Part shown: in pieces, positions 1 to 64,000 of the stretch
Layout: every line of letters starts with the position of its first letter
How positions within the stretch are numbered: the first letter of the stretch is position 1
From: Tepidiformaceae bacterium
GTDB taxonomy: Bacteria > Chloroflexota > Dehalococcoidia > Tepidiformales > Tepidiformaceae
Length of the DNA: 64,000 nt
Assembly (NCBI GenBank): GCA_965262975.1
Contig: OZ253575.1
Coordinates: 2,530,951-2,594,950, forward strand
Reading direction: 5' to 3'
Program-made: the position numbers and the translations under genes
Notes under the pieces: generated by a model
The model's input: only the letters and a program-made list of their open reading frames with translations
Told to the model about the DNA's origin: nothing
Databases searched by the model: none

Positions 1-1055
1 GAGACGTGGCGGAAACGGACGTGGCCCTGGGAATCCTCGACGGGCACGGCGCCTTCGCGCTCCTGCACGGCGGAGCGCGCATCGAGCACCTCGAAGACGC
101 GCTGGCCGGCGGCGATGGCGCGGGAGAAGGAGGTGATCATGAAGCCGAGCATGCGCACTGGCCCCTGCAGCAGCTGGAGGCTGAGGAGGAAGTAGAAGAG
201 CTCGCCCGCGTTGAGGCTTCCGTTGACGACGAAGACGGCGCCGACGCCGAGCGTGGCCGCCTGCTGGATGCCGGAGATGCCCTGGAGGAAGGGGGCGTGC
301 CGGGCCATCATCGTGGCCTGCGTGAGCTGCAGGTTGCGCTGCTGCTCAGCGGCGCGGGCGAACTTGAGCGCCTCCAGTGGCTCGCGGCTGAACGCCTTGA
401 CGACGCGGATACCGCCCAGACCCTCGTCCGCGACTTCCGTCATGCGCGCCTCGCTGGCCTGGATCTTCACCCAGAGCGGGCGCATCACGTGGTGCACGGC
501 CCAGGAGCGCCAGGCGATGAGGGGGAGGGTGATGCAACTGACAAGAGCCAGTTGCCAGTGGAAGTAGAACATGCCCCCCACGCCCGCGATGATCATGAGG
601 GTGATCATCATCAGACGGAGCGAGGCCATCGACATGAACATGCGGATGGCTTCGACATCCTGGGTGGCGCGGGACATGATCTGGCCCGTCTGCACCTTGT
701 CGTGGTAGGCGTAGCTGAGCCGCTGGACGGTGTCGTATATCTGGTTGCGGAGGTCGTAGGCGACGCGCTGGCCGAGGCTCTCGGAGATGAAGGTCTGGGC
801 GAAGGAGGAGATGCCCCGCGCCACGGCGAAGCCGATGACGAGCAGGGCGGCGAGGAGGAGCGTCCCGCGGTCGCCGTCGAAGCTGACGATGGAGTCGCCA
901 TCGTGCACGGGATCGAGGCCGACATCGACGGCGACCTGCACGAGGAAGGCGGAACCCATGCCGAAGGCAGCCGCCCCAACCATGGAGAGGAGGCCGATGG
1001 TAAGCATCTTCCAGTAGGGGACCGCGTAGCCGCCGAGGCGCGCGAGGATGCGCAA
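1..1055 (-). CDS. ABC exporter, fused transmembrane + ATP-binding type (MsbA/MdlB-like); 3' end lies beyond the window
   Basis: Absent from the ORF track because it has no stop in the window. My reverse-complement translation starts at TTG 1055, preceded by GAAGGAG. It reads LRILARLGGYAVPYWKMLTIGLL...QRVAYDLRNQIYDTVQRLSYAYHDKVQTGQIMSRATQDVEAIRMF...GIRVVKAFSREPLE...AGQRVFEVLDARSAVQEREGAVPVEDSQGHVRFRHV. This is a typical ABC exporter membrane domain running into the start of the NBD. The + strand ORF 6..1148 is its antisense shadow. Confidence 0.85.
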   Translation of the reverse strand, partial: MRILARLGGYAVPYWKMLTIGLLSMVGAAAFGMGSAFLVQVAVDVGLDPVHDGDSIVSFDGDRGTLLLAALLVIGFAVARGISSFAQTFISESLGQRVAYDLRNQIYDTVQRLSYAYHDKVQTGQIMSRATQDVEAIRMFMSMASLRLMMITLMIIAGVGGMFYFHWQLALVSCITLPLIAWRSWAVHHVMRPLWVKIQASEARMTEVADEGLGGIRVVKAFSREPLEALKFARAAEQQRNLQLTQATMMARHAPFLQGISGIQQAATLGVGAVFVVNGSLNAGELFYFLLSLQLLQGPVRMLGFMITSFSRAIAAGQRVFEVLDARSAVQEREGAVPVEDSQGHVRFRHV

Positions 1056-1144
1056 CGCTGGAACTCCTTCGAGGTTCTGAAGCTACCACACCCTCACGCG
1101 AAGGTGAAATTTGGCGGGCGAGAGGGCGCGTCTGAACGGGTTTG

Positions 1145-1171
1145 CTAGCACTCTCGGCGGGAGAGTGCTAA
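1145..1171 (+). promoter_or_regulatory. CIRCE operator (HrcA-binding inverted repeat) upstream of groES
   Basis: cTAGCACTC-tcggcggga-GAGTGCTAA matches 17/18 positions of the CIRCE consensus TTAGCACTC-N9-GAGTGCTAA. It ends 45 nt before the groES ATG. Confidence 0.9.
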
Positions 1172-1174
1172 TAT
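1166..1174 (+). promoter_or_regulatory. Possible extended -10 element (TGcTAATAT) of the groESL promoter, overlapping the right CIRCE arm
   Basis: TGnTAATAT-like sequence with no good -35 at 17 nt. Placement inside CIRCE would fit repression by occlusion. Confidence 0.35.
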
Positions 1175-1216
1175 CCTCGGCACGCTCAAATTCAAGAAAG
1201 CGTTTGGAGGAAATCC

Positions 1217-1531
1217 ATGCCCGCGAAGACCGCAACGAAGACCGAACTCGTGCCTCTGGCCGACCGCATCGTCGTGACCGCCCTGAAGCAGGATGAAGAG
1301 ACCGCCAGCGGCATCATCATTCCCGACACCGTGAAGGAGAAGCCGCAGCAGGGCGAGGTCATCGCCGTGGGTCCCGGCAAGCGCGACGACAGCGGCGCCC
1401 ATCAGACGATCGACCTTTCGGCCGGCGACCGCATCCTCTACGCCAAGTACGCCGGCACCGACATCAAGCTCGACGGCATCGACTACATCGTCCTGAACGA
1501 GAAGGACATCCTCTGCAAGCTGGTCTCCTAA
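1217..1531 (+). CDS. groES: Co-chaperonin GroES
   Basis: 104-aa ORF: [46 protein letters not shown]...[15 protein letters not shown]. This is the canonical Cpn10 pattern. GGAGG SD upstream, CIRCE upstream, groEL immediately downstream. Confidence 0.97.
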
Positions 1532-1555
1532 GGGAGCGTACCGGAAGGACCCTGA

Positions 1556-3178
<1,623 letters not shown>

Positions 3179-3180
3179 AC

Positions 3181-3303
3181 ATGTTGGAACGGCTGCGCTC
3201 AGGCCCCTTGAAGTACATCGCCTTCCCCATCGTGATCCTTGGGGTCCTCTTTGTGGTGATCCGAAGGTTTGTGGGCGGAGGGGACGCCGAAGAGGAAGCC
3301 TAG
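3181..3303 (+). CDS. 40-codon single-TM micro-protein co-transcribed with groESL (hypothetical)
   Basis: Too short for the ORF track; hand translation gives MLERLRSGPLKYIAFPIVILGVLFVVIRRFVGGGDAEEEA. The ATG lies 2 nt after the groEL stop. A GGAGGAG SD at 3165-3171 sits 9 nt upstream, inside the last groEL codons. One hydrophobic helix is flanked by K/RR and followed by an acidic tail. The only terminator-like hairpin of the operon follows it. Confidence 0.5.
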   Translation: MLERLRSGPLKYIAFPIVILGVLFVVIRRFVGGGDAEEEA

Positions 3304-3332
3304 CAGCCTCTCCCGAGCGGCTCATTGACAGA

Positions 3333-3365
3333 GCGTGACCCCTCGCGGGGGTCGCGCTTTGTTTT
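3333..3365 (+). terminator. Rho-independent terminator of the groES-groEL-microORF unit
   Basis: GCGUGACCCC-ucgc(g)-GGGGUCGCGC stem followed by UUUGUUUU. Confidence 0.7.
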
Positions 3366-3511
3366 GGGCAGCCCCTTCGCTCGCAGGACGCCAACCCCTC
3401 CCCCGAGCGCGAGATCGGCGCGTCCGGCACGGGCCGAGGGGCGCCGCCAGCCAGCTCGAAATATCCCGGGTAGCCCAAGGGGGCTATCGGCGTACGATTC
3501 AGGGTGTGGGA

Positions 3512-5551
3512 ATGAGGCGGGCGCGAGGGCGTCGCTGGAGAAGGCGGGCCGGTGGCCGCCTGTGGCGCCGCCTCGGGCGCGTTACGACCCAGGATGTCGT
3601 GCGCGCACTCTGGCTGGGCACGCTCATTGGCGTGGTCACGGGCGTGGCCGCGATCCTCTTCTTCGAAGCCCTTGACCTCTCGACGCGCTACATCCTCACC
3701 GAGCTGACCGGCTATGCGCCCCCGCATCCCCAGGGCGAGGGCGGGGGTGCGCCCGCCGGTCCGACGCGCACCTGGGCGCTCCCCATCGTGGTGGGCGTGG
3801 GGGCGCTCGTCTCCGGCATCCTCGTGTACTCGCTGGCGCCAGAGGCGGAGGGGGCGGGCGCGGACCAGGTGATCGACGCCTTTCACAAGCGGGGCGGACG
3901 CATGCGATTGCGCGTCATCCCGGTGAAGCTGATCGCCTCCGCGATCACGATCGGAAGCGGCGGGGCAGCGGGCAGGGAGGGGCCGGCCGCGCAGATCTCG
4001 GGCGGCATCGGTTCGGTTATCGCCGACCGGTTAGGGCTGAGCGCCGTTGAGCGCCGGCGGGCGCTCGTGGCGGGCATGGGGGCGGGCGTGGGCGCCATCT
4101 TCCGCGCCCCCCTGGGCGGCGCGATGATGGCCGCCGAGGCCCTCTACCGCGATGACTTCGAGGCGGACGCGATCCTGCTCTCGCTGATCTCGTCGATCGT
4201 CGCCTTTGCCGTGTACGGCGCCTGGTACGACTACACGCCCATCTTCGGCGGCACTGCGGGCTTCTCCTTCACGCACCCGGAGGAGCTCCCCTACTACCTG
4301 GCCCTGGGGGTGGCCTGCGGGCTGCTCGGCATCTTCTACGCACGCGGCCTGGAGGGGGCGCAGAAGCTCTTCCGCCGGCTGACCGGTCCGCGCTGGGTGA
4401 AGCCCGCCATCGGGGGCGTGCTCGTTGGTTGCATCGCGATGTTCGCCCCCGAGGCGATCCACGTCGGGTACGGCTGGGTGCAGCGCGCCCTCACCCCCGA
4501 CGAGGTGATGGACTTCTCCCTCTGGCTTCTCATCGCGCTGCCGCTCCTGCGCATCGTGGCGGGGGTGCTCACGGTGGGGTCGGGGGCGGCGGGGGGCATC
4601 TTCGCCCCCGGGATGGTGGCGGGAGGGATGCTGGGGGCGCTCTTCTGGCGGCTCTTCCACGATCTGCCCGGCTTCCCCGCGGAACCCGCGCCGCTCGTGA
4701 TCATCGGCATGATCGCGCTCTTCGGCAGCATCGCCCATGCCCCCCTCGCGATGATGCTGATGGTGGGCGAGATGACCGGGAACCTCTCGCTGCTGGCGCC
4801 CGCCATGGTGGCGGTGGCGGTCGCGACCCTGCTCGTGGGCAATAAGACCATCTACCGCAGCCAGGTGGCCACTCGCGCCGACTCGATGGCGCACCGCCAC
4901 CGCTTCGCCTTCCCCCTGCTCGATGCCCTGCCGGCGGAACGGGCCGTCGTGTCGCTGGCCATGGTGCGCGACACGTTCACCGTGGCGGAGGCGCTCTCCG
5001 CCCTGGAGCGGCGGCAGAGCACGGACGGCGTCCTGATAGACGAGAACGGGAGGCTGGTGGGTGAAATCACCAGCGAGGACCTGCGCGCCGCCCCCGACGC
5101 GGGGGCGCCCGTTGCAGGACTTTCGAGCGATCTTCCCGCAGTTGTGCTCGCGGACACGCCTCTCGACGAGGCGCTCGACCGCCTCGCGAGCCACGACCGC
5201 CGCTGGCTGCCCGTGCTCGACGGCAGCGACGGTCCCGTGCTGGGCGCGATCGACGCGCGCGCGCTGGTGCGCTCCTACCGCCGCGCCGTGCAGCAGCAGG
5301 TGCGTCCGCTGACGCCGGTCGACGAGGAGATCAGCACGATGGAGCTGACCGTCGCCGCGGGCGCGCCGGTTGAGGGAAAGACGCTGGCGGAGGCGGGCCT
5401 GCCCCAGGGCGTCCGTGTGCTCACGATGGAGCACCTGGGGCGCCTGTCCGCGCCCGCGGGCGATACGGTGCTGCGTCGCGGCGACCGCCTGACGCTGGTG
5501 ATGACGCGCGGCACACGCTCCGAGGTGCTCTCCCTCGTCCTCGGCGACTGA
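3512..5551 (+). CDS. ClC-family chloride/proton channel with C-terminal CBS pair and TrkA-C (RCK_C) domain
   Basis: ORF 3335..5551. I prefer ATG 3512 (MRRARGRRW...) just before the first TM segment. ClC motifs: GSGGAAGREGP, GIFAPGMVAGGMLG, PLAMMLMVGEMTG. CBS-like region: VSLAMVRDTFTV...DGVLIDENGRLVGEIT. TrkA-C-like end: GKTLAEAGLPQGVRVLTMEH...GDRLTLVM. Confidence 0.88.
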   Translation: MRRARGRRWRRRAGGRLWRRLGRVTTQDVVRALWLGTLIGVVTGVAAILFFEALDLSTRYILTELTGYAPPHPQGEGGGAPAGPTRTWALPIVVGVGALVSGILVYSLAPEAEGAGADQVIDAFHKRGGRMRLRVIPVKLIASAITIGSGGAAGREGPAAQISGGIGSVIADRLGLSAVERRRALVAGMGAGVGAIFRAPLGGAMMAAEALYRDDFEADAILLSLISSIVAFAVYGAWYDYTPIFGGTAGFSFTHPEELPYYLALGVACGLLGIFYARGLEGAQKLFRRLTGPRWVKPAIGGVLVGCIAMFAPEAIHVGYGWVQRALTPDEVMDFSLWLLIALPLLRIVAGVLTVGSGAAGGIFAPGMVAGGMLGALFWRLFHDLPGFPAEPAPLVIIGMIALFGSIAHAPLAMMLMVGEMTGNLSLLAPAMVAVAVATLLVGNKTIYRSQVATRADSMAHRHRFAFPLLDALPAERAVVSLAMVRDTFTVAEALSALERRQSTDGVLIDENGRLVGEITSEDLRAAPDAGAPVAGLSSDLPAVVLADTPLDEALDRLASHDRRWLPVLDGSDGPVLGAIDARALVRSYRRAVQQQVRPLTPVDEEISTMELTVAAGAPVEGKTLAEAGLPQGVRVLTMEHLGRLSAPAGDTVLRRGDRLTLVMTRGTRSEVLSLVLGD

Positions 5552-5567
5552 GGCGGCGACTGAGGCG

Positions 5568-5933
5568 CTAGCCCAGGGCGAATCGCAGGACGACGGCGAC
5601 CAGCGCCACGAGCAGGACGCCTCCCGCGACGGTGACGAAGGCGCTTCGCGAGCGCGCTCGCTCCTCCTCGGCGCTGCGGTAGGCGACGAGCGCTCGTTCG
5701 CCGCCAAGCTCGGCGATGACGCTGCGCGCCTCGGCGATGTGCGCGCGGGGCACGAGCACGGCGTAGGAGATACCGAAGAGGCTCGCCCCGCCGAGGGCGC
5801 CGCCGGGGCCGCGCTCGATGAAGGCGGCGTCGATCTCCTCGTCGTGGAGGGCGTCGATCCAGATGCGCGCCTGGGCGATATCGCTCGCCTCGGCGACGAT
5901 GGTGGCGCCGTCCTCTTCCATCCCGGAGGTCAT
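5568..5933 (-). CDS. Small membrane-anchored protein, DUF2007-like (putative signal-transducing fold)
   Basis: Only the last 121 aa of ORF 5568..6428 look protein-like: MTSGMEEDGATIVAEASDIAQARIWIDALHDEEIDAAFIERGPGG...VLVPRAHIAEARSVIAEL...VTVAGGVLLVALVAVVLRFALG. ATG at 5933 verified. The upstream part is Ser/Arg-rich out-of-frame sequence. Confidence 0.5.
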   Translation of the reverse strand: MTSGMEEDGATIVAEASDIAQARIWIDALHDEEIDAAFIERGPGGALGGASLFGISYAVLVPRAHIAEARSVIAELGGERALVAYRSAEEERARSRSAFVTVAGGVLLVALVAVVLRFALG

Positions 5934-5985
5934 CTGCGCGGCAGTGTAGTCCCCGCAGCGGCTGGGTTCGCTACAGTTGGGGGCG

Positions 5986-6507
5986 ATGCCGAAGCGGGAC
6001 GGTTCTCTGAAGGCGCGCGAGTTCACGTTCTTCTGCGAGGACCAGATCCTGACGCAGCTCCCGCCCACCATCCCCCAGCCCGAGCGTCGCGTGCGCTGGA
6101 CGATGCTGCAGATGCACTTCGGCGACGAGCACGTCCACTTCGAGCTGCAGCCGCAGATGGGGCGGGGCGTGGTGGAGGCGGGGCTGCACTTCGAGGGGCC
6201 GGTCGAGGCGAACGATGCCTGGGTGGAGCTGCTCGCGGCGAACGCGGCCGACCTGCTGGGCGAGCTGGGCCCCCTGTGGGAGCTGGAGGAGTGGACCTCC
6301 ACCTGGCGGCGTCTGCACCGCCCCTTCCGCTTCGAGCGCCTCACGGTCGAGCTCGCGCACGAGGTCGCGGGCGAGGTCGCCCACGCCATGACGGTGCTCC
6401 ACCCGATCATCGAGAAGGGCGCGGCCACGCTCGCCCCGACGCCCGCCCCTGCACGCCGCGCGGCGGCCGGGGGCGGGCGTCGCTGGCACCGCCGCGCGAG
6501 GCGCTAG
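5986..6507 (+). CDS. Hypothetical protein
   Basis: ORF 5977..6507 with an ATG at 5986. Balanced composition (FTFFCEDQILTQLPP...HFELQPQMGRGVVEAGLHFEGPVEANDAWVELL...). The overlapping minus-strand ORF 5971..7107 is Pro/Arg/Ser junk. No family recognised. Confidence 0.55.
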   Translation: MPKRDGSLKAREFTFFCEDQILTQLPPTIPQPERRVRWTMLQMHFGDEHVHFELQPQMGRGVVEAGLHFEGPVEANDAWVELLAANAADLLGELGPLWELEEWTSTWRRLHRPFRFERLTVELAHEVAGEVAHAMTVLHPIIEKGAATLAPTPAPARRAAAGGGRRWHRRARR

Positions 6508-6514
6508 GCGGGGC

Positions 6515-6937
6515 TCAGGCGAAGGTCGTGTCCATCTCGGCGGACATGTCGAAGTATTCCTGGAAGGTCTGGTTGAAGCGGTAGAAGAGGTCGCGGCGGT
6601 GGTAGTCCTCGCCGGTGGCGAAGCCGTCGTTGCTCTGCAGGTCGAGCGAATTGAGGGTGAAGAGCGCGTCCGCCTGACCGTTCGCCTTGATGTTCTCGAG
6701 CATGGCGCGCCAGGCCTCGGGGGACTGCAGCAGGATGAAGTCGAGGTCGCCGGGGGCGTCGCAGGGCGCCTCGGCGACGTTGGTGATGGAGAAGGCGTCG
6801 AACGTAATGGCGAAACAGCGGTCGCCAACGCGGACGCCGACTTCGGCATCGCAGTTGCCAAGGCGGTCGAAGCTGTCGGAGGCGTTGAGGCGGTCGGCGG
6901 CCTCCTGGAACCACTCGGTGGAGGGGAAAGCAGGCAT
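6515..6937 (-). CDS. Hypothetical protein, possibly SCP2-like fold
   Basis: Last 140 aa of ORF 6515..7255: MPAFPSTEWFQEAADRLNASDSFDRLGNCDAEVGVRVGDRCFAITFDAF...FILLQSPEAWRAMLENIKANGQADALFTLNSLDLQSNDG. ATG at 6937 verified. The family assignment is tentative. Confidence 0.5.
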   Translation of the reverse strand: MPAFPSTEWFQEAADRLNASDSFDRLGNCDAEVGVRVGDRCFAITFDAFSITNVAEAPCDAPGDLDFILLQSPEAWRAMLENIKANGQADALFTLNSLDLQSNDGFATGEDYHRRDLFYRFNQTFQEYFDMSAEMDTTFA

Positions 6938-7032
6938 GGAGGCAGTGTACCGGAGGAGAGCGCTCCAACGGACTGCTGCGCTCGACTGCTGCGCGCTCGC
7001 GACGCCCGCCTGAGTGGTGCGTTTGAGCGGGT

Positions 7033-7062
7033 GGGGTAATTCGGTAAGGGGGTCGCTAGAGT
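7033..7062 (+). promoter_or_regulatory. Conserved promoter-like box GGGGTAATTC-N14-TAGAGT (copy 1 of 5)
   Basis: GGGGTAATTC ggtaagggggtcgc TAGAGT, then 6 nt (gaggcc) to ATG 7069. Same architecture as sites 17484, 19622, 22052 and 24462. Confidence 0.55.
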
Positions 7063-7068
7063 GAGGCC

Positions 7069-7092
7069 ATGGGGCGAGCATGCGGGCGGTGA
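7069..7092 (+). CDS. Candidate leaderless 7-codon uORF (MGRACGR*) coupled to the downstream gene
   Basis: ATG is 6 nt after TAGAGT. Reading: ATG GGG CGA GCA TGC GGG CGG TGA. The TGA overlaps GTG 7089 as GTGA, in frame with the DUF4177-like ORF. Confidence 0.35.
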   Translation: MGRACGR

Positions 7093-7403
7093 AGTGGGAG
7101 TACGCACTGCTGTACATCTCCGACGAGAAGCCGGCCCGGCGCTGGATTCTGTTCAGCCACGAGCAGGACGCGGCCAGCCTGGAGCGGTACTCCCCCCGCG
7201 CGACGGCCCACACCGCAACCTCCATCCACTTCAATCCGGAGAGGGTGCACACCACCTGGGTACTTGGGTCGCTGGGGGCTGAGGGCTGGGAGATGGTCGG
7301 CGTCGCCCGTGTCGACTCGCTGGAGGCGGCGTGCCTCTACCTGAAGCGGGAGCTGGACGACGACGGCAGGCAGGTGGCCGTCGTGCTGCCGCCGCGGGCC
7401 TGA
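7089..7403 (+). CDS. DUF4177-like small protein
   Basis: ORF track gives 7080..7403 (MRAVKWEY...). GTG 7089 gives MKWEYALLYISDE..., the usual DUF4177 N-terminus, and overlaps the uORF stop as GTGA. ATG 7080 remains possible. The LGAEGWEMVGV motif is typical of the family. Confidence 0.55.
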   Translation: MKWEYALLYISDEKPARRWILFSHEQDAASLERYSPRATAHTATSIHFNPERVHTTWVLGSLGAEGWEMVGVARVDSLEAACLYLKRELDDDGRQVAVVLPPRA

Positions 7404-7410
7404 GCGAAGG

Positions 7411-7785
7411 CTACCGGTTGGCGCCTTCCCCTGCCGCCACGGGCTGGGAGAGGTAGGACGTGAGGGCCGTGGCGATCAGGTAGTTGAGGGAGACACCTTC
7501 GATCTTGGCGCGCAGGGCCGCGCTGGCATGGAGCGACCGGGGTAGGCGCAGGCGGATGTCGCCCGAACGGTCGGAGCCCCAGGGCTTGGGGATGGGGTGG
7601 TCCTCGGCGAGTTCGTGGTCGATCCAGAGGCCCATCGCGACGTTCAGGTTCTCGGCCGCCTCAGCGGCGGTCTCCCCCTCACTGAACACACCGTCAAGCT
7701 CCAGCACGTGGGCCGACCAGTAACCGCTCTTGTCCGGCTGGATGATGCGGTGGTAGGGAAGCTCAAGGTAGTCAGTCGTCTGCAT
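7411..7785 (-). CDS. hicB: HicB-family antitoxin (N-terminal HicB fold + C-terminal RHH/Arc-like), no HicA partner adjacent
   Basis: 124 aa: LPYHRIIQPDKSGYWSAHVLELDGVFSEGETAAEAAENLNVAMGLWIDHELAEDHPIPKP...IRLRLPRSLHASAALRAKIEGVSLNYLIATALTSYL. It lies 35 nt downstream of the ABC ATPase gene. Confidence 0.8.
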   Translation of the reverse strand: MQTTDYLELPYHRIIQPDKSGYWSAHVLELDGVFSEGETAAEAAENLNVAMGLWIDHELAEDHPIPKPWGSDRSGDIRLRLPRSLHASAALRAKIEGVSLNYLIATALTSYLSQPVAAGEGANR

Positions 7786-7820
7786 ATCAGTGACACCGTA
7801 TGCGGTGCCAGCGAGTCGGG

Positions 7821-8714
7821 CTACTCCGGCCTCGACCAGCGGCCTTCGGGGATGTCCTCGGATGGTTCCGGCTCCTCCGGGGGTGGGGGCTCCTCGGATT
7901 CGGCGGGACGGACGCCGAAGTGGCTGGTGTCGGCGCCGATGAGGGAGGGGAGCGACTGGCTCTCCGGGCTCTCGCCCTCGGGCGCTTCGAAGGGAGTGCG
8001 TTCGCGCGACTGCACCCGGCCCCAGACGTCGCCCTTGTGGCCCGTCACGAGGCGGCCGTCCTCCAACTCCTCCACGCGGCTGGCCATCTCCATCACGAGG
8101 CGATCGTGCGTGCAGGTGATGATGGAGACGCCGCGCTCGCGGCAGATGTCGCGGATAAGGGTGAAGACGGCCGTGGCGGTGGCCGAGTCGAGCTCGCCCG
8201 TGGGCTCGTCGGCGAGCACGAGCGTGGGCTCGGTGACGAGCGCGCGGGCGATGGCGACGCGCTGCTGCTCCCCGCCGGAGAGTTCGTAGGGGCGGTGGTG
8301 GGCGCGACGCTCGAGCCCGACCAGCTCCAGCACCTCGCGGGCGCGGGCCGGTCGCGCGCGGTGTACGCCCGAGATGCGCAGGGGCAGCTCCACGTTCTCC
8401 TGGGCGGAGAGCAGGGGGAGGAGCCCGAACGACTGGAAGATGAAGCCCAGCTTCTGGCGGCGAAGGGTGATCAGCTCGGACTCGCGCATCGTGTCGACGC
8501 GCTCGCCGTCGATCTCGACCTCGCCGGAGGTGGGGCGGTCAAGCCCGGCGATAGTGTTCAGCAGGGTGGTCTTGCCCGAGCCGGAGCGCCCGATGAGGGC
8601 GAGGAACTCGCCCGGCTCGACGGAGAGGCTGACATCGCGCACGGCCCAGATCTCTTCCGAGCCGAGTTGGAAGCGGCGGGTGACGTTGCGCAGCTCGATG
8701 CGGGCGCCGGCCAT
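7821..8714 (-). CDS. ABC transporter ATP-binding protein (MacB/LolD-type NBD) with acidic Pro-rich C-terminal tail
   Basis: Walker A GRSGSGKTT, Q-loop, signature [15 protein letters not shown], Walker [14 protein letters not shown]-loop TCTHD. The ~80-aa tail reads ...ESPESQSLPSLIG...ESEEPPPPEEPEPSEDIPEG. The ATG overlaps the upstream gene's stop (ATGA). Confidence 0.93.
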   Translation of the reverse strand: MAGARIELRNVTRRFQLGSEEIWAVRDVSLSVEPGEFLALIGRSGSGKTTLLNTIAGLDRPTSGEVEIDGERVDTMRESELITLRRQKLGFIFQSFGLLPLLSAQENVELPLRISGVHRARPARAREVLELVGLERRAHHRPYELSGGEQQRVAIARALVTEPTLVLADEPTGELDSATATAVFTLIRDICRERGVSIITCTHDRLVMEMASRVEELEDGRLVTGHKGDVWGRVQSRERTPFEAPEGESPESQSLPSLIGADTSHFGVRPAESEEPPPPEEPEPSEDIPEGRWSRPE

Positions 8715-9631
8715 CAGCGTTCCTCCCCGGATACGCGGCGGACGGTGTCGGGCAGCACCTCGATGCGCCCTTCGCCAAGGAAGAGCTTGGCCCGCTCGCT
8801 GATGCTCAGCCGTTCGAGGAACTCGCGCGGCACCTGCAGGCGTCCGGCGGAATCGACGAGCACGTACTCGTCGTGCACGACCTGCGTGACGCCGCCTGCC
8901 TGCTCGACGCGGCGGAAGATCTCCATGCTCGTGCGACCGTCGCGGATGGCGACGACGCGGTTCACGCGGGAGGCGATCTCGGGGTCGTGGGTCACGATGA
9001 TGATGGTGACGCCGTAGCGCGCGTTCAGGTCGCCGAGCACCTCGTAGACGCTGTCGGCGCCGATGGCGTCGAGCTCGCCCGTGGGCTCGTCGGCGAGGAG
9101 GAGGGGCGGGCGGTTGGCGAGCGCCACGGCGATGGAGACGCGCTGCTGCTCGCCGCCCGAGAGTTGCTCGGGGTGGTGGTCGCGGCGATTGCCGAGGCTC
9201 ACGGCGTCGAGCAGCTCGTTGGAGCGCTCGCGCGCGGCGCCTGCCTCCACGCCATCAAGCATGAGCGGCAGCTCAACGTTCTGGGTGGCCGTGAGGTAGG
9301 GGATGAGGTTGCGGCCCGTCTGCTGCCAGATGAAGCCGACGGAGCTGCGGCGGTAGCGAACCATCTCGCCCTCGGTCATGGTCAACAGGTCGCGCCCGCC
9401 AACGAAGGCGCGTCCGGCGCTGGGCTGGTCGAGCCCGGCGAGGATGTTGAGCAGGGTGCTCTTGCCCGAGCCGGAGGCCCCGACGATGGCCATCAACTCG
9501 CCCGCGCGCACCTTCAGGTCGAGCCCGCGGAGGGCGACGACCTCGAGCTCGTCGCTCTTGTGAATCTTGAAGAGATCCTCGCAGACGATGTACGGGGGCG
9601 CTCCGGTCTCGGTGTTGGGGAAGGTTGTCAT
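8714..9631 (-). CDS. ABC transporter ATP-binding protein with AbrB/SpoVT-like C-terminal extension
   Basis: Only the last 305 aa of ORF 8714..11428 are real; ATG at 9631 verified. Sequence: [24 protein letters not shown]...[12 protein letters not shown]...[15 protein letters not shown]...[12 protein letters not shown]...IVTHD. The tail ...[38 protein letters not shown] resembles a swapped-hairpin AbrB-type motif (inference). Confidence 0.92.
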
Positions 9632-9639
9632 GGGGTGTC

Positions 9640-12600
9640 CTAGAGCTCGCCGATGCGCAGGGCGCGATGCAGGGCCAGCCGCGAGTAGAGGCGCGCAAGG
9701 GCGGCCACGGTGGCGATGAAGACGAGGGCGAGCAGGCCGTAAACGGAGAGCACGGTCTCCCAGCTTACCTGCGAAAGGAGGGGTGGGACCACGTCGCTGC
9801 CGTCCTCGGTGAGGGCGATGGCGCCGATCATGAGGCGTCCGAGGGGGAATCCGAGGGCTGTACCGGCGGCCACGCCCGCGATGATCACGAAGAGTTGCTC
9901 GAATCCGACCACCCCCACGATCTGGCGTCCGGAGAAGCCCATCGTGCGGAGGATGGCGAATTCCAGCGAGCGCGTCTGCGCCGCCAGGTAGGAGAAGACG
10001 ATGAAGCCGAGGGCCGTGAGCAGCAGCACCGCCCCGAAGGAGAGGAAGAGGATTCCCTCCCAGCTGGCGGCGATCAGCGGGTCGGAGGATTCGATCGCGA
10101 AGATGGCGGCGCCGTCGTAGACCTCGCGGGCGCGGAAGCCTTGCTCCTCCAGCCACTCGTCCGTGAGCTCTATCCCCTCGACACTTCCCAGCCACACCTC
10201 GTTCACGGCGATGCCGCCGGCCACCCGCGGGATGCCCGCACCGGCGTCCCGGAGGGCGGCGAGATCGGCGACGAGCAGGTGGTCGCGCGGGCCCGGGTAG
10301 AAGCCGGGGAAGAGCTTGAAGGCGCCGGTGATCTTCACCTTGAGCAGCTGGCGGTTTACGCGTACGGGGATGGTGTCGCCGGGGCTGGCCTCGATTGCCT
10401 CCAGGAACGACTCGCTGGCAAGCACGCGCAGCGGTGCGGGCGAGCGGCGCAGGCGCAGTCCCACCGCGGTTACGGAGAAGCTGTCGTAGTTGAAGGAGAT
10501 CTGGACGGCGTAGCGCCCGCGGTCGTTGTCGATGTCGGCGCGCGTGACGGTCGTCTCGGCGGCCCCGGAGGCGCCCGTGATGGACTGGTAGCGGTCGAGC
10601 GATTCGAACGGCTCGATCACGACGGCGTCGGCGGCCCCCCCACCCTCGGGGTAGGCGACAATGTCGTCGACCAGGGCGGTGACGCGTCCGGGGGCGGCGG
10701 CGAAGCGGCGCACGCTGAGGAAGACGGACTCGATTTCCAGCGTCGAATCGAGATCGGGCGGGCGGTCGCGGGGGTTGAAGGGGCGGGTGAGGTCGACGAC
10801 ATAGAGGAGCCAGCCGTCGTCTTCCTCGACCGGGTCGCTCACGAACAGGTACTCGAAGTGGAGGCCGTTCTCGTCGCGCAGGCGAATGCCGGGGCGGGCG
10901 GCGCGGTCGGGCAGGGAGATGCGCGTCCAGAGGCCGAGGGCGCGCGAGCCGGGGGGCACAATGGCGCCGTCGGGCAGGTCCGCGTCCTCGTCGGGCTGAA
11001 GGCTGGCGAGGAGCGAGTCGAGGTCGCCAAAGTCGTCCCGCCAGAAGGCGACCTCGGCGAAGTCTTCGCTCACGCCGAGGAGCTCCGCGGGGGTGGAGCG
11101 CCCGGTGAAGGGGGCGTAGGACACCTCGATGCGGGCGGCCGCGCTGGCGCGGTCGAGCCCGTCGATCGATTCGATGGACTCCTCCAGCCGCTCGGCGGAG
11201 AGGCGCGAAGGCTCGCGGATGTCGACGAGGCGGCCGGGAGCGCCGGCCTCGTAGGCGGCGCGGTCCTCGAAACTGCGGTCGAGCGTGGCGCGGAATCCGG
11301 CGGCGAACATGCCCACGGAGGTTGCCAGGAGGAGCAGCAGGATGAGGCGGCTGTAGTGGAGCGGGCTTCGCACCATGCGCCAGAGGCCGAGCAGGATGGT
11401 GGCCCCGCTCAGGCCCCGCAGCGCCCATGAGGCGACCGCCAGAACGACCGGGAACAGCCGCAGGAAGACGAGCGCGATCATCAGCATGAAGAGCGCGGGC
11501 GAGACCAGCAGGAGCGGGTCGGCGGAGAGGTCGCCGAAGAGGTTCTCGGTTACGAGCGAGCCCCGCTGGCGTAGCTGGTAGAAGAGAAAGGCGCCCACGG
11601 CCACGAGCACGAGGTCGAGGTAGTAGCGCAGGAAGAGCGGCTGCCTGGTGGGCCGGGCGAGGCTCTGCTTGAAGTGAACCATGCTCGCTTCGGAGGCGCG
11701 GTAAGCGGGCCAGAGCAGCGCGACCAGCGCGAGCAGCGCTCCGAGGGCGGCCAAGCCGAACGCCTCGGCGGTGAGCGTCACCTGCAGCAGCTCACCTTGG
11801 CTGAGGTCGGAGAAGGGGGGCGTCGGGCCCAGCAGGCGGATGACGCCCGAGGCCAGCAGCGGCCCGAGGACCACCGCGAAGATGGTGAGCACCGAGCCCT
11901 CGATCAGGTAGACGGTCATGATCTGGCCGAGGCCCGCCCCGCGGCTCTTCAGGAGCGCGATCTCGCCCGCCTGGCGCTCGACCAACATCGTCGCCACCAG
12001 CACCAGGTAGTAGAGCGCGATGCCGACGATGAGCAGCATGAGCGCGAAGAGCGGAAGCCGCGTGAAGAACAGCTTCTCCTGGTACTCGGCGATGACGTCC
12101 ACCAGCTCCGTGTCGAGCGACGACAGCTCCAGCTGCGCGCGGATCTCGCGTTCGAGCGCACGCAGGTTGCGCTCCACCGTCTCGGCGTTGCGGCTGTTGA
12201 CGCGCTCGCGGTCGATGAAGGCGTAGGTCTCGAAGGTGCCGTCGATGGAGGGGAGGTAGGGGGCCAGTACCTCCACGAAGGTGCGCTCGTCGATGACGAA
12301 GGGGAAGGTGGGCCAGCGCGTGCCGTCGACCACGAGGCGGTAGGCGTTGCCGAACCAGTAGTCCTCGGTGGGGTCGGAGGGCTCGAACAGTCCGGCGACG
12401 GTGACTTCGACGGGGTCGACATCGTCGCGCCAGAAGGGGTGGAGGTCGAAGGTGTCGCCCACGCTGATGCCGAGCTGGCGGGCGGCGGTGGCGGCGATCC
12501 AGACTTCGATGCTGGGCCGCAGGGAGGGGTCGGTGGTGGGAGGAGAGGCGGCTGCGGGGCCGCCCTCGACGAGCGTTACGTGGGCGCCGATGTCGGAGAA

Positions 12601-12999
12601 GAAGAGGAAGTGGGCGCGGGCGCGCAGTTCGTCGTCGTCGTCGATGGGCACGCCGGGCTCGGCCAGGAAGAAGGTGGAGGAGCGCGCGTAGACGCCCGTG
12701 TCCTCGATGAGGCTCCCGGCGTAGCGCTGCAAGAGCGTGAAGGTAGCCTCGCGGCGCTCCTTGTAGATGTCGGTCTCGCCAGGCTGGCTGTTACTGATGA
12801 CCTTGAGGTCGAGCTCGAGGGGTTCCTGCTGGCGGAGGGTGAAGCTGAGGCCGAGGTCGCGCACGGCGTCGGAGTAGAGGATGACGCTCGACATGAGGGC
12901 GGAGGCGAGGACCATGCCGAAGATGACGGTGACGAGCAGCCGCCAGTTCGCGAGGCTCCGCTGGGCGACGATGCGCAGGAGGGAGGCAAAGCTGTTCAT
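9640..12999 (-). CDS. Very large ABC transporter permease with two FtsX-type modules (1119 aa)
   Basis: N-terminal TM (LLVTVIFGMVLASALMSSVILY), then large extracytoplasmic regions. There are two FtsX-like 3-4 helix bundles, with EIALLKSRGAGLGQIM and EFAILRTMGFSGRQIV motifs. It sits directly upstream of two NBD genes. Confidence 0.88.
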   Translation of the reverse strand: MNSFASLLRIVAQRSLANWRLLVTVIFGMVLASALMSSVILYSDAVRDLGLSFTLRQQEPLELDLKVISNSQPGETDIYKERREATFTLLQRYAGSLIEDTGVYARSSTFFLAEPGVPIDDDDELRARAHFLFFSDIGAHVTLVEGGPAAASPPTTDPSLRPSIEVWIAATAARQLGISVGDTFDLHPFWRDDVDPVEVTVAGLFEPSDPTEDYWFGNAYRLVVDGTRWPTFPFVIDERTFVEVLAPYLPSIDGTFETYAFIDRERVNSRNAETVERNLRALEREIRAQLELSSLDTELVDVIAEYQEKLFFTRLPLFALMLLIVGIALYYLVLVATMLVERQAGEIALLKSRGAGLGQIMTVYLIEGSVLTIFAVVLGPLLASGVIRLLGPTPPFSDLSQGELLQVTLTAEAFGLAALGALLALVALLWPAYRASEASMVHFKQSLARPTRQPLFLRYYLDLVLVAVGAFLFYQLRQRGSLVTENLFGDLSADPLLLVSPALFMLMIALVFLRLFPVVLAVASWALRGLSGATILLGLWRMVRSPLHYSRLILLLLLATSVGMFAAGFRATLDRSFEDRAAYEAGAPGRLVDIREPSRLSAERLEESIESIDGLDRASAAARIEVSYAPFTGRSTPAELLGVSEDFAEVAFWRDDFGDLDSLLASLQPDEDADLPDGAIVPPGSRALGLWTRISLPDRAARPGIRLRDENGLHFEYLFVSDPVEEDDGWLLYVVDLTRPFNPRDRPPDLDSTLEIESVFLSVRRFAAAPGRVTALVDDIVAYPEGGGAADAVVIEPFESLDRYQSITGASGAAETTVTRADIDNDRGRYAVQISFNYDSFSVTAVGLRLRRSPAPLRVLASESFLEAIEASPGDTIPVRVNRQLLKVKITGAFKLFPGFYPGPRDHLLVADLAALRDAGAGIPRVAGGIAVNEVWLGSVEGIELTDEWLEEQGFRAREVYDGAAIFAIESSDPLIAASWEGILFLSFGAVLLLTALGFIVFSYLAAQTRSLEFAILRTMGFSGRQIVGVVGFEQLFVIIAGVAAGTALGFPLGRLMIGAIALTEDGSDVVPPLLSQVSWETVLSVYGLLALVFIATVAALARLYSRLALHRALRIGEL

Positions 13000-13033
13000 G
13001 AAGCGTCAGGGAAGCGTACAGGAGAGCGCCGTG

Positions 13034-13681
13034 TCATGACTCTCTGCGCGGGGCTGCGGGTCGCACGCGGGCGACGCTGTAGTCGGTTGGGTCGCGGACG
13101 GACTCGTAGTCCGTGAGCTCCAGGCGGTGGCACCAGGTGGAGGGTCTTCGTAGTCGGAGTTCGCTGCCCTTGCCGCTCGACAACCACGCGGCGGTTTCGG
13201 CGCGTTCGCGCCCAAAACGGGTGGCGACGAACTCGAGGGCCGGGAGCAGGTCGGTGTCGGTCGAACAGATGATGCCGGTGTCGTAGGCGCCGTCGATGGC
13301 GCCCGCGACGAAGTCGATTGCGAGCTGCACGTCGATCCCCTTCTCCTCGGCGCGCTGTTCAGGCCAGCGTCGCGGGTACCGCAGGGGGCGGGTGATGACG
13401 ACCGCGCCGGACTGCTCCCAGGCGTGGCACTGGCGTCTATGTGCTCCGTAGGTCTTTGGATCCCTGGTGGCATCTGGTCGACCCGAGTAGACGCGCACTT
13501 GTTCAAGGACGCGGGGCTCGGAGGCAGGGTGGTAGGGGTTCTCGCGACCACAGAGAAGCCTCCCGAGTTCAACTGGGGCGATCTGGCCTACTCGGCGATG
13601 GGACCTGCTCGTCTGGGAGAAGGCACGGGCCCCTTGGTAGACGTTCTGGGCGTCAACGAAGACCGCGACTCGATTGACCAT
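13034..13681 (-). CDS. NYN-domain (LabA/DUF88-like, PIN-fold) putative RNase
   Basis: 215 aa: MVNRVAVFVDAQNVYQGAR...EKGIDVQLAIDFVAGAIDGAYDTGIICSTDTDLLPALEFV. These are the conserved acidic residues of the NYN/LabA fold. No SD; the start codon lies 6 nt after a U-tract. Confidence 0.8.
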   Translation of the reverse strand: MVNRVAVFVDAQNVYQGARAFSQTSRSHRRVGQIAPVELGRLLCGRENPYHPASEPRVLEQVRVYSGRPDATRDPKTYGAHRRQCHAWEQSGAVVITRPLRYPRRWPEQRAEEKGIDVQLAIDFVAGAIDGAYDTGIICSTDTDLLPALEFVATRFGRERAETAAWLSSGKGSELRLRRPSTWCHRLELTDYESVRDPTDYSVARVRPAAPRRES

Positions 13682-13686
13682 CGGCT

Positions 13687-13786
13687 CAAGAAAAACCCCC
13701 GCCAGTGCGCCACAAGTGACGGACGACGGGGAACATTCACCCTAACGGGCACTACCCAGTGTGTGCTGCCGTCCAGCATTTGTCAA
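13687..13786 (-). repeat. Module 1: TTGACA box, 28 nt, then a 66-nt hairpin/U-tract unit abutting the NYN start (candidate leader/sRNA with intrinsic terminator)
   Basis: Minus strand: TTGACA (13786-13781), 28 nt, then GUGCCCGUUAGGGUGAAUGUUCCCCGUCGUCCGUCACUUGUGGCGCACUGGCGGGGGUUUUUCUUG (13752-13687). CCCCGUCG pairs with UGGCGGGG and is followed by UUUUUCUU. It is a direct repeat of module 2. Confidence 0.75.
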
Positions 13787-13885
13787 GGGCATAAGTTGGT
13801 CTCCCGAGAAGTAAACGAACGACGGGCGCTCGGGCGGCATGAGGAGCCTGCGAAGCCGCCCAGCGAAAGAACGAGGGGGTGTGGA

Positions 13886-13986
13886 CAAGAAAAACCCTCG
13901 CCAGTGCGCCAGCAAATAGAGAACGACGGGGAACAGTGGCCCTATCGGGCGCCCCCCTTCTCTGGTCTCGCTGGAGACGGTGTCAA
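13886..13986 (-). repeat. Module 2: TTGACA box, 28 nt, then a 67-nt hairpin/U-tract unit, 200 bp upstream of module 1
   Basis: Minus strand: TTGACA (13986-13981), 28 nt, then GCGCCCGAUAGGGCCACUGUUCCCCGUCGUUCUCUAUUUGCUGGCGCACUGGCGAGGGUUUUUCUUG (13952-13886). The stem arms and 5' end are conserved with module 1, while the apical loop and the 28-nt spacer are diverged. Confidence 0.75.
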
Positions 13987-14046
13987 CGCCACGCGTCGTA
14001 GGTGGGGGAGCGCTTGAGGGGCGGAGACCGCTACCCTTGTGCGGCT

Positions 14047-17000
14047 ATGCGGGGCTTGGCCGTTCTCTGGGGGTTGCTGCTGCGCCACGGCGCGGCCAGC
14101 TGGCGAATGCTGGCTGTGCTGGCGCTGGGCGTGCTCGTGGCCTCGACGCTGCTGGCGAGTGCGCCCATCTACGCGCGCGCCATGGCCGACCTCGGGCTCA
14201 AGTTCACCGTTCGCGATGAGCTGCGCGACGAGCCCTCCATCCGTGTCGGCATTGAGGCGCAGCAGCTCGCCACACCCGACTCGCTTGCGGCCCGTGCGGC
14301 GGTCGAGAACCGCATCGACGAGCGGCTCGGCTGGTTCGCGCTTGATCGCTCCATGGTGGTCGAGTCGGCGCGCCTCACCGTCGGGACGACGGGCGCGGAG
14401 CCACGGGCGGGCACCGCTCTGGCCGTGCTCTACGCGGTCGAGGGTTTCGAGCAGCATGTCCTGGTGCAGGAGGGGCGCCTGCCCCTTCCCACCGGTCCCG
14501 ACGGCCCCGTGGAGGTGGTGATGGGCGCCCGCGCGGCGGCGGTCGCGCGGCTGGACCTGGGTGACGAATTCCTGCTGATCGAGGAGTTCGACAATTGCGA
14601 CCGCATCATCCCGGCGGGGCTACAGCCGCAGTTGCCCTGCGACCTGAAGGTGCTCGTGCGCTACTCCATGCCCGCGGTGCTCACGGGCATCATCGCGATC
14701 GAAGACGCGGACAGCTCCTTCTGGTCGGCGGCCAGCGACCGCTATGTGCAGCCGGCCGCGCCGATTGCGGACTCGGGGCTCGTCTCGCCCATGGTGGCGC
14801 ACCTTGATGCCGTGCTGGGTGACGTGGCCGTGCGCTACCCGGGCCAGCGCCTGAGACTGCGCTGGAACGTCCTCGCCGATATTGACCAGCTCGACCAGGG
14901 CAACTTCCAGCGGGCGCGGGCGGACATGCTCGACCTCAACCAGGACCTGCGCGTCTACAACGGCTATGCCATCAGCCCGCTCGCGGTCACGCTCGATGCG
15001 TTCGGCCGGAGCGCCGACTTCCAGCGTGCGCCCCTCACCATCCTGCTCGTGCAGATCGCGGCGATCGCGCTCTTTTACGTGGCCCTCATCTCCGTGGCGG
15101 TGGTGGAGCGCCAGGGCGAGCAGATCGCCCTGCTGCGCGGTCGCGGGTCGAGTACGAGCCAGATCGTCGCCCTCTACGCGCTCGAGGGGCTGGCCCTGGC
15201 GCTGCCGGCCATTCTCGTGGCGCCCTTCATCGCGGGGGGCGTGACGGCCCTGCTCGGGTTCACGCCCGTGTTCAACGACATCTCCGGTGGCGACCTGCTG
15301 CCGGTCTCCTTTGAGCCGCTCGCCTTCCCCCTGGCCGCGCTCGGGGCCCTGCTCTCGATCGTGGCGCTGACGGCGCCTGCCTTCGTGGTGGCGCGCCGAG
15401 GGCCGCAGGGACAGCGGCGGGCGCTGGCGCGTCCCGCAGCCAGCCTCATCCAGCGCTACTACCTCGACGTGGTGCTGGTCGGGTTCGCCCTGCTGGCCCT
15501 GTGGGAGCTGAACGAGCGCAACTCGGTCTACACGCCCTCCTCCACGGGCGGCGTCTCGAGCGACCCGCTGCTGCTCGCCTCGCCAGCGCTCATCATCGCG
15601 GCGTCGGCGGCCGTGCTGGCGCGTCTCTACCCGATCGTGCTGCGGGTGATCGTGCGGGTGGCGGGTCGCGTGGTCGGGGTGGCCGTGGCGATGGGGCTGT
15701 GGCAGCTGGTGCGCCGACCGGGACCGTACACGCAACTCGCCCTGCTCCTGATGATGGCCGTGGCCGTGGGCATGTTCGCGGCCAGCTACACGAGCACCAC
15801 CGAGCGCTCCTACGAGGATCGCGCCCGCTTCGCCGCGGGCGTGGAGCTGCGCGCGGGCGCCTCCGATGCCACCTTCCTGCCCTCCGACCCCGCGAGACTG
15901 GAGGCCGAGCTGGAGGCGGTCGAGGGTGTGGAGAATGCCTCGGCCGTCATGCGCCTGGAGGGCGAGATCGCCACGCCCAACAGCGCCGGTCCGGAGGTGG
16001 CCGTGCTTGCGGTGTCGGAAGAGGCAGGCGACCTGCTCTGGTGGCGCGAGGACTTCGCCGAGCGCACGCTCGACGCCATCCTCGACCGCGTCGACAGCGG
16101 CGACATCCTGAGGGGCGTGCCCATCCCGCCCGCCGCGGCAGAACTCTCTGTATGGGTGAATCCGGAGTTGCAGCGCACCACCGTAACGGTGTGGGCGCGC
16201 GTGCGCGATGCCACCGGCCGGCACCACCTGCTGCCCTTCGGCAAGCTCGACTTCCGCGGTTGGCGCGAGTTGCGCGCTCCTATCGAGAGCCGCGGCTTCC
16301 GCCCGCTGGAGGAGCCGCTCTCGCTGATCGCGCTCATCCTCACGGAGCCCGCGAACCAGTTCAACGCGAGCGAAGACCCCGTGTATATCGACGATCTCTC
16401 GTCGGTGGATCCGGATGGCTCCCTCAACCTGCTGGAGGGCTTCGAAGGGATCGTGCGCTGGGAGGCGATCCCGAGCGCCGCGCGGTCGACGGACAGCCTG
16501 CAGCTGAGCCGCGATGAGGCGCACTCGGGCTCGCAGGCGGCGCGGCTCGAGTTCCGGCGCGGCACCACGGGCGAGCGGCGCGGGCTCTTCCCCGCCGATC
16601 GCGGCATTCCCCTGCCCGTCCTCGCCAGCGAGGCCTTCCTGGAGGAGAACAGCCTGGTGGTCGGCAGCGAGGACCTGCTCGAGATCGATAATCTCATCGT
16701 GCCCTTCGTTGTGCGCGGGGTGTACGAACGCTTCCCCACGCTGCCAACGCTCGACGGCCCCTCGGTGGTGCTGAACCGCGACCAGCTGCTGCGCTGGGGG
16801 TACATGGTGAGCACCACGCCGGGCGACCTCTCGCGACCGAACGAGGCGTGGCTCGACCTGGCCCCCGGGGCCGACCGCGAGCTCCTGACGGAGGCGCTCG
16901 AAGGGTTTGGTCTGCGGCGCGTGGTCGACCAGGAAGCGACACTCGCCTCGGTACGCTCGAACCCGCTCATCGCCGCCAGTGGCACGGGCATCCTCTCCAT

Positions 17001-17397
17001 CTCGTTCGTCGCGACGATGGCGCTTGTGGCGGTGGCGCTGCTGGTCTCGCTCTGGATGGCGCTGCAGCGGCGGCGGGTGGAGTTCGCGGTGCTGGGGGCG
17101 ATCGGGCTGACGCGCCGCCAGGTGATGGGCGTGCTCGGTCTGGAGTACGCCATCGTGGGGGTGGTGGGCGTGGCCGCGGGCGTGCTCGTGGGGCAGTTCG
17201 TGGGGCGGCGCATGCTCTCCTTCCTCGACGTGACGGAGGCGGGCCTGCCCGTCGAACCGGGGTTCGTGCTGCAGACGGACTGGACGTTCGTGGTGGTGGG
17301 CGCGGCCGTGGTGGCGGTTGTCTTTGCCATCGCCCTCATCGGCGCCGTGCGGGCGATGGCGCGCACGTCCGATGCGGCCGCCCTCCGCACGGAGTAG
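14047..17397 (+). CDS. Second very large FtsX-type ABC permease (about 1116 aa), divergent from the NYN-ABC operon
   Basis: ORF 14002..17397. ATG 14047 gives MRGLAVLWGLLLRHGAASWRMLAVLALGVLVASTLLASAPIYARAM, the same N-terminal design as the 9640..12999 product. FtsX-like motifs: QIALLRGRGSSTSQIV and EFAVLGAIGLTRRQVM. Confidence 0.88.
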   Translation: MRGLAVLWGLLLRHGAASWRMLAVLALGVLVASTLLASAPIYARAMADLGLKFTVRDELRDEPSIRVGIEAQQLATPDSLAARAAVENRIDERLGWFALDRSMVVESARLTVGTTGAEPRAGTALAVLYAVEGFEQHVLVQEGRLPLPTGPDGPVEVVMGARAAAVARLDLGDEFLLIEEFDNCDRIIPAGLQPQLPCDLKVLVRYSMPAVLTGIIAIEDADSSFWSAASDRYVQPAAPIADSGLVSPMVAHLDAVLGDVAVRYPGQRLRLRWNVLADIDQLDQGNFQRARADMLDLNQDLRVYNGYAISPLAVTLDAFGRSADFQRAPLTILLVQIAAIALFYVALISVAVVERQGEQIALLRGRGSSTSQIVALYALEGLALALPAILVAPFIAGGVTALLGFTPVFNDISGGDLLPVSFEPLAFPLAALGALLSIVALTAPAFVVARRGPQGQRRALARPAASLIQRYYLDVVLVGFALLALWELNERNSVYTPSSTGGVSSDPLLLASPALIIAASAAVLARLYPIVLRVIVRVAGRVVGVAVAMGLWQLVRRPGPYTQLALLLMMAVAVGMFAASYTSTTERSYEDRARFAAGVELRAGASDATFLPSDPARLEAELEAVEGVENASAVMRLEGEIATPNSAGPEVAVLAVSEEAGDLLWWREDFAERTLDAILDRVDSGDILRGVPIPPAAAELSVWVNPELQRTTVTVWARVRDATGRHHLLPFGKLDFRGWRELRAPIESRGFRPLEEPLSLIALILTEPANQFNASEDPVYIDDLSSVDPDGSLNLLEGFEGIVRWEAIPSAARSTDSLQLSRDEAHSGSQAARLEFRRGTTGERRGLFPADRGIPLPVLASEAFLEENSLVVGSEDLLEIDNLIVPFVVRGVYERFPTLPTLDGPSVVLNRDQLLRWGYMVSTTPGDLSRPNEAWLDLAPGADRELLTEALEGFGLRRVVDQEATLASVRSNPLIAASGTGILSISFVATMALVAVALLVSLWMALQRRRVEFAVLGAIGLTRRQVMGVLGLEYAIVGVVGVAAGVLVGQFVGRRMLSFLDVTEAGLPVEPGFVLQTDWTFVVVGAAVVAVVFAIALIGAVRAMARTSDAAALRTE

Positions 17398-17483
17398 GAG
17401 AGCGCTTCGCTGTCGCCGCTGAGTGGAGCGCTCGGCGCTGCGCGCGGCTGAGTTGGGGCGCAGAGCAATTTCTCGAAACGGAC

Positions 17484-17513
17484 GGGGTAATTCGAGGGTT
17501 TGGGCTCTAGGGT
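17484..17513 (+). promoter_or_regulatory. Conserved promoter-like box GGGGTAATTC-N14-TAGGGT (copy 2 of 5)
   Basis: GGGGTAATTC gagggtttgggctc TAGGGT, then 6 nt (gagccc) to ATG 17520, implying a leaderless mRNA. Confidence 0.55.
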
Positions 17514-17519
17514 GAGCCC

Positions 17520-18830
17520 ATGATGCGTCGGGCTCGTGCCTGTCTCCCGTTGTTCGCCTTCGTCGCTTCCCTCGCAGCGATGGCGTGCGGCGGCGAGACG
17601 ATCCCTCCCGCCCGCGAGTCCGGCGCATCAGCCCCCACCGCTACTTCGGCCACCCTGGCGGCGGAGCCGACGCGGACGGCCACTCCGACCGCTGTGCTCA
17701 CTGCCACACCCAGCCCCAGCGCCTCGCCCACGCCGACGCCGCCGACCGCCACCGCGACGCCCACGCCCGAACCGACGCCGGGGCGGACGGCCACTCCGAC
17801 CCCCTCGCCCGCGGCCAGGCCCACACCTGATCCGACTCCGGCCGCCACGGCCACACCGATATCTGCGGTGACGCCGACGCCCGAACTGACGCCTGAGCCG
17901 CCAGCCATCGAATACACGCCACTCACGTTCGGGGAGTCCCGTGCGCTGCCTGCGGGGACGACGCTCCATGTCCGGGAGTACTTCGGCTGCCATGGACCTC
18001 AGAATTGGCTCAGGGGAGTCGCCACGGACGAGGGCGAACTGCTGTGGGATTACCCGCTTACCGAACTGCCTCGGAACGACGACGCGGAGTGGGGGGACCG
18101 GGACCTGGTTGGTGTGAGTGCGAGCGGCCAAACCCTTGCGGCCTGGGTCTGCGAGCGGGGAGTGTGCAGGTCTCTCGGCGGCGTTGTGAGTGAGGATGAC
18201 GTCTCCTCGCTCTGGGTCTCGGGCGATGGAGGCGAGACGTGGGAGAGGTGGGGTGAGTTTCCGGAGGGGTGGATTTCGGTCGTCACCGACGACGATGTAG
18301 CCGTCTATTCGGACGATCCTCAACATCGGGCATGGTGGTTCCGCTCAGGGGAAGAAGTGTTGCCTCCAGAGGATCTTCTGAACCCACGCATCTGGGGGTG
18401 GCGAGCGGTCGGAGACCGCACCGAGTCCATCTGGGGAGACAGCGAGGGCACGGTCCTTGTGTCCACTTCTGGCGAGAGTCTTCCCCCCAGGCCTCAGGGC
18501 TTCGGCAGCGTGGCTACCCTGGCTGATGGGTCCATCCTCTGGAGCAGGGTCGAGCCCCGGAGCCGGGGGGAACGGGACCTGTTCCTGCACATGAACGACC
18601 AGGGCACAGGTTTGGCGGCGTATTCGTGGGAGGGCCCGAGGCCCCTGGTGCTCATCGACCAGTTGGACGAGGACTGGTACCTGTTTGTGGGGTTCCTTGG
18701 AGGTTCCTCATGTGGAGCGGTGGGCAGGACGGTGCTCGTGGACTTCAGCACGGGTACGGTGCACACGATCCCCGGGCTCGACGACAGGGCGCGCTTCGTT
18801 CCCTACGCCGCCCGGCCCGCGCCCGACTAG
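17520..18830 (+). CDS. Secreted/lipid-anchored protein with Pro/Thr-rich linker and uncharacterised C-terminal domain
   Basis: 436 aa. Signal peptide MMRRARACLPLFAFVASLAAMAC-GG, then ~110 aa of PT-rich linker (TPSPSASPTPTPPTATATPTPEPTP...). The following W/D-rich globular region (LWVSGDGGETWERWGEFPEGW...) matches no family I recognise. Confidence 0.75.
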   Translation: MMRRARACLPLFAFVASLAAMACGGETIPPARESGASAPTATSATLAAEPTRTATPTAVLTATPSPSASPTPTPPTATATPTPEPTPGRTATPTPSPAARPTPDPTPAATATPISAVTPTPELTPEPPAIEYTPLTFGESRALPAGTTLHVREYFGCHGPQNWLRGVATDEGELLWDYPLTELPRNDDAEWGDRDLVGVSASGQTLAAWVCERGVCRSLGGVVSEDDVSSLWVSGDGGETWERWGEFPEGWISVVTDDDVAVYSDDPQHRAWWFRSGEEVLPPEDLLNPRIWGWRAVGDRTESIWGDSEGTVLVSTSGESLPPRPQGFGSVATLADGSILWSRVEPRSRGERDLFLHMNDQGTGLAAYSWEGPRPLVLIDQLDEDWYLFVGFLGGSSCGAVGRTVLVDFSTGTVHTIPGLDDRARFVPYAARPAPD

Positions 18831-19549
18831 CGGGCGCCCGGGGGGGCGACGAGGACGGCCTGGGCGCTGGCGGGGCTGGCGCCGGCGGGGGCGCGCGTGG
18901 CGATGCGGTCGCCGCCGGTGATGGGAGCGTCGTAGGGCTCGAGGAAGAAGAGGGACACGCCCGCGAAGAGCTGCACGGTGATGGGTCCGTCGGGACCGCT
19001 GAGGGTGATGTCGGCGCCGCCTTCAGTCGCGCCGGGGGTGACGCTCTCCACCCGGCCCCAGAGAACGGGGCGGTGGTTCGGGTTGCTCAGGAGCTCCAGA
19101 CCGGTGAAGCCCGCCGCCGAGCGCGCGAGTCCGTCGGCGAGGGGGGCGCCCGGCTCGCGGATGACGATGACCTGGCGGATGACGTAATTGCGCACGGGGT
19201 CGCCTTCGCCGGTGAACGTGAGCCACTGGCCGCGCTCGATGCCGGAGGGCAGTCCGGGCACGAGCGCCTCGAGCACGACGCCTGGGGGGAGGGCGACGGT
19301 GAGCGGCTCCCCCTCGGTGTTGGCAGACAGGAGCGTGAGCGTCGCGCCGTTGATCTCGCGCACGTCGAAGACGGCGGCGGGGCGGGCCGGCTGGGGCGTC
19401 ACGAACGGCCCCGCCTCCGGGGGCGCGTCGCTGCCGGCCGATTGCGAGACGATGAAGGCCACGGCCCCACCCCCGACTAGCAGCGCCAGCACAACGACGA
19501 TCGCGGCCACGGGCGCGAGCAGCCGCCGTCGCAAGGGGGCAGGCGGCAT
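18827..19549 (-). CDS. Membrane-anchored hypothetical protein
   Basis: ORF 18827..19666. ATG 19549 (verified) gives MPPAPLRRRLLAPVAAIVVVLALLVGGGAVAFIV (signal anchor), followed by an extracytoplasmic domain of unknown family. Confidence 0.6.
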   Translation of the reverse strand: MPPAPLRRRLLAPVAAIVVVLALLVGGGAVAFIVSQSAGSDAPPEAGPFVTPQPARPAAVFDVREINGATLTLLSANTEGEPLTVALPPGVVLEALVPGLPSGIERGQWLTFTGEGDPVRNYVIRQVIVIREPGAPLADGLARSAAGFTGLELLSNPNHRPVLWGRVESVTPGATEGGADITLSGPDGPITVQLFAGVSLFFLEPYDAPITGGDRIATRAPAGASPASAQAVLVAPPGAR

Positions 19550-19621
19550 CAGGGGCTCTTCGATAGCCACGCGCCCATGATAGATGGCGCGCGGCGCGGA
19601 TGGCGGGACCGGGGGGGGGAT

Positions 19622-19651
19622 GGCGTAATTCGGGGCTTCCCCTGTTAGGGT
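19622..19651 (+). promoter_or_regulatory. Conserved promoter-like box GGCGTAATTC-N14-TAGGGT (copy 3 of 5)
   Basis: GGCGTAATTC ggggcttcccctgt TAGGGT, then 6 nt (cgcgcc) to GTG 19658. Confidence 0.55.
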
Positions 19652-19657
19652 CGCGCC

Positions 19658-19681
19658 GTGACACACAGGGGCGTCCTGTGA
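19658..19681 (+). CDS. Candidate leaderless 7-codon uORF (MTHRGVL*) coupled by GUGA to NHL paralogue 1
   Basis: GTG ACA CAC AGG GGC GTC CTG TGA. The TGA overlaps the main-ORF GTG 19678. A CACAGG-ggcgt-CCTGTG hairpin spans the uORF and contains the main start codon. Confidence 0.4.
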   Translation: MTHRGVL

Positions 19682-22035
19682 GGAAGCTGATCGTCGCCGC
19701 GCTGGCCGCGCTGCTCGGCGTGGTGGTGCTGGCGGTAGGCGCCGCCCAGGGGAGTGTGACGGCCAACGTCGAGGTGCGCGTCTGGCAGAACGTCCGGGAC
19801 GACCTCGACATCAGCATCAGCGCCCGTCCCCAGGGTGGCTCGTGGCGGACCCTGGGGGCGGTGGATCTGCCGCTCGACGACGGCGTCAGCGCAACGGGGT
19901 CCCGCTACGGCGACATCGCGCTCGACGTTCCCCTCCGAACCGGGGGTTCTGTAGCCACCATTGAGGTGCGCGTCTGGCAGAACGTCGGGAACCCCAGGCT
20001 CATCTACATCAGCGCCCGGCACGCGGGAGGCTTGTGGAGCACGCTCGGCACTGTCCGCATGCCGATGGACGAGATCAGCCTCGCGGGCCGCTTCCGCTTT
20101 AGCGACATCACCCTCGAGGTTCCGCTTCCCGAGGGGGAGGTCACGACGCTCGTTGGGCGCCAGGGCTTCTGGGGGTACCAGGATGGCAGCGGTACAGCCG
20201 TGCTCTTCGGGGGCAGGGCCGGGGCCGCCCGGATTGTCGAGTTGGCGGCCCACCCCGACGGCCGGGTCATCATTTCGGACAGGTTCAGTAACGCGATTCG
20301 CGAGCTCTCGACCGATGGCGTGGTCACGACGATCGCGGGCGGCATTGGCTATGGGGACGACGATGGCCCCGGCTCAGTCGCGCAGTTCAGCGGGCCCGAC
20401 GATCTCGCCGTCGATGCCGACGGGAACATCTACGTAGCCGACCGGGGCAACGAATTGATCCGCAAGATCACGCCCGATGGCGCCGTGTCCACGATTGCGG
20501 GAGGTGGGCAGGGGGTCGGCGGGGGCCCTGCCCTGGAAGCGGACCTCGACCAGCCGCGCGGGGTTGCGCTCGATGGCTCGGGGAACCTGTACATCCTGGA
20601 GAAGCATCGAATCTTGCTCCTCTCGCCGGAAGGCCTCCTCTCGACGGTCGCGGGAGGAGGGGGGCAGGAACAGGTTGATGGCCCGAGTGAGCGGGCTCAG
20701 TTCGCCCACCTGCATGACATCGACGTGGACGACGCCGGCAACCTCTACGTGATCGACATCGACGATGGGGCGAATACCGAGTCCGCATCAATCCGCAAGG
20801 TCGATGCGAACGGCACGGTCAGCACCCTTCTCTTCAGCAAGCCTCCGAGCCTTGGCGGCCTGCTGGCCTATCCGAACGGTCTTGCGGTAGCGGGCGACGG
20901 GACCGTGTTCGTGGCGAACTCGGGGCGCCACCAGATCGTGAGGCTGACTGCCGAGGGAGAGCTGCGGGGGATCGCCGGAACGGGCGCGGAGGGTTCAGCC
21001 GATGGGCCCGCGGGGACGGCCACGTTCTACCGGCCGAAGTCGCTCGACATCATGCCGGATGGTTCGCTCGTCGTGTTCGACCAGGACGGCACCGTCATTC
21101 GCCGGATCACGCCTGCCGAGGAGGGGTTCCCGCTCGGCACTGTTGCCCTCGCGGAAGGTGAGCAGACCCCGCGGATCGAGGGCGTGGCGGTGAGCGCCTT
21201 TGCCCGCAGCCCGTTCCTCCTCCCAATTGACCTGGCCCGCACCGAAGATGGCTCCATCTTCGTCGGCGACAACAATGATGGCGTCTGGCGGGTCACACCG
21301 GGTAGAAGGTTCGTCGCCCTGGCGGGCGAGAACGGGATGGGCTTCAGCGACGGTCCCGCGGATGAGGCCGAGTTCAGCTCGCCAGAAGGGATCGTCGTCG
21401 ATGGCGACGGCAACATCCTGCTGGCCGACTACGGGAACCGGGCTATCCGCCAGATCGCGCCCGACGGCGCCGTCACGACGGTCCACACGTTCGGGAAGAA
21501 CCCCCATCTGCTGGACTACGACAGCGACGGCAACCTCCTGGTTCTCCTCCGTGGCGGGATTGGCGGGGACGAGATCGTGCGCTTCAGCCCCGACGGCGCC
21601 AGGTCGACGGTCGCCACGCCCCGGTTCGACGCCATCTCGGGCATGGGCGTGAGCCCCGACGGTGAGCTCTGGCTCATAGGCACGGACTACCTGTCCGGCA
21701 CGACGATCGTGAGGCGTGCGAGTAATGGCGACTTCACGACCGTGCTCGAGAGTGGCACGGGCCGGTACGGAGGCCTGTTCTCCATCCAGGTGCGAGGCGT
21801 CGACTTCTCGCCCGACGGCATGGCCTACGTGACGGACTCCAAGTACGGACGCATCCTCAGGATCGCTCCCGACGGCACCGTAGCGACGGTGCTCGACCGG
21901 GAGCAGTTCGGCGGTTCCGCTGACTTCACGCCGCGGGGGCTCGTGGTCACCTCAAGTGGCCTTCTGTTCGTTACCAGCGGAGGGTTCCACCCCTCGCAGG
22001 GTACGGTCTGGCAGATCACGCTCCCGGACGAGTAG
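19678..22035 (+). CDS. Secreted protein: 2x 'VRVWQ' N-terminal module + NHL-repeat beta-propellers (paralogue 1)
   Basis: ORF 19600..22035. GTG 19678 gives the signal peptide MRKLIVAALAALLGVVVLAVGAAQG. Modules: VEVRVWQNVRDDLDISISARPQGGSWRTLGAVDLPLDDGVSATGSRYGDIALDVPL and IEVRVWQNVGNPRLIYISARHAGGLWSTLGTVRMPMDE... About 12 NHL-type repeats follow, e.g. PDDLAVDADGNIYVADRGNELIRKITPDGAVSTIAGG. Confidence 0.85.
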   Translation: MRKLIVAALAALLGVVVLAVGAAQGSVTANVEVRVWQNVRDDLDISISARPQGGSWRTLGAVDLPLDDGVSATGSRYGDIALDVPLRTGGSVATIEVRVWQNVGNPRLIYISARHAGGLWSTLGTVRMPMDEISLAGRFRFSDITLEVPLPEGEVTTLVGRQGFWGYQDGSGTAVLFGGRAGAARIVELAAHPDGRVIISDRFSNAIRELSTDGVVTTIAGGIGYGDDDGPGSVAQFSGPDDLAVDADGNIYVADRGNELIRKITPDGAVSTIAGGGQGVGGGPALEADLDQPRGVALDGSGNLYILEKHRILLLSPEGLLSTVAGGGGQEQVDGPSERAQFAHLHDIDVDDAGNLYVIDIDDGANTESASIRKVDANGTVSTLLFSKPPSLGGLLAYPNGLAVAGDGTVFVANSGRHQIVRLTAEGELRGIAGTGAEGSADGPAGTATFYRPKSLDIMPDGSLVVFDQDGTVIRRITPAEEGFPLGTVALAEGEQTPRIEGVAVSAFARSPFLLPIDLARTEDGSIFVGDNNDGVWRVTPGRRFVALAGENGMGFSDGPADEAEFSSPEGIVVDGDGNILLADYGNRAIRQIAPDGAVTTVHTFGKNPHLLDYDSDGNLLVLLRGGIGGDEIVRFSPDGARSTVATPRFDAISGMGVSPDGELWLIGTDYLSGTTIVRRASNGDFTTVLESGTGRYGGLFSIQVRGVDFSPDGMAYVTDSKYGRILRIAPDGTVATVLDREQFGGSADFTPRGLVVTSSGLLFVTSGGFHPSQGTVWQITLPDE

Positions 22036-22051
22036 CGCTTCGGAGGTGGGT

Positions 22052-22081
22052 GGGGTAATGCCGATGCTCGTCTGCTAGGGT
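22052..22081 (+). promoter_or_regulatory. Conserved promoter-like box GGGGTAATGC-N14-TAGGGT (copy 4 of 5)
   Basis: GGGGTAATGC cgatgctcgtctgc TAGGGT, then 7 nt (cgcgccc) to GTG 22089. Confidence 0.55.
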
Positions 22082-22088
22082 CGCGCCC

Positions 22089-22112
22089 GTGACACATGGG
22101 GGCGCCCTGTGA
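22089..22112 (+). CDS. Candidate leaderless 7-codon uORF (MTHGGAL*) coupled by GUGA to NHL paralogue 2
   Basis: GTG ACA CAT GGG GGC GCC CTG TGA. The TGA overlaps the main-ORF GTG 22109. Same length and position as the 19658 uORF, and a CACA(U)GGG/CCCUGUG hairpin is retained. Confidence 0.4.
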   Translation: MTHGGAL

Positions 22113-24595
22113 GGAGGCTGATCGTCGCGGCGGTGGCGGCGGTGCTCGGCCTGGCGGTGGTGGCGACTGCTGCGGCGCAGGGTGAGACGACGGCGCGGAT
22201 CGAGGTGCGCGTCTGGCAGGACGTGGGGGACGAACTCGACATCTACATCAGCGCGCGCCCCGAGGACGGCGACTGGATGGGGCTGGGGACGATCCCGTTG
22301 CCGCTGGACGATGGAGTGAGCTCCACGGGCCGGTTCCGCTACGGCGAATTCGCGGTCGATGTGCCCCTGCCCGGCCGGGCGGCGCCGGCAACGGTCGAGG
22401 TGCGCGTCTGGCAGGACGTGGGGAACAGCGCAAGTTTCTACATCAGCGCGCGCCCGGCGGAGGGTGACTGGAGCAGGCTGGGGACGATTCCGCTGCTGCT
22501 GGATGACGGGGTGAGCTCCGTGGGGTTCCGCTACGGCGATATCAGCCTCGAGGTGCCCGTCCCGCCCAGCGAAGTTTCGACCCTCGCGGGCTGGCCCGGT
22601 GTGGAGGGGTACGTTGATGGGCAGGGTGATGAGGCGCGATTCGGGGCGTTCGGCTTCCTCCTCCAGCACCAGCCCTGGGCCCTCGGGCTGGCCGCTGATC
22701 GGGACGGGAGCGTGGTTGTAGCGGACTACTACAACAATGCCATCCGCCGGATTGCGCCGGAGGGGACGGTTACGACGGTCGCCGGCGCCGGCCAGGGCAT
22801 GCTGGACGGCGAAGCGGCGCTTGCCCGGTTCTCCCAGCCGCGTGATGTAGCCGTGGACCCGCAGGGGACCATCTATGTGGCCGACGAGGGGAACAACCGC
22901 ATCCGCAAGATCACTGCGGACGGGGTGGTCACCACCGCCGCCGGAACCGGCCAGTCCGGGTACGGTGACGGCCCTGCCGAAGAGGCCCTCTTTGAATCCC
23001 CGCTCGGCGTTGCCCTGGGGCCGTTGGGCGACCTCTACATCATCGAGCGGACGCGGATCAGGCGCCTTTCGCCCTCGGGCCAGGTCTCGACGTTCGCCGG
23101 TGGCGCCAGACGCGGCACGCGCGATGGCTGGAGAGAGAACGCCCAATTCTCCTCCCTGCAGGACATCGAGATCGACGACTCGGGCAACATTTTCGTCATC
23201 AATGTCAATGACAGCTTCGGGGATATGACCGAGTACTCATCCATCCGCCTCATCGACACCAGCGGTACCGTCAGCACCCTCCTGCGAAGCGAGGGGCTGA
23301 ACCTTGGGGGGGCGCTGGGCTTCCCGGGAGGCATTGCGCCCGCGGGCGACGGCGGTGTCTACCTGTCCAACAGCGGCCTCAACCAGATCATCCGGGTCAC
23401 CCGCACGGGCGAGATCGAGGGCGTGGCCGGGACGGGAGAGGGTGGCTACCTGAACGGGCTCCGAAGCGAGGCGCGCTTCAGCCTTCCGGGGTCGATCGCG
23501 GTCTCGTCCACTGGCGTCCTGTTCGTGGCCGACCAGGCGGCCACGGTCGTTCGTGCGATTGATCTGGGTGGCCGAGGGCTTTCCGTGGGCCCCGTGCCCC
23601 TTGCGCAGCACGAGGGACCCCCGCGGATTCCCGGTGTTGTGGTCGCGGCGGTCCCGCTGCCGGAATCTTTCTTCCCCGTCACGATGGTGCTGGACCCCGA
23701 CGGCAACCTCGTGACATCCGCCCAGTTCCGCCACGAGATCCAGCAGCTTGCCCCGGACGGGACGGTCACGACCCTGGCGGGCGGAAACGGCGAGGGGTTC
23801 CTGGATGGCCCGGGCGACGAGGCGCAGTTCTCTCAGCCCCGCCTGCTTGCCGTGGATGCGGAGGGCGCCGTCTTCGTGCTGGACACGGGCAATCAAGCCA
23901 TCCGCCGCGTCGCGCCCGATGGGACGGTCACAACGGTCCTTGCCCGGCTCTCCCTGAGAGTCTGGGCTATCGAGGATATGGCTGTGGATCAGGACGGCAA
24001 CCTGCTCATCGTCGAGGGCAGCAGCATCTGGCGCCTCCGGGACGGAGCGCTCTCGCCTGCCGGCGACGCCCAGGGGCATTGGATAAAGGCCATTGACGTG
24101 GACGAGAGCGGACAGATCCACGTCGCGGCCGGGTTTACGGGCCTCGTGGGCAGGATCGATGAGACTGGCGGCTTCACCACGCTGCTGGAGGCTCGACCGG
24201 GATGGTACGGCGGCGTGCTTTCCGGCTTCTCGCCAGGCATCGCGGCGGGGAGCGACGGCACGGTCTACGTGCTCGACTTCGACTACCAGAGGGTGCTGAG
24301 CATCTCCCCGGAGGGGGAGGTCGCAATCGTGGTCGACCGCGAGTCGTTCCCCGGGGTGCGAACCTTCTATCCAACGACCATCCTGTTGACCCCCGAGGGC
24401 GATCTGCTCTTGGGTGACGGCGGCAGGATCTGGAGGGTCACGCTCCCGGAGCGGCCGTGGTGGGGTAATTCCCCTGGTGGTCTGCTAGGGTCGCGCGATG
24501 CCGCCTGCGGGGAGCGTTGCGAGAGGGCTGGTCATCCTGGCGGTGGCGGCCGTGCTCGGGCTGGAGGTGGTGGCGGGCGTCGGGGCGCAGGGTGA
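22109..24595 (+). CDS. Secreted 2x 'VRVWQ' + NHL-repeat protein (paralogue 2) with read-through C-terminal extension
   Basis: 828 aa: MRRLIVAAVAAVLGLAVVATAAAQG, IEVRVWQDVGDELDIYISARPEDGDWMGLGTIPLPLDDGVSSTGRFRYGEFAVDVPLP, and a second module. NHL repeats, e.g. PRDVAVDPQGTIYVADEGNNRIRKITADGVVTTAAG. Paralogues end at ...ITLP(D/E)E*. This copy continues RVTLPERPWWGNSPGG... for ~58 aa, across the next promoter box and the next gene's start. Confidence 0.8.
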   Translation: MRRLIVAAVAAVLGLAVVATAAAQGETTARIEVRVWQDVGDELDIYISARPEDGDWMGLGTIPLPLDDGVSSTGRFRYGEFAVDVPLPGRAAPATVEVRVWQDVGNSASFYISARPAEGDWSRLGTIPLLLDDGVSSVGFRYGDISLEVPVPPSEVSTLAGWPGVEGYVDGQGDEARFGAFGFLLQHQPWALGLAADRDGSVVVADYYNNAIRRIAPEGTVTTVAGAGQGMLDGEAALARFSQPRDVAVDPQGTIYVADEGNNRIRKITADGVVTTAAGTGQSGYGDGPAEEALFESPLGVALGPLGDLYIIERTRIRRLSPSGQVSTFAGGARRGTRDGWRENAQFSSLQDIEIDDSGNIFVINVNDSFGDMTEYSSIRLIDTSGTVSTLLRSEGLNLGGALGFPGGIAPAGDGGVYLSNSGLNQIIRVTRTGEIEGVAGTGEGGYLNGLRSEARFSLPGSIAVSSTGVLFVADQAATVVRAIDLGGRGLSVGPVPLAQHEGPPRIPGVVVAAVPLPESFFPVTMVLDPDGNLVTSAQFRHEIQQLAPDGTVTTLAGGNGEGFLDGPGDEAQFSQPRLLAVDAEGAVFVLDTGNQAIRRVAPDGTVTTVLARLSLRVWAIEDMAVDQDGNLLIVEGSSIWRLRDGALSPAGDAQGHWIKAIDVDESGQIHVAAGFTGLVGRIDETGGFTTLLEARPGWYGGVLSGFSPGIAAGSDGTVYVLDFDYQRVLSISPEGEVAIVVDRESFPGVRTFYPTTILLTPEGDLLLGDGGRIWRVTLPERPWWGNSPGGLLGSRDAACGERCERAGHPGGGGRARAGGGGGRRGAG
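24462..24491 (+). promoter_or_regulatory. Conserved promoter-like box GGGGTAATTC-N14-TAGGGT (copy 5 of 5)
   Basis: GGGGTAATTC ccctggtggtctgc TAGGGT, then 6 nt (cgcgcg) to ATG 24498 (leaderless main ORF). Confidence 0.55.
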
Positions 24596-27047
24596 GGCGA
24601 CCGCACGCGTGGAGGTGCGCGTCTGGCAGGACGTGGGGGACGAGCTCGACATCCAGATCAGCGCGCGTCCCGCGGCGGGCTCGTGGCGGACGCTCGGGAC
24701 TATCGCGCTGCCGCTCGATGATGGGGTCAGTTCGACGGGCTACAACTACGGGGACATCGCGCTCGACGTGCCCCTGGCCAACTGGGCCTCGCCGGTGACG
24801 GTCGAGGTGCGTGTCTGGCAGAACGTAGGCAACAGTCGAGTCATCTATATCAGTGCCCGTCCGTCCGCCGGCTCGTGGCAGACGCTGGGCACGATCCGGC
24901 TGCCACTGGACGACGGCTTCAGTTCGACCGGGCGGTTCCGGTTCGGCGACATTGGCCTTGATGTCCCCTTCCCCGAGGGTGGTGTGAGGACGCTTGCGGG
25001 AACCCCGGGCCTATGGGGGTTCCGCGACGGCAGTGGGGAGCATGCGCGCTTCGGCGGGTGGCCGCGCAACGGGGCGCTCGGGTTGACGGTGGATCGCGAC
25101 GGGAGCGTCGTTGTGGCCGATCGCTGGAATCATGCCATCCGGCGCATCATGCCCGACGGAGTGGTCACAACCGTCGCCGGGGGCAACGGGGCGGGTCTGG
25201 AGGATGGCCCCGGGGAGACGGCGCGGTTCAACTCGCCTCGAGATGTAGCGGTGGACATCGACGGCTCCATCTACGTTGCCGATGGCGAGAACCATCGCAT
25301 CCGGAAGATCACACCCGAGGGCGTGGTGTCGACGATTGCGGGCAGCGACCGCGGCGGAGCGGACTGGAGGGAGATACGGGATGGTCCCTCCGAGCAGGCA
25401 TTGTTCGCAGGGCCTACCGCGCTCGTTCTGGATCCGTACGGCGACCTGTACATCGTCGAGCGCTTTGCTCTCAGGCGACTATCGCCGTCGGGCTGGGTCT
25501 CGACCGTCGCCGGCGACAACGGCTGGGGCTGGCGCGATGGTCCGAGGGAGGTGGCGCAGTTCCAGAGCTTGTATGACATTGCCGCCGATGACGCGGGCAA
25601 CCTCTATGTGATCGACGACACCAGGGGTTCGGTTGGTTCGGGCGGCACGGTCCTGGCGATCCGCAAGATCGATACGTCCGGCATGGTCACGACCCTCTAT
25701 CGCGACGGCTACCCGTCGTTGGGTGGAACCCTGGCATACCCCTCCGGGCTGGCGGTGACGGGCGATGGCACGGTCTACCTTGCGAACACGGGGCGCCACC
25801 AGATCGTCAGGCTGACAGCCGAAGGCGAGCTGCGGGCCGTTGCGGGCACCGGCGAGAAGGGCCACCTTGATGGTCCTCACGGTGCGGCCAACTTCAGCTT
25901 GCCCCGGAGAATCGCGTTCTCTCCCGATGGCGCGCTGATTGTGGCCGACCAGGATGGGAGCGTGGTCCGCAGGGTCGTTCCGGGCGAGGGCGGGCCCGGG
26001 GCCGAAACCATCCCGCTGGCGGACTTTGAAGCACTTCCCCGCGTGCCCGGCGTGCGCGTCAGCGTCTTCGCCGGGGCGGGCGACCAGGGGTTTGTAGACG
26101 GTCCCGCCGGACAAGCGCGGTTCGTGTTGCCGCGGGGACTGGCGGTGGACGGCTCGGGGAACGTGATCGTCGCCGATGGCTTGAACGAAGCCATCCGCGC
26201 CATCGCCCCAGATGGAACGGTGACGACGATTGCGGGAGGCAGCGGGAAGGGCGCTCGCGATGGTCCATGCGAAGAGGCCCAGTTTGGATGGCCCACGGGC
26301 GTGGCCGTCGACGCGGACGGCTCCATTTATGTTGCTGACTCGAGTGGAAACAGCATCCGCAGGATAGATACCGGTGCCGATTGCTCCGTCACGACCGTCG
26401 CGGGCCAAGGGCCGGTCTCATCCCAGGAGGAGGGTTGGGGCGGCTTCCGCGATGGGCCTGCCGCCGCGGCGGAGTTCCGCTCGCCCGGTGCGCTTGCCTT
26501 CGACTCCGAGGGCAACCTCTTCATCGCCGATACCGAGAACAACCTCATCCGGCGGCTCTCCCCTGGCGGCCAAGTCTCGACTATCGCCGGTCCTGCCGGT
26601 GGGTTCAGGGGCAATCTGGGGACTCAAGATGGGCAGGGTGAGTACGCCCTGTTCTCATCTCCCCGGGGGATCGCCGTCGACTCCGAGGGCAATGTCTTCT
26701 TTACCGAGGCCAACAATGCAATCCGCCGGATCGATCGCAGCGGCTTCGTCTCGACGGTGATCAGCACACCTGACTACGGGGAGGGGGGAGCGCTTTCGCC
26801 CTTCCTGATCGGAATTGCGGTTGGCCCGGATGGCGAGCTTTACATTGCCGACGGCGGCTTCGGCCGCGTTCTCAGGCTTACACGCGATGGGATTCTCTCC
26901 ATTGTCGCTGATGCCCAGCACAGTGTCGGGTCTCGGCGCCTGGACCCAAACGGGATTGTCGTGACGCCAGCCGGCGACCTCTTCATATCAGACAGCAGCA
27001 CGAGTTCGATCCTGAAGATCACCTTCGAGGATGAGGGGGACGAGTGA
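24498..27047 (+). CDS. Secreted 2x 'VRVWQ' + NHL-repeat protein (paralogue 3)
   Basis: 849 aa: MPPAGSVARGLVILAVAAVLGLEVVAGVGAQG, VEVRVWQDVGDELDIQISARPAAGSWRTLGTIALPLDDGVSSTGYNYGDIALDVPL, VEVRVWQNVGNSRVIYISARPSAGSWQTLGTIRLPLDDGFSSTGRFRFGDIGLDVPFP, then NHL repeats. Here the leaderless start is fused in frame to the signal peptide. Confidence 0.85.
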   Translation: MPPAGSVARGLVILAVAAVLGLEVVAGVGAQGEATARVEVRVWQDVGDELDIQISARPAAGSWRTLGTIALPLDDGVSSTGYNYGDIALDVPLANWASPVTVEVRVWQNVGNSRVIYISARPSAGSWQTLGTIRLPLDDGFSSTGRFRFGDIGLDVPFPEGGVRTLAGTPGLWGFRDGSGEHARFGGWPRNGALGLTVDRDGSVVVADRWNHAIRRIMPDGVVTTVAGGNGAGLEDGPGETARFNSPRDVAVDIDGSIYVADGENHRIRKITPEGVVSTIAGSDRGGADWREIRDGPSEQALFAGPTALVLDPYGDLYIVERFALRRLSPSGWVSTVAGDNGWGWRDGPREVAQFQSLYDIAADDAGNLYVIDDTRGSVGSGGTVLAIRKIDTSGMVTTLYRDGYPSLGGTLAYPSGLAVTGDGTVYLANTGRHQIVRLTAEGELRAVAGTGEKGHLDGPHGAANFSLPRRIAFSPDGALIVADQDGSVVRRVVPGEGGPGAETIPLADFEALPRVPGVRVSVFAGAGDQGFVDGPAGQARFVLPRGLAVDGSGNVIVADGLNEAIRAIAPDGTVTTIAGGSGKGARDGPCEEAQFGWPTGVAVDADGSIYVADSSGNSIRRIDTGADCSVTTVAGQGPVSSQEEGWGGFRDGPAAAAEFRSPGALAFDSEGNLFIADTENNLIRRLSPGGQVSTIAGPAGGFRGNLGTQDGQGEYALFSSPRGIAVDSEGNVFFTEANNAIRRIDRSGFVSTVISTPDYGEGGALSPFLIGIAVGPDGELYIADGGFGRVLRLTRDGILSIVADAQHSVGSRRLDPNGIVVTPAGDLFISDSSTSSILKITFEDEGDE

Positions 27048-29524
27048 ACGTGCGCGGCAAGTGGCAGGCCCCAATGCGCAGACTGACGCTGGTGGCGGTG
27101 GCGGCGGTGCTTGGCCTGGCGGTGCTGGCGACGGGTGCGGCGCAGGGTGAGGCGACGGCGCGTATCGAAGTGCGTGTCTGGCAGGACGTGGGGGATGAGC
27201 GCGAGATACACGTCAGCGCCCGCCCGGCGGATGGTTCGTGGCGGACGCTGGGCACGATTCCCCTGCCGCTGGAGGATGGCGTTAGTTCTGCGGGAGACCG
27301 CTACGGGGAGTTCGTTGTCGACGTTCCGTTGGTCGATTGGGCGGAGCCACGAGTCGTGCACGTCCGGGTCTGGCAGAACGTGCATCTCGGGAGCGAAATC
27401 TCCATCGGGGCGCGTCCAGCGAGCGGCCTGTGGAGCACGCTGGGAAGGCTCTCGCTGCCCCTGGACGACGGGTTCAGCTCCAGTGGCCGGTATCGCTACG
27501 GCGACGTTGCGTTCACGGTGTCGCTCCCCGAGGAGCAGGTCAGGACGCTGGCTGGCGCGCCCCGCATCCATGGATACGTCGACGGTCCCAGCGAGACGGC
27601 GCGATTCGGGAGGTTCGGGGAGAGCTCCATGGGTCTGGAGGTTGATCGCGACGGAAGCGTGGTCGTGGCTGACTTCCGCAATCGCGCGATTCGCCGCGTC
27701 CTGCCCGATGGGACGGTTACGACCATCGCGGGGGGGAACGGTTCTGGAACGCTAGACGGGCCCGCGGAGATCGCGCAGTTCGAGGGTCCTACGGATGTGG
27801 CTATCGACCCGCAGGGCAACATCTACGTCGCCGACTGCCGGGGCCACCGCATCCGCAGGGTCACACCCGAGGGGATGGTGACGACCGTCGCCGGCGGAGA
27901 GCGGGCCGAGGACGGGATGTGGCGCCGTGTCGATGGCCCTGCCGAAGAGGCCCGCTTTGTCGCACCCTGCCACATTGCGCTCGATCGCAACGGCGACATC
28001 TACATCACCGAGCAGTACACCATCAGGCGAGTCTCCCCTTCGGGCTGGGTCTCCACGTTCGCAGGGGGGAGTGGACTGGGCTACGTAGACGGACCGAGAA
28101 GGGACGCCGAGTTCGCCTACCTGGAGGACATCGGCATTGATGCCGGGGGCACTCTCTACGTGCTCGACACCAACCCGTTTGTACGTGAGGGGCATGGCCC
28201 CCGCTACGCCGTTCGCAAGATCGACGCCACGGGTTCGGTGTCGCCGGTCTTCCGGAGCGACATTCCAACGGTTGGGGGGACGCTCGTCTCACCTTCCGGC
28301 ATGGCAGTGAGTCCAGGGGGCGAGATCTATCTGACGAACACCGGGCGCCACCAGATTGTGAAGGTCCTGGGACTCAACGGACTGCAGGCGCTGGCCGGTA
28401 GCGGCGAGGACGGCCACATGGACGGCCTTCCCGTCGACGCCGCCCTCAGCGAGCCCGGGGCGCTTGCCCTCTCTCCGGGAGGGGCGCTCGTCGTGGTGGA
28501 CCAGGCCGACAGCGTCGTACGCGTCGTCCTGCCGCAGTCTGACGGGAGCTTCGCTTCGGTGGAGCCTGCCGAGGCTCCCAAGTTCCCGCGGCTGGAGGGG
28601 GTTCAGGTGGACCTATTCACCGGCCAGGGAGGGCCTGGGGTCGCTTCTATCGACGGGTATCTCGATGGTCCGGCGCGACAGGCCCTCTTCGACGGTCCCC
28701 GGGGAATGGCGCTTGCACCCGACGGAAGTGTCATCGTCGCAGACACGGACAACAAAGCGATTCGCCGTATTTCTCCTGAAGGGATCGTGTCCACGGTAGC
28801 CGGTGCCAACGGAGCCGGGCTGCGAGACGGCCCGCCCGGTGAGGCTCAGTTCCGCCGGCCATTCGCCGTGGCTGTGGACAGCGACGGGGCCATCTACGTT
28901 GCCGATGACGTCAGGTTCGTTGCCGAAACCGGCGACTACCTCATCCGCAAGATCGCGCCCAATGGTGAAGTGAGCACGGTCGACATGAAGGGGGGGCCGT
29001 TCTACAACCTCGGGGCGTTGGCCCTTGATGCCGTAGGCAACGTTCTGTTCACCGAAAGCGGCCATGGTCGCATCCGGCGCCTCTTGCCGGATGGCGAAGT
29101 GTCGACTGTGGTGGACTTAGGCAACGCCTACATTTCGGGGCTTCTGCTGGACGATGAGGGCACACTCTTCTTTGCGGCCCGTCTCCATGAGGAGGAGAGA
29201 ACCACCATCCAGAAGGTTGGCGACGATGGGGCTGTTTCAAGGGTGTTCCAGGGCACTCCCCGTCGCTTTGGCCGAATTCTCTCGACCTTCCTCCCGGGTC
29301 TGGCTCTTGCCCCTGATGGAATGCTGTATGTCGCGGACTGGAGCTACGGCCGAGTGGTCCAGGTCTCGCCCGATGGGGAGGCCGTGATCGTTATTGGGCG
29401 TGATTCGTCCAACAACCTCAAGCACTTTAACCCCTCCGCGATTCTCGTGACGCCGGAGGGTGATCTGCTCGTGGCTGACTCGAGCGGGAGCGTCATCTGG
29501 AAGATCACGCTCCCCGAGGAGTAG
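27044..29524 (+). CDS. Secreted 2x 'VRVWQ' + NHL-repeat protein (paralogue 4)
   Basis: 826 aa. GTG 27044 overlaps the stop of paralogue 3 (GTGA); the alternative ATG 27074 gives MRRLTLVAVAAVLGLAVLATGAAQG. No promoter box of its own. Modules: IEVRVWQDVGDEREIHVSARPADGSWRTLGTIPLPLEDG... and VHVRVWQNVHLGSEISIGARPASGLWSTLGRLSLPLDDG..., then NHL repeats. Confidence 0.85.
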   Translation: MNVRGKWQAPMRRLTLVAVAAVLGLAVLATGAAQGEATARIEVRVWQDVGDEREIHVSARPADGSWRTLGTIPLPLEDGVSSAGDRYGEFVVDVPLVDWAEPRVVHVRVWQNVHLGSEISIGARPASGLWSTLGRLSLPLDDGFSSSGRYRYGDVAFTVSLPEEQVRTLAGAPRIHGYVDGPSETARFGRFGESSMGLEVDRDGSVVVADFRNRAIRRVLPDGTVTTIAGGNGSGTLDGPAEIAQFEGPTDVAIDPQGNIYVADCRGHRIRRVTPEGMVTTVAGGERAEDGMWRRVDGPAEEARFVAPCHIALDRNGDIYITEQYTIRRVSPSGWVSTFAGGSGLGYVDGPRRDAEFAYLEDIGIDAGGTLYVLDTNPFVREGHGPRYAVRKIDATGSVSPVFRSDIPTVGGTLVSPSGMAVSPGGEIYLTNTGRHQIVKVLGLNGLQALAGSGEDGHMDGLPVDAALSEPGALALSPGGALVVVDQADSVVRVVLPQSDGSFASVEPAEAPKFPRLEGVQVDLFTGQGGPGVASIDGYLDGPARQALFDGPRGMALAPDGSVIVADTDNKAIRRISPEGIVSTVAGANGAGLRDGPPGEAQFRRPFAVAVDSDGAIYVADDVRFVAETGDYLIRKIAPNGEVSTVDMKGGPFYNLGALALDAVGNVLFTESGHGRIRRLLPDGEVSTVVDLGNAYISGLLLDDEGTLFFAARLHEEERTTIQKVGDDGAVSRVFQGTPRRFGRILSTFLPGLALAPDGMLYVADWSYGRVVQVSPDGEAVIVIGRDSSNNLKHFNPSAILVTPEGDLLVADSSGSVIWKITLPEE

Positions 29525-29535
29525 CGGCCCCCGGA

Positions 29536-30348
29536 CTACCTCGCCTTGGAGCCGCCGTCGACCTGGTAGTAGGCGCCGGTCATGAAGGATGACTCGTCGC
29601 TCAGGAGGAAGGCGGCGAGGGCGGCGACCTCGTAGGGCTCGCCGTAGCGGCGCAGGGGCAGGCCCGCGGCGATCTCCCGGTAGCGTCCCTCGGGGTCGTC
29701 GGGATCGCCGCCGCGCTCAATGGAACGCATCATGCGCGTCTCGATGGGGGCCGGGCAGATGGCGTTCACGCGGATGTTGTCGCGGGCGAACTCGAGCGCG
29801 GCCGTGCGCGTGATGCCGATCACGGCGTGCTTGCTCGCCCCGTAGGCGACCAGGTGGGGCGTGCCCCCCAGACCCGCCGTCGAGGCGGTGTTGACGATGG
29901 CGCCGCCGCCGCGCGCCCGCATCGCGGGAGCGACCGCCTTCAGCCCCAGCCAGACGCCCTTCACGTTGACGGCGATAACCTTGTCGAACATCTCTTCGGG
30001 GTAGTCGGTCAGGGGCGTGACCACACCCTCAATGCCGGCGTTGTTGAAGAAGCCGTCGATGCCGCCGAAGCGGTCCACCGCTTCGTTCACGTAGCGCTCG
30101 TGGTCGGCCCAGACAGTCACGTCGGCGGGGACGGCGAGGGCCTCGCTGCCGGCTGCCTCGACGGCCTCGACGGCGCCGTCGAGATCGCTGCCTGGCAGGT
30201 CGACGGCAACAATGCGCGCCCCTTCCTGCGCGAGCCGGACGGCGGTCGCGCGGCCGATGCCGCCCGCCCCGCCGGTTATGACCACGACCTTGCCTTCGAA
30301 GCGCCTGCCAATGTTCTCTACGCCCTCGGCTGCTGCGCGCTCGCTCAT
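29536..30348 (-). CDS. SDR-family oxidoreductase (short-chain dehydrogenase)
   Basis: TGGAGGIG cofactor motif, NNAG, catalytic S...YGASKHAV. ATG 30348 is preferred (GGGAGGA SD 5 nt upstream) over the track start at 30369. Confidence 0.9.
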   Translation of the reverse strand: MSERAAAEGVENIGRRFEGKVVVITGGAGGIGRATAVRLAQEGARIVAVDLPGSDLDGAVEAVEAAGSEALAVPADVTVWADHERYVNEAVDRFGGIDGFFNNAGIEGVVTPLTDYPEEMFDKVIAVNVKGVWLGLKAVAPAMRARGGGAIVNTASTAGLGGTPHLVAYGASKHAVIGITRTAALEFARDNIRVNAICPAPIETRMMRSIERGGDPDDPEGRYREIAAGLPLRRYGEPYEVAALAAFLLSDESSFMTGAYYQVDGGSKAR

Positions 30349-30450
30349 GACATCCTCCCGGGGCTGCACGCCCGCGGCGTAGTCTAGGAGAGCGGGGAAC
30401 GAAGGGGGCGCTGACGGATAGGGGCGGCGGCGCTATTCTGTGAGTTCTGT

Positions 30451-30527
30451 CGGGGTGTAGCTCAGCCAGGTAGAGTGCTTCGTTCGGGACGAAGAGGTCC
30501 CCGGTTCAAATCCGGGCACCCCGACCA
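30451..30527 (+). tRNA. tRNA-Pro (anticodon CGG), CCA encoded
   Basis: Hand-folded cloverleaf. Acceptor CGGGGTG/CACCCCG. D arm GCTC-AGCCAGGTA-GAGT. Anticodon arm CTTCG-TTCGGGA-CGAAG (34-36 = CGG). Variable AGGTC. T arm CCCGG-TTCAAAT-CCGGG. Discriminator A, then CCA. Confidence 0.92.
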
Positions 30528-30600
30528 TCTCTCCCAGGGTCCGGCACGGAACACGGCTCGCGTTCTCGGTGAACGCCGCCGGCTACCGCCATGCGACTTC

Positions 30601-31002
30601 CTAGCGGCGGCCGGGCGGCAGCCGGTCGAGGGCCTTCGCGAGACGCTCGCGGACCTCGGCGGCGATGGCGGCAAGCGCCTCGTTGCCCACCCCGCCAAGT
30701 GTGGCCGTCGGGTCGACCGCCTCGACGACGATCCCCTCCTCGCTCGCGTGGACGGCGACGCTGCAGGGGAGAAACACACCAGCGTCGGGGTCGGCTTCGA
30801 GGGCGCGGCGCAGCAGGTCTGCGTCGCAGACGCCGAGGATGGTGCAGGCGCTGCCGAGGGCGGCGCTCCCGTCGTAGGTGGTGACGATGTCGAAGGCCTG
30901 CTCGCGCAGGGCCTCCTTGGTGCGGTTGAGCCCTTCGATGAAGTCGAAGGCGGCGGTGCGGCGCAGGGCGAAGGGGCGTTCCTCGACGTGTGACGCTGAC
31001 AT
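30601..31002 (-). CDS. DUF302 domain protein
   Basis: Last 133 aa of ORF 30601..31089, ATG 31002 verified: MSASHVEERPFALRRTAAFDFIEGLNRTKEALREQAFDIVTTYDG...VFLPCSVAVHASEEGIVVEAVDP. Typical DUF302 pattern. Confidence 0.75.
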   Translation of the reverse strand: MSASHVEERPFALRRTAAFDFIEGLNRTKEALREQAFDIVTTYDGSAALGSACTILGVCDADLLRRALEADPDAGVFLPCSVAVHASEEGIVVEAVDPTATLGGVGNEALAAIAAEVRERLAKALDRLPPGRR

Positions 31003-31076
31003 GGGCGGGATGGTAGCAGGGCGCGGCGGATGCCGGTGCGGTCGACGGTGGGGAGCGGCTGGCGCACCCTTGGCAG

Positions 31077-32042
31077 GTGACGCCTTCACGTGCGCGGCTG
31101 GGCCTCGCGGTGGCGCTGCTGGCGCTGCTGGCGGGGGGCTGTGTGGGTGGAGCGGGAGGCTCGGGCGTGGAAGTCGAAACGGTGACGCCCGTCTCTGTGG
31201 AGTCGCCGCCGCCGCGCGTGGGCATCGCCGCGGAAGAGGCGGTCATCGAGCCCCCGGAGCTGCTCGTCTCCGTCGATCGGGTTGTGCAGGGGAGCGCCAT
31301 CCTCGTGTCGGTCACCGGAAGCGTGGCCGAGGGTGAGGTCGAATTCCTGGGGCAGCGCTTCCCCCTCACCCAGGGCGACTTCAGCAAGTACACCTACGTC
31401 GGCATCGGCGTGTTCGATGCGCCGGGGACGCACACGCTGCACGTGCGGCTGACGCTCACGAATGGCACCGCGGGGAGCTTCGGACACGAGATCACGGTGA
31501 GCGAGACGGAGTGGGACATCGCCCACCTGTACTACGTCGAGGGCGCGGGCGAGCCGGTCCTGGGCCAGGCCGAGCGCGACCGTGAGGCCATCCTGCTCGA
31601 GCAGACGTATGCCCTGGAGACGCCGGAGAAGCTGTGGCAGGGGCGCTGGCGCGTGCCTATTCAGGGAGACCTCTCGAGCCAGTTCGGCGAACGCCGCTCC
31701 TTCAACGACGGTCCCGTCGGCGGTAACCACGGCGGCGCGGACTTCGGCGCGCCCGAGGGGACGCCCGTGACGGCGGCGAACAGCGGTCGCGTCGCCCTGG
31801 CGCGGCAGCTGGCCGTGCGCGGGAACATGGTCATCATCGACCACGGCGGGGGCGTGCTCTCCGGCTACGCGCACCTGAGCGCCTTCGCCGTGGCCGAGGG
31901 GCAGCAGGTGGAGAAGGGCCAGGTCATCGCCTTCGTGGGCACCTCCGGTCTTTCGACGGCGCCCCACTTGCACTGGGAAGTGTCGGTGCACGGCGTCCTC
32001 GTCGACCCCCTGCGCTTTATCGACAATCGGAACGGGTTCTAG
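31077..32042 (+). CDS. M23-family metallopeptidase, probable lipoprotein
   Basis: Signal/lipobox MTPSRARLGLAVALLALLAGGC. The catalytic region HGGADFGAPEGTPVTAANSGRV...MVIIDHGGGVLSGYAHLS...GTSGLSTAPHLHWEV carries the HxxxD and HxH motifs. Confidence 0.9.
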   Translation: MTPSRARLGLAVALLALLAGGCVGGAGGSGVEVETVTPVSVESPPPRVGIAAEEAVIEPPELLVSVDRVVQGSAILVSVTGSVAEGEVEFLGQRFPLTQGDFSKYTYVGIGVFDAPGTHTLHVRLTLTNGTAGSFGHEITVSETEWDIAHLYYVEGAGEPVLGQAERDREAILLEQTYALETPEKLWQGRWRVPIQGDLSSQFGERRSFNDGPVGGNHGGADFGAPEGTPVTAANSGRVALARQLAVRGNMVIIDHGGGVLSGYAHLSAFAVAEGQQVEKGQVIAFVGTSGLSTAPHLHWEVSVHGVLVDPLRFIDNRNGF

Positions 32043-32044
32043 CG

Positions 32045-32470
32045 ATGCGCCTGACGGTCGAGGTCGAGGGCGAGGGCGAGGGAGGGGCGCTCCCCGGGGA
32101 GGGCGCGACGCTCGTGGCGTTCATGTCCTTTGCGGGGGTGCGGGGGTTCGGCGCGAGGCACCCGCTGATCGCGCTGTCCGAACGCGTCGCCGAGCTGGGG
32201 GTGAGGCTGGGGCCGCTCACCACCTTCTACGAGCGCCGCCCCGAGGACGCGGAGGACGAGGCCCACCTGGAGCGCGCCTGGCAGGAGGCGGTCCCGCTCG
32301 CGGCGAGCCTCGCGGCGCTCGTCGGAACCCTGGCCGAAGATGAACGCGCGGGCGTCTTCGTGCGGCGCGCGGAGGCGGAGACACTCTCCGACGAGTGCGA
32401 AGCGCTGCGGGCTGTCGCCGAGCGAGCGGGGCGCGCCAAGCAGCGCGTGCGCCTAACCTACGAGCTGTGA
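32045..32470 (+). CDS. Hypothetical protein
   Basis: 141-aa ORF immediately after the M23 gene. Acidic/helical composition, no family recognised. Its stop overlaps the next start (GTGA). Confidence 0.5.
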   Translation: MRLTVEVEGEGEGGALPGEGATLVAFMSFAGVRGFGARHPLIALSERVAELGVRLGPLTTFYERRPEDAEDEAHLERAWQEAVPLAASLAALVGTLAEDERAGVFVRRAEAETLSDECEALRAVAERAGRAKQRVRLTYEL

Positions 32471-33108
32471 TTCGACGCCGTCGGGAAGCCATCAGCGCGC
32501 GCGAGCGCTGGCTCGCGGGCCCCAGGGCCGCGCTCGCCCGAGCGCTCGACTCGCCGGAAGCGCGTGCGGCCCTCTTTCCCCGCGCGAGCAAGATGATCGA
32601 GCTGCTCCAGCTCGATACCGCCCGCACCTACCTCGATGTCGGCTACGGGGGCGGCGCCTTCGCCGAGCTGTTGGCCATGCGCGCGGGCTCGCCGGCCAGC
32701 CCGTTCGTGATGGACGTGTCGGCGGCCGGCGACCCCGTCGACCTCCTTGCCTGGCCCGAACGCCTGCCCTTCCGGGATGCGTCGTTCGACGCGATCACGG
32801 CGCTGCACGTGTTACGCGCCCTTGATGACGATGCCGTTCACGCCTTCGCCGAGGAGGTTTCGCGGGTGCTGGCCCCAGGCGGGGCCGCACTGCTGGTCGA
32901 GTTCGCGCCCGTGCGCTGGGCGCCCCTCGACCGTCTCCACCGGCTCGCCGTCTCGGGTGGCTGCGCGCAGGTCGACCTGCGCGGCTGGGGCCGCCTGGCG
33001 GCCCTCCTGACGGAGTGCGGCTTCGACGCAATCAACCTGGTCGAGCTGGGCCCCTTCGCCCTGCCCCCGATCCCGCGCGTCGCGGTCCTGGTGCGCAGGC
33101 ACCCTTAA
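32467..33108 (+). CDS. Class I SAM-dependent methyltransferase
   Basis: LDVGYGGGAFAELL (motif I) and FDAITALHVLRALDD...LAPGGAALLVEF. Start GTG 32467 is chosen because of GTGA coupling to the upstream gene. ATG 32593 (MIELLQLD...) is the alternative. Confidence 0.75.
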   Translation: MIRRRREAISARERWLAGPRAALARALDSPEARAALFPRASKMIELLQLDTARTYLDVGYGGGAFAELLAMRAGSPASPFVMDVSAAGDPVDLLAWPERLPFRDASFDAITALHVLRALDDDAVHAFAEEVSRVLAPGGAALLVEFAPVRWAPLDRLHRLAVSGGCAQVDLRGWGRLAALLTECGFDAINLVELGPFALPPIPRVAVLVRRHP

Positions 33109-33137
33109 GCGCGGGCCGGCGTGACGGCGTGACGGCG

Positions 33138-34238
33138 TCAGTCGGACCAGACCAGTCGCACCTTCAGATGGTTGAGGCTGTGATGGGGAATGAAGTGCTC
33201 GTGCTGGAGGCGGCCAACCACGATTCCCGGGTGGATGCCTGACTCCTCTGCGAACTCGCGGACGTCACGTTCCGAGAAGCACTCCTTGTAGGTGAACGCT
33301 TCCCAGGCGTCGCCGGGAATCAGCGTGTCCCGGGCGAAGGCGTCACAGATTGCCTCTTCCTCGGCGTTCTGCTCAATGCCCTTCATCCCGTCGACGCGCG
33401 CACCCTTGAAGTGTCTGCCGAGCAGGTGCTCCGCCTCGTGGTAGAAGCTGAACCAGAGCATGTCCGCGGTCTTGTGGCGCAGGCTGAGCTGGATCTGACC
33501 CTTGTCCGGCTGAAGCCAGCGCGCGGCGCCCGTCGCGTTCGCCTTTGGGTACTCCTTGACGAAGGAGACGACGACGCCCGCTTCTGCGCATCGTTCTCGC
33601 ATCTCCTCGGAGAAAATGCCCGGCCCGGCGGTGGTATACGCGCGCAGGGCAGTCAGCGCCTCTCGGAAAGTCGTCCCGCTGTAGGGCCTTGCCTCTTGTT
33701 CGTGGCCGTCGTTCTCACCTTCGCGCAGCCAGACTGCGAGGGCGCCTCTCGATGCGTGTTTCGCATCGGTTACCCGCAGCCCGGCGGCAGTTGCGGTCTG
33801 GGCTTCCCACTGCGTGAAACTGCTGTATCCAAGGAACTGGAGAAGCGCGTGGGCCTTCTCCCACGGCTTCGCGCGGGGTTGTACCGCGAGCACCTGCCTT
33901 CGGACCATCTCGGCGACGGGGAACTCGTGGAGCCACGTCTCCGCCTCGCGCTCCAGCTGCTCCCGTTCCTCGATGCGGCTCCTGGTGAGCTGGTAACTAC
34001 TCTCCGAGTTCGTCCAGAAGCTCGCGGGGATGCCCAGAACCTTCTCAAGCCCCAGGGCCGTTTCCGGGGTCAGGGCCTTCTTCCCGCGGATGAGCTCATT
34101 CACCATTTGCGGCGGGCGCCCCATGCGGCGGGCAAGCTCCTGCTGGCTCATCCCGCGTGCCTCGAGCTCCTCGCCGAGGAGTTCGCCCGGAGGTATCGCG
34201 ATGTCGGGCCAAAGCCGTTCCGTCGTGTCAGTCGTCAT
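33138..34238 (-). CDS. HigA-type XRE HTH antitoxin fused to ImmA/IrrE-family Zn-metallopeptidase
   Basis: The N-terminus IPPGELLGEELEARGMSQQELARRMGRPPQMVNELIRGKKALTPETALGLEKVLGIPASFW is the HigA/VapI HTH. The C-terminus LWFSFYHEAEHLLGRH carries HExxH in an ImmA/IrrE-like context. Its start overlaps higB by 11 nt. Confidence 0.85.
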   Translation of the reverse strand: MTTDTTERLWPDIAIPPGELLGEELEARGMSQQELARRMGRPPQMVNELIRGKKALTPETALGLEKVLGIPASFWTNSESSYQLTRSRIEEREQLEREAETWLHEFPVAEMVRRQVLAVQPRAKPWEKAHALLQFLGYSSFTQWEAQTATAAGLRVTDAKHASRGALAVWLREGENDGHEQEARPYSGTTFREALTALRAYTTAGPGIFSEEMRERCAEAGVVVSFVKEYPKANATGAARWLQPDKGQIQLSLRHKTADMLWFSFYHEAEHLLGRHFKGARVDGMKGIEQNAEEEAICDAFARDTLIPGDAWEAFTYKECFSERDVREFAEESGIHPGIVVGRLQHEHFIPHHSLNHLKVRLVWSD

Positions 34239-34527
34239 AGTGGTTCGAGACCTCCCGAATCGTCACGGACTTCTCGTCCTCGCTCACTTCAACAATCAGC
34301 CGCCATCTCCCCTGCAGGACGATGGCCCACTGACCGGCTCGGTTGTCCCGGAGCGGGTGGGCGCGAAGCGAGCTGAACTGCCGGATCGCATCCCAGTCCT
34401 CGGCGTCGTACAACGCGTTCACACGCTGGACGTACCGCCGTCCCCGGTCGGGGCCGTACTTCTTCACCGCCTCCTTGAGGGACTCGTACTGGCGATGGAG
34501 CGCTCGGGTGCCGAAGTGAACGTCCAA
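34228..34527 (-). CDS. higB: HigB-like (RelE/ParE superfamily, 'plasmid maintenance system killer') toxin
   Basis: 99 aa: FGTRALHRQYESLKEAVKKYGPDRGRRYVQRVNALYDAEDWDAIRQFSSLRAHPLRDNRAGQWAIVLQGRWRLIVEV. This is the HigB killer-protein pattern. TTG start. The toxin-first order is typical of higBA. Confidence 0.8.
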   Translation of the reverse strand: MDVHFGTRALHRQYESLKEAVKKYGPDRGRRYVQRVNALYDAEDWDAIRQFSSLRAHPLRDNRAGQWAIVLQGRWRLIVEVSEDEKSVTIREVSNHYDD

Positions 34528-34537
34528 GGCGCGTGAC

Positions 34538-34556
34538 CTTCATCCCCAGGGTGAAG
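34538..34556. promoter_or_regulatory. Palindromic operator-like site 1 upstream of higB
   Basis: CTTCATCCCCAGGGTGAAG is a near-perfect palindrome lying 11 nt upstream of the higB start. Confidence 0.55.
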
Positions 34557-34591
34557 AGTACCCTACTGGCACTGCCCGGAAAAGCCCGACG

Positions 34592-34610
34592 CTTCACCCC
34601 AGGGATGAAG
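34592..34610. promoter_or_regulatory. Palindromic operator-like site 2 upstream of higB
   Basis: CTTCACCCCAGGGATGAAG is the inverted counterpart of site 1, 54 bp centre to centre. A minus-strand TAGGGT -10-like hexamer lies between the two sites. Confidence 0.55.
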
Positions 34611-34624
34611 AAGGGGTGTCAACA

Positions 34625-35797
34625 TCAGGCGGTCGCTTCGAGGACTCCGTTGCGGTGGCCGAGGCGGGGGAGGCGGCGGTTGAGGCCGGTGAGCACTTCG
34701 TAGCTGATGGTGTCGATGGTGGCGGCGACATCGGCGGCGGTGATCGTCTCGCCGCCCTGCGCGCCGATGAGCACGGTTTCGTCGCCCGCGGCGGCGCCCG
34801 GGACGTCGGTCACGTCGATGAGGAACTGGTCCATGCAGACGAGCCCGACGATTGGGCAGCGCTTCCCCCCGGCCAGGACCTGGCCGCGGTTGCTGAGGGC
34901 GCGGTGGTAGCCGTCTGCGTAGCCGACGGGCACGAGCGCGACCCGTGAGGGGCGTTCGGCGCGCCAGGTGAGGCCGTAGCTGACGCCCTCACCGGGGGCG
35001 ACATCGAAGACGCGCGCCAGTCGCGCCTTGATGCTGAGAACGGGTCGCACGCCGGGGTTGGGGGTGTGGTTGGGCAGCGCGCCGTAGAGCCCGAGCCCCG
35101 TGCGCACGGCGTCGTAGCGGAACTCGGGGTGGCGGATGGTCGTGGCCGTGTTCGCGATGTGACGCATGGGCACTGGCCCGACGAGCCTGATCGCCTCCTC
35201 GACGACGGCGGCCTGCTTGACGGTGAAGGAATCGTCCTCGTGGTCGGCGTTGGCGAGGTGGGTCCAGATGGCCTCGAGCGTCACGCCTTCGAGGCCGCGC
35301 ACGTGGGCGGCGAGCGCGACCACCTCGGTGGGGGTCAAACCGAAGCGGTGCATGCCGCTGTCGACCTTGATGTGGACGGGCACGGGCGCCTTGCCGGCAC
35401 GGAGGACCGCAGCGGAGACGGCCTCGGCGTGCGCTTCGGTGTCGACCGTGAGGGTAATGTCGTGCGCGACCGCCGCCTCGGCGTCTTCGGGGAAGGAGTG
35501 GCCGAGCACGAGCACGGGTCGTGTCACTCCTGCCTCGCGCAGGACGAGCGCCTCCGGCAGAAAGACGACGGCGAAACGCTCGATACCCGCCGCTTCGAGC
35601 GCGGGTCCGACAATGCTGGCGCCGTGTCCGTAGGCGTTCGCCTTGACCACGGCCATGACGGTGGCATCGCCCGCGGTCTCGCGGAGGACGCGCGCGTTGG
35701 CCGCGAGGGCGTCGAGGTCGACTTCGACCCAGGCGTTGAGCGCCTTCGTGGCGCTGGCGAGGGCCGTATCGCTGGCTGTCTGACTGTTTGCCGCCAT
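34625..35797 (-). CDS. alr: Alanine racemase
   Basis: 390 aa with the PLP motif VVKANAYGHG, plus ...HIKVDSGMHRFG..., ...VGYADGY... and the C-terminal beta domain. Confidence 0.95.
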   Translation of the reverse strand: MAANSQTASDTALASATKALNAWVEVDLDALAANARVLRETAGDATVMAVVKANAYGHGASIVGPALEAAGIERFAVVFLPEALVLREAGVTRPVLVLGHSFPEDAEAAVAHDITLTVDTEAHAEAVSAAVLRAGKAPVPVHIKVDSGMHRFGLTPTEVVALAAHVRGLEGVTLEAIWTHLANADHEDDSFTVKQAAVVEEAIRLVGPVPMRHIANTATTIRHPEFRYDAVRTGLGLYGALPNHTPNPGVRPVLSIKARLARVFDVAPGEGVSYGLTWRAERPSRVALVPVGYADGYHRALSNRGQVLAGGKRCPIVGLVCMDQFLIDVTDVPGAAAGDETVLIGAQGGETITAADVAATIDTISYEVLTGLNRRLPRLGHRNGVLEATA

Positions 35798-35822
35798 GCT
35801 GACCCCTTCCCCGGGCGGCGCT

Positions 35823-35852
35823 TTGACCCGCCCACGAGGACGGGCCTAGCAT
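35823..35852 (+). promoter_or_regulatory. Sigma70-like promoter TTGACC-N18-TAGCAT feeding a leaderless start
   Basis: TTGACC (35823-35828), 18-nt spacer, TAGCAT (35847-35852), then 7 nt to GTG 35860. Confidence 0.5.
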
Positions 35853-35859
35853 CCGTGGG

Positions 35860-38112
35860 GTGGACGCCAGACGCAACCAGCCCGGCGCCCGCCCGCTGAG
35901 GGGCGTGCGGCAGGGTGCGCTGGCTGCGCTCCTCGCGGCCCTGGTGCTCGTCTCCTGTGGTGGCGAGGAAACGCCCCCTCCCACGCCTGCGCCCTCGCCG
36001 ACAGCGGTGGTGACAGCCACCCCAACTCCTGCTCCCACGCCCGATCCCGCGGTGCTCCTCGACGAGGGCTACGTGCTGCTGCGGGCGGGCCGGTACGACG
36101 AGGCGGCGGCGGCCTTCTCCGGGGCGGCGGAGCACGCGGCTGACCCGGCCGCCCTCTCGACGGCACGGCTGGGGGAGGCGGTGGCGGTCTACGAGATGGG
36201 GGATGCCGGTCGTTCGCTTTCGCTGCTGCGGCTGGCCGTTGCGGCCGCTCCCTCCGGCTCGCCCGAGGAGGCGCGGGCCGTCTACCTCCTCGGTGTGCGG
36301 CTTAACGATGGGCGCGCCTTCGCCGAGGTGGCGACCCTTCTCCGGCCCCATGCCGTCCTCGGCAGCGGCCTCGCGCTCGCCCCCTCGATCGTGTCGGAGT
36401 ACGCGCGCGCGCTCGCCGGCAACGGGGACGTGCAGCGGGCGGAGACCGTCTGGCGGTCGCTGCTGGCGACGCCCGGGCTGGGGGAGCAACTGCGACTCCC
36501 GATCCTGCGCCAGCGCGCGTCCCTGGCCCGCGTTGCGGGCGACCTGGAGGGCCGCCGCCGCTGGCTGGGCGAACTGGCGGCGCTGACGGCCGACCCGGTG
36601 GTTCGCCACGAGCTCGCGGCGGTGGGCTTCCTGCTGGGCGACCTGGACCTGTTCGAAGCACAGTTGCGCGCCATCATCATCGAGAGCCCCTCGACCGAGG
36701 AGGCCCTGCAATCCGTCCAGGACTTGCGCGATGCGGGCTACGACGTCGATCCGAGCGACGAGGGGTATGTGTTCTACCGGCACAGGGCGTTCCCCGAGGC
36801 GCGCGCCGTGCTCACCCTCGGCATCGAGGAGCAGGGGCTCACCAGATACGCCCTGGCCTACCGCACCTACTTCCTCGCGGCCTCCTACGACGACGAAGGG
36901 TTCTACCTCGAGTCGGTGCCGCTCTACGACACGGTCGCCGCGATCCCCGAGGCAGGTGTCTTCCAGCACTGGGCGGGGTACTGGGCTGCGCGGGCACTGG
37001 AGAGCGCCGGCGTCTACGAGGAGGCCGCGCTGCGCTACGACGCGGTGGCGCGCGAGGTGGGAGGCGAGTTCGCGGAGGAAGCGGTGTTCCGGAGCGGCTT
37101 TGCGAGGCTGCGCGCGGGCGACAGTGAGGGGGCGATCGAGGCGTGGGAGGCGCAGGAGGTCGTGGAGGCGCGTACGCACTACTGGCTGGGACGGGCACTC
37201 GAGCGTGGGGGGGATGCGGAGGGGGCGCAGGCAGCCTACCTGGAGGCGCTGGCCGCGCAGCCGCGGTCGTTCCACGGGCTTGAAGCGAGGCGCGCGCTCC
37301 AGATCGATGGGGGTGGGGGTGGAGACTACCGGTCGCTTGCGCAGCCGCCTCCCATCGACTGGGATGGGCTGGGGGCCTGGCTGGCGACGTACCGGCCCGG
37401 ATCGCTGGAAGAGGTGGCCTCTGAGGCGCCGGAGCTGGCCCTGGTGGGGCTCAGGGGCCGGGCCGCGGAGACGGTCGCGCGGGCGGCGGCGCGCACCGGC
37501 GATCCGTGGATGCTGCTGTCGCTGGCCCGCACAGCGGTGGAGGCGGGCTTGCCGGAGCAGGTCACGGCGATTGCGGTAAGGCTACAGGAGACACTAGGTA
37601 TCAGTGACAGGGACCTGCCGGATGAGTTGGCGCGTCTGCGCTATCCCCTTCCCTATCCAGTGCTCCTCGAAGAGCACGGGCGAGCGAACGGGCTCGACCC
37701 GCTTCTACTGGCGGCGCTGATCCACCAGGAGAGCCGATGGGATGCGACCGCAGTCTCCCCTGCGGACGCGGTGGGCCTGACGCAGGTCATTCCCCCGACG
37801 GCCGCCTGGATCGCCGACCAGCTCGGTGCCCCACGGATTGCGCTGGGGGAGCTATTCCGCCCTGCGAAGTCGATCGAGTTCGGCTCGTACTACCTGGGCG
37901 TGCAGTTGCGGGAATTCGGTGATGCGCACCAGGCGCTGGCCGCCTACAACGGCGGCCCCGCGAACGTGGAGCGGTGGGCGGCGGTGGCCTCGTGGCCGCC
38001 GGCGGACTTCGTCGAGGCGATCGTGTTCCAGGAGACGCGCGACTACGTGCAGCTGGTGATGGAGCACTACGCCTGGTACCGCGCTCTCTATGGAAAGGGG
38101 GCTGGCGGCTAG
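35860..38112 (+). CDS. Soluble lytic murein transglycosylase (Slt70-like: TPR/superhelical N-domain + SLT domain), probable lipoprotein
   Basis: Lipobox LAALVLVSC-GG, then a long helical-repeat region. The SLT catalytic region is LLAALIHQESRWDATAVSPADAVGLTQVIPPTAAWIA...ALAAYNGGPANV. Confidence 0.9.
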   Translation: MDARRNQPGARPLRGVRQGALAALLAALVLVSCGGEETPPPTPAPSPTAVVTATPTPAPTPDPAVLLDEGYVLLRAGRYDEAAAAFSGAAEHAADPAALSTARLGEAVAVYEMGDAGRSLSLLRLAVAAAPSGSPEEARAVYLLGVRLNDGRAFAEVATLLRPHAVLGSGLALAPSIVSEYARALAGNGDVQRAETVWRSLLATPGLGEQLRLPILRQRASLARVAGDLEGRRRWLGELAALTADPVVRHELAAVGFLLGDLDLFEAQLRAIIIESPSTEEALQSVQDLRDAGYDVDPSDEGYVFYRHRAFPEARAVLTLGIEEQGLTRYALAYRTYFLAASYDDEGFYLESVPLYDTVAAIPEAGVFQHWAGYWAARALESAGVYEEAALRYDAVAREVGGEFAEEAVFRSGFARLRAGDSEGAIEAWEAQEVVEARTHYWLGRALERGGDAEGAQAAYLEALAAQPRSFHGLEARRALQIDGGGGGDYRSLAQPPPIDWDGLGAWLATYRPGSLEEVASEAPELALVGLRGRAAETVARAAARTGDPWMLLSLARTAVEAGLPEQVTAIAVRLQETLGISDRDLPDELARLRYPLPYPVLLEEHGRANGLDPLLLAALIHQESRWDATAVSPADAVGLTQVIPPTAAWIADQLGAPRIALGELFRPAKSIEFGSYYLGVQLREFGDAHQALAAYNGGPANVERWAAVASWPPADFVEAIVFQETRDYVQLVMEHYAWYRALYGKGAGG

Positions 38113-38152
38113 GGGGCGAGGATCGTAGCGTAGGGGGCCGAAGGAACAGGCC

Positions 38153-38296
38153 GTGTCGCCAAAACGAACGTATCAACCGCACCGCCGCCCGCGCCGCCGC
38201 GTTCACGGCTTTCGCCGGCGGATGGCCTCGCGTGAGGGCCGGGCGATACTCAAGGCACGGCGCCTGAAAGGCCGGAGGCGGCTGACGGTCGTCTAG
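38153..38296 (+). CDS. rpmH: 50S ribosomal protein L34
   Basis: Too short for the ORF track. Hand translation from GTG 38153 (AAGGAAC SD upstream): [47 protein letters not shown]. Canonical L34 pattern (KRTYQP...HGFR.RM....GR.IL..RR.KGR..L). rnpA follows. Confidence 0.93.
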
Positions 38297-38310
38297 GCAA
38301 GGAGCGCGCG

Positions 38311-38652
38311 GTGGAGTCACTACGTCGGCGCGCAGACTTCGAACAAGTGTTCTTATCTGGGAAGTTTGTAGGCGGGCGCTCGTTGGCGCTCCGCTTCGTC
38401 GCGCGCGGGGAAGGTCCGACCAGGGTCGGGTTCGCGGTAGGCAAGCGGCTGGACAATCGGGCGGTCATCCGCAACCGGGTGCGTCGCAGGCTCCGGGAGG
38501 TGCTGGCCGGGGTCGTGTTGCCGGAAGGCTACGACGTCGTCGTCCTGGGGCGCCGCCCGGGACTCACCGATGACTTTCGGTCGCTGGAGCGGGATGCCCG
38601 GGCCGTGCTGGCTCGAGCAGGGCTGCTAGGAGAGGAGGAGGCGGAGGAGTGA
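38311..38652 (+). CDS. rnpA: Ribonuclease P protein component
   Basis: 113 aa: LRRRADFEQVFLSGKFVGGRSLALRFV...RVGFAVGKRLDNRAVIRNRVRRRLREV. This is the RnpA RNR motif, in the conserved position after rpmH. Confidence 0.92.
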   Translation: MESLRRRADFEQVFLSGKFVGGRSLALRFVARGEGPTRVGFAVGKRLDNRAVIRNRVRRRLREVLAGVVLPEGYDVVVLGRRPGLTDDFRSLERDARAVLARAGLLGEEEAEE

Positions 38653-38794
38653 CGTGGGGACCCGGGGAGCTGAGGAGCAGGCAGATCCAGTTGGCCGGTG
38701 GGCAGGTGGGGCGGAGATGGGCGGTCGGGGGTAAGCGGGAGGGCGCGGTGCCGCGTCGCAGGCGCGAAAATCGGGGGATAGGGGGGCAGACGGT

Positions 38795-39007
38795 ATGAAG
38801 TGGGTGCTGATCGGGGCTATCCGGCTGTACCAGGTAACCCTGTCGGGCCTCTTCCTCAACAACTGCCGTTTCGAGCCGAGCTGTTCTCGCTATGGGGAGG
38901 AGGCGCTGTCGAAACACGGGGTAATGCGCGGAACGTGGCTCACGGCGAAGCGCTTGTCCCGCTGCCGGCCCGGTGGGGGCTACGGCTACGACCCAGTCCC
39001 GGACTAG
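38795..39007 (+). CDS. yidD: Membrane protein insertion efficiency factor YidD
   Basis: 70 aa: IRLYQVTLSGLFLNNCRFEPSCSRYGEEALSKHGVMRGTWLTAKRLSRCRPGGGYGYDPVP. Canonical YidD cysteine pattern. Confidence 0.93.
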   Translation: MKWVLIGAIRLYQVTLSGLFLNNCRFEPSCSRYGEEALSKHGVMRGTWLTAKRLSRCRPGGGYGYDPVPD

Positions 39008-39013
39008 CGGCTA

Positions 39014-39029
39014 TGTTTCACGTGAAACA
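39014..39029. other. parS centromere-like site 1 (perfect)
   Basis: TGTTTCACGTGAAACA is a 16/16 match to the chromosomal parS consensus TGTTNCACGTGAAACA. Confidence 0.9.
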
Positions 39030-39130
39030 ATGAAGCCTGCTCGGCGCAGGCCCTGGGGTCCGAGAGGCGGGAATCCTCCGGTGAAGGGTGGGAAGCAGGT
39101 GCCGGTCGCCGTTTCGCATGAAGGCCCGAA

Positions 39131-39146
39131 TGTTTCACGTGAAACA
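39131..39146. other. parS site 2 (perfect)
   Basis: TGTTTCACGTGAAACA, 117 bp after site 1. The flanks are also similar (AATGAAGCCTGCTCGGCGCAGCC vs AATGGGACTTGCTCAGCACAGCC). Confidence 0.9.
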
Positions 39147-39247
39147 ATGGGACTTGCTCAGCACAGCCTCTAACGACGCGGAGGTGCGAGTCCATGGGTG
39201 AGGGTTGGAGGGCGGGAGTTGATCACCGTTCCGTACGATGCCGCGAT

Positions 39248-39263
39248 TGTTTCACGTGGAGCG
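39248..39263. other. Degenerate parS site 3
   Basis: TGTTTCACGTGGAGCG has the left half perfect and 13/16 overall. It lies exactly 117 bp after site 2. Confidence 0.5.
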
Positions 39264-39469
39264 GGCGGTTGGAGTGCGATCGACGCTTCCCCCCAGTCCA
39301 GGCGATGGTAAGCAGGCGATCGCGAACGGACAGGTAGGGAGCGGGGGGCGTGCCGTAGGAGGGATGTGCCCCTGGGTCGGCGGGGCAAACCGGAGCCCAA
39401 TAGGCGATGGGTTGCAGCAGAATGGGGCGTTCTGCACCCTGTTGGCGACGGATGACCCATGGAACGGAT

Positions 39470-39485
39470 TGTTTCACGTGAAACA
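39470..39485. other. parS site 4 (perfect)
   Basis: TGTTTCACGTGAAACA. Confidence 0.9.
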
Positions 39486-39617
39486 CGGGTGGTACCAGCC
39501 GCAATCCGGGGAAGTGACGGGATCGGAAAGGCTAAGGTGAGTGGGCCCATGACTGGATGTGACGGAAAGACCGTCCCGGGCTGCTCCCAAACTGGCGCGG
39601 AAGGGCGCCGTCAGGGC

Positions 39618-39633
39618 TGTTTCACGTGAAACA
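39618..39633. other. parS site 5 (perfect)
   Basis: TGTTTCACGTGAAACA, about 40 nt upstream of the PQQ-propeller lipoprotein gene. Confidence 0.9.
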
Positions 39634-39674
39634 GAGTTCTATGTTCGCTGACCGTGAGATTGCTTGCTGCTACG

Positions 39675-40811
39675 ATGAATGCTGTGCGTCCTGCTAAGCG
39701 CCTGATTCCTGTCATCGTGGCTTTCGCGCTACTGTCGACCGCGTGCGTCGGGTTCTCCGAGCCGCGAGGGTGGGCGGAGCCTGTGTTCGACGGCGAGACC
39801 GTGTACGTCTTCGTGGACAGCGAGGAGTTCGCCGCTGTTGACCTCGACGACGCGGGGGGACAGGCCCAGTGGGTGTTCCCCGACGAGGATATCGAGGTTG
39901 AGGACGAAATCGGCCTTGAGGCGGTGTATGGACCGCCACTGTTCGCCGGCGACCGCATCATCCTGGCGGGCTTTTCGGGGGAGATCGTGGCCCTGACGCT
40001 GGCGGGGCGGTTCTCGGCGCCCCTGGGCAGCTGGCAGCGCAATGATGTGGAGGGCTCCATCGTGGGTGGGGCCACCCTGGCGGGCGACCGGTTCGCATTT
40101 GGCACGACCGAGGAGCGGCTCTATGTGCGCAGCGTGGTGGATGGTGGGGCAGTGGCGCCCTGGCCGCGGGAAGGGCGGAAGCTTGGAGGTGAGATTTGGT
40201 CTCAACCGGTCGTCGTTGGAGCTGTTCTCTACGTTGGCACCATGGACGGGAACCTCTACGCCTTTGACCTGGAATCGGGCGCGGAGCTCTGGCCGGAGCC
40301 CTTTGATGCCGGCGGAGCGATTGCGGAGCTGAGCTTCATCGAGGGCGGGGTGCTGTTTGTGCCCACGCTGGGTGGGGAAGTGTGGCTGGTGGAGGCGGGG
40401 ACTGGCCGGGCGCGGGGTGGGGCGTTTGAGACGGAGGACTGGGTGTGGACGAGGCCGGCGGTTCGCGACGGGGTGGCCTACTTCGGCGACTTCGGGGGGC
40501 TGGTGCATGCGCTGAATCTGCAGACGGGGCGCAGCCTTTGGACCTACGACACGGGCGGTAAGGTGAAGGCGGAGGGCGTCATAATCGGCGAAACACTTAT
40601 CGTTGGGGATGAGGGTGGCACGGTGCACTTCGTGGATCTGGCAAACGGCGTGGCGCGGAATACTGTCAAACTTGATGATTCGGGGAAGCTTCGAGCGGAT
40701 TTGGTGGAAAAGGACGGTTTTGCGTGGCTCCTTGGCACAAAGGGGAAGCTCTACCGCGCTGATCCCGAGACGCTCACGGTATTCGAGCGCGAAATCCGGG
40801 GTCTGCCGTGA
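39675..40811 (+). CDS. PQQ-like beta-propeller repeat protein (BamB-like fold), probable lipoprotein
   Basis: ORF 39654..40811. ATG 39675 gives MNAVRPAKRLIPVIVAFALLSTAC. Repeats of the type G.VYVGTMDGNLYAFDLESGAELW, GVAYFGDFGGLVHALNLQTGRSLW and LIVGDEGGTVHFVDLANG. Confidence 0.8.
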   Translation: MNAVRPAKRLIPVIVAFALLSTACVGFSEPRGWAEPVFDGETVYVFVDSEEFAAVDLDDAGGQAQWVFPDEDIEVEDEIGLEAVYGPPLFAGDRIILAGFSGEIVALTLAGRFSAPLGSWQRNDVEGSIVGGATLAGDRFAFGTTEERLYVRSVVDGGAVAPWPREGRKLGGEIWSQPVVVGAVLYVGTMDGNLYAFDLESGAELWPEPFDAGGAIAELSFIEGGVLFVPTLGGEVWLVEAGTGRARGGAFETEDWVWTRPAVRDGVAYFGDFGGLVHALNLQTGRSLWTYDTGGKVKAEGVIIGETLIVGDEGGTVHFVDLANGVARNTVKLDDSGKLRADLVEKDGFAWLLGTKGKLYRADPETLTVFEREIRGLP

Positions 40812-41788
40812 TTCGCCAGATACCGCAGAGGGCCGGCCTCGGCGTCGCGCTGCTCGGCGGCGTCGCGCTGGTGTTCGTCATCGCGACGTTCGGGTTCACG
40901 CATTCGTTCACCGTCGGTCTGCTGGACCCGATGATCAATGTGCTCGTGGTGCTCAATCACGCGCTCTGGGGCAGCTTCGGGCTGGCCGTTATCGCCTTCA
41001 CGATCCTGATCCGGTTTGTCACCTTCCCGCTGACGCTCCGCCAGCTCCAACAGACGCGCGCGCTGCAGGCGCTCCAGCCGCTCGTGAAGGACCTCCAGAA
41101 GAAGTTCACGGACCCGAAGCGCCGCCAGGAAGAGATGATGAAGGCCTACCGCCAGGCGGGCGTGAATCCCCTCGGCTGCCTGGGGCCGATGGTGCTCCAG
41201 TTCCCCATCCTGATCGCGCTCTTCTACGCCATCCGCCAGACGCTGGCGATCTCGCCGGAAGCGCTCGACAACCTCTCCGGCCATCTCTACTCGTGGAGCT
41301 ACATCCAGAGCGCGATCCCGCTCGAAGAGAGCTTCATCGGGATCAACCTGGCCGAGGGCGCATCCATCAACGTGTTCAACCTGAACCTCCTGATCGTGGT
41401 CCTCGTCGGCCTCGCGACGTGGGCGCAGTCGAAGACGACGGTGACGGTCGCGACGGACGAACGGGCGCGCACCCAGCAACAGATGATGCAGTGGATGCTG
41501 CCCATCATGTTCATGTTTTTCGGACTCAGCTTTCCCAGTGGCGTGAGCCTTTACTGGGTGGTCACCTCGGTTGTGAGCGTGGGCTTCAACGTGGTGAGGT
41601 ATGGCTTTCCCGCGCTCAACATCCCGCCCCTGGTGGGACCCCCGGCCCCTCGCCCGTCGAGCGAGGCCGCAGCAACAGTATCTTCGGAGGGCGGTGGCGG
41701 ATCACGCCCAAGGCCCTCCCGCGAATTGAGGACAACTGCTCATGGAACACGCCGAAGCAAGCGGAAAAACCGTCGACGACGCGCTTAA
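40808..41788 (+). CDS. yidC: Membrane protein insertase YidC (short type)
   Basis: FGLAVIAFTILIRFVTFPLTLRQLQQTRALQALQPLVKDLQKKF...EMMKAYRQAGVNPLGCLGPMVLQFPILIALFYAI...GVSLYWVVTSVVSV. Highly basic C-tail (RRSKRKNRRRRA). GTGA overlap with the upstream gene, and a 47-nt overlap with jag. Confidence 0.92.
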   Translation: MIRQIPQRAGLGVALLGGVALVFVIATFGFTHSFTVGLLDPMINVLVVLNHALWGSFGLAVIAFTILIRFVTFPLTLRQLQQTRALQALQPLVKDLQKKFTDPKRRQEEMMKAYRQAGVNPLGCLGPMVLQFPILIALFYAIRQTLAISPEALDNLSGHLYSWSYIQSAIPLEESFIGINLAEGASINVFNLNLLIVVLVGLATWAQSKTTVTVATDERARTQQQMMQWMLPIMFMFFGLSFPSGVSLYWVVTSVVSVGFNVVRYGFPALNIPPLVGPPAPRPSSEAAATVSSEGGGGSRPRPSRELRTTAHGTRRSKRKNRRRRA

Positions 41789-42866
41789 GGCAGCGCTCGG
41801 CAAGCTCAACGCCTCCGTCGATGAAGTCGAGATCACCGTGCTCGACGAGGGTCAGCGCGGGGGCCGCCTGTTTGGGCGCGGCGCGCGCGACGCCATCGTG
41901 CGGGTGGAACGCCGTGAGGGCGGTCCCGTGGAGCGCGCTCCCGAACCGCCCGACACCAGCATCCCGCGTGGCCGTGGCGGCAGCGGAGGCGCCGGTCGTC
42001 GTGGTGGCAGCGGTGGCCCCGATCGCGGACGCCGTGGTGGCTCTGGCGGCCCTGGCGGTCGCCCCCGTGGCGGCGAGCGTGGCGGATCGGGTGGCCGAGG
42101 CCCTCGCGGCGAGCGCGCGGCCGAACTGACTGAACAGGATTTCTTTGGCGAGGGCGCCGCTCCCCCTGCCCGCGGCCCGTCCCGCGGCGGTTCCGGCGGC
42201 GCACCCCGCGGCGGCTCCGGCGGCGCCCCTCGCGGCGGTTCCGGCGGCGCTCCTCGCGGCGGCTCCGGCGGCGCCCCTCGCGGTGGTTCCGGTGGCGCTC
42301 CTCGCGGCGGTTCCGGCGGTCCCCCGCGTCGCGACCGCGACCGCCCTCGGCGGCGGCGCGACGAGGAGCACATCGAGCCGGATATCAACGCCGAGGAGGT
42401 CGATCTGGCCGCTGAGGTGGTCGATTCCATCCTCCAGATCCTTGAGATCGACGCCGACATCAACATCCGCGAGCCCGTCACCGCGGGCGATGGCCTCGGC
42501 AGCGCCCGCGCCGTCATCGACATCTCCGGGAACGACCTCGGGATGCTCATCGGCCGGCGGGGCGAGAGCCTGATGGCCTTTCAGTACGTCGTGAACCTCG
42601 TGATGACGCGGCGCTTCCCCGGGCGCGGCTCCGTAACGATTGATATTGAGGAGTACCGGCGGCGCCGCGAGGACCAGGTGGTCTCTCTGGCCGAGCGCAT
42701 GGCGGAACGCGTGCGCGAAACGGGCGATCCGATCACGCTCGAACCGATGTCCGCGGCCGAGCGCCGCCTGGTCCACCTCGCCTTCGTCGACGACCGCGAG
42801 GTCGAGACGAACAGCATCGGCGAGGGGGACAGCCGCAAGGTCGTCATTAGCTCCCTGGAGGATTGA
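41742..42866 (+). CDS. jag: Jag/KhpB RNA-binding protein (Jag_N + KH + R3H) with expanded RGG/GGSGGAPR linker
   Basis: N-terminus GKTVDDALKAALGKLNASVDEVEITVLDEG (Jag_N). C-terminus GMLIGRRGESLMAFQYVVNLV (KH) and PMSAAERRLVHLAF (R3H). A ~130-aa Gly/Arg-rich insert lies between them. Confidence 0.9.
   Translation: MEHAEASGKTVDDALKAALGKLNASVDEVEITVLDEGQRGGRLFGRGARDAIVRVERREGGPVERAPEPPDTSIPRGRGGSGGAGRRGGSGGPDRGRRGGSGGPGGRPRGGERGGSGGRGPRGERAAELTEQDFFGEGAAPPARGPSRGGSGGAPRGGSGGAPRGGSGGAPRGGSGGAPRGGSGGAPRGGSGGPPRRDRDRPRRRRDEEHIEPDINAEEVDLAAEVVDSILQILEIDADINIREPVTAGDGLGSARAVIDISGNDLGMLIGRRGESLMAFQYVVNLVMTRRFPGRGSVTIDIEEYRRRREDQVVSLAERMAERVRETGDPITLEPMSAAERRLVHLAFVDDREVETNSIGEGDSRKVVISSLED
42186..42329 (+). 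repeat. Six tandem 24-bp units inside jag encoding GGSGGAPR
   Basis: ggcggYtccggcggcgcNccYcgc repeated six times head to tail, in frame. The last unit encodes GGSGGPPR. Confidence 0.85.
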
Positions 42867-42870
42867 TGGC

Positions 42871-43722
42871 ATGTCCGAGCCGTCTGCGTTGCGAATCGTG
42901 ATCGTGGGAAACGTGAGCGAGGATCTGACGCCCGAGGGCGCCTGGACGGCGGGCGGACCCGCCCTCTACAGCGCCCGCGTTGCGGCCGCGCTGGGCGCCG
43001 ACGTGACGCTCGTGAGCCGCGTTCCGGCGGACTACGACCGGAGCTGGTTCGAGGGGCTCACGGTGAAGGCGTTGCCGGCGGAACGCTGTTCCCGCTTCGA
43101 GAACACCTATCCCGAGGGCGGGCTCCGCCGCCAGACGCTGCGCCAGGCGGGCGAACCGATTGCCAGCGTTGACGTGCCCGCGCGACTGACGGCCGATGCG
43201 GTTATCGCCGCCCCCGCGCTCGACGAGCTTGCGGAGTTCCCGCCGGTGGAGGCGCCCGTGCGGGTGGTCTCGCTCCAGGGGGCGCTGCGCTGGGCCCTGC
43301 CAAACCGCCCCGTTCGGCGGGCGCCGTACGCCCCCTCGCGGGTGCGACCGTTGCAGCCGCCGGGTGTCATCGCCGTCTTCAGCGACGAAGACGCGGACGA
43401 CCCGCCCGGCCTGGCGATGTCGCTTTCCCTGCGCGCTGCGGCCGTCGTGACGCGAGGCAGCCGCGGCGCCTGGCTCTACCGCAAAGGCACGAGAAGCGAC
43501 CTGCCAGCGTTCGCCACCAACGTGACGGACACCACCGGCGCGGGCGACGCCTTCGTGGCCGCCCTCGCGATCCGGCTGGTGGAGACGGGTGACCTGTTCA
43601 TATCGTGTACATTCGCAAATGCAATGGGCTCCCTGATGGTCGAGCGGCAAGGTCTTCTGGAGATGCCCTCGCGCGAGGATGTCGATGCCCGCGTGCGCCG
43701 GGGAGCAGCCGATGGTGCGTGA
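42871..43722 (+). CDS. PfkB-family carbohydrate/nucleoside kinase
   Basis: In-frame ATG 42871 within ORF 42640..43722, after GGAGGA. MSEPSALRIVIVGNVSEDL...; C-terminal DTTGAGDAFVAAL motif (the PfkB ATP/anion-hole signature). Confidence 0.8.
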   Translation: MSEPSALRIVIVGNVSEDLTPEGAWTAGGPALYSARVAAALGADVTLVSRVPADYDRSWFEGLTVKALPAERCSRFENTYPEGGLRRQTLRQAGEPIASVDVPARLTADAVIAAPALDELAEFPPVEAPVRVVSLQGALRWALPNRPVRRAPYAPSRVRPLQPPGVIAVFSDEDADDPPGLAMSLSLRAAAVVTRGSRGAWLYRKGTRSDLPAFATNVTDTTGAGDAFVAALAIRLVETGDLFISCTFANAMGSLMVERQGLLEMPSREDVDARVRRGAADGA

Positions 43723-44485
43723 GACGATCGCCTTTGTGAACCAGAAGGGCGGAGTGGGCAAGACCACGACCGCCGTGTCGCTAGCCGCGGCGCTGGGACG
43801 CAGAGGCGACCGTGTCCTCCTCATCGACCTCGATGCGCAGGCGAACGCCACGAGCTCCTCCGGCGCCGCTGGTTTCGATGGGCCGTCGGTCTACGAGCTG
43901 TTGATGCTCGAGGCCGAGGCCCGGGACTGTGTGGTGCGAGTCGAAGAGGAGAAGTTCGACCTGATTCCGGCGACGCGTGAGCTCTCGGGGGCGGAGGTCG
44001 AGCTGGCCCCGGCCCTGGCGCGTGAACAGCGCCTGAAGACGGTCCTGGAGCCGCTTTTGGGGGATTACGACTGGGTGTTTATCGACTCCCCGCCCTCGCT
44101 CGGCATCCTCACCGTGAACGCCCTCACGGCGGCTACGAGCGTCGTCATCCCGGTCCAGTGCGAGTACCTGCCCATGGAGGGCGTGGCGCGGCTGATGGAG
44201 ACACTGGCGCTCGTGCGGAGCAGCCTCAACCCGCAGCTGCGAACCCTCGGCCTGGTGCTGACGATGCTGGACCGGCGCACGCGCCTGGCGCGCGAAGTCG
44301 CCGCCGACGTGATGACGCACTTCCCCCGGCAGACCTTCACGACCGTGATTCCGCGCGCCGTCAGCATCGCTGAGGCGCCGAGCTACGGACAGTCCATCTT
44401 CCGGTATAGCCCGGGAAGCCGAGCCGCGACCGCCTACCGCAGGCTGGCGGTCGAGCTCACAGAACGCGTGGGGGTGAGCGCATGA
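43712..44485 (+). CDS. parA: Chromosome partitioning ATPase ParA/Soj
   Basis: MVRETIAFVNQKGGVGKTTTAVSLAAAL (deviant Walker A KGGVGKT), LLIDLDAQANAT, and FIDSPPSLGILTVNAL. ATG 43712 is preferred (GGGAG SD) over the track start 43679. Confidence 0.93.
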   Translation: MVRETIAFVNQKGGVGKTTTAVSLAAALGRRGDRVLLIDLDAQANATSSSGAAGFDGPSVYELLMLEAEARDCVVRVEEEKFDLIPATRELSGAEVELAPALAREQRLKTVLEPLLGDYDWVFIDSPPSLGILTVNALTAATSVVIPVQCEYLPMEGVARLMETLALVRSSLNPQLRTLGLVLTMLDRRTRLAREVAADVMTHFPRQTFTTVIPRAVSIAEAPSYGQSIFRYSPGSRAATAYRRLAVELTERVGVSA

Positions 44486-45357
44486 CACAGCCACGACGAG
44501 GACTAGGCCGGGGGCTCGATGCCCTGCTGCCGGGCGGGGGCGAGGCGCCGCCGCCCAGCACAACGGGAGCGCAGGAGATCGATATCGATCTGATCGCCCC
44601 CAACCCGGAGCAGCCGCGCACCAACTTCCCGCCCGAGCAGCTGCGTGAGCTGGCGGATTCGATCCGCGAGCACGGTGTCATCCAGCCGCTCGTGGTGAGC
44701 ATGGCGAAGGAAGGCGGCTACCGCCTGATCGCGGGCGAACGGCGTCTGCAGGCGGCGCGCCTCGCCGACCTGCCCACCGTGCCCGTGGTCGTGCGTGAGG
44801 TGGATGGCTCGGAGCTGCTGGAACTGGCGCTCGTGGAGAACATCCAGCGCGCCGACCTCAATCCGATCGAAGAGGCGCTCGCCTACCGCCGCCTGCTGAA
44901 CGAGTACGCGCTCACGCAGGAGGAGGTGGCCAAGCGCGTGGGCCGCAGCCGCGCGGCTGTCGCCAACGCCATCCGTCTCCTTCAGCTGGAGCCGGAGATC
45001 CGCCGCAGCCTGGTGGCGGGCGAGATTCGCGAGGGACACGCCCGCGTCCTCCTCGGCATGCCCGAGGGCCCGGCCCGCATGGAGGTCTGGCGCGAAACCG
45101 TACGCCGGGGCCTGAGCGTGCGCGAGACGGAGGCGGCCGTGCGCCGCGCCCTCTCGCCACGGCCCGCGCGACCCCACACCCCCACGTCCTCCTCGGGGCG
45201 CGATACCCCCATGCGCGACCTGGAGACGAACCTGCGCCGGGCGCTGGGCACGCGTGTGACCGTCACCTCCCAGCGGGGCGGGGGCGCCCGCATCGTGGTC
45301 GAGACCTACAGCGAAGAGGAGCTCGACGCGGTCACGAGCAAGCTGCTCTCGCTCTGA
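44482..45357 (+). CDS. parB: Chromosome partitioning protein ParB/Spo0J
   Basis: GLGRGLDALL, IAPNPEQPRTNF, the ParB box GVIQPLVV...YRLIAGERRLQAARLA, and the HTH LTQEEVAKRVGRSRAAVANAIRLL. ATGA overlap with parA. Confidence 0.95.
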   Translation: MTQPRRGLGRGLDALLPGGGEAPPPSTTGAQEIDIDLIAPNPEQPRTNFPPEQLRELADSIREHGVIQPLVVSMAKEGGYRLIAGERRLQAARLADLPTVPVVVREVDGSELLELALVENIQRADLNPIEEALAYRRLLNEYALTQEEVAKRVGRSRAAVANAIRLLQLEPEIRRSLVAGEIREGHARVLLGMPEGPARMEVWRETVRRGLSVRETEAAVRRALSPRPARPHTPTSSSGRDTPMRDLETNLRRALGTRVTVTSQRGGGARIVVETYSEEELDAVTSKLLSL

Positions 45358-45370
45358 GGAAGGTCGAGAA

Positions 45371-45841
45371 ATGAGCGCCGAAGAGCGTCTGCGGGAGCTG
45401 GGCATCGAGTTGCCGGAACCGGCGGCGCCGGCCGGGTCGTATGTGCCCGCCCGGCGTCACGGCGATCTGCTCGCTGTTTCCGGACAGATTCCGGCAACGC
45501 CCGGCGAGCCGCTCCCGACCGGCCACTGCGGGGTGGACGTGACCGTGGAGGAGGGCGCCGCCCTCGCGCGTCAGTGCGCCCTCAACGGGCTCGCCGCCGC
45601 GCGCGCCGCGCTCGGCTCGCTCGACCGCGTCGCGGGGGTTGTGCGCGTCGGCGGCTACGTGGCCTCCCCCCCCGACTTCACCCAGCACCCGGCCGTCGTC
45701 AACGGCGCCTCGAACCTGCTCGTCGACGTTTTCGGCGAGGCGGGCCGCCACGCGCGCGTAGCGGTCGGCATGGCCTCGCTCCCGCTCGGCGTCCCCGTCG
45801 AGGTCGAGTTCCTGTTCGCAGTCACGCCGGACGAGGCGTAG
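45371..45841 (+). CDS. RidA/YjgF-family protein
   Basis: 156 aa: YVPARRHGDLLAVSGQIP...GVVRVGGYV...FTQHPAVVNGASNLLVDVFGEAGRHARVAVGMASLPLGVPVEVEF. Confidence 0.8.
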   Translation: MSAEERLRELGIELPEPAAPAGSYVPARRHGDLLAVSGQIPATPGEPLPTGHCGVDVTVEEGAALARQCALNGLAAARAALGSLDRVAGVVRVGGYVASPPDFTQHPAVVNGASNLLVDVFGEAGRHARVAVGMASLPLGVPVEVEFLFAVTPDEA

Positions 45842-45919
45842 TCCGGGCCCAACGTCCCCAGCGCAAGCCTTTGCCTGGGCCCCTGGCATTACGCGATACG
45901 TAAGGCGTAAGATATCCAC

Positions 45920-46231
45920 ATGAGGAAGAACTCCGTGAGTCCACGCAACGGCATGACGCCGGTTCACCCGGGCGAGATTCTGGCAGACGAACTCAGGGAG
46001 CTTGGCCTGACGGCCAACGCCCTCGCCGGTCATCTTGCCGTTCCCACGAATCGCGTCACCGCGATCCTGAACGGACAGCGCGGCGTCACCGCCGACACTG
46101 CCCTCCGCCTGGCCCGCTACTTCGGCACGACGCCCGAGTTCTGGCTGAACCTCCAGAAGACCTTCGAGCTCCGCACCGCCGAGATTGAGTCGGGCGACGA
46201 GATCAACGCCCACGTGCAGCCGAGAACCTGA
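45920..46231 (+). CDS. higA: HigA-family antitoxin (XRE HTH), orphan; apparently leaderless
   Basis: VHPGEILADELRELGLTANALAGHLAVPTNRVTAILNGQRGVTADTALRLARYFGTTPEFWLNLQKTFEL. A TAAGAT hexamer (45908-45913) lies 6 nt before the ATG. Only 78 nt of non-coding DNA upstream, so no room for higB. Confidence 0.85.
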   Translation: MRKNSVSPRNGMTPVHPGEILADELRELGLTANALAGHLAVPTNRVTAILNGQRGVTADTALRLARYFGTTPEFWLNLQKTFELRTAEIESGDEINAHVQPRT

Positions 46232-46345
46232 CTCGCGCCGCCTGTGTAAGGGTGCTTGCAGGTGGCGTCGTGCAGTTGTGACATTTTTCACGAAGTCAGG
46301 GTAAGGTGGATTGAAGAGGGTGAGAGACCCCTGGGAGGTTCTCCG

Positions 46346-47239
46346 ATGAAGGTCGCTATCACTGGAAGCACGGGACTGGTCGGGGGGGCGCTGGCGCGCC
46401 GCCTCGAGGGGCGTGGGGACGAGGTCATGCGTATCGCGCGGGGGGCCGCCGGCGCGGAGGGCGTGGACTGGGCGCCGGCCGAGGGGTGGGTGCGCGAAGG
46501 CGCCTTCGACGGCTGTGACGCCGTCGTCCATCTGAGCGGCGCCTCCGTCGGCGAGGGTCGCTGGACGCCGGCGCGCAAGGCCGAGCTGCGCTCCAGCCGC
46601 ATCGACACCACGCGCGTGCTCGTCGACCACCTGGCCGCGCTCGACCCAAAGCCTCGCCGCCTGGTCGTTGCCTCCGCGGTTGGCTTCTATGGCGACCGCG
46701 GTGGCGAGACGCTCACGGAGGAGTCGCCGCGGGGCCAGGGCTTTCTCGCTGACATGACCGTGGACTGGGAGGCGGCGGCGGAGAAGGGGAATGCGGCCGG
46801 CATCCCGACGGCCATGGCCCGCTACGGGGTCGTGTTCGCGAACGATGCCTCCGCTTTCAAGCGGCTCACGCTGCCTTTCCGCTTCGGTGTGGGCGGCAGG
46901 CTCGGGAGCGGGAGCCAGTGGATGCCCTGGGTCACGCTCGATGACGCCGTGGCGGCCACCACGCACCTGCTCGACAACGATGAGACGGGCCCCGTGAACG
47001 TGGTCGCGCCGGTGGCCATTACGAACGCCGACCTGACGCGGGTGCTGGGACGGGTCATGCGCCGCCCCGCGTTCATGATGGCGCCCCAGTTCGCCATGCG
47101 ACTGGTGATGGGTGAGGTCGCGGATGCGCTCCTCTTCGCGAGCAATCGCGTCGTCCCCGAGCGACTGGCGGCCGGGGGGTTCGAATTCTCCCAGCCCGAG
47201 GTCGAGGGGGCGCTGCGCATGCTCCTGCGGGACGGCTAG
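46346..47239 (+). CDS. TIGR01777/YfcH-type epimerase-family protein (NAD(P)-binding Rossmann + DUF1731)
   Basis: ATG 46346 after GGGAGG: MKVAITGSTGLVGGAL... C-terminal NVVAPVAITNADLTRVLGRVMRRPAFMMAPQFAMRLVMGE...RVVPERLAAGGFEF. A possible GTGACA-N18-TAAGGT promoter lies at 46278-46307. Confidence 0.85.
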   Translation: MKVAITGSTGLVGGALARRLEGRGDEVMRIARGAAGAEGVDWAPAEGWVREGAFDGCDAVVHLSGASVGEGRWTPARKAELRSSRIDTTRVLVDHLAALDPKPRRLVVASAVGFYGDRGGETLTEESPRGQGFLADMTVDWEAAAEKGNAAGIPTAMARYGVVFANDASAFKRLTLPFRFGVGGRLGSGSQWMPWVTLDDAVAATTHLLDNDETGPVNVVAPVAITNADLTRVLGRVMRRPAFMMAPQFAMRLVMGEVADALLFASNRVVPERLAAGGFEFSQPEVEGALRMLLRDG

Positions 47240-47244
47240 CCGCG

Positions 47245-47706
47245 ATGGCGATCTACCGTATGGCCGCGAGGCAGGTCGTCCCCGTGTCTCTCGACGAGGC
47301 GTGGGCGTTCTTCTCGAACCCGCGCAACCTGCCCGTCATCACCCCGCCCTGGCTCTCCCTGGAGCTCACCTCCGACCCGCCCGAGGAGACGTACCCCGGG
47401 CTCCTCATCACCTACACCGTCCGGCCCTTCCTGGGTGTGCCCCTGCCCTGGGCGACGGAGATTACGCACGTCGAGGAGCGCGTTCGCTTCGTCGATGACC
47501 AGCGCATTGGTCCCTACAGCCTCTGGCACCACCAGCACGACTTCCGCGAGGTGGAGGGCGGCGCTGAGGTGCGCGACACGGTCCACTACGCCGTCCCCTT
47601 CGGCCCCCTCGGCGACGTGGTCGCGCAGCTCGCCGTCCGCCCCCGCGTACGCGCCATCTTCGAGTTCCGCCGCCAGGTCCTGCGGGAGCGGTTTGGCGTG
47701 GCGTAG
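47245..47706 (+). CDS. SRPBCC-superfamily protein (cyclase/dehydrase-like)
   Basis: 153 aa: ...VPVSLDEAWAFFSNPRNLPVITPPWL...FVDDQRIGPYSLWHHQHDFREVEGG...VHYAVPFGPLG. A common neighbour of yfcH-type genes. Confidence 0.8.
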   Translation: MAIYRMAARQVVPVSLDEAWAFFSNPRNLPVITPPWLSLELTSDPPEETYPGLLITYTVRPFLGVPLPWATEITHVEERVRFVDDQRIGPYSLWHHQHDFREVEGGAEVRDTVHYAVPFGPLGDVVAQLAVRPRVRAIFEFRRQVLRERFGVA

Positions 47707-47791
47707 GCGGCCGAGGCCGATCAGGGTTGGGCGGAACCCGCGAGGGGCGCTATCTTGTCAGTACGGCTTCAGGCCGGAGGAGGTCGTTGCC

Positions 47792-48079
47792 ATGCCTGTG
47801 CGTCCCGCCACCGAGACGGCCCGCCTCGGTGATGAGATCTATGAACGGGACATCCGGTCACAGGTCGAAGCTGCCCACCGTGGTGAGGTCGTCGCGATAG
47901 ACACCGAAAGCGGCAGCTGGGCGATTGGCGACAGCGCTCGCGCGGCCTCGGAGCGACTCCTCGCAGAGCATCCGGACGCCGACGTCTGGTGCGTGCGAGT
48001 TGGCTACCGTGCGCTCTACAGCCTCGGGGGCGGTTCTCTGCACGCCCCTCGCGGGCATGTCCTTACTCGACGGCCATGA
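47792..48079 (+). CDS. Small hypothetical protein of the type usually paired with retropepsin-like aspartic proteases
   Basis: ATG 47792 after GGAGGAGG: MPVRPATETARLGDEIYERDIRSQVEAAHRGEVVAIDTESGSWAIGDSARAASERLLAEHPDADVWCVRVGYRALYSLGG... The family assignment is from memory of the pattern only. Confidence 0.5.
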   Translation: MPVRPATETARLGDEIYERDIRSQVEAAHRGEVVAIDTESGSWAIGDSARAASERLLAEHPDADVWCVRVGYRALYSLGGGSLHAPRGHVLTRRP

Positions 48080-48131
48080 CCTGCACATGGAAGTCGAGGA
48101 GGGTGGTCGCGTGGTCATTGAGGCCCGCTGA
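48054..48131 (+). pseudogene. Possible C-terminal remnant of a retropepsin-like (clan AA) aspartic protease
   Basis: The frame of ORF 47925..48131 ends in GMSLLDGHDLHMEVEEGGRVVIEAR*. This resembles the ...LLGmD.L....l.iDf..g.v.ie C-terminus of small bacterial aspartic proteases. Upstream residues in that frame are junk and there is no catalytic D(T/S)G. Confidence 0.25.
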
Positions 48132-48162
48132 GGGGTATGGCGATCGGCTGACGCGATCGGAC

Positions 48163-48236
48163 GGGGGCCGCCCCCGCGTGCGCGCCACCTTCGAGTTCCG
48201 GAAGCAGGTCCTGCGGGAGCGGTTTGGCCACCGCTA
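48163..48236 (+). pseudogene. Duplicated 3' fragment of the SRPBCC gene (relic)
   Basis: ccgcccccgcgtGcgcgccaCcttcgagttccgGAAGcaggtcctgcgggagcggtttggc...tag is near-identical to 47637..47706. It encodes ...RPRVRATFEFRKQVLRERFGHR*, versus ...RPRVRAIFEFRRQVLRERFGVA* in the intact gene. Confidence 0.7.
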
Positions 48237-48430
48237 GCTGGCGAAGGAGATCGCAGTATGGGCACCTCGCTATGGTATGCTTTTTGCCAACCAAGGACGA
48301 GGTGGTCGTGCTGGCGCAGCAACACTAATATTGAAACATCACGATGGGTCTTTCGAACTAAGACTCTGACCATCACCGAATTAATATTGATCATCTAGAA
48401 ACTGCGTCACGACACCCTAGAAGGATAGTC

Positions 48431-48646
48431 GTGGTGGCCAAAACACACACTAGGTATGTTGAACTTGAAAGGCGACTTCAAGTACGGAAAGACGGCGAGC
48501 TGAGCTTTAGCGAGAATATTCGCATTGAAGAGCTCGTCGAAGAGGAGAAGGCTGAAATCTCCGCGTCCGGTTCTCTCCTGCTACGGGTAGCAGCCCTTGT
48601 ACGCGCTGCGGTGGCGGCCCTGTTCTGCAAGGTAGTGGAGGTGTAG
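48431..48646 (+). CDS. Hypothetical 71-aa protein with hydrophobic C-terminal helix, inside an AT-richer patch
   Basis: MVAKTHTRYVELERRLQVRKDGELSFSENIRIEELVEEEKAEISASGSLLLRVAALVRAAVAALFCKVVEV. GTG start and atypical composition for this window. Coding status uncertain. Confidence 0.35.
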   Translation: MVAKTHTRYVELERRLQVRKDGELSFSENIRIEELVEEEKAEISASGSLLLRVAALVRAAVAALFCKVVEV

Positions 48647-48666
48647 CGGTAGGGAGGGCGAACTCT

Positions 48667-50007
48667 CTAGCGCACGTCCCGCGCGACCAGGTCCTCGACC
48701 GTTTCGCGGCGCTGGAGGAGGCGCGCCTCGCCCTCGCGGACGGCGACGACGGGTGGGCGCAGGGCCATGTTGTAGTTGCTCGACATCGCGAGGTTGTAGC
48801 CGCCGCTCGCCGGCAGGGCGATGAGTTCGCCTGGCTCAAGGCGCGGCAGCTCGGCGTCGCGCACGAGGATGTCGCCGCTCTCGCAGTACTTGCCCGCGAC
48901 CGTGACCGTCTCGGTGGGCTCCTCGAGGGGGCGGTCGACGGGTACGGCTTCGTAGCCGGAGCCGTACATCGCCGGGCGGATGTTGTCGGCCATGCCGCCG
49001 TCGACGGAGACGTAGGTGCGCACGCCCGGAATCTCCTTGCGCGCGCCTACCGTGTAGACGGCCACCATGGCGCGCCCGATGAGCGAGCGGCCGGGCTCGA
49101 TGTGCAGGGAGGGCTGCTCCAGGCGGTGCTCGGCGAGGGCGCTCTCCATTGAGCGCGCGAGGCGTTCGGCGTACTCGGCGAGGGCAGGGGCGTGCTGCTC
49201 GCGCGTGTAGGCGAGGGCGAAGCCGCCGCCGGGGCTGTACTCATCGAAGCTGAAGCCGTGCGTATCGCCCATCTGCGCGGCGAATGAGCACATCACGTCG
49301 CTGGCCTGTTCGTACGGCTCGATCTCGAAGATGGGGGAGCCGAGGTGCACGTGCAGGCCGCGCAGTTCGATGTTGGGGGCGGCCTGCGCGGCGGCCACGG
49401 CCCGCTCGGCGTCGCCCGTGGCGATGGCGAAGCCGAACTTGGAGTCGAGCACGCCCGTGGTCGTCTTGGCGTGGGTGTGCGGGTCTACGTTCGGGGAGAT
49501 GCGCAGGAGGATCGGCTGGCGCGCCCCCCGCTCGCCCGCGATGCGGTCGAGTTCGGCCAGTTCGTGGAAGTTGTCGACCACGATGCGCCCGACGGGGTCG
49601 CCCGTGACGGCCGCCTCAAGCTCCTCGGCGCTCTTGTTGTTGCCGTGGAAGTAGAGGCGCGAAGAGGGGAAGCCCGCCGCCCGCGCGATGGCGAGTTCGC
49701 CGCCGCTGACCACGTCCATGCCCAGCCCCTCCTCGGCCACGATGCCGGCGAGGGGGAGGCTGAGGTACGCCTTGGCCGCGTAGAGCACGGAGACCTCGGG
49801 CCAGCGCGACTCGAACTCGCGGCGGAATTCGCGGGCGGTCTCGCGGAAGTCCTGCTCATCGAACACGTAGAGGGGCGAGCCGTACGTCTCGGCGAGGTCG
49901 CGCAGGTCGCAGCCGCCGATGCTCAGCCGTCCGGCGGGGGAGAGGGACGTGGTGTGGGGGAGAACGTGGCGGTAGGGAAGGGCATCGAGGGAGGCGGCGT
50001 TCGGCAT
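48667..50007 (-). CDS. lysA: Diaminopimelate decarboxylase
   Basis: 446 aa: YAAKAYLSLP, ...HVHLGSPI..., ...SPGGGFALAY..., ...AGKYCESGDILVRD... Typical fold-III PLP decarboxylase motifs of LysA. Confidence 0.95.
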   Translation of the reverse strand: MPNAASLDALPYRHVLPHTTSLSPAGRLSIGGCDLRDLAETYGSPLYVFDEQDFRETAREFRREFESRWPEVSVLYAAKAYLSLPLAGIVAEEGLGMDVVSGGELAIARAAGFPSSRLYFHGNNKSAEELEAAVTGDPVGRIVVDNFHELAELDRIAGERGARQPILLRISPNVDPHTHAKTTTGVLDSKFGFAIATGDAERAVAAAQAAPNIELRGLHVHLGSPIFEIEPYEQASDVMCSFAAQMGDTHGFSFDEYSPGGGFALAYTREQHAPALAEYAERLARSMESALAEHRLEQPSLHIEPGRSLIGRAMVAVYTVGARKEIPGVRTYVSVDGGMADNIRPAMYGSGYEAVPVDRPLEEPTETVTVAGKYCESGDILVRDAELPRLEPGELIALPASGGYNLAMSSNYNMALRPPVVAVREGEARLLQRRETVEDLVARDVR

Positions 50008-50087
50008 GATCGCGATTATGCGGGCCGCTGTGCGTAGCGCCCAACCGCCGCCCGGGCCGCGGGGGAGGGACGGCCTATACTGGCCTC

Positions 50088-50306
50088 ATGGAAGCAGAAG
50101 CGGGCCTGCGCGAGCGCTTCGCAAGCGAGCGGCGGCGCTCGGCCTTCTTTGCGGCGCTGGCGGGCGGGGGCGCGGGCATCATCGCCGCGGACATGTGGAT
50201 CGCGCCCCAGCTCGGCGTGGCCGGCGGGATCGTGGGCGGGCTGCTGGCCTACGGCATCGTGTTCGCTTACGAGACCCTGATGTGGCGGCGGAACCATGGC
50301 GCCTGA
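50088..50306 (+). CDS. Small two-TM membrane protein (hypothetical), apparently leaderless
   Basis: TATACT (50076-50081) lies 6 nt before ATG 50088. Sequence: [72 protein letters not shown]. It overlaps the moaC start by 11 nt. Confidence 0.45.
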
Positions 50307-50811
50307 GACCGAAGAGCCGCGCCTCTCCCACCTCGACGAGCGCGGCGGCGCCCGCATGGTCGATGTTTCCGGTAAGGCGATCACGGCGCGGGAGGCGGTG
50401 GCGGAGGGGTTCGTGGCGATGCGCCCGCAGACGCTGGCGCTCATCCAGGAGGGCGGTCTGCCCAAGGGCGATGTGCTGGCGGTGGCGCGCGTGGCCGGGA
50501 TCCAGGCGGCGAAGCGCACGAGCGAGCTTGTGCCCATGTGCCACCCCCTGCCCATCTCCGGCATCGCGATCGCGCTTGACGCCGTGGACGGCGCGCGCCT
50601 GCGCGTCCGGGCGACGGTGCGAACGGAGGGCCGCACGGGCGTCGAGATGGAGGCGCTGACGGCGGTCAGCGTGGCCGCCCTCACGGTCTACGATATGTGC
50701 AAGGCGGTCGACCGGGGCATGCGCATCGAAGGCGTGCGCCTGCTGGAGAAGCGCGGGGGCAAGAGCGGCGAGTGGGTTGCGGACGAGGAGCCCGCACCTT
50801 CCGCTCGCTGA
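50296..50811 (+). CDS. moaC: Cyclic pyranopterin monophosphate synthase MoaC
   Basis: [18 protein letters not shown]...[31 protein letters not shown]...[26 protein letters not shown]. Confidence 0.95.
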
Positions 50812-50851
50812 ACGCACCCCCAAACTCGGAGTGAGCCTGGCCCGCTCGCGC

Positions 50852-50880
50852 TTGCCGCCCCTACCCCTCGGGTGTAGGTT
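50852..50880 (+). promoter_or_regulatory. Possible nuo operon promoter TTGCCG-N17-TAGGTT
   Basis: Hexamers at 50852-50857 and 50875-50880 with a 17-nt spacer, about 95 nt upstream of nuoA. Confidence 0.3.
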
Positions 50881-50973
50881 TGTGGCGCAAATCACAAGGG
50901 CCTCGGGGGCAGCCTTGGTGGTCGCGTTTGCGCGGCCCGCAGCGCCCCGGCGCTCGACGGCGAAAGCGAGGCC

Positions 50974-51336
50974 ATGAGCTTCTACGACGACTGGTCCGCC
51001 GTCCTGATCGCCGCGATCGTTGGCTTCTTCCTGGTGTTCTCGGCGCTGATCGGCGCCCGCCTGCTCGGTCCCTTCGCGCGCGAGCGGGGCAAGGGCGTCT
51101 CCTACGAGTGCGGCATGCTCCCCATCGGCCGCAACTGGGCGCAGGTCCACGTCCGCTACTACCTCTTCGCGATCATGTTCCTGATCTTTGATGTCGAGAC
51201 CATTTTCATCTTCCCCTGGGCGGTCATCTTCGTCGGCGCGCCCGCCTATGTGTTCTGGTACATGTTCACCTTCATCGTCGTGTTGAGCGCCGGGCTGGTG
51301 TACGCCTGGCGCCGCGGCGTTCTGGAGTGGCGATGA
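50974..51336 (+). CDS. nuoA: NADH-quinone oxidoreductase subunit A
   Basis: 120 aa, three TM helices: [13 protein letters not shown]...[23 protein letters not shown]. Confidence 0.93.
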
Positions 51337-51917
51337 GCAACGACGCGACCACGCCCGCCGACGGCCCCGTGATGCCCGCCTACGTGCCCGACTTCGGCAA
51401 CGAGGCGGAGCGCCTGACCCCCGTTGACCTGCCCGAGCAGACGGCCGCCTACCGCATCGTGATGCCGGGCATCCTGCAGACGGGCGTCGATACGGTGCTG
51501 GCGATGAGCCGCAAGAGTTCGCTCTGGCCCATGACCTTCGGGCTGGCCTGCTGCGCGATCGAGATGATCGGCACCTTCATGAGCAACCACGACCTCGACC
51601 GTTTCGGCATCGTCCCCTGGCCCAGCCCCCGCCAGAGCGACGTGATGGTCGTCTCGGGCACGGTCACCAAGAAGATGGCGCCCGCGATCAAGCTCCTCTA
51701 CGAGCAGATGCCGAACCCCAAGTACGTCATCTCCATGGGCGCCTGCGCCACCAACGGCGGGCCTTACACGGAGTACGACCGCGTGCTCCAGGGCGTCGAC
51801 AAGATCATCCCGGTGGACGTCTACGTGCCGGGCTGCCCGCCCCGCCCCGAATCGCTGCTCGATGGCTTCCTGCGGTTGCAGGAGAAGATCATGGAAGAGA
51901 AGAGGATGGTCGGGTGA
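51333..51917 (+). CDS. nuoB: NADH-quinone oxidoreductase subunit B
   Basis: [16 protein letters not shown]...[12 protein letters not shown]...[11 protein letters not shown]...[13 protein letters not shown] (N2 cluster cysteines). ATG 51333 overlaps the nuoA stop (ATGA). The track start is GTG 51327. Confidence 0.95.
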
Positions 51918-52429
51918 GCGCCGAAGCGCAGACGGGCGAGCCGGAGATCGTGGCGCTCGTGCGGGAGCGGCTGCCGGACATCCCCTTCGAGGCCTCCGAG
52001 ACGAAGACGTACGCCGACCTGCGCGTTACGGCCGAGCACTTCCTCGCCTTCGTGACCGGTCTGCGCGACGACCCCGAACTCTCCTTCGACCTGCTCCGCA
52101 ACATCGTCGCAATGGACATGGAGGAGGCAGGGCTGGAGGCGAAGTACCACCTCTACTCCTTCCCCCATGGCCACGCCCTGCAGATCACGGTGCCGGCGCC
52201 CATCCCGAGTCTCGCCATCCCCAGCATCACGGGGCTCTACCCCGCGGCCAACTGGCACGAGCGGGAGGCGGCGGAGATGGTGGGGCTGGTGTTCACGGGA
52301 CATCCCGACCCGCGCAACCTGCTGCTGGAGGAGGACCTCCGCATCCACCCGCTGCGCAAGGCGCATCCGCTCCAGAAGGCGGAGATCCTGCAGGGCATCG
52401 AAGACGGCCCGCCCGGGGTGGAGGTCTAG
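51914..52429 (+). CDS. nuoC: NADH-quinone oxidoreductase subunit C
   Basis: 171 aa: ...[31 protein letters not shown]... Typical 30-kDa subunit motif. GTGA overlap with nuoB. Confidence 0.92.
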
Positions 52430-53575
52430 ATGTCGGTCTGGCCCGAGGAGCGCGTCACCACCGCCGAGGGTGATCTCGACACGGTCGACATGACCATCAA
52501 CGTCGGCCCGCAGCACCCGGCCACGCACGGCGTGTTCCGCATGGTGCTCACCGTCGACGGCGAACTCGTGGTCGACTGCGAGCCGTACATCGGCTACCTG
52601 CACCGGGGCCTGGAGAAGCTCTCGGAGAACGCGGACTACCGCCAGGCGATGGGCTGGTGGGACCGCACCGACTACCTCGCCGGCATGTGCTGCGAGGGCG
52701 CCTACGTGATGGCCGTCGAGAAGCTGGCCGGGATCGAGGTTCCGGAGCGCGCGGAGTACATCCGCGTGATGATGATGGAGCTCTCGCGCATCAACTCGCA
52801 CTTCATGTTCCTGGGCGCGTTCGGCGCGGACGTGGGCTCGTTCGGCACGAGCTTCGTCTACGCCTGGCGCGAGCGGGAGCGCATCTACGACCTCTTCGAG
52901 GAGGTGGCGGGGGACCGCATGTTCCCCACCTACTTCCGCATCGGCGGGGTGACGATGGACCTGCCCGACAACTTCGAGTCGCGCTGCCGCTGGGTGCTCG
53001 GCTCGATCAAGCAGGGGCTTGAGGACCTGGACGGGCTGCTGACGGGCAACGAGGTGTTCGTCGAGCGCTGCCAGGGGCTCACGCCGATCACGCCGGAGCA
53101 GGCGATCGCGTGGGGCTTCACGGGGCCGATGCTGCGCGCCACGGGTGTCCCCTGGGACATCCGCAAGGCGGAGCCCTACAGCGTCTACCCGAAGCTCGAC
53201 TTCGAGATTCCCGTGGGGCGCCAGGGCGACGTGTTTGACCGCTTCCACGTGCGTCTGGCGGAGTGCTACCAGAGCGTCCGCATCGTCGAGCAGTGCCTCG
53301 AGGAGATTCCCGAGGGGCTGGTGCTCGCGCCGAAGCTGCCGAAGACGCTGCGCATTGCCGAGGGCGAACTCTACATGCCGACCGAGGGCACGAAGGGCGA
53401 GTACGGCGTCTACATGATGGCGAAGGGCGGCAACCAGCCCTACCGCGCGAAGCTGCGCTCGCCCTCCTTCTGCAACCTCTCCGCCCTGAAGGAGCTGGTG
53501 GTCGGCAGCTACGTGGCCGACGCCATCATCATCCTGGGGTCGCTCGACATCGTGCTGGGCGAGGTGGACAAGTGA
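52430..53575 (+). CDS. nuoD: NADH-quinone oxidoreductase subunit D
   Basis: 381 aa: MTINVGPQHPATHGVFRMVLTVDGELVVDCEPYIGYLHRGLEKL...RSPSFCNLSAL...DIVLGEVDK. Confidence 0.96.
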   Translation: MSVWPEERVTTAEGDLDTVDMTINVGPQHPATHGVFRMVLTVDGELVVDCEPYIGYLHRGLEKLSENADYRQAMGWWDRTDYLAGMCCEGAYVMAVEKLAGIEVPERAEYIRVMMMELSRINSHFMFLGAFGADVGSFGTSFVYAWRERERIYDLFEEVAGDRMFPTYFRIGGVTMDLPDNFESRCRWVLGSIKQGLEDLDGLLTGNEVFVERCQGLTPITPEQAIAWGFTGPMLRATGVPWDIRKAEPYSVYPKLDFEIPVGRQGDVFDRFHVRLAECYQSVRIVEQCLEEIPEGLVLAPKLPKTLRIAEGELYMPTEGTKGEYGVYMMAKGGNQPYRAKLRSPSFCNLSALKELVVGSYVADAIIILGSLDIVLGEVDK

Positions 53576-54711
53576 CGGAGTTCCCGTTCGGCGACGCGTT
53601 CTTCGGACTGAACTGGCTCGATGCGATCATCCGCGTCCTCATCGTCGTCGCGGTGATGACGCTCGTGGTGGTCTACCTCACCTACGGCGAGCGCAAGGTG
53701 GTGGCGCGCTTCCAGATGCGGCTGGGGCCGACGCGCACGGGTCCGCTGGGCCTGCTGCAGGGCTTCGCCGACGCGATCAAGCTGCTCATCAAAGAGGACC
53801 TGCGCCCGCGCAACGCCGACCGCTGGGTGTTCGAGTTCGCCCCCTACCTCACCTTCATCCCCGTCTTCGTGGTGCTGGTGGCGCTGCCGTTTGCGCGCGA
53901 CTGGGGCGTGCGCAACCTGGCGCTGGGCATGTTCTTCGTGTTCGCCGTGCTGGGACTGAACATCGTGGGCGTGCTGATGGCCGGGCTGGGGTCGGGCAAC
54001 AAGTACGCGCTGCTCGGGGGCGTACGCGCCGCCGCGCAGATGATCAGCTACGAGATTCCCCTGGTGGTGGCCCTGCTGGCGGTGGCGATGGTGGCGGGCA
54101 CGCTCGACCTGAACGCGATCGTGAGCATGCAGGACACCCGCCCCTTCATCCTTATCCAGCCGCTGGCCTTCGTCATCTTCTTCACGGCCATGCTCTCGGA
54201 GCTGCACCGCGCGCCCTTCGACATCCCCGTGGCGGAGTCAGAGATCGTGGGCGGCTACTTCGTGGAGTACTCGGGCATCCGCTGGAGCATGTTCCAGCTG
54301 GCCGAGTACGCCTCGCTCTGGGCCTTCAGCATCTTCGGGTCGGCCATCTTCCTGGGTGGCTGGCAGTTCCCCTTCGGGGACGACTGGGGCTGGGGCTGGC
54401 AGCTCGTCCTGACGCTCATCAAGAGCGGGATCATGATCATGCTCATCTTCTGGGTGCGGACCACGCTGCCGCGCCTGCGCATGGACCAGCTCATGAGCTT
54501 CTGCTGGAAGGCGCTCATTGAGGTGAGCTTCGCGCTCCTGCTGGTCAATGGACTCTTCCTCTACTACCAGTGGCCGGAGCCGATTCTGGCGGCGGTCAAC
54601 TGGGTCGGGGCGATCCTCTTCCTGGGCGGCATCTACCTGCGCGCCTCTCGCAAGCCCTCCACGAAGAATCTCGTGGGCAGCTACAAGCACGCCGAGGTTC
54701 CCAACCCATGA
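53572..54711 (+). CDS. nuoH: NADH-quinone oxidoreductase subunit H
   Basis: GTG 53572 overlaps the nuoD stop (GTGA), so no space exists for nuoE/F/G. LTYGERKVVARFQMRLGPTRTGPLGLLQGFADAIKLLIKED...PFDIPVAESEIVGGYFVEYSG. Confidence 0.95.
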   Translation: MTEFPFGDAFFGLNWLDAIIRVLIVVAVMTLVVVYLTYGERKVVARFQMRLGPTRTGPLGLLQGFADAIKLLIKEDLRPRNADRWVFEFAPYLTFIPVFVVLVALPFARDWGVRNLALGMFFVFAVLGLNIVGVLMAGLGSGNKYALLGGVRAAAQMISYEIPLVVALLAVAMVAGTLDLNAIVSMQDTRPFILIQPLAFVIFFTAMLSELHRAPFDIPVAESEIVGGYFVEYSGIRWSMFQLAEYASLWAFSIFGSAIFLGGWQFPFGDDWGWGWQLVLTLIKSGIMIMLIFWVRTTLPRLRMDQLMSFCWKALIEVSFALLLVNGLFLYYQWPEPILAAVNWVGAILFLGGIYLRASRKPSTKNLVGSYKHAEVPNP

Positions 54712-56003
54712 TCGGAATCCTGAAGGGTCTCGCCACCACTCTCTCCACCTTCACCCGGCGTCCGGTCACCATCCAGTACCCGGACGAGAAGCACGCGCTC
54801 TCCGAGCGGCAGCGCAGCTTCCCCGTGCTGACCTGGGACTTCGACCACGACGAGCCGTTCTGCACGGGCTGCAACATCTGCGTGCGCAACTGCCCCGTGG
54901 ATTGCATGACGGCTACGATGCAGGACAACCCGAAGCACCCCGAGGGCACCAGCGACCGCCGTAAGATCGTGGAGAAGTTCTGGATCGACTACGCGCGCTG
55001 CATGCGCTGCAACATCTGCATCGAGGTCTGCCCCTTCGAGGCGATCTCGATGGACAACACCTGGGAAGGGCACGAGCACTCGGCCTACGACCGCCGCGAC
55101 CTGCACAAGGACATCGAGGACCTGCTGGAGTCGAGCAAGGCGGGCAGGCTCGACAATCCCTTCCGTCCGCTGGACAGCATCGAGGCGAACGCGGCCCTGG
55201 CCGAGGGCGAGGAAGCGCCCGCACCAGGATTCGCCGGCGGGCGCCCGGAGGCAAAGGCGGCACAGGCCGAGCGCATCGCGCAGGGGCTCGGGGCCGCCAT
55301 CCAGGAGCGCGAGCCGCAGGTACAGGCGCAGACGGCCACCGCCGGCACGGGCGCAACCGCCGAGGACGACGAAATCGCCACGCTGTCGGATCGCAAGATT
55401 CGCGCGCGCCGCATGAAGGCGGAGCGCGAGGCTCGCGCCGAGCGCGAGGCGGGCGAGGTGAGCGCCGAGACGATCGCCGCCCTGCGCCGCTACGCCAGCG
55501 AGCTGTACACGGAGATCACGGGGGAGCCCGTGCCGCCCATCGGCACGCCCGCGCCCGCCGCTGCCGCAGCGGCGCCGGCAGCGCCCGCGCCCGCCGGCGA
55601 CGTGGGCGACCCGAACTCGCCGCGCAAGCTGCGCGCGCGCCGCATGAAGGCGGAGCGCACCGCCCGCGAGCATCGCGAGAAGGGCGAGGAGGTGCCGGCG
55701 GAGGTTCTACAGGCGCTGAACGAGACGGAGAGCGACCTCTACAAGGAGATCACCGGGAACGACCCCACACCCGCGGGCGCGGCCCCGGCAGCGGCGCCCG
55801 CCGCCGCCCCTGCCGCCGAAGGGGCGGCGGGCGACCCGAACTCCTCGCGCAAGCTCCGTGCCCGCCGCATGAAGGCGGAACGCACCGCACGCGAGCACCT
55901 CGCCCAGGGCGAGGCCATCCCCGCGGATGTCGCGGCGACCATTACCGAGCTCGGCGGTACCCTTCCGACCGCGGAAGAAAGCGGAGGGGGCGCCGGCGCG
56001 TGA
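54708..56003 (+). CDS. nuoI: NADH-quinone oxidoreductase subunit I (2x[4Fe-4S]) with ~280-aa repeat-containing C-terminal extension
   Basis: ATGA overlap with nuoH. The core CTGCNICVRNCP ... CMRCNICIEVCP lies within the first ~135 aa. There follow three ~76-aa repeats carrying RK(I/L)RARRMKAER(E/T)AR..., separated by Ala/Pro linkers. Total 431 aa. Confidence 0.9.
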   Translation: MIGILKGLATTLSTFTRRPVTIQYPDEKHALSERQRSFPVLTWDFDHDEPFCTGCNICVRNCPVDCMTATMQDNPKHPEGTSDRRKIVEKFWIDYARCMRCNICIEVCPFEAISMDNTWEGHEHSAYDRRDLHKDIEDLLESSKAGRLDNPFRPLDSIEANAALAEGEEAPAPGFAGGRPEAKAAQAERIAQGLGAAIQEREPQVQAQTATAGTGATAEDDEIATLSDRKIRARRMKAEREARAEREAGEVSAETIAALRRYASELYTEITGEPVPPIGTPAPAAAAAAPAAPAPAGDVGDPNSPRKLRARRMKAERTAREHREKGEEVPAEVLQALNETESDLYKEITGNDPTPAGAAPAAAPAAAPAAEGAAGDPNSSRKLRARRMKAERTAREHLAQGEAIPADVAATITELGGTLPTAEESGGGAGA

Positions 56004-56503
56004 CCACCGAAATCCTCTGGTGGATCTTCGCGGTCGCCATCGTGGCGGTCTCGGCCGGGGTCGTGCTCTCCCGCACGGTCATCCACTCGGCCATCTTCCT
56101 CATCCTCAGCCTCGCGGGCGTGGGCGCGATGTACCTTTTCCTCACGGTCGCGTTCATCGCGCTCGTGCAGTTCCTCATCTACGGCGGGGCGGTCACGGTG
56201 CTTATCCTGCTGGCGCTCATGCTGACGCGCATGGGCATCGCGGGGACGCCCGAGCAGGTCACGGGCGTGCAAGCTCCCTTCGGGGCGCTGGTGGCGCTGG
56301 CGCTCATGGCCACGCTCATTGGCGTGGCCGTCTCCACGGCCTGGCCGGGCGACCTCGGTGACTCGTCCGTGGCGGTTTCGATCGAGACCATCGGCGAGCA
56401 GCTGTTCCAGAACTACGGCGCCCCCTTCATGATCATGGCCGCGGTGCTGCTGGTGGCCTTCGTCGGCGCGGTCGTCATCGCCCGGCAGGAGGATGGCGAC
56501 TAG
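56000..56503 (+). CDS. nuoJ: NADH-quinone oxidoreductase subunit J
   Basis: 167 aa, five TM helices: VQFLIYGGAVTVLILLALML... GTGA overlap with nuoI. Confidence 0.9.
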   Translation: MTTEILWWIFAVAIVAVSAGVVLSRTVIHSAIFLILSLAGVGAMYLFLTVAFIALVQFLIYGGAVTVLILLALMLTRMGIAGTPEQVTGVQAPFGALVALALMATLIGVAVSTAWPGDLGDSSVAVSIETIGEQLFQNYGAPFMIMAAVLLVAFVGAVVIARQEDGD

Positions 56504-56811
56504 TGGTTCCCATGGAGAACTACCTGGTCCTCAGCGGGATCCTGTTCTCGCTCGGCGTGTACGGCGTGCTCGCACGGCGCAACGCCGTGCTCGTGCTGAT
56601 GAGCGTGGAGCTGATGCTGAACGCCGTCAGCCTGAACTTCGTGGCCTTCTCCGCCTACCTCGACCCGGACAAGGCGACGGGCATCGTCTTCGCCGTCTTC
56701 GTCATCGCCGTGGCCGCCGCCGAGGTCGGCCTCGCGCTCGCCATCGTCATCCGGCTCTTCCGCAACCGTGCGACCGCCAACGTGGACGAGGCGGCCACGA
56801 TGCGGTGGTAG
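56503..56811 (+). CDS. nuoK: NADH-quinone oxidoreductase subunit K
   Basis: YLVLSGILFSLGVYGVLARRNAVLVLMSVELMLNAV...AAAEVGLALAIV. GTG 56503 lies 9 nt after AGGAGGA. ATG 56512 is the alternative. Confidence 0.92.
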   Translation: MVPMENYLVLSGILFSLGVYGVLARRNAVLVLMSVELMLNAVSLNFVAFSAYLDPDKATGIVFAVFVIAVAAAEVGLALAIVIRLFRNRATANVDEAATMRW

Positions 56812-56823
56812 GGGGCGCGGTCG

Positions 56824-58716
56824 ATGGCTGAGCACGCCTGGATCCTGGCGGCCGTACCGGCGATCGCGTTCATCGTGATGGCCGCCACGGGCCGCAAGCT
56901 GCCGCGCCAGGGCGACTGGATGGCGATCCTGTGCGCGACGAGCATCTTCGCGCTCTTCTTCGCCGTGCTGGCGAACTTCCTCAACCTGGGCGAGAGCGCC
57001 TGGCCGGTCCTGAACAGCATCGAGTGGACCACCATCGGCGACTTCCACCTGCGCATGGGCATCGCCGTGGACTCGATCACGATCGTGATGCTGGCCGTCA
57101 TCACCACGGTCGGGTTGATGGTGAACATCTTCTCCGTGGGCTACATGAAGGGCGAGCCCCGCTACTGGTGGTACTTCGCCGTCCTGCAGCTCTTCGTCGC
57201 CTCGATGCTGATGCTCGTGCTGGCCGACAACCTGCTCCTCCTCTACGTGGCCTGGGAACTGGTGGGGTTGAGCTCGTTCCTGCTCATCGGGCACTACTGG
57301 GAGCGGCGCTCGGCGGTGGAGGCGGCGAAGAAAGCCTTCATCACGACGCGCGTCGGCGACGTCGGCCTCCTCATCGGCATCATCCTGTTCTGGGACGCGA
57401 CCGGCACCTTCAACATCCTTGAGATCACGCAGCAGGTGGAGGAGGGCGCTATCGGCGGCACCCGCCTCTTCCTGACGATGATGTTCGTCCTCCTGGGAGC
57501 GATGGGGAAGAGCGCCCAGCTGCCCTTCCACGTGTGGCTGCCCGACGCCATGGAAGGCCCCACGCCCGTCAGCGCGCTCATCCACGCAGCCACGATGGTG
57601 GTGGCGGGCGTCTACCTGGTGGCGCGCATGCTGCCCATCTTCGAGGTGGCCGAAGGCGCCCTCCTGGTGGTCACCATGGTGGGGCTCATCACGGCGCTCT
57701 TCAGCGGGGTCGTGGCCTTCGCCCAGACAGACATCAAGAAGGTGCTCGCCTACTCGACTGTCAGCCAGCTCGGATTCATGTTCGTGGCCCTGGGGGCGGG
57801 GTTCGTGAGCGCCGGCATGTTCCACCTGTTCACGCACGCCTTCTTCAAGGCGCTCCTCTTCCTCGCGGCGGGCTCGGTCATCCTGGGCACGCACCACCAC
57901 CAGGAGATGAGCCAGCTTGGCGGGCTCTGGCGCAAGATGCCGATCACGGCCGCCACCTTCCTCATCGGATCGCTCGCCCTGGCGGGGCTCTTCCCGCTCG
58001 CGGGGTTCTGGAGCAAGGACGAGATCCTGCACGCCGTCGACGCTCACCGCGGAGCCTGGGCGTTCCTCCTGATCTCCATCGCCGCCATCATGACGGCGTT
58101 CTATTCGGCCCGACTCTTCATCCGTACCTTCCTGGGCAAGCCCCAGGACGAAGAGGTCGCGAGCCACACGCGCGAGAACGGCCTCGTGATCACACTGCCG
58201 CTCGTCTTCCTCGCCTTCCTCTCCATCGTGGCCGGCTTCTTCGTCTTCCAGGGCTTCGGGAGCGCCTTCGGCTTCCCCGGCGGATTCAGCGAGTTCGTCT
58301 TCCTGCACGGTCCCGAGGTGTTCCACGTGGACTGGGGCCTCGTGGGCCTCTCCACCGCGCTCTTCGTGGTCGGGACGTTCGGCGGCGCCTGGTTCTACTG
58401 GAACGGGCGGCTGGACCGCGCAACGGTGCTCGTCCAATGGCAGCCGCAGGTCTACGAGATGATCCAGCGCAAGTTCTACTTCGATGAGCTGTACCAGTTC
58501 CTCATCGACCGCGTGGTGCTCGGCTTCAGCTACCTCGTGAGCTGGTTCGACCGCTTCGCCGTGAACGACACGGGCGTCGATGGCACGGCCAACATGACGC
58601 ATTACGCGGGCTTCCTGCTGAAGCACCTGCAGACGGGCCGCGTGCCCAACTACGCGATGGCGATCGCGGTGGGCGTCGTCACGCTCGCGCTCATCAGCCT
58701 GGTGGTCGGGAGCTAG
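56824..58716 (+). CDS. nuoL: NADH-quinone oxidoreductase subunit L
   Basis: 630 aa antiporter-like subunit: LYVAWELVGLSSFLLIGHYW...GAMGKSAQLPFHVWLPDAMEGPTPVSALIHAATMV... Confidence 0.95.
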   Translation: MAEHAWILAAVPAIAFIVMAATGRKLPRQGDWMAILCATSIFALFFAVLANFLNLGESAWPVLNSIEWTTIGDFHLRMGIAVDSITIVMLAVITTVGLMVNIFSVGYMKGEPRYWWYFAVLQLFVASMLMLVLADNLLLLYVAWELVGLSSFLLIGHYWERRSAVEAAKKAFITTRVGDVGLLIGIILFWDATGTFNILEITQQVEEGAIGGTRLFLTMMFVLLGAMGKSAQLPFHVWLPDAMEGPTPVSALIHAATMVVAGVYLVARMLPIFEVAEGALLVVTMVGLITALFSGVVAFAQTDIKKVLAYSTVSQLGFMFVALGAGFVSAGMFHLFTHAFFKALLFLAAGSVILGTHHHQEMSQLGGLWRKMPITAATFLIGSLALAGLFPLAGFWSKDEILHAVDAHRGAWAFLLISIAAIMTAFYSARLFIRTFLGKPQDEEVASHTRENGLVITLPLVFLAFLSIVAGFFVFQGFGSAFGFPGGFSEFVFLHGPEVFHVDWGLVGLSTALFVVGTFGGAWFYWNGRLDRATVLVQWQPQVYEMIQRKFYFDELYQFLIDRVVLGFSYLVSWFDRFAVNDTGVDGTANMTHYAGFLLKHLQTGRVPNYAMAIAVGVVTLALISLVVGS

Positions 58717-58717
58717 C

Positions 58718-60217
58718 ATGGACGAAGCACAGGGCTACGTACTGCTGACCGCGCTCGCGCTGCCCCTGCTGGCGGCGGGAGCGCTGCTGTTCGTGCCCGG
58801 CTCCCAGAAGATGGTGGCGCGCTACTTCTCGGCCGTCATCGGCGCGATCCTGCTGGGGCTCTCGGTCTACGTCTTCCTCGCCTACCAGGCGAACGGCGAC
58901 ATCCTCCAGATGCAGCTGCAGTGGGCCTGGATCGAGAACGTCGGCTTCCTCAAGGAGAACGGCATCTCCTTGCACCTGGGCGTGGACGGCATCTCGGCGC
59001 TGATGACGCTGCTGACGGGTGTCGTCGCCTTTGCGGGCACGCTCGTCGCGTGGAAGCTCGAGTACCGCGCCAAGGACTTCTTCATCCTCTTCTGGATCCT
59101 GATCGCGGGCGTCTACGGCACGTTCTTCGCGCTGGACCTGTTCTTCTTCTTCTTCTTCTACGAGCTGGCGGTGGTTCCGCTCTACCTGCTCATCGGCATC
59201 TGGGGTTCGACGCGCAAGGAGTACGGCGCGATGAAGCTCACGCTGATGCTGGTGGGCGGCTCGGTGGGCATCTGGATCGGCATCTTCGCGGTCGTGCACG
59301 AGGCGGGGCTGGGTACCTTCGACCTGCCCACGCTCTGGGACGCCGCCGCCAATGGCGCCCTCGACCCGAACTTCCAGAAGATCATCTTCCCCTTCTTCGC
59401 TGTCGGCTGCGGCGTACTGGCGGGCCTCTGGCCGCTGCACACGTGGTCGCCCGACGGCCACATGTCGGCGCCCACCTCGGTCTCGATGGTGCACGCCGGC
59501 GTACTGATGAAACTGGGCGCCTTCGGCATCATCCGCCTGGGCATCCAGATCTTGCCCGAGGGCGCGGAGTTCTGGATGCCGGCGCTGCTGGTGCTGGGCA
59601 CCATCGGGGCGCTCTACGGGGCGATCGCGGCGCTCACGCAGCGGGATTTCAAGCTCATCAGCGGCTACAGCTCCGTGAGCCACATGGGCTACGTGCTCAT
59701 TGGTCTGGCCACGCTGCACGAGGTGGGCGTCAGCGGCGCCGCCCTGCAGATGTTCAGCCACGGCGTGATGACGGCCCTCGTCTTCCTCCTCATCGGGGCG
59801 CTCTACGACCAAGCGCACACGCGCGACCTGAGCGACTTCGGGGGCGTGGCCAAGGTGATGCCGCTCTGGGTGATTGCTTACGTGATGGCGGGCCTCGCGA
59901 ACGTGGGCTTGCCCGGGCTCTCGGGCTTCACGGCGGAGTTCCACATCTTCGTGGGCACGTTCAAGACCTATCCGATCTTCGGCGGGCTGGCCATCCTGGC
60001 GGCGGCGATCGCGGCTGCCTACATGCTGCGCATGTTCGCGGTCGTCTTCTTCGGACCGCTCAACCCGCGCTGGCGTGACCTGAAGGATCTGCGCCCGATC
60101 GAGGCGATCGCGGCAGGCCTGCTGATCGCCTCGATGCTGGCCATGGGTCTCTGGTGGTCGCCGTTTACCGACCGGCTCGCGAACACGGTCGTGAACCTTC
60201 CGGGGGTGACAAGCTGA
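58718..60217 (+). CDS. nuoM: NADH-quinone oxidoreductase subunit M
   Basis: 499 aa: FFFFFYELAVVPLYLLIGIWG...WPLHTWSPDGHMSAPTSVSMVHAGVLMKLG... Confidence 0.95.
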   Translation: MDEAQGYVLLTALALPLLAAGALLFVPGSQKMVARYFSAVIGAILLGLSVYVFLAYQANGDILQMQLQWAWIENVGFLKENGISLHLGVDGISALMTLLTGVVAFAGTLVAWKLEYRAKDFFILFWILIAGVYGTFFALDLFFFFFFYELAVVPLYLLIGIWGSTRKEYGAMKLTLMLVGGSVGIWIGIFAVVHEAGLGTFDLPTLWDAAANGALDPNFQKIIFPFFAVGCGVLAGLWPLHTWSPDGHMSAPTSVSMVHAGVLMKLGAFGIIRLGIQILPEGAEFWMPALLVLGTIGALYGAIAALTQRDFKLISGYSSVSHMGYVLIGLATLHEVGVSGAALQMFSHGVMTALVFLLIGALYDQAHTRDLSDFGGVAKVMPLWVIAYVMAGLANVGLPGLSGFTAEFHIFVGTFKTYPIFGGLAILAAAIAAAYMLRMFAVVFFGPLNPRWRDLKDLRPIEAIAAGLLIASMLAMGLWWSPFTDRLANTVVNLPGVTS

Positions 60218-61704
60218 TGCGCGACTTCACCCTCTTCATTCCCGAGTACATCGCCGTGGCGGCGGCGGTCGGCATCCTCGCGGCAGAGCTCATCTGGCCG
60301 AAGATCCGCAAGGACTACCTTGCCTACGCAACCGCGGCGGGCGCGCTGGGCTGGCTGATCGCGGCCATCCCCTACATCGGGCACACCGCCGGGAACTTCG
60401 AGGGCCTCCTCCGCACCGACGACTTCACCACCTACTTCCGCATCCTCGCGGCGGGCATCGTGATGGTGATCTCGCTCCTCTCGGCGCACTACATGCGCGA
60501 CAAGACGAGCACCGCGGGCGAGTACTACAGCCTCCTGCTGGTGGGCGGCACGGGCATGGTGTTGATGGCCGCCGCGCAGGAGCTGCTGACGGCCTACATC
60601 TCGCTCGAGCTGCTGAGCTTCTCCCTCTACATCCTCGTCGGCTACCTGAAGCGCGACCGCCTCAGCAACGAGGCCAGCCTGAAGTACATCCTGCTGGGCG
60701 CCTTCTCCAGCGCCATGCTGCTCTACGGCATCAGCCTCATCTACGGCGTGACGGGCAGCACCAGCTACGAGGGCATTGCCGAGGGACTGGCCGCCCGGGG
60801 CGGCGACACAGACGCAGCCGCCATCGTCGGGATCATGCTGATCATCGCGGGCGTGGGCTTCAAGGTGTCGGCGGCGCCCTTCCACATGTGGGCGCCCGAC
60901 GCCTACCAGGGCGCGCCGCTGCCGATCACGGCGTTCCTCTCGACCGCCTCCAAGGCGGCCGGTTTCGCCCTCATCCTGCGACTCTTCACGGGCGCCCTCG
61001 TCGTCGACGCGGTCGAGTGGCGGGCGGCGCTGGCGGCGCTGGCGGCGATCACGATGACGGCCGGGAACCTCCTCGCCATCCAGCAGACGAACCTGAAGCG
61101 GCTGATCGCCTACAGCTCGATCGGGCAGGTGGGCTACATGCTCGTCGCCATCGCCGCCATCGGCTACGGCGATGCGGTCACGGCGGAGAGCGTATCGAGC
61201 GCGCTTCTGCTGCACATCGTCGGGTACACGGCCTCCACGCTGGCGCTCTTCACGGCGCTCACGGCGCACTACAACCGCACGGGCGACGACAGCATCGCGG
61301 GGCTGCGGGGGCTGGCGGCGACGCAGCCGTTCCTGGCGCTGGTGATCACGGCCTCGCTCTTCTCATTCGCGGGGCTGCCGTTCTTCGCGGGCTTCACGAC
61401 GAAGCTGCTGCTGTTCCAGTCGAGCACCACCGACGGGTTGCTGTGGCTGGTGGGCCTGGCGGCGGCGAACAGCTTCGTGAGCCTCTACTACTACTTGATG
61501 GTCATGCGCCAGATGTACCTGTTCGACCCGCCCGAGGGGCAGACGCGCTTCCGGCCCACGCCCCTGCTGGGCGCCCTGGCGGGACTGCTCTTGCTTGGCG
61601 TGATCTTTGTCGGCGTCTACCCGCAGCCGCTCTTCGAGGCTACCGACCAGGCGGCCTCGGCCCTCTTTGAAGTGAGCGCCGCCGTCCTCGCGTACGCCCC
61701 GTAG
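60217..61704 (+). CDS. nuoN: NADH-quinone oxidoreductase subunit N
   Basis: ATG 60217, in frame within ORF 60154..61704 and overlapping the nuoM stop by its first nucleotide: MRDFTLFIPEYIAVAAAV...GVGFKVSAAPFHMWAPDAYQGAPLPITAFLSTASKAAG... Confidence 0.94.
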   Translation: MRDFTLFIPEYIAVAAAVGILAAELIWPKIRKDYLAYATAAGALGWLIAAIPYIGHTAGNFEGLLRTDDFTTYFRILAAGIVMVISLLSAHYMRDKTSTAGEYYSLLLVGGTGMVLMAAAQELLTAYISLELLSFSLYILVGYLKRDRLSNEASLKYILLGAFSSAMLLYGISLIYGVTGSTSYEGIAEGLAARGGDTDAAAIVGIMLIIAGVGFKVSAAPFHMWAPDAYQGAPLPITAFLSTASKAAGFALILRLFTGALVVDAVEWRAALAALAAITMTAGNLLAIQQTNLKRLIAYSSIGQVGYMLVAIAAIGYGDAVTAESVSSALLLHIVGYTASTLALFTALTAHYNRTGDDSIAGLRGLAATQPFLALVITASLFSFAGLPFFAGFTTKLLLFQSSTTDGLLWLVGLAAANSFVSLYYYLMVMRQMYLFDPPEGQTRFRPTPLLGALAGLLLLGVIFVGVYPQPLFEATDQAASALFEVSAAVLAYAP

Positions 61705-61716
61705 CCCCACCCTCTG

Positions 61717-62031
61717 ATGCCAGCGGACCTGGAAGCAATCGTGGCCGCGGCAAGGCGGCCAGGGGGCATCCGTCTCACCCTCCACTATCGGAACCACCGA
61801 GTACACGAGCCGGACCGTCCATCGCACGAGGAGATCACATTCGGGCTTGGCAGCGACGCACCAGAAATCACCCGTGACGATGGTGGCCGAAACGATCCTC
61901 GGGGGCCCGTCTGCTCGGTCACCTGTGAGGGGCCCGACGGCAACCGATTCGTGGTTCGCCTAAACTATGCGGTGCGCCCCATGCGTGTGATCACCGCCTT
62001 CCAGGCGCGCCGGGAGGAGCAAGATGGCTGA
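61717..62031 (+). CDS. DUF4258-like small protein (putative toxin-type fold)
   Basis: 104 aa: ...IRLTLHYRNHRVHEPDRPSHEEITFGLGSDAPEITRDD...CEGPDGNRFVVRLNYAVRPMRVITAFQAR. This fits the H..R....i..eei...l ... vv.....vITa(f/y) layout of DUF4258. The assignment is by pattern only. Confidence 0.5.
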   Translation: MPADLEAIVAAARRPGGIRLTLHYRNHRVHEPDRPSHEEITFGLGSDAPEITRDDGGRNDPRGPVCSVTCEGPDGNRFVVRLNYAVRPMRVITAFQARREEQDG

Positions 62032-62725
62032 ACATGTTGCCCCGCAGCCGCTTCCCGTGTATGTCGATGGGGACCGTGTTTGGCGCGAAGTCTTTCCCGT
62101 GATCGTCGCCGAGGACGGCGAGCGGTTGGTCTCGTTCGAGACAGCCACGCAGATGGAAGCGCGCGAGAAGCACTACCGCGAACTGGCCAGGCGGGACGAG
62201 CTCCCCGAGCCAACCGCACGTGTCGAGCGGGAAGCCGAGGCGCCGCCATCGGGACCGCCCCGCGTCATCGAAACGCGCATGGAGCCGATGACTGTGCACG
62301 AGGAGGGCGACCACGTCTGGGAGGAGGAGTTCCCCGCGGTCGTGTACGACGACGGCCACGTGACGTTCGACATCGCGGTCTCCCACGAAATCGACGCGCG
62401 ACGCGCCCACTACGCGGAGCTGGCCGAGCGGGGCGAACTCCCCGAACCGACCGGCCGCGCCCGCCCGAACCCACCCGCCCCGAAGACGCCCTGCGTCGTC
62501 GGGACTCGCACGCAGTCCGTCCCCGTCTACCAGGAGGGGAACCGTCTCTGGCAGGAGGACTTCCCCGTCGTGGTATTCGACGACGGTGAGATCGGCCTGG
62601 AGGATGCGAACGTCCGCGAGTGGGAGGCGCGCCACAGGCACTACATCGAACTCGCGAAGCGTGGCGAACTCCCCAGGGCCGACGGTGAGCCGGAGAAGGG
62701 CTCGCACGAGGCGGCCGGCGGCTAG
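62024..62725 (+). CDS. Hypothetical protein built of three ~77-aa tandem repeats
   Basis: The start overlaps the upstream gene by 8 nt. Repeats: PLPVYVDGDRVWREVFPVIVAEDGE...EAREKHYRELARRDELPEPT / PMTVHEEGDHVWEEEFPAVVYDDGH...DARRAHYAELAERGELPEPT / SVPVYQEGNRLWQEDFPVVVFDDGE...EARHRHYIELAKRGELPRAD. Confidence 0.65.
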   Translation: MAEHVAPQPLPVYVDGDRVWREVFPVIVAEDGERLVSFETATQMEAREKHYRELARRDELPEPTARVEREAEAPPSGPPRVIETRMEPMTVHEEGDHVWEEEFPAVVYDDGHVTFDIAVSHEIDARRAHYAELAERGELPEPTGRARPNPPAPKTPCVVGTRTQSVPVYQEGNRLWQEDFPVVVFDDGEIGLEDANVREWEARHRHYIELAKRGELPRADGEPEKGSHEAAGG

Positions 62726-63039
62726 CTTTCTTCGATGTCCCCGAGACTGATGGTGTCGTCGCCGCCGTCGGCGTCGCCGTAGACGCCCGCGGGGACGCCC
62801 TTCCAGACAGTCACGACGAAGTCCTCGCGGAAGGGATCGGCGGTCATCGCGAGCTGCTCGTCGACCGCGTCGATGAGTTCACGGATGCGCTCGTCGCTGG
62901 CATCGGCGGTGGTGCAGAGGGTGGCGTGGATGTTGGGGGCCTGGATGTGCAGGTCCACGCGCCCGACGATCTGGTTGTCATCGAGCACCGTGTAGGACTC
63001 GGAGTGAGGCGTGCGCACCTCGCGGTCGAAGCTGATCAC
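62722..63039 (-). CDS. Hypothetical acidic protein
   Basis: 105 aa. GTG start overlaps the stop of the upstream repeat gene (GTGA). No family recognised. Confidence 0.5.
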   Translation of the reverse strand: MISFDREVRTPHSESYTVLDDNQIVGRVDLHIQAPNIHATLCTTADASDERIRELIDAVDEQLAMTADPFREDFVVTVWKGVPAGVYGDADGGDDTISLGDIEES

Positions 63040-63341
63040 GTTCCACGCTCCCGGTGTGTAGTGCGCTCGCCCAGTTCGCGCTCGCCCAGATTTTCCAGAC
63101 GCTCGGCTGCTTCGCGCTCGCTCAGATTGTCCAAACGCTCAACTGCTTCGCGCTCGTTCAGATTGTCCAAACGCTCGACTGCTTCGCGCTCGCTCAGATT
63201 GTCCAAACGCTCAACTGCTTCGCGCTCGTTCAGATTGTCCAAACGCTCGACTGCTTCGCGCTCGCTCAGATTGTCCAAACGCTCGACTGCTTCGCGCTCG
63301 CTCAGATTGTCCAAACGCTCGACTGCCTTGCGCTCGCTCAT
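63036..63341 (-). CDS. Hypothetical protein made almost entirely of 12-aa repeats (S/N)EREAVERLDNL
   Basis: ATG 63341, 17 nt downstream of the proA stop, is preferred over the track start 63398, which would overlap proA. MSERKAVERLDNL SEREAVERLDNL (x6-7) ...GERELGERTTHRERGT. Confidence 0.55.
   Translation of the reverse strand: MSERKAVERLDNLSEREAVERLDNLSEREAVERLDNLNEREAVERLDNLSEREAVERLDNLNEREAVERLDNLSEREAAERLENLGERELGERTTHRERGT
63078..63341. repeat. 36-bp tandem repeat array (about 7.3 units) with a 72-bp higher-order duplication
   Basis: + strand unit gcgctcgYtcagattgtccaaacgctcRactgcttc. Units start at 63078, 63114, 63150, 63186, 63222, 63258 and 63294, with a partial unit at 63330. Units 63114/63150 are identical to 63186/63222. 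Confidence 0.9.
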
Positions 63342-63358
63342 CTTCTCAAGATGCTGGC

Positions 63359-64000
63359 TTATGCGGGGCGCACGTGGCCGGCGCCAAGGACTGTCCACTT
63401 GTAGCTTGTGAGCTCCACCAGGCCCATGGGGCCGCGGGCGTGCATCTTCTGCGTGGAGATGCCGATCTCCGCGCCCAGCCCGAACTGCGCGCCGTCGGTG
63501 AACTGCGTGCTCGCGTTCACGTAAACCACAGCGGCGTCCACCTCGTCGGTGAAGCGCATCGCGTTCTCGTAGCTGTCGGTGACGATCGCCTCGCTGTGCT
63601 TGCTGCTGTGCGCCTCGATGTGCGCCAACGCCTCGTCCATGGAGGCGACCACGCGCACGCCCGCGCGCAGGGCCAGATGCTCGGTGTCCCAGTCGTCGGG
63701 CCCGGCGGGCTCGAAGGCAAGGCCGGGAATCTTGAGGCGGCCAAGCAGGTCGAGGGCATCGCCTTCGCCCAGCAGGGTCACCGTTCCCGCCCAGCGCTCC
63801 CCGAGGGAGCGCAGCAGCTCGGGCGCGACCGCCTCGTGCACGAGCAGCGTGTCGAGGGCGTTGCAGATGCTGTAGCGGCGTGTCTTGGCGTTGTCGACGA
63901 CTTCGAGCGCCATCGCGAGGTCGGCCTCTGAGTCCACGTACGTGTGGGAGACGGCCTCGCCGTGCGCGACGACTGGCATGGTCGCGTGCTCGCGCACGTA
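63359..64000 (-). CDS. proA: Gamma-glutamyl phosphate reductase; 5' end lies beyond the window
   Basis: ...RRYSICNALDTLLVHEAVAPELL...HIEAHSSKHSEAIVTDS...VYVNASTQFTDGAQFGLGAEIGISTQKMHARGPMGLVELTSYKW. Canonical ProA C-terminal half. Confidence 0.93.
   Translation of the reverse strand, partial: YVREHATMPVVAHGEAVSHTYVDSEADLAMALEVVDNAKTRRYSICNALDTLLVHEAVAPELLRSLGERWAGTVTLLGEGDALDLLGRLKIPGLAFEPAGPDDWDTEHLALRAGVRVVASMDEALAHIEAHSSKHSEAIVTDSYENAMRFTDEVDAAVVYVNASTQFTDGAQFGLGAEIGISTQKMHARGPMGLVELTSYKWTVLGAGHVRPA

Follow-up and report, generated by a model that had tools for sequence, protein, structure and literature searches.

The window analysed here, a 64-kb stretch of DNA from a Tepidiformaceae bacterium, contains exactly five matches to GGSGTAATKC-N14-TAGRGT, all on the + strand, at positions 7033, 17484, 19622, 22052 and 24462. 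These agree in pattern and position with the original prediction; 100 dinucleotide-preserving shuffles yielded no match, and a search of the window tolerating three mismatches returned no extra site. GTAATTC occurs four times on the two strands of the entire window, always within a box, in keeping with the claim that intergenic DNA held no further copy, and just 10 copies of TAG[AG]GT are present, five of them attached to a box. Besides the boxes, the window has just one decamer that differs from the motif at no more than one position: GGGGTAATGC at 38917, internal to yidD and lacking a -10.

Promoter 1 (7025..7062, +) consists of gagcgggt (7025-7032), GGGGTAATTC (7033-7042), a 14-nt spacer ending in cGc (G-14) and TAGAGT (7057-7062). 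It is followed by a predicted leaderless 7-codon uORF, MGRACGR (7069..7092, +), whose TGA (7090-7092) overlaps GTG 7089 as GTGA, and by a gene for a conserved Tepidiformaceae protein of ~104 aa without a known family (7089..7403, +). The annotated start of this gene is ATG 7080; since homologues begin with MKWEY, the start is probably GTG 7089. The description of the 7080-7403 product as DUF4177-like found no support: no Pfam domain is detected even at E<=1, and 18 homologues likewise carry no precomputed Pfam domain. No signal peptide is visible in the 107-aa protein encoded by 7080-7403.

Promoter 2 (17476..17513, +) reads aaacggac, GGGGTAATTC (17484-17493), N14 and TAGGGT (17508-17513), and precedes a leaderless gene for a PT-rich lipoprotein (17520..18830, +; MMRRARA..MACGG) whose C-terminal domain belongs to no known family. 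An AT-rich, UP-element-like AATTTC lies ~20 nt upstream of TAATTC at this promoter. Divergent from promoter 3 is a conserved membrane-protein gene (18827-19570, minus strand) with a -35-less promoter of its own, TATCAT-N6-GTG (19582-19568, minus strand).

Promoter 3 (19614..19651, +; ggggggat, GGCGTAATTC at 19622-19631, N14 ending in TGt, TAGGGT at 19646-19651) is followed by a predicted leaderless 7-codon uORF, MTHRGVL (19658..19681, +), the TGA of which overlaps, as GTGA, the GTG 19678 start of NHL-repeat paralogue 1 (NHL1; 19678..22035, +; signal peptide MRKLIVAALAA). The arrangement recurs at promoter 4 (22044..22081, +; ggtgggt, GGGGTAATGC at 22052-22061, N14 ending in TGc, TAGGGT at 22076-22081), where the predicted leaderless 7-codon uORF MTHGGAL (22089..22112, +) ends in a TGA that overlaps, as GTGA, the GTG 22109 start of NHL-repeat paralogue 2 (NHL2; 22109..24595, +). 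The NHL2 reading frame has lost its stop codon and runs through promoter 5 (24454..24491, +; ccgtggt, GGGGTAATTC at 24462-24471, N14 ending in TGc, TAGGGT at 24486-24491) into paralogue 3 (NHL3; 24498-27047, +), which begins with a leaderless ATG. A site orthologous to promoter 5 was found in locus L021. Paralogue 4 (NHL4; 27044-29524, +) lacks a box and overlaps NHL3 as GTGA, so that NHL3 and NHL4 are presumably co-transcribed. As originally described, NHL paralogues follow three of the sites and unrelated genes the other two; in an alignment of the five window sites, flanks are shared between the paralogues only.

An ATG or GTG was claimed to follow each hexamer by 6-7 nt, and this holds at all five sites, but the codon starts a gene only at 17484 (ATG 17520) and 24462 (ATG 24498). 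At 7033, 19622 and 22052 it instead begins an ORF of seven codons, and the GTG codons overlapped by the TGAs of these ORFs (7089, 19678 and 22109) are in frame with the real genes. Across the window and 45 high-GC loci, an ATG or GTG is found 6-7 nt past the hexamer in ~60 of 72 sites.

Architecture of the box promoters

The observed conserved block extends from -44 to -26 (RRRCGGRY-GGGGTAATTC-S) and, at 19 bp, is longer than the element first described. The box decamer occupies -36 to -27 in ~70 sites, and the spacer separating it from the hexamer measures 14 nt in ~60 sites and 15 nt in ~10. Most sites outside the window were gathered with a pattern fixing both the box and the -10, and variation within these two elements is known solely from secondary sites and from the promoters of the regulator genes discussed below. 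Positions left free by the pattern are conserved nonetheless: among 33 non-redundant promoters, C-41 is present in 24 and G-40 and G-39 in 31 each, and R-38, Y-37 and S-26 are likewise conserved. Information content falls to about zero upstream of -45 and across most of the spacer.

The -10 is extended, with the consensus T-15 G-14 n TAnnGT followed 6-7 nt on by ATG or GTG. The extending bases were also free in the search; of the 33 non-redundant sites, 29 have G-14 and 17 have T-15. In the window, TGn precedes the hexamer at three of the five sites and G-14 is present at four. Window hexamers read TAGGGT or TAGAGT, and secondary sites have TAAGGT, TACGGT, TATGGT, TATCGT or TACCCT, all of the sigma-70 type (TAnnnT, with A-11 and T-7). 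Box promoters are unusual in how rarely the G at -8 varies; elsewhere in the clade, promoters have TATCAT, TAGCAT or TACAGT. No TTGACA-like -35 lies 16-18 bp from the -10, where GGTAAT, GGGTAA and GGGGTA match it at <=2/6 positions, and a scan with the housekeeping-promoter consensus over 6000-25999 gave no site. A genuine -35 does exist elsewhere in the window, as the TTGACC-N18-TAGCAT reported upstream of the Slt gene was confirmed. Judged by their sequence, the five boxes are promoters of a type conserved in one Chloroflexota family, at which a fixed 10-19 bp element substitutes for the usual -35 signal.

Distribution and regulon content

Conservation was observed well beyond the window: ~60 copies of the box with identical spacing are present in ~20 Tepidiformaceae/Dehalococcoidia genomes. 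Complete Tepidiformaceae genomes contributed the majority of the sites. A search for the exact pattern in 596 Gb of genomes matched 91 stretches, about half of them from metagenome-assembled genomes (MAGs) of Tepidiformaceae, Dehalococcoidia or Chloroflexota. In the window and 45 high-GC loci, 71 decamers match the box with one mismatch at most, and 63 of them have nAnnnT after a gap of 14-15 nt. We place the sites in a promoter class that is particular to Tepidiformaceae and their relatives among the Dehalococcoidia (Chloroflexota).

Every box site lies between genes or at the end of one, and faces a start codon. The genes observed behind them are mutually unrelated, encoding NHL, LRR and RCC1 surface proteins, a class A PBP and orphan lipoproteins. 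Orthologues of the PT-rich lipoprotein have a near-identical promoter in at least 21 loci while the proteins are merely 40-45% identical, which indicates selection on the promoter. These data support the earlier view that this is a regulon promoter and that its upstream element is not the housekeeping -35, the box preceding unrelated genes in ~20 related genomes. The further claim that the regulon comprises exported proteins stands for most of its members. An AT-rich AATTTC lies upstream of the box in two gene classes, and a repeated upstream box is absent.

A membrane-anchored candidate regulator

A single type of regulator gene was observed behind boxes, and it encodes proteins with a GerE helix-turn-helix (HTH) and a transmembrane (TM) helix. 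Their layout is an N-terminal RGRP AT-hook, a GerE/LuxR HTH, the membrane helix and a variable outer domain. Homologues of the regulator were picked through protein similarity alone, independently of the box, and a perfect GGGGTAATTC precedes their genes in all 12 lineages examined, at a constant distance to the ATG. The hexamers of these promoters drift (CACCGT, GAGGAT, CACCAT, TAACGT, CAGGAT, TATCTT, TACCTT, TACCCT, TACGGT, TAGGGT), with A-11 and T-7 alone kept in 12/12. A perfect box before the regulator gene establishes membership of the regulon; it does not prove the gene product to be the reader of the box.

PF00196 scores 45.2 and 58.6 bits in the regulators (curated Pfam cut-off 23.5). 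Neither RGRP nor the recognition helix varies in a family whose overall identity is 37-58% and whose C-terminal domains are swapped; R11-G12-R13-P14 of the AT-hook, preceded by R or K, is unchanged in 10 sequences. The structure model comprises a GerE-type DNA-binding domain (DBD), a TM segment and a folded outer domain, and residues 1-13 have pLDDT <50, as expected of a disordered AT-hook. Foldseek with the DBD retrieved the DNA-binding domains of GerE, NarL, DosR, LiaR and VraR (TMt 0.76-0.94), LiaR and VraR being the closest solved structures, with 39-46% identity over ~60 residues. Neither Pfam nor the structure model gives an ATPase domain in the candidate regulator, and no homologue of it was found within the window.

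A proposed activator site and alternative readings

We favour, with a probability of roughly 0.55, a model in which the box is an activator site replacing the -35, like the MalT box, and is probably read by the autoregulated GerE/TM regulator. A sigma-A-type holoenzyme would read the extended -10 (T-15 G-14 n T-12 A-11 n n G T-7) and start transcription 6-7 nt downstream, usually at the first base (A or G) of a start codon that forms the 5' end. The element from -44 to -26 (RRR-CGG-RY-GGGGTAATTC-S) would provide a MalT-like docking site for an activator that contacts RNA polymerase; we infer activation rather than repression. The most likely reader would be the membrane-anchored one-component family with its four parts (AT-hook, GerE/LuxR four-helix domain, TM helix and extracytoplasmic domain). 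Its HTH may contact the G-rich stretch of the box and its AT-hook the minor groove of TAATT, while the outer domain may act as an envelope sensor. The regulator would activate its own gene and ~10 promoters per genome, those of lipoproteins, beta-propeller/LRR surface proteins and a class A PBP. Dimeric binding to inverted repeats is usual for domains of the GerE family, and the asymmetry of the box counts against a GerE regulator as its reader; the membrane tether, which makes reaching ~10 chromosomal sites less straightforward, also counts against the model. A broader proposal, which we hold tentatively and at somewhat less than even odds, is that a previously undescribed membrane-anchored one-component family (AT-hook, GerE HTH, TM helix and swappable extracytoplasmic sensor) supplants -35 recognition at a rigid composite site to control an autoregulated envelope regulon throughout Tepidiformales, several targets being translated via conserved leaderless 7-codon uORFs with GTGA coupling.

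The original prediction had suggested either an alternative or ECF-type sigma factor or a class II activator; the results favour a class II-type activator and disfavour an ECF sigma, given the extended -10, the lack of a sigma gene behind boxes or in any locus and, at the regulator genes, a box that is invariant while the -10 drifts. It is unlikely, though credible, that the box is the -35 of a dedicated group 2/3 sigma factor that keeps region 3, with the GerE/TM regulator just one of its targets. The rigid spacing (14 nt in ~60 sites, 15 nt in ~10), the asymmetry of the element, the constant G at -8, at odds with the TATCAT, TAGCAT and TACAGT of other clade promoters, and a small regulon, typical for alternative sigmas, all suit such a factor. 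However, the 19-bp conserved block exceeds the contact of sigma region 4, and the 12 regulator promoters join a perfect box to a hexamer retaining A-11 and T-7 only; if a single sigma read the two elements, constraint would be expected on each. A sigma gene was seen neither behind boxes nor in any fetched locus. The envelope/exported regulon, the rigid distance of the upstream element and a GAAAC immediately upstream at some sites would fit the -35 of an ECF (group 4) sigma for an envelope-stress regulon, yet we regard this as highly improbable. ECF sigmas lack region 3, the part that reads the extended -10 TG; the -10 here is TAnnGT with A-11, T-7 and that TG, not of the CGT type, which makes an ECF sigma unlikely. 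An autoregulated sigma/anti-sigma pair lies behind none of ~70 boxes, and phmmer with RpoE and SigW seeds found no ECF sigma in 413 kb (the window and 45 loci, in ~8-kb stretches per site). The ECF promoter class was rejected on the same grounds, its AAC-core -35 and CGT-core -10 without extension differing from a TA-initial hexamer preceded by TG.

A repressor operator occluding the -35 region of promoters that run on the extended -10 alone is a doubtful reading. Extended -10 promoters can do without a -35, -35-less leaderless promoters occur in the clade (TATCAT-N6-GTG at 19582-19568, minus strand, is an example), and a site overlapping the -35 could block RNA polymerase. A repressor does not need phasing to the -10 fixed to a single bp across unrelated promoters, however, and the poor hexamers of the regulator genes (CACCGT, GAGGAT) fit activator dependence. 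Three of the five sites do precede tandem NHL paralogues, and the leaders of 19622 and 22052 are alike, so that these two promoters were duplicated along with their genes. That the box as a whole simply reflects gene duplication or a dispersed repeat, with no promoter function, is nevertheless scarcely conceivable and was rejected: similarity is confined to the motif, flanks beyond -45 and spacers being unrelated between gene classes, unrelated genes follow the box in ~20 genomes, and every site lies between genes or at a gene's end, aimed at a start codon. The statement that the box is not simply carried along by duplication is thereby upheld.

The activator reading finds its nearest parallel in MalT, whose LuxR-type DBD recognizes an asymmetric decamer, GGGGA(T/G)GAGG, with its 5' end at -34.5/-35.5, overlapping the -35 (PMC7567727). 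The present box is likewise an asymmetric decamer at a fixed position over the -35: as in E. coli and Klebsiella, it is G-rich, starts with GGGG(A/T), has its 5' end at ~-35/-36 and replaces the -35 (PMC7567727). A LuxR/GerE-type DBD serves as activator in MalT and belongs to the probable reader here. The 3' half, in contrast, is AATTC here and KGAGG in the MalT box, and upstream direct-repeat MalT-type sites are not seen. MalT is a cytoplasmic STAND ATPase governing a maltodextrin regulon, whereas the candidate combines 80 aa of AT-hook and GerE domain with a membrane tether and would govern envelope proteins.

Other systems share single features with the box or its candidate reader. Class II sites (the MarA/SoxS marbox, the PhoB pho box and the SARP repeats 8 bp from the -10) recruit RNA polymerase and are, like the box, asymmetric elements of ~20 bp that replace or overlap the -35 at a fixed distance from the -10; the box differs in having no internal direct repeat, its CGG and GTAATTC sub-motifs being dissimilar. 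Boxes were not found in front of any AraC- or OmpR-family gene. ECF envelope-stress promoters (sigma-E, sigma-W, sigma-M) also have a rigid two-block structure, envelope genes and a regulator linked to a membrane sensor, but the box promoters have a sigma-70-like -10 with extended TG, an upstream element without AAC and no box-autoregulated sigma gene. WhiB7 of Actinobacteria, a soluble Fe-S protein of the WhiB type, lacks an HTH and has its AT-hook at the C-terminus; it resembles the candidate as an RGRP AT-hook regulator acting at an AT-rich patch in or beside the -35 of sigma-A promoters in a high-GC genome, whereas the candidate is membrane-anchored and carries its AT-hook N-terminal to the GerE HTH. 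ToxR, TcpP and CadC activate directly near the -35 from direct repeats and share with the candidate a cytoplasmic DNA-binding domain, a single TM helix and an outer sensor domain; their domains are OmpR-type winged helices, unlike the GerE four-helix domain and AT-hook of the candidate family. LiaR and VraR are two-component response regulators with receiver domains, absent from the candidate family, and bind inverted repeats, but they are its nearest solved structures in the DBD and also govern envelope regulons.

The box and its promoters

A pattern search of the 64-kb window for GGSGTAATKC-N14-TAGRGT gave five matches, all on the plus strand (7033, 17484, 19622, 22052 and 24462), against none in 100 dinucleotide-preserving shuffles of the window, bearing out the original prediction of five rigid sites in which a conserved decamer (the box) is followed, after 14 nt, by TAG(G/A)GT. 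Allowing up to three mismatches to the pattern added no further site in the window. GTAATTC, of which the original reading had noted no further copy in intergenic DNA of the window, is limited to four copies when both strands of the 64 kb are counted, and every copy sits within a box; TAG[AG]GT occurs ten times, and the box is present at five of these. The AT-rich core of the box is conspicuous because the window is 69% GC, a composition in which a consensus promoter and terminator scan was uninformative. The sole Rfam match in the window was the tRNA; the box belongs to no known RNA.

Position conservation was determined from 33 non-redundant promoters anchored on the box, and the positions reported here are those left free by the search pattern, counted from the predicted start site. 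Purines occupy −44 to −42, followed by C at −41 (24/33), G at −40 and −39 (31/33 each), R at −38 and Y at −37; further downstream are S at −26, T at −15 (17/33), G at −14 (29/33) and C at −13 (20/33). Information content is close to zero upstream of −45 and over most of the spacer. Most sites outside the window were ascertained with a pattern fixing both the box and the −10 hexamer; the unbiased evidence lies in the flanks, in the secondary sites and in the regulator promoters described below. Secondary sites in the same loci, which are independent of the search pattern, define the tolerated variation: the box may read GGGGAAATTC, GGCGTAATTC, AGGGTAATTC or GGCGGAATTC, and the hexamer TAAGGT, TACGGT, TATGGT, TATCGT or TACCCT. 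The spacer measures 14 nt at about 60 sites and 15 nt at about 10, and of the 71 decamers that differ from the box by at most one base, 63 have nAnnnT 14–15 nt further on. ATG or GTG lies 6–7 nt past the hexamer at about 60 of 72 sites, a spacing that would fit initiation on a 5'-terminal start codon.

Judged by these sequences, the box promoters appear to be sigma-70-type extended −10 promoters. TAGRRT is the classical −10 of high-GC Gram-positives, and a 19-bp asymmetric element stands in place of the −35. The clade also uses canonical promoters, namely TTGACC-N18-TAGCAT before Slt and a −35-less TATCAT-N6-GTG before the minus-strand membrane-protein gene, and thus the box is a special addition and not the general −35, as had been proposed from the Slt promoter.

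Genes and loci behind the box

A scan of 185,579 species, one genome per species, with the pattern GGGGTAATTC-N14-TAGGGT matched 91 stretches. About half are from Tepidiformaceae, Dehalococcoidia or Chloroflexota MAGs of 65–73% GC; the others are single matches in unrelated taxa, as chance predicts. At the high-GC loci the box is always 5' of, and oriented toward, a gene start. A scan of metagenome DNA likewise gave 91 matches, of which only about eight are real. The genes downstream belong to mutually unrelated classes: PT-rich lipoprotein orthologues (at least 21 loci); two classes of ~134-aa lipoproteins; NHL, LRR and RCC1 repeat proteins, many of which share an N-terminal 'VRVWQ' domain; class A PBP, small membrane proteins and orphan lipoproteins; and GerE/LuxR HTH proteins with a transmembrane segment. 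Identity in the globular domain of the PT-rich orthologues is only 40–45%, whereas their promoters barely differ between −60 and +20, which argues for selection on the promoter itself. A LysM-like C-terminus noticed by eye in the 134-aa lipoproteins found no confirmation in Pfam and was set aside. At two loci, L014 (minus-strand offset 2155) and L051 (plus strand, around 3194), a box-like AGGGAATTTC-N14-TAGACT lies opposite the promoter of a class-B lipoprotein gene in reversed direction; the two may form a divergent pair of box promoters around a common AT-rich region.

Pfam and ORF analysis placed the genes of the window in the following order: groES/groEL, a CLC channel and HicB; two FtsX-like permeases and the PT-rich lipoprotein gene (17520–18830); a conserved membrane-protein gene on the minus strand (18827–19570); four tandem NHL paralogues (19678–29524), after which come a tRNA and Slt; and rnpA-yidD-yidC, parAB and the nuo operon. 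The window itself falls within the Tepidiformaceae: NHL1, the first of the paralogues, is 88% identical to a protein encoded at L021, a locus on a chromosome of that family. Exact-protein look-ups with the GroEL and PT-rich protein of the window returned no match, and an alignment of the C-domain of the PT-rich protein, used to scan metagenomes, recovered no relatives. Homologues of the 107-aa protein behind site 7033 begin MKWEY, placing its true start at GTG 7089. A 100% identical copy lies on a 3.81-Mb contig, and the protein is a genuine gene product conserved in Tepidiformaceae. Pfam assigned it to no family, so its earlier description as 'DUF4177-like' is unsupported.

In the window (14002–18830) and at eight further loci (L013, L032, L055, L061, L073, L074, L083 and L086), the PT-rich lipoprotein gene is always directly 3' of a gene for a ~1130-aa FtsX-like permease, whose ..RTE-stop end is conserved, suggesting that the two are functionally linked; the lipoprotein gene keeps its own strong-looking promoter despite the adjoining permease gene. 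The membrane protein of ~247 aa encoded at 18827–19570 has no Pfam or NCBIfam family and is 70–80% identical over at least 17 related loci. Its gene always has the PT-rich lipoprotein gene on one side and the first NHL gene on the other; it is leaderless, and its promoter, catcTATCAT-N6-GTG, is conserved and lacks a −35. At 24430–24595, NHL2 has lost the stop codon kept by its relatives (..VTLPDE-TAG in NHL1 and L021), so that its ORF continues for ~45 codons through promoter 5 (site 24462) and, out of frame with NHL3, over the first 98 nt of that gene. Lastly, the 16-bp palindrome TGTTTCACGTGAAACA is present in five copies at 39014–39633 (four exact, one with three mismatches; 0.02 expected), within 650 bp of non-coding DNA that separates rnpA-yidD from a PQQ/BamB-like gene and yidC, ~4 kb from parAB; it is a candidate replication-origin or regulator-binding array.

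A candidate reader of the box

The original prediction left a choice between an alternative or ECF-type sigma factor and a class-II activator site. The box regulon resembles ECF envelope-stress regulons in its biology but not in its promoters: an ECF sigma is unlikely since these factors have no region 3, the part of a sigma that recognizes the TG of an extended −10, since the hexamer is TAnnGT and not of the CGT type, and since no sigma gene was found behind the boxes or throughout the fetched loci. Nor did a sigma factor or response regulator neighboring the box genes qualify, as no ECF sigma was among them and a PhoB-like gene near two class-D loci reflects conserved synteny only. A SigB/SigF-type reading (GTTT..GGGTAT) was dismissed, since the bases conserved are T-12 and A-11 and not GGGT, in whose place GAGT, AGGT, CGGT and TCGT are also seen. 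An invariant box with a drifting hexamer argues against one sigma reading both elements; invariant box and weak −10 together have the look expected of an activator-dependent promoter, the half of the earlier proposal that fits. From the single-bp phasing and the weak hexamers we infer activation rather than repression.

Direct repeats of the WalR or PhoB type do not describe the element, whose two sub-motifs are unlike each other. An inverted repeat, GAAATTCCC-N9-GGGGTAATTC, is confined to two gene classes, where an UP-like element rich in A and T or, for class B, a divergent box-like promoter accounts for it better. The GGGGTA of the box may resemble the NarL heptamer. The nearest counterpart is the MalT box: the LuxR-type DNA-binding domain of MalT binds an asymmetric decamer, GGGGA(T/G)GAGG, that begins at −34.5/−35.5 and overlaps the −35 (PMC7567727). 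Both are asymmetric decamers at −35, but the present system is not a MalT member because a STAND ATPase and repeated sites are both absent and the 3' half-site differs. Extended −10 promoters at which an activator site takes over from the −35 form a well-known mechanism class, and the advance is therefore a variation and not a new principle.

Among the genes preceded by a box, the only ones for regulators encode GerE HTH proteins that carry a transmembrane segment (L040 and L064, and L097 and L169 from metagenomes). Homologues of the L040 protein were gathered through protein similarity alone and their contigs then examined; the set spans 37–86% overall identity, genome GC of 0.63–0.69 and three different C-terminal domains. 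Every lineage has a perfect (C)CGGT-GGGGTAATTC before the regulator gene, followed by 14 nt (15 once), a hexamer, 6–8 nt and the true ATG. These hexamers drift (CACCGT, GAGGAT, CACCAT, TAACGT, CAGGAT, TATCTT, TACCTT, TACCCT, TACGGT and TAGGGT), keeping only A-11 and T-7, mostly with TG upstream. From the position of the box, we infer that the regulator gene is autoregulated.

The N-terminal 80 residues of the regulator are nearly invariant, comprising an arginine-flanked RGRP AT-hook core and a GerE domain; all lineages share one recognition-helix sequence, SYDTVKYHVSNMLSKA, in the latter. The AlphaFold model shows a disordered AT-hook, a confident four-helix domain (residues 22–74), a poorly modelled region (79–141) containing a hydrophobic run at ~85–112, which we read by eye as a membrane helix, and a folded C-terminal domain. 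Foldseek matched the DNA-binding domain alone (best LiaR, VraR, spr1814, ComA, DosR, GerE and NarL), and the C-terminal domain matched no PDB fold. The architecture of AT-hook, GerE domain, transmembrane segment and variable outer domain scored above cut-off with no curated NCBIfam family, and a literature search found no paper on it. We propose that the HTH would occupy the major groove while the AT-hook would contact the minor groove of the neighboring AT stretch; such a composite reader would explain an asymmetric site with an invariant TAATT inside a G-run in a 70% GC genome. By tblastn, neither the window nor the 8-kb loci yielded a homologue of the regulator. A profile search with its N-terminal domain returned mostly GerE proteins of 100–146 aa; hundreds of such short metagenome proteins (~100–146 aa, P0053–P0172) are 45–60% identical to the DNA-binding domain, and may be minimal HTH and transmembrane versions of the family or unrelated LuxR solos.

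To our knowledge, almost nothing is known of transcription control in Chloroflexota, and our literature search found neither the box motif nor a description of any Tepidiforma promoter. The present analysis provides a precise promoter model, checkable at single-base resolution, and a concrete candidate regulator of unusual architecture. It reveals a surface-protein regulon in a lineage with an unusual envelope, which combines peptidoglycan, an S-layer and unexplained surface complexes (PMC10284905). Cultured Tepidiforma strains exist for such work, and transcription control of the Chloroflexota envelope is thereby opened to direct test.

Predicted leaderless uORFs

The ATG or GTG noted 6–7 nt past each hexamer in the window is present, but it is the gene start only at 17520 and 24498. 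At 7033, 19622 and 22052 this codon opens instead a 7-codon ORF (7069–7092, 19658–19681 and 22089–22112), whose TGA overlaps, as GTGA, the in-frame GTG of the gene (7089, 19678 and 22109). The same type of uORF occurs at L055, L061, L074, L084 (two sites), L042 and L170. At orthologous NHL promoters of other genomes its length and the GTGA overlap are conserved while the peptide differs (MTHRGVL versus MPRGGGA), and one lipoprotein class has a uORF of 19 codons ending in an ATGA overlap. This conservation suggests termination-reinitiation coupling on leaderless mRNAs, and the loci would offer a clear case in nature of coupling between a leaderless uORF and the gene behind it. The NHL3/NHL4 junction (27044–27047) is also a GTGA stop/start overlap, like the junctions between uORF and gene.

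Follow-up and report, generated by a model that had tools for sequence, protein, structure and literature searches.

Leaders with overlapping short reading frames

A 64-kb stretch of Tepidiformaceae DNA (the window) carries several genes that appear to be transcribed from copies of one promoter-like box. At some of them the first codon past the box is the start of the gene itself, and at others it opens a reading frame of only seven codons that ends on the start codon of the gene. We investigated what these mini-ORFs are, whether they could deliver ribosomes to the genes downstream, and how they arose. We see an even chance that leaderless promoters, frame-broken mini-ORFs and termination-reinitiation together explain the arrangement.

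Promoter-like boxes and predicted leaderless starts

Sequences matching GGGTAAT-N16-TAGGGT with up to two mismatches occur five times in the window, compared with 0.22 expected and with none of 100 shuffles reaching five, and an ATG or GTG follows the -10 hexamer of each by 6–7 nt; direct reading and a script agree on this point with the initial annotation. All lie on the + strand, upstream of a small gene (7034..7062, GGGTAAT-N16-TAGAGT, one mismatch, conserved in L022 and L109), a putative lipoprotein gene (17485..17513, no mismatches), and three NHL-repeat paralogues (paralogue 1, 19623..19651, one mismatch; paralogue 2, 22053..22081, and paralogue 3, 24463..24491, neither with mismatches), and the box is kept in related Tepidiformaceae genomes. 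Across 38 unique box-plus-leader sequences, 37 have a TANNNT element 6–7 nt before an ATG or GTG, an arrangement expected in 5.6% by composition. A TANNNT element about 12 nt ahead of the start is a recognised signature of leaderless genes (PMC3160421), and from the -10-like hexamer we infer that the boxes are putative promoters of leaderless mRNAs, with transcription predicted to begin on the A or G of the ATG or GTG.

At two of the boxes this codon is in frame with a long ORF, and the direct fusion described earlier was reproduced by script. The lipoprotein gene (17520..18830, +, 436 aa) has its ATG 6 nt past the -10 element and is predicted to be leaderless, with the same arrangement in all relatives, and NHL paralogue 3 (24498..27047, +) is predicted to begin likewise at ATG 24498. 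For paralogue 3 and for the 17520 family the box-proximal codon is the only sensible start.

It is quite unlikely that the box is not a promoter, or that transcription starts elsewhere, such that each ATG or GTG lies inside a longer 5′ UTR or an upstream-extended ORF and there is no leaderless uORF as such. The 5′ ends are predicted from a -10-like hexamer, the box was not recognised in a scan with the E. coli sigma-70 consensus and has no E. coli-type -35, and the paralogue 1 frame is open back to ATG 19600, a start that would place the box inside the ORF. Against this, the box has two elements whose spacer varies in sequence and is fixed in length, and the distance from TANNNT to the start codon, itself the leaderless-gene signature, is invariant across five gene families. 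The intergenic gaps are about 90–130 nt, with divergent genes at 6937(-) and 19570(-) that also look leaderless, and neither 22109 nor 24498 has any upstream start.

[quoted passage not shown]

At the remaining three boxes the predicted 5′-terminal codon opens a + strand mini-ORF of seven sense codons. These are ATG GGG CGA GCA TGC GGG CGG TGA (MGRACGR; 7069..7092, TGA at 7090-7092), GTG ACA CAC AGG GGC GTC CTG TGA (VTHRGVL; 19658..19681, TGA at 19679-19681), and GTG ACA CAT GGG GGC GCC CTG TGA (VTHGGAL; 22089..22112, TGA at 22110-22112), positioned 6 nt after TAGAGT, 6 nt after TAGGGT and 7 nt after TAGGGT respectively. As first described, and as direct reading and a script both find, each TGA shares GTGA (7089-7092, 19678-19681 and 22109-22112) with an in-frame GTG of the gene downstream, which is always 20 nt from the mini-ORF start codon.

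The main ORF at the first junction (7089..7403, +) encodes a 104 aa protein, or 107 aa from an alternative in-frame ATG at 7080, and its orthologues begin MR(A/P)VKWEY or MKWEY. The search recovered just 10 homologues, none with a Pfam domain, and the proposed 'DUF4177-like' label does not hold, as the protein matches no Pfam family at E≤1. The other two junctions precede NHL-repeat secreted proteins, paralogue 1 (19678..22035, +, 785 aa, MRKLIVAAL...) and paralogue 2 (22109..24595, +, 828 aa including a stop-loss tail); GTG 22109 is the earliest possible start after the upstream stop.

Within the window alone, the coincidence is modest. For a start codon lying out of frame 20 nt upstream, an NTGA ending needs only an A after the main start codon, and 18% of codons begin with A. 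Of the three cases, two come from paralogues that diverged recently and whose leaders are almost identical. The internal GTG is always followed by a rare codon beginning with A (AGG, AGA or AAA; AGR accounts for 7.9% of arginine codons, and 6 of 184 lysine codons are AAA), and rare AGR codons are also present at codon 3, where the stop does not need them. The weight of evidence for the predicted mini-ORF layout comes from the relatives and not from the window.

Leaders in related genomes

The 37 unique leaders with a start codon divide into 19 in frame with the gene and 18 that open short out-of-frame ORFs of 7, 8 or 10 codons. In all 18 of the latter the stop coincides with the main start or follows it by no more than 13 nt (+4 or +13 nt), giving overlaps of 4 nt in 15 leaders and 13 nt in three, and none uses the other alternative frame, which would run for 74–581 nt. 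The 5′-terminal start codon is present in every one, including one that is strongly diverged, and the L004 leader has changed at 10 of 24 positions (counted by eye) yet keeps its ATG, seven codons and GTGA.

Comparison of orthologous loci, as proposed in the initial annotation, finds the GUGA junction again in 15 unique leaders, but not a conserved length of exactly seven codons: there are 8-codon versions (L022 and L109, orthologues of the 7069 case with the same junction) and 10-codon versions overlapping the main start by 13 nt (L001, L002, L104), and close relatives have in-frame states. The divergence of the peptides is borne out as well, since the mini-ORF and its NTGA junction recur with the unrelated sequences VTHRGVL, VTLGGVL, MPRRGGA, MLSGELS and MWRIACGR. 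We also considered an attenuator-type leader that senses a peptide or amino acid, including the type of the Cys-rich leaderless sORFs of mycobacteria. This is ruled against by the lack of a conserved peptide (MGRACGR is likewise unrelated to the others), by the leader lengths of 20–23 nt, and by the lack of an Rfam match.

Frame switching at G runs

Sister genomes switch between the two states within every leader type: indels of 1 or 4 nt in G runs turn an in-frame leader into a mini-ORF or back, and the length is therefore not fixed at seven. The 19658 mini-ORF is identical in L104, and a single variant in L105 keeps the frame, whereas in L010 and L011, which are independent assemblies, the closest orthologue (95% identical in protein sequence) carries one extra G and is in frame; the indel site is the GGGG tract at 19668..19671. 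The 22089 mini-ORF sequence is also found in L010, L011, L104 and L105. Paralogue 3 had been proposed to carry the uORF equivalent in frame, and its first eight codons indeed have a 7-codon uORF as their counterpart in L003, L004 and L005. Paralogue 4 (27044..29524, +) lacks a box; its start overlaps the stop of paralogue 3 in a GTGA, and its codons 1–10 are what is left of a leader of the 10-codon type.

Common descent or gene conversion accounts for much of the apparent conservation. Tandem paralogues apparently share leaders by gene conversion, and the independent frame breaks are few, perhaps about 4–6. With such rapid flipping each mini-ORF may be young, in which case its start codon could persist without selection.

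It is very unlikely that the full-length protein is made from the 5′-terminal codon throughout, with the assemblies missing one G or with the ribosome or RNA polymerase slipping one base on the G run. The frame difference does always fall at a G run, and each leader type has an in-frame sister. However, the same out-of-frame sequence is found in independent assemblies, the mini-ORF state being present in L005, L010 and L011, which have short-read-type contig names (the read type being deduced from the names), and in L104 and L105, which are 36-60x long-read assemblies; because independent short-read and high-coverage long-read assemblies agree, the mini-ORF is not an assembly artefact. As regards slippage, the G runs of 4–5 are short, and there is neither a slippery heptamer nor a downstream stimulator. 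A functional internal start with a proper signal peptide is also always present.

These observations suggest an origin for such uORFs: an indel would disrupt the frame of a short N-terminal extension in a leaderless gene, and the variant would survive only if its new frame met a stop at an internal start. The 5′-terminal codon would then exist in two forms, one in which it is the real start and adds a few residues before the signal peptide, and one in which an indel of 1 or 4 nt within a G run has put it out of frame to give a 7-10-codon mini-ORF; the surviving variants would be those whose stop falls on the internal start (GUGA) or just past it (CUGA, with the 13-nt overlap). A broader proposal, which we regard as unlikely, is that indels in the G runs of the first 20 nt serve as a heritable switch, thrown repeatedly, for each secreted NHL-repeat gene. 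One setting would be direct leaderless translation of a protein with an N-terminal extension and the other reinitiation coupled to a mini-ORF, with different expression levels or conditions, and gene conversion would spread a setting among tandem paralogues. On this view RTGA-coupled leaderless uORFs would generally begin as N-terminal extensions whose frame was broken, and would be retained for tuning. For annotation of high-GC genomes, the flipping warns that a one-base shift at the start of a leaderless gene need not destroy the gene.

Initiation at the internal start codons

The same promoter-start module is predicted to drive the in-frame genes at 17520 and 24498, and by analogy the mini-ORFs would also be translated. 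Most likely, 70S ribosomes would load on the 5′-terminal codon and translate the mini-ORF, and after termination at the UGA they would initiate again at the GUG, AUG or UUG that overlaps it; termination-reinitiation at the GUGA junction is plausible from its layout. A G-rich Shine-Dalgarno-like tract within the mini-ORF probably helps the restart, and the peptide itself would have no role. The mini-ORF would then be a tolerated, ribosome-delivering by-product of frame-breaking mutations and not a dedicated sensor.

Such tracts lie 5–10 nt upstream of most internal starts, with predicted energies between -5 and -9.9 kcal/mol (background median -2.6), scored with an assumed canonical anti-SD and not one taken from the host genome. 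At paralogue 1 the tract is the same GGGG (19668..19671, +) at which the frame switches, 6 nt before GTG 19678, and at paralogue 2 it is GGGGG (22098..22102, +), 6 nt before GTG 22109 (-8.4 kcal/mol with the assumed canonical anti-SD). The tract alone could explain translation of the main ORF, in which case reinitiation is not the sole route. A doubtful but serious alternative is that the mini-ORFs are neutral relics of frameshifts in an N-terminal extension, and that 30S subunits bind independently at the tract within the 20-nt leader. Translation from the 5′-terminal codon would then have no bearing on the main ORF, or would inhibit it mildly, since a ribosome at that codon would sit over the Shine-Dalgarno sequence. 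Both frame states coexist in near-identical strains, suggesting that both work and that the switch is cheap; the constant 20-nt offset is the automatic outcome of a one-base deletion from a 7-codon extension ending GTG-A; and paralogues share leaders by descent or conversion. Neutral relics fit less well with retention of the 5′-terminal start codon in all 18 unique out-of-frame leaders and with the immediate-stop frame being the only one observed, or with the weak scores of -2.8 to -2.9 at the small gene (7089) and the L004 leader. Furthermore, a 5′-terminal ATG or GTG is sufficient for initiation in mycobacteria (PMC4633059), which suggests that the mini-ORF would be translated, whether needed or not.

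Leader hairpins

The initial annotation had proposed that a hairpin over the mini-ORF hides the main GUG, such that mini-ORF translation is needed to unmask it; the geometry would then also fix the length at seven codons. We give this very little credence. Hairpins of 6–7 bp that pair the main GUG are indeed predicted in the 19658 and 22089 leaders (-8.7 and -9.0 kcal/mol) and differ by wobble-compatible changes. However, they are no more stable than shuffled sequences (z of -1.2 and -0.5 respectively), and nothing comparable was found in the 7069, L004 or 10-codon leaders, leaving only two paralogous leaders with one. The changes described as compensating are one-sided wobble changes; no pair is changed on both sides, and one is broken in L105. 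The in-frame L010 variant retains the same hairpin without a uORF, and 8- and 10-codon lengths exist. Stability, covariation and the lack of a helix in other leaders therefore all speak against coupling through unmasking of a stable, conserved helix.

Relation to known coupled ORFs

The mini-ORF layout is already known from mycobacteria, where RTGA-'coupled' leaderless small ORFs have an architecture that is conserved between species and a peptide that is not (Shell et al. 2015, PLoS Genet, PMC4633059). In both systems an ATG or GTG at the 5′ end (predicted here) opens an unannotated short ORF, two bases of its TGA also belong to the RTG at which the annotated gene starts, and ribosome delivery is proposed, possibly assisted by an embedded Shine-Dalgarno sequence. 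Here the layout recurs over unrelated peptides; it also varies among 7, 8 and 10 codons and flips into frame in close relatives, and paralogues apparently share leaders by conversion. The present ORFs differ in belonging to Chloroflexota (Tepidiformaceae-like) and being known from their sequences, in being tied to one promoter box and one gene neighbourhood, and in that an in-frame ancestor or descendant of each is visible in sister genomes. If the mini-ORFs are translated and feed the main start, the layout would reach beyond Actinobacteria into Chloroflexota, for which hardly any translation data exist. They also offer an unusually clean natural experiment, in which sister genomes provide, for each leader type, an in-frame, a 7-8-codon GUGA or a 10-codon overlapping version.

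In M. tuberculosis, uORFs with NUGA or URRUG junctions, some of them leaderless, are translated and overlap the annotated ORF by 4 nt; a canonical Shine-Dalgarno sequence is missing from over half of the downstream ORFs, and 70S termination-reinitiation has been proposed (D'Halluin et al. 2023, bioRxiv 10.1101/2022.06.01.494293). Those uORFs were linked to Rho-dependent premature termination, whereas the leaders here are only 20–23 nt and hold nothing bearing on transcription termination. In E. coli, 5′-uAUG mRNAs have both an SD leader and a start codon at the very 5′ end; 70S ribosomes bind them, and the 5′-terminal uORF is expressed with variable downstream effects (Beck, Fleming & Janssen 2016, PMC4965119). 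Unlike the mini-ORFs, these uORFs are not generally stop/start-coupled, and leaderless initiation in E. coli is weak. The NUGA stop/start overlap as a restart site is shared with overlapping gene pairs (Huber et al. 2019, Nat Commun; review PMC12548453), whose upstream partner is a full gene and not a 7-10-codon ORF without protein function. A junction of the same NUGA type couples NHL paralogues 3 and 4 here (27044).

A conserved box precedes predicted 5'-terminal start codons

The promoter-like box GGGTAAT-N16-TAGGGT occurs five times in the window (G+C ~69%), always on the + strand, where 0.22 occurrences are expected from shuffled sequences. It lies at 7034–7062 upstream of a small gene, at 17485–17513 upstream of a putative lipoprotein gene, and at 19623–19651, 22053–22081 and 24463–24491 upstream of the first three of four tandem secreted NHL-repeat paralogues, whose nearest relatives are in Tepidiformaceae (Chloroflexota) MAGs. 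All five boxes are followed at 6–7 nt by an ATG or GTG; this is so for 24 of the 147 TANNNT hexamers in the window, and composition predicts 5.6%. In high-GC bacteria, leaderless genes characteristically carry a TANNNT hexamer with its first T ~12 nt ahead of the start codon (PMC3160421), and the predicted arrangement here fits that signature. The promoter assignment rests on this logic because a scan with the sigma-70 consensus, which is that of E. coli, makes no promoter call at the window boxes. An Rfam scan of 6800–27200 gave no RNA family match.

The upstream half of the box is unlike TTGACA, and (G)GGGTAATTC-N14-TAGGGT constitutes a lineage-conserved module, present in the window and in the related-genome loci L001–L005, L010, L012, L022, L023 and L104–L106. 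The genes under it encode the tandem NHL-repeat proteins, one lipoprotein and one small protein, and the box may mark the regulon of a sigma or transcription factor. Several further window genes are leaderless-looking, including the two genes divergent from boxes 7034 and 19623, with starts at 6937 (− strand; TACACT, 6 nt, ATG) and 19570 (− strand; TATCAT, 6 nt, GTG). Each of these ~90–130-nt intergenic regions would thus contain two back-to-back leaderless promoters.

Predicted mini-ORFs end on the main start codons

The initial annotation described three 7-codon uORFs ending on the GTGA of a main start, and this is literally correct: the mini-ORFs opening at 7069, 19658 and 22089 (all + strand) each end in a TGA that shares GTGA with the in-frame GTG at 7089, 19678 and 22109 respectively, and the first codon is 20 nt from the main GTG in all three. 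The start described as fused at the other two boxes is likewise present, with the post-box codon in frame with a long ORF at 17520 (+ strand, putative lipoprotein) and 24498 (+ strand, NHL paralogue 3). GTG 22109 is the earliest possible start downstream of the preceding stop, and ATG 24498 is the only sensible start for paralogue 3; for the small gene, several gene callers prefer the in-frame ATG 7080 over GTG 7089. A start 3' of the AGGAGG that lies after GTG 22109 was rejected, as there is no usable start codon at a suitable distance. A suspected frameshift in the 17520 gene relative to a 750-aa homologue was also dismissed, the window protein being simply shorter.

At 24445–24595 the stop codon of NHL paralogue 2 has been lost (TAG in the related contig L104, GAG in the window, with a 6-nt deletion), so that the ORF continues for 48 extra codons, passes through box 24463 and shares 98 nt with paralogue 3 in a different frame.

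Leaders in related genomes

We collected orthologous loci (±10 kb) from ~12 Tepidiformaceae assemblies by one genome scan and twelve contig look-ups, and found that the box is kept upstream of the same genes. Counting unique box-plus-leader sequences (n=38), an ATG or GTG is present at a gap of 6–7 nt in 37. The codon is in frame with the gene in 19 unique leaders. In 13 it opens a 7-codon ORF and in two an 8-codon ORF, both kinds closing with an NTGA overlap, and in three it opens a 10-codon ORF with a 13-nt overlap with the main start. Across orthologous loci the kind of junction described in the initial annotation recurs (15 unique leaders with NTGA), and a fixed length of seven is not supported, given the 8- and 10-codon forms. 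The encoded peptides are unrelated (VTHRGVL, VTLGGVL, VTHGGAL, MPRRGGA, MLRGGGA, MLSGELS, VVSGRPHCAD, MGRACGR and MWRIACGR). When metagenomes were scanned with an NHL-family alignment, the matches were all distant NHL-domain proteins of unrelated organisms; none of them has the box, so their use was confined to that of a negative control for its pattern.

The sole box without a start codon at this gap, L109:4044–4100, has an ATG after a 20-nt leader that contains GAGAGGGGG, which makes it a leadered form of this promoter with an SD-type start; it sits on a 2x-coverage contig and must be treated with caution. In L104:3525–7534 the paralogue 1 orthologue is split by a DDE transposase gene (4896–6221, minus strand), with the promoter and 7-codon mini-ORF still identical to those of the window.

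Broken ORFs and very low coverage (2x, 6x) in some of the related long-read MAGs raised the suspicion that the three window uORFs reflect assembly error. This was rejected, as identical or frame-preserving sequences are found in independent assemblies. L010 and L011, which have contig names typical of short-read assemblers, carry the 22089 leader unchanged, as do the long-read L104 and L105 (36x and 60x); L104 also has an unchanged 19658 leader, and in L105 that leader differs by two substitutions with the frame intact; and L005, with a MEGAHIT-style contig name, has two 7-codon uORFs. Assembly artefact thus does not account for the out-of-frame state, and we regard the predicted leaderless mini-ORF with its GUGA junction as real in sequence. 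We also considered slippage on the G run and programmed −1 frameshifting, but found neither a slippery site nor a stimulator.

Signs of constraint

Counted from the main start, the stop lies at +4 or +13 nt in all 18 unique out-of-frame leaders, and none uses the alternative off-frame, which would extend 74–581 nt into the gene; per codon, stop densities in the off-frames are 2.4% and 1.0%. Every out-of-frame leader retains its 5'-terminal start codon. The L004:9900 leader differs from its orthologues at 10 of 24 positions (by eye) but keeps the ATG, seven codons and GTGA, and in L022 and L109 the small gene has a 3-nt insertion that preserves the frame and the GTGA junction, giving eight codons. 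Next to the internal GTG there is always a codon with A in first position, with the rare codons AGG, AGA, AAA and AGC represented (AGR accounts for 7.9% of Arg codons, and AAA for 6 of 184 Lys codons). AGG is frequent at codon 3 as well, so the preference is not specific to the stop and makes weaker evidence that the UGA is under selection. Taken together, stop-frame use, the kept start codon, the rare codons and the 3-nt insertion are suggestive of constraint but not decisive.

Leaders switch between in-frame and mini-ORF states

Every leader type has a sister sequence in the opposite state. In type A (19658), L010 and L011 have CGGGGGGC where the window has CAGGGGC, such that the 5'-terminal GTG is in frame (MTHGGRPVRKL...), with 95% protein identity. 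In type C (24498), the 7-codon uORF leader (L003, L004, L005) lacks one base relative to the in-frame leader (window, L001, L104), and GCG of the in-frame versions corresponds to GTG in the uORF versions. In type D, four additional G's put L106 in frame, and L001, L002 and L104 have a 10-codon uORF. NHL paralogue 4 (window 27044–27076) lacks a box and starts with a GTG that forms a GTGA overlap with the stop of paralogue 3; its codons 1–10 are an in-frame remnant of the 10-codon-type leader, which keeps its own promoter in L104 and L001.

A neighbour-joining tree of mature N-terminal domains shows that paralogues of different protein clades share near-identical leaders within one genome, which suggests that the promoter, leader and signal peptide were homogenised or copied as a unit, by gene conversion or module copying between tandem paralogues. 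Near-identity of promoter, leader and signal-peptide start is seen between window 19618–19710 and 22048–22141, and between L003:1672–1765 and L003:4094–4187, with protein identity between such tandem paralogues of only ~47%. As a consequence, independent frame-breaking events are few, perhaps four to six. Moreover, a 1-base deletion anywhere in a 7-codon extension before GTG-A automatically gives a 7-codon ORF ending in GTGA. Much of the apparent conservation of length is common descent.

Just before the small-gene GTG (window 7076–7091, L022:9995–10012, L108:2996–3012), relatives have TAGCAT with a GTG 6–7 nt on; the window hexamer is degraded to GAGCAT. In L021 and L023 the box is absent altogether and TAGCAT, 5 nt and an in-frame ATG are used for the small gene. 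TAGCAT looks like a second leaderless promoter inside the mini-ORF, possibly the ancestral one.

Routes to the main start

It had been proposed that a hairpin masks the main GTG until the uORF is translated. Predicted 6–7 bp hairpins do pair the main GUG in the 19658 and 22089 leaders (−8.7 and −9.0 kcal/mol), but they are no stabler than shuffled sequence (z of −1.2 and −0.5), folding of the 7069, L004 and 10-codon-type leaders yields no comparable structure, and the in-frame L010 allele retains the hairpin. Nor do the arms show the compensating changes reported for them: when six distinct sequences are compared, variation at two pairs is confined to one arm (to G-U), L105 breaks one pair, and no pair differs in both arms. 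This part of the proposal is not supported.

Overall the initial interpretation is supported in part, and termination at the GUGA followed by reinitiation would be a plausible route to the main start. SD-led initiation on the 20-nt leader, in place of reinitiation or helping it, is a serious rival, because most NHL leaders have a G-rich tract 5–10 nt upstream of the internal start that is predicted to pair with the anti-SD (−5.0 to −9.9 kcal/mol, assuming a canonical anti-SD, against a background median of −2.6, with 15% of background windows at −6 or lower). It fits less well at the small gene and L004:9900, where the scores are only −2.8 to −2.9.

Relationship to known leaderless couplings

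In M. tuberculosis and M. smegmatis, Shell et al. [quoted passage not shown] D'Halluin et al. reported 89 leaderless uORFs with frequent NUGA overlaps in M. tuberculosis (bioRxiv 10.1101/2022.06.01.494293), Beck et al. showed that 70S ribosomes bind 5'-terminal AUGs of SD-leadered E. coli mRNAs (PMC4965119), and a 2025 review lists uORF-mediated ribosome delivery among proposed functions of coupling (PMC12548453). At the level of sequence, the Tepidiformaceae leaders have the defining features of the RTGA class. New relative to that class are the phylum (Chloroflexota), the association with a single promoter box in a single neighbourhood of genes for secreted proteins, and the fact that switching to and from in-frame N-terminal extensions can be seen.

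Elsewhere in the window, at 3498–3515, TACGAT is followed by a 3-codon ORF (GTG TGG GAA TGA) whose TGA overlaps an ATG, with an in-frame GTG two bases further on, upstream of the 3335–5551 ORF; it may represent a further very short ORF at a 5' end, or may have arisen by chance.

Follow-up and report, generated by a model that had tools for sequence, protein, structure and literature searches.

Immediately upstream of a gene for a NYN-domain protein in a Tepidiformaceae bacterium, the minus strand carries two similar modules, each made of a promoter-like box, a hairpin and a U-rich tract. What these modules are is the question that the locus raises; an initial annotation had offered three readings, namely a leader controlling the exporter operon that follows, small RNAs related to the presumed RNase, and a dispersed repeat. 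We examined the modules in the whole stretch of DNA analysed (the window, 64,000 nucleotides of contig OZ253575.1) and in homologous loci from other genomes (numbered with an L). The comparison suggests that both are copies of one gene for a small hairpin RNA, found together with a single family of NYN proteins in several phyla and on plasmids.

Anatomy of the two modules

The initial annotation had described two minus-strand modules offset by exactly 200 bp, each consisting of TTGACA, 28 poorly conserved nt and then a unit of 66 or 67 nt, and this description was confirmed, with the TTGACA boxes at 13786-13781 and 13986-13981. A direct-repeat search returned a block of 35 nt (80% identity) at a spacing of 200 and a block of 26 nt (96% identity) at a spacing of 199, the two spacings differing because the apical loop carries a 1-nt indel. 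The 26-nt 3' block occurs at two sites only in 64 kb, with 0 expected from shuffles. A covariance model (R1) built from homologous units (alignment A2, 80 sequences) matched only the proximal copy (59.8 bits, E 1.9e-18) and the distal copy (49.4 bits, E 9.9e-15) in the window, the next-best match having E = 2.4.

As annotated, the proximal U-tract ends a few nt 5' of the ATG of the NYN gene, downstream of which lie a giant FtsX permease, two ABC ATPases and HicB, all recognized by Pfam. The region upstream of NYN was redefined as a 365-bp divergent intergenic region, insofar as the next gene, a second giant FtsX permease, has its ATG at 14047. There is one NYN gene only in the 64-kb window. 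The features are as follows.

13034..13681, minus strand: NYN gene (LabA-like, PIN-like fold), 215 aa, conserved partner of the unit (Pfam PF01936)
7411..12999, minus strand: downstream genes in the same direction (Pfam)
9640-12999, minus strand: giant FtsX permease (Pfam)
~8714-9631 and 7821-8714, minus strand: ABC ATPases (Pfam)
7411-7785, minus strand: HicB (Pfam)
14047..17397, plus strand: second giant FtsX permease, divergently oriented and bounding the intergenic region (Pfam FtsX on ORF 14002-17397; in-frame ATG at 14047)
13781..13786, minus strand: proximal -35 box TTGACA (read directly; TTGACA or a near match is equally spaced in homologous loci)
13758..13763, minus strand: proximal -10-like hexamer CACACT, 17-nt spacer (read directly)
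13739..13750, minus strand: proximal accessory 5' hairpin GCCC-GUUA-GGGU (RNAfold)
13689..13740, minus strand: proximal core unit (R1 match; hairpin -20.5 kcal/mol; family covariation)
13737-13732, minus strand: proximal 5' tail AAUGUU
13731-13725, minus strand: proximal lower-stem 5' arm CCCCGUC
13724-13705, minus strand: proximal upper stem-loop
13704, minus strand: proximal bulged U
13703-13697, minus strand: proximal lower-stem 3' arm GGCGGGG
13695-13688, minus strand: proximal U-tract UUUUUCUU
13981..13986, minus strand: distal -35 box TTGACA (read directly)
13958..13963, minus strand: distal -10-like hexamer AGAGAA, weak, position 6 not T (read directly)
13939..13950, minus strand: distal accessory 5' hairpin GCCC-GAUA-GGGC (sequence and RNAfold)
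13888..13940, minus strand: distal core unit (R1 match; hairpin only -10.5 kcal/mol), with tail ACUGUU, arms CCCCGUC / GGCGAGG with a C.A mismatch, and a poorly paired upper stem
13903, minus strand: distal bulged U
13894-13887, minus strand: distal U-tract; terminator weak

The GC-rich hairpin is followed directly by a U-rich tract on the transcribed strand, which is the sequence definition of an intrinsic terminator. The initial annotation had seen a structured RNA that has a promoter of its own and ends like an intrinsic terminator, and at the level of sequence this view was right. Single-sequence folding energies gave z scores of -0.3 to -1.7, which are not significant alone, so that the evidence for the structure is comparative; a simple promoter/terminator scanner missed the proximal hairpin (bulge, long loop) and called no promoter. 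We infer a promoter for the proximal unit, with a transcription start at about 13750-13752. Orthologous units have hexamers of the form xAxxxT at the proximal -10 place (CACACT, GAAGAT, CAAGAT, GAGAAT, GATACT and CATACT), and most units of the family have a TAnnnT-like hexamer 6-7 nt 5' of the conserved A of the tail, often with TTGACA 16-18 nt farther up.

The proximal copy, with the stronger hairpin and no C.A mismatch, is the canonical one. The distal copy, whose -10 region had already been noted as weak, is an old tandem duplicate that, with its weak -10 box and weak terminator, would probably still give some RNA and some read-through. The 200-bp phasing holds in the window and does not extend to relatives generally, two-unit loci having spacings of 114, 154, 193 and 200 bp. 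In the window, L007 and L017 both units are preceded by a -35-like box; the distal box reads TTAACA in L007, where the -10 place reads AAAGGT. No -35-like box precedes the distal copies of L011, L012 and L013, those of L011 and L012 being degenerate and having TGGCAA instead, and L002, L009, L010 and L015 have no distal copy. The G-to-A arm change of the distal copy is found also in the distal copies of L001, L007 and L013.

The accessory 5' hairpin is a lineage-specific feature of Tepidiformaceae-type units and is not found in most of the family: GCCC-NNNN-GGGY is conserved in L002, L007, L009-L013, L015 and L017, and missing from L014, L016, L018-L022 and most metagenome units. A 16-codon ORF that starts at the AUG of GAAUGUU was considered as a leader peptide and rejected, the AUG being CUG, CUA, AUA or AUC elsewhere.

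Linkage of the unit to NYN genes

Seventeen loci were retrieved by way of the NYN protein, comprising 13 distinct NYN loci (43-91% identity) and 4 Actinomycetota plasmid homologs (31-36%), and all 17, those without an exporter included, carry the unit beside the gene. The unit lies directly upstream of NYN in 13 of the 13 loci and on 4 of the 4 plasmids, the carriers including Tepidiformaceae, other Dehalococcoidia, one Acidobacteria-labelled genome and the four Actinomycetota plasmids. Named carriers of the unit are Clavibacter sepedonicus pCSL1 (upstream of CMS_RS17420), Dietzia sp. DQ12-45-1b pI (upstream of GJR88_RS17320) and Pseudonocardia pFRP1-2. Downstream exporter synteny is kept in L002, L007 and L008, and the divergent FtsX permease is conserved in L001-L013, L015 and L017. 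Because the unit persists in L014, L016, L018-L022 and on the plasmids, where FtsX/ABC genes are absent downstream, it is linked to NYN and not to the exporter; judged from these loci, the FtsX/ABC/HicB row is lineage-specific context outside the conserved module.

The surroundings of the module change and are of mobile or defence type, including plasmid positions beside parA, R-M genes, a resolvase, and tRNA or tmRNA flanks; a Dietzia island with the module also holds an EcoRI-type methylase, DUF262 and Shedu. The Tepidiformaceae locus itself is syntenic and seemingly vertical, with a housekeeping-like exporter, unlike a typical addiction module.

From the RNA side, a DNA-pattern scan of metagenomes gave 74 units confirmed by the model. 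Because the pattern by which the metagenome and viral sets were chosen prescribes a large part of the lower stem, conservation in them is partly circular, and the 17 protein-first loci are the only ones free of this bias. Of the 74 units, 45 are upstream of NYN and share its strand (43 scored directly, plus L143 and L148, in which the NYN frame overruns the unit). Another five converge on the 3' end of NYN and have their own -10 box on the far side, two lie just downstream of NYN on the same strand, one is divergent, and three are cut off by a contig end. No NYN gene was found in the fetched DNA around the remaining 18, about a quarter, two of which keep remnants of the NYN N terminus (L120, L131). 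None of 39 pattern matches lacking the family features has a NYN gene beside it. Such a variety of orientations is better explained by a separate gene than by a 5' UTR element.

The orphan units score like the NYN-linked ones under R1 (43-63 bits), whereas generic terminators that match the pattern reach at most 29 bits and have no tail. No protein family shared among the neighbours of the orphan units was found. One high-scoring unit lies inside a phage packaging module, and L045 has two units 340 bp apart with no NYN.

The most serious competitor to a separate RNA gene is a hairpin that acts purely in cis in the leader of the NYN mRNA, as an attenuator or as an operator for autoregulation at which the NYN protein or a general factor would bind or cleave its own leader, the other copies being relics of rearrangement or loss. 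RNase E, RNase III and PNPase autoregulate by way of 5' UTR hairpins, and the rne 5' UTR (RF00040) and the rnc and pnp leaders are stem-loops at the mRNA 5' end that are recognized by the encoded enzyme. The commonest arrangement here (promoter, unit, and a NYN start 4-54 nt downstream) has this form, two orphans keep NYN pseudogene remnants as relics would, and the decayed or absent distal copies agree with loss. For about 60% of units the RNA amounts to no more than the 5' leader of NYN, an arrangement that a purely cis element would account for as well. The known leaders, however, are strictly cis, with no terminator and no stand-alone copies, whereas this unit also occurs convergently, downstream and orphaned, and has no Rfam match to RF00040 or any other family. 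The convergent loci are five independent ones and, like the two downstream units and the divergent one, each has a well-placed -10 box; the second copy in L014 lies downstream of NYN with its own promoter and a compensatory stem change; orphans score as high as linked units; and it is the distance from promoter to unit that is fixed, while the distance from unit to start codon varies. We therefore regard a purely cis-acting leader as unlikely, albeit the best of the alternatives.

Conservation and covariation of the hairpin

In the alignment 95.9% of cells are paired, versus 84.3% in shuffles, and 103 cells are changed on both sides, versus 33 in shuffles; slid controls pair only 36-52%. Three upper-stem pairs have 21, 33 and 38 compensatory changes. 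Across the aligned units the upper stem covaries strongly, and the 5' A-N-U tail, the bulged U and the lower stem hardly vary. Rare compensatory variants of the lower stem are CCUCGCC/GGCGAGG in L022 and CCCCACC/GGUGGGG in L014 copy 2, Clavibacter and Miniimonas. In the unpaired tail, 88 of 89 units have A at -6 and 85 of 89 have U at -4; the bulged U and the U at -1, positions that the selection pattern fixed, are constant. The U-tract, at positions that the search pattern does not fix, is 54-81% U. The conserved unpaired features suggest specific recognition of the putative RNA.

An Rfam check found no match to a known family: Rfam 15 gave none at E <=10 on 13400-14300 and only a tRNA in the whole window at gathering score, and none at E <=1 on the units of 12 other unit-bearing loci.

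These data bear on a second alternative, a constitutive structural element with no dedicated partner, that is, an mRNA-stabilizing 5' hairpin and/or a leaky terminator conserved by descent. The hairpin and U-tract do qualify as an intrinsic terminator, and similar hairpins occupy ordinary-terminator places, in a phage packaging module and directly 3' of a tmRNA gene. Ordinary terminators, however, do not keep their sequence over long distances, whereas the lower stem, bulged U, mismatch and tail of this unit are near-invariant across Chloroflexota, Actinomycetota plasmids, an Acidobacteria-labelled genome and a low-GC genome, a range over which the NYN protein falls to 31% identity and GC content shifts. 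The low scores and missing tail of generic pattern-matching terminators also speak against this explanation, which we consider improbable.

A generic dispersed intergenic repeat (REP/MITE-like), the third of the earlier readings, or a palindrome bound by a protein at the DNA level, is very improbable. Bulged imperfect palindromes are a feature of REP sequences, roughly one in four of the units found by pattern stands in a mixed context with no neighbouring NYN, and the NYN-less pair in L045 could be read the same way. In the window and the flanks of NYN loci, however, the repeat reading was not borne out: R1 matched the 64 kb at two places only, both preceding NYN, and in about 1 Mb of flanks found extra copies only beside NYN. 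The promoter stands at a fixed distance from the unit, and no transposase or RAYT gene was found among the neighbouring genes examined. A DNA operator was rejected, the distance between the lower-stem arms varying from 18 to 34 nt across the family and the inner part covarying as an RNA helix, which does not fit a dimeric operator.

Least probable of all is the first of the earlier readings, a duplicated riboswitch or antibiotic-type attenuator of the FtsX/ABC exporter operon. In the window and in Tepidiformaceae relatives an operon-like row of exporter genes does come after the unit, but the distribution contradicts this reading, NYN homologs with no exporter keeping the unit, and in most members the hairpin is preceded by some 6 nt only, with no room for an aptamer or antiterminator, no conserved leader ORF among the homologous loci compared, and no Rfam match. 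The alternative pairing of GYGCC with GGCGC that had been proposed is, in the proximal copy, 15.6 kcal/mol worse than the terminator fold. As an antiterminator it was rejected; it leaves the lower stem, next to the U-tract, free, uses the upper stem, which is not conserved in sequence, and is not a feature of the family.

A candidate pair of hairpin RNA and NYN protein

The ORF at 13034-13681 matches Pfam NYN (PF01936) with 36.4 bits (cut-off 24.2), and the acidic residues of catalytic type D10, D117, D123, D142 and D144 are invariant in alignments of NYN homologues. Its AF2 model (pLDDT 91.6) has 2QIP as the best PDB fold in Foldseek (E 1.7e-7); a PDB sequence search gave 2QIP only marginally, and the fold search was needed. 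By Pfam score and fold the protein is a member of the LabA-like NYN proteins (PF01936, COG1432; 2QIP), and nuclease activity is predicted. Its subfamily numbers 306 clusters at 50% identity (E up to 1e-30) and has an extra conserved C-terminal segment (W183, H185, D191, D197, Y201). PADLOC and NCBIfam gave no clear name for it, PADLOC returning weak partial matches only, to the HEC-09 and NYN models, and a cultured-phage collection held no homolog. The absence of a Shine-Dalgarno sequence before NYN, as annotated, holds in this lineage and not more widely, many relatives having a GGAGG-like box between hairpin and start codon. Bacterial LabA-type NYN proteins form a large family of PIN-like nucleases whose function is not established (PMC5499597). 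In the literature on NYN proteins with an RNA motif or type III toxin-antitoxin systems, we found nothing specific and no RNA partner for a LabA-like NYN protein.

We favour, at roughly even odds (about 0.5), a small-RNA gene, complete in itself, with a terminator that restricts read-through into NYN and a hairpin that is an RNA ligand of the nuclease. A sigma-70-type promoter would start transcription a few nt 5' of a single-stranded tail, A-N-U-N-N-U, preceded in this lineage by the extra 12-nt hairpin. The tail would lead into a GC-rich hairpin whose lower stem (CCCCGYC/GGCGGGG) hardly varies, whose bulged U is invariant and whose upper stem covaries freely; a C.C or C.A mismatch is frequent. 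At the U-rich tract right after the hairpin most transcripts would end, giving an RNA of about 45-65 nt. The common arrangement leaves no room for a promoter of NYN's own, so that NYN would be expressed only by read-through, as would the exporter genes of the window. By analogy with ToxIN and AbiF-RCd22, the hairpin may be the specific RNA ligand of the NYN protein. The second of the earlier readings, small RNAs related to the RNase with a logic like that of type III toxin-antitoxin systems, thus fits the comparative data best, because the unit follows NYN wherever the gene goes and the orientations appear to fit only a separate gene.

In type III toxin-antitoxin systems the terminator sets the RNA-to-protein ratio, and the systems are located on plasmids, near phages and in defence contexts. 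ToxIN, CptIN and TenpIN (PMC3401426, PMC8860590) have a like order of RNA gene, terminator and endoribonuclease-type gene under one promoter. Such a layout, with the terminator between RNA and protein gene, is seen at sequence level for 45 of the 74 metagenome units and 17 of the 17 protein-first loci. The protein here (PF01936) does not belong to the ToxN/CptN/TenpN toxin family, having a NYN domain with a 2QIP-like fold rather than the ToxN/AbiQ-type fold. Type III antitoxins are tandem arrays of 34-44-nt repeats cut by the toxin, whereas here there is usually one hairpin, and the two copies in the window, 200 bp apart, both have promoter-like boxes of their own. Classic RNA antitoxins are labile, which is not evident for a GC-rich hairpin of such stability.

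A precedent for the layout is RCd22-AbiF from Clostridioides difficile phi027, in which a SigA promoter, a conserved-hairpin RNA, a Rho-independent terminator, an RBS and the gene of the toxic, RNA-targeting protein follow one another; short and read-through transcripts both occur, and the RNA, acting in cis and in trans, binds the toxin directly and so neutralizes it (PMC12373285). AbiF (Abi_2)/RCd22, with the abiF motif (Rfam RF03085), is a prophage-borne, mobile system of the same layout as unit and NYN. The two differ in that the protein here is NYN/PIN-like, not Abi_2/HEPN-like; the hairpin here would itself be the terminator, whereas AbiF has two separate motifs upstream of one; and the RNAs are unrelated in sequence and structure, with no match of the unit to RF03085.

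At the least, the unit is a well-supported candidate for an RNA family absent from Rfam 15. That it represents a new class of RNA antitoxin and protein toxin (type III-like) or of abortive infection, with orphan copies, among them the one in the phage packaging module, acting as decoys or anti-defence mimics, is a tentative extension that we hold to be possible and somewhat doubtful. If true, a single bulged-U hairpin that doubles as its own terminator would neutralize a NYN/PIN-like nuclease in Chloroflexota, on Actinomycetota plasmids and in other phyla, and the range of RNA-antitoxin systems would come to include a toxin fold new to it and an antitoxin reduced to one hairpin. The conserved RNA partner gives a concrete handle on the LabA-type NYN proteins, insofar as it predicts a ligand or substrate and a regulatory circuit, and culturable hosts for simple experiments exist in Clavibacter, Dietzia and Pseudonocardia.

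The two hairpin units in front of the NYN gene

The initial annotation had described two minus-strand modules upstream of a NYN domain gene, each a TTGACA box, 28 nt of spacer and a hairpin unit of about 66 nt, and both were confirmed at these positions.

13986-13981, minus strand: distal TTGACA, read from the sequence
13786-13781, minus strand: proximal TTGACA, read from the sequence
13034-13681, minus strand: NYN domain gene, starting just 3' of the proximal U-tract

A stretch of 28 nt with little conservation separates each TTGACA from its 66/67-nt unit (proximal, GUGCCCGUUAGGGUGAAUGUUCCCCGUCGUCCGUCACUUGUGGCGCACUGGCGGGGGUUUUUCUUG; distal, GCGCCCGAUAGGGCCACUGUUCCCCGUCGUUCUCUAUUUGCUGGCGCACUGGCGAGGGUUUUUCUUG). 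A repeat search and pairwise alignment of the window copies bore out the description of two conserved blocks with a variable apical part between them. The 26-nt 3' block has no further occurrence in the 64 kb (chance expectation 0), and a covariance-model search of the window returned just the two known copies; the model (R1) was built from an alignment of 80 units (A2).

The proximal copy is canonical (59.8 bits with R1; hairpin -20.5 kcal/mol). The distal hairpin reaches only -10.5 kcal/mol; its upper stem pairs poorly, its lower stem has a C.A mismatch that recurs in L001, L007 and L013 among the retrieved loci, and the -10 box of this copy, AGAGAA, is weak. Single-sequence folding of the window units was not significant by itself. 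The suggested alternative pairing of 5' GYGCC with GGCGC is competitive in the weakened distal copy (-16.9 vs -18.4 kcal/mol) and uncompetitive in the proximal one (-13.2 vs -28.8 kcal/mol). The exact 200-bp phase of the copies has no conserved meaning, since tandem spacing in relatives ranges from 114 to 200 bp. The distal copy is an old tandem duplicate, kept, decayed or absent in different Tepidiformaceae. Among the homologous loci, two copies are present in the window, L001, L007, L011, L012, L013 and L017 (the distal one degenerate in L011 and L012), and a single copy in L002, L003-L006/L009, L010 and L015.

The gene upstream of the units encodes another giant FtsX permease and runs on the other strand from an ATG at 14047, so the units lie within a 365-bp divergent intergenic region; 3' of the NYN gene are a 1119-aa FtsX permease, two ABC ATPases and a HicB gene. 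A conserved stretch precedes the divergent FtsX gene (14010-14049, plus strand; ACCGCTACCCTTGTGCG(C/G)(G/C)(C/T)ATG) and occurs at the same place in L002, L003, L007 and L008. Because a TACCCT box lies 9 nt before this ATG and there is no SD box, the sequence suggests an FtsX mRNA that is leaderless or nearly so. HicB-family genes, without a visible HicA partner, recur near the NYN module in three otherwise different loci (window 7411-7785, minus strand; L007 8934-9308; L022 4489-4710).

Genomic linkage of the unit and one NYN subfamily

The unit and one NYN subfamily have a tight, two-way genomic link that is kept in changing, often mobile contexts. The NYN protein has hundreds of homologs, the named ones mostly from Dehalococcoidia or Chloroflexi MAGs, and its genome matches are to Tepidiformaceae and other Dehalococcoidia; in every homologous locus the unit lies directly upstream of the NYN start. 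The unit and a near-consensus promoter are kept at NYN homologs 43-55% identical that have quite different neighbours.

L014: acyl-CoA dehydrogenase and NurA
L016: aldolase, in a low-GC Dehalococcoidales
L018: RadC and resolvase, in an Acidobacteria-labelled genome
L019: a further such homolog with its unit and different neighbours
L020: ParB gene nearby
L022: type III R-M system and HicB-like gene

What the unit accompanies is the NYN gene, not the exporter, a point we consider decisive, and the proposal of an attenuator or riboswitch-like leader for the exporter operon is not upheld. In L016, the NYN module is immediately preceded by genes for MerR-DUF433 and DUF5615 proteins (2671-3862); we take these to be a toxin-antitoxin-like pair, and the surroundings of the module would then be rich in TA genes.

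NYN homologs at 31-36% identity are also encoded on four Actinomycetota plasmids, and in each case a unit precedes the annotated start by 15-30 nt. These plasmids are Clavibacter sepedonicus pCSL1, Pseudonocardia pFRP1-2, Miniimonas pS16-1, with a divergent parA, and Dietzia pI, with an EcoRI-type methylase, DUF262 and Shedu as neighbours. As these four plasmids and all the other homologous loci carry the unit, the score from the protein side is 17 of 17 loci. Short plasmid variants keep the lower stem and bulged U and have an upper stem of only four pairs with a tetraloop, which accounts for their scores of 26-29 bits with R1; of the three, those of Clavibacter and Miniimonas align over the full model, tail included, and the Pseudonocardia unit aligns from R1 position 7 onward, no earlier.

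From the RNA side, a scan with a degenerate DNA pattern drawn from the unit consensus gave 26 matches in viral contigs and at least 120 in metagenome contigs. R1 separates two populations: true members at 43-67 bits over the full model, and generic GC-rich terminators matching by chance, at 29 bits or less and without the 5' tail, several of which follow tRNA genes. A NYN profile was run against six-frame ORFs, and among the matches listed a NYN gene was found in 0 of 39 that had no family features.

Placement of 74 true metagenome units relative to the NYN gene, among the matches listed
45/74: upstream, same strand (43 by direct scoring; in the other two, L143 and L148, the NYN reading frame extends over the unit)
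5/74: convergent on the NYN 3' end, each with a -10 box on the side away from NYN (TATAAG or TACAAT, for example)
2/74: just downstream, same strand
1/74: divergent
3/74: contig ends too early to judge
18/74: no NYN in the locus DNA covered

Locus L014 has a second unit 3' of its NYN gene on the same strand (4719-4778), equipped with a separate TTGCCA-17-TATAGT promoter and with a lower stem, CCCCACC/GGUGGGG, that shows compensatory change. Among the matches listed, 2 of the 18 orphan units are followed by a NYN remnant, the N-terminus only (IILFVDYQNAY..., RLVVFIDAQYWY), and the RNA gene seems to outlive the nuclease gene.

L120, about 7061-7114, minus strand: orphan unit followed by the remnant
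L131, 4345-4404, plus strand: orphan unit followed by the remnant, just before rpsT (ribosomal protein S20)

Other copies have unusual settings. Related phages carry a member of the hairpin family at 49-57 bits over the full model (L035 6994-7043, L039 6901-6950, L031 10486-10535); the L035 unit sits between terminase and portal genes and the NYN gene is absent. The phage hairpin might act as a decoy of the NYN-associated RNA or might simply be an ordinary terminator. L045, a viral-flagged, high-GC contig in which no NYN gene turned up, has two units (3500-3551 and 3165-3208, minus strand) that are 340 bp apart and flank a small opposite-strand ORF that reads through the first hairpin. A 63-bit unit in L127 (993-1044, minus strand) begins 8 nt beyond the point where a tmRNA gene ends (matched in part by the Rfam tmRNA family at 1048-1125) and is followed by short tandem repeats, ttttctgggggga; in L082 a tRNA lies about 200 nt upstream of the unit. 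Genes for tRNA and tmRNA are common island insertion sites. Orphan units also precede genes for a type I-U style Cas protein (Cas_GSU0053; L139 1350-1409, minus strand) and a DprE1-like FAD oxidase (L092 4297-4346, plus strand), and genes other than NYN may at times use the unit as a promoter-leader cassette.

Unit anatomy and covariation

The unit combines a conserved hairpin that covaries, unpaired features that are invariant, promoter-like boxes at fixed distance and a U-tract.

Consensus elements of the unit, 5' to 3'
1: A(C/A)U(G/C)(C/U)U, single-stranded 5' tail
2: CCCCG(C/U)C, lower-stem 5' arm
3: G-U-C-C, with variants C-U-U-C and U-U-U-C
4: upper stem-loop
5: G-(C/A)-A-C, then a bulged U
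6: GGCGGGG, lower-stem 3' arm
7: N-UU(A/U)U(U/C)UU, U-rich tract

Two tail positions left free in the selection pattern are nearly invariant, A at -6 (88/89 units) and U at -4 (85/89); the bulged U is present in 89/89, where the pattern demanded it, and U at -1 was likewise fixed. About half of the units have a C.C or C.A mismatch at the third upper position. In A2, 95.9% of cells pair, vs 84.3% in shuffles and 36-52% with the partner column slid, and both sides change in 103 cells vs 33 in shuffles; the three variable upper pairs have 21, 33 and 38 compensatory changes. A large part of the lower stem was dictated by the pattern in the metagenome and viral sets, and the unbiased evidence for its conservation is the 17 protein-first loci plus rare compensatory variants. 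The segment between the lower-stem arms, element 3 included, is 18-34 nt, and loop lengths that are not multiples of three argue against coding.

In most units a TAnnnT-like hexamer precedes the conserved A by 6-7 nt, and TTGACA often lies another 16-18 nt upstream; from these distances the A is probably the transcription start. Tepidiformaceae-type units, both window copies included, have an extra GCCC-NNNN-GGGY hairpin between promoter and conserved A, the -10 box being correspondingly further upstream. Hairpin and start codon are 4 to 54 nt apart, and the absence of an SD box, which the initial annotation had stressed for the window gene, does not extend to many loci outside Tepidiformaceae, where a normal SD box lies between hairpin and NYN start.

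Relation to known RNA and nuclease systems

We put at about one half the probability that unit and NYN gene work like an RNA-antitoxin and nuclease system, with a small-RNA gene and read-through expression of NYN. The varied gene orders suggest that the unit would be a separate small-RNA gene, more than a 5' UTR. NYN would be expressed through terminator read-through in the common arrangement, which leaves no space for a second promoter. That the bulge, mismatch and tail are invariant suggests recognition by a specific protein, which, given the genomic linkage, would most simply be NYN itself. In this subfamily D10, D117, D123, D142 and D144 are invariant and a C-terminal segment is conserved; a profile search of 1.84 billion representatives gave 306 clusters at E up to 1e-30. 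AF2 models the protein with confidence (pLDDT 91.6), and the sole significant PDB neighbour of the model is 2QIP, a LabA-like NYN protein, and PADLOC and NCBIfam searches with the protein gave no meaningful name. Functional studies of bacterial NYN proteins are lacking, according to a PIN-superfamily survey (PMC5499597).

A purely cis autoregulatory leader of NYN is a less likely reading, to which we give about one quarter, the same varied gene orders pointing to a separate gene rather than a 5' UTR alone. A partner-less stabiliser or terminator, an exporter riboswitch (the unit is linked to the NYN gene, not the exporter) and a generic repeat jointly share the remainder.

For the RNA-antitoxin reading, the closest worked-out paradigm would be RCd22-AbiF, in which transcription from a SigA promoter yields a hairpin RNA with a Rho-independent terminator at its end, the toxin mRNA arises by read-through, and RCd22 neutralises the AbiF toxin via direct binding in cis and in trans (PMC12373285). 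The type III toxin-antitoxin logic mentioned by the initial annotation holds for the order of RNA, terminator and nuclease, which is that of classic ToxIN; the module falls outside type III both by toxin family and by tandem-repeat antitoxin, and because these are two defining tests we liken it to type III and do not assign it there. The Rfam scan that had also been proposed matched no family to the units, in the window or in other unit-bearing loci, the sole match at gathering score in the window being a tRNA gene (30451-30524, plus strand); no RNA partner for NYN proteins is described in the literature searched. The unit is a solid candidate for a new RNA family, in a module of an already-known kind, a small RNA and a nuclease with terminator-limited expression.
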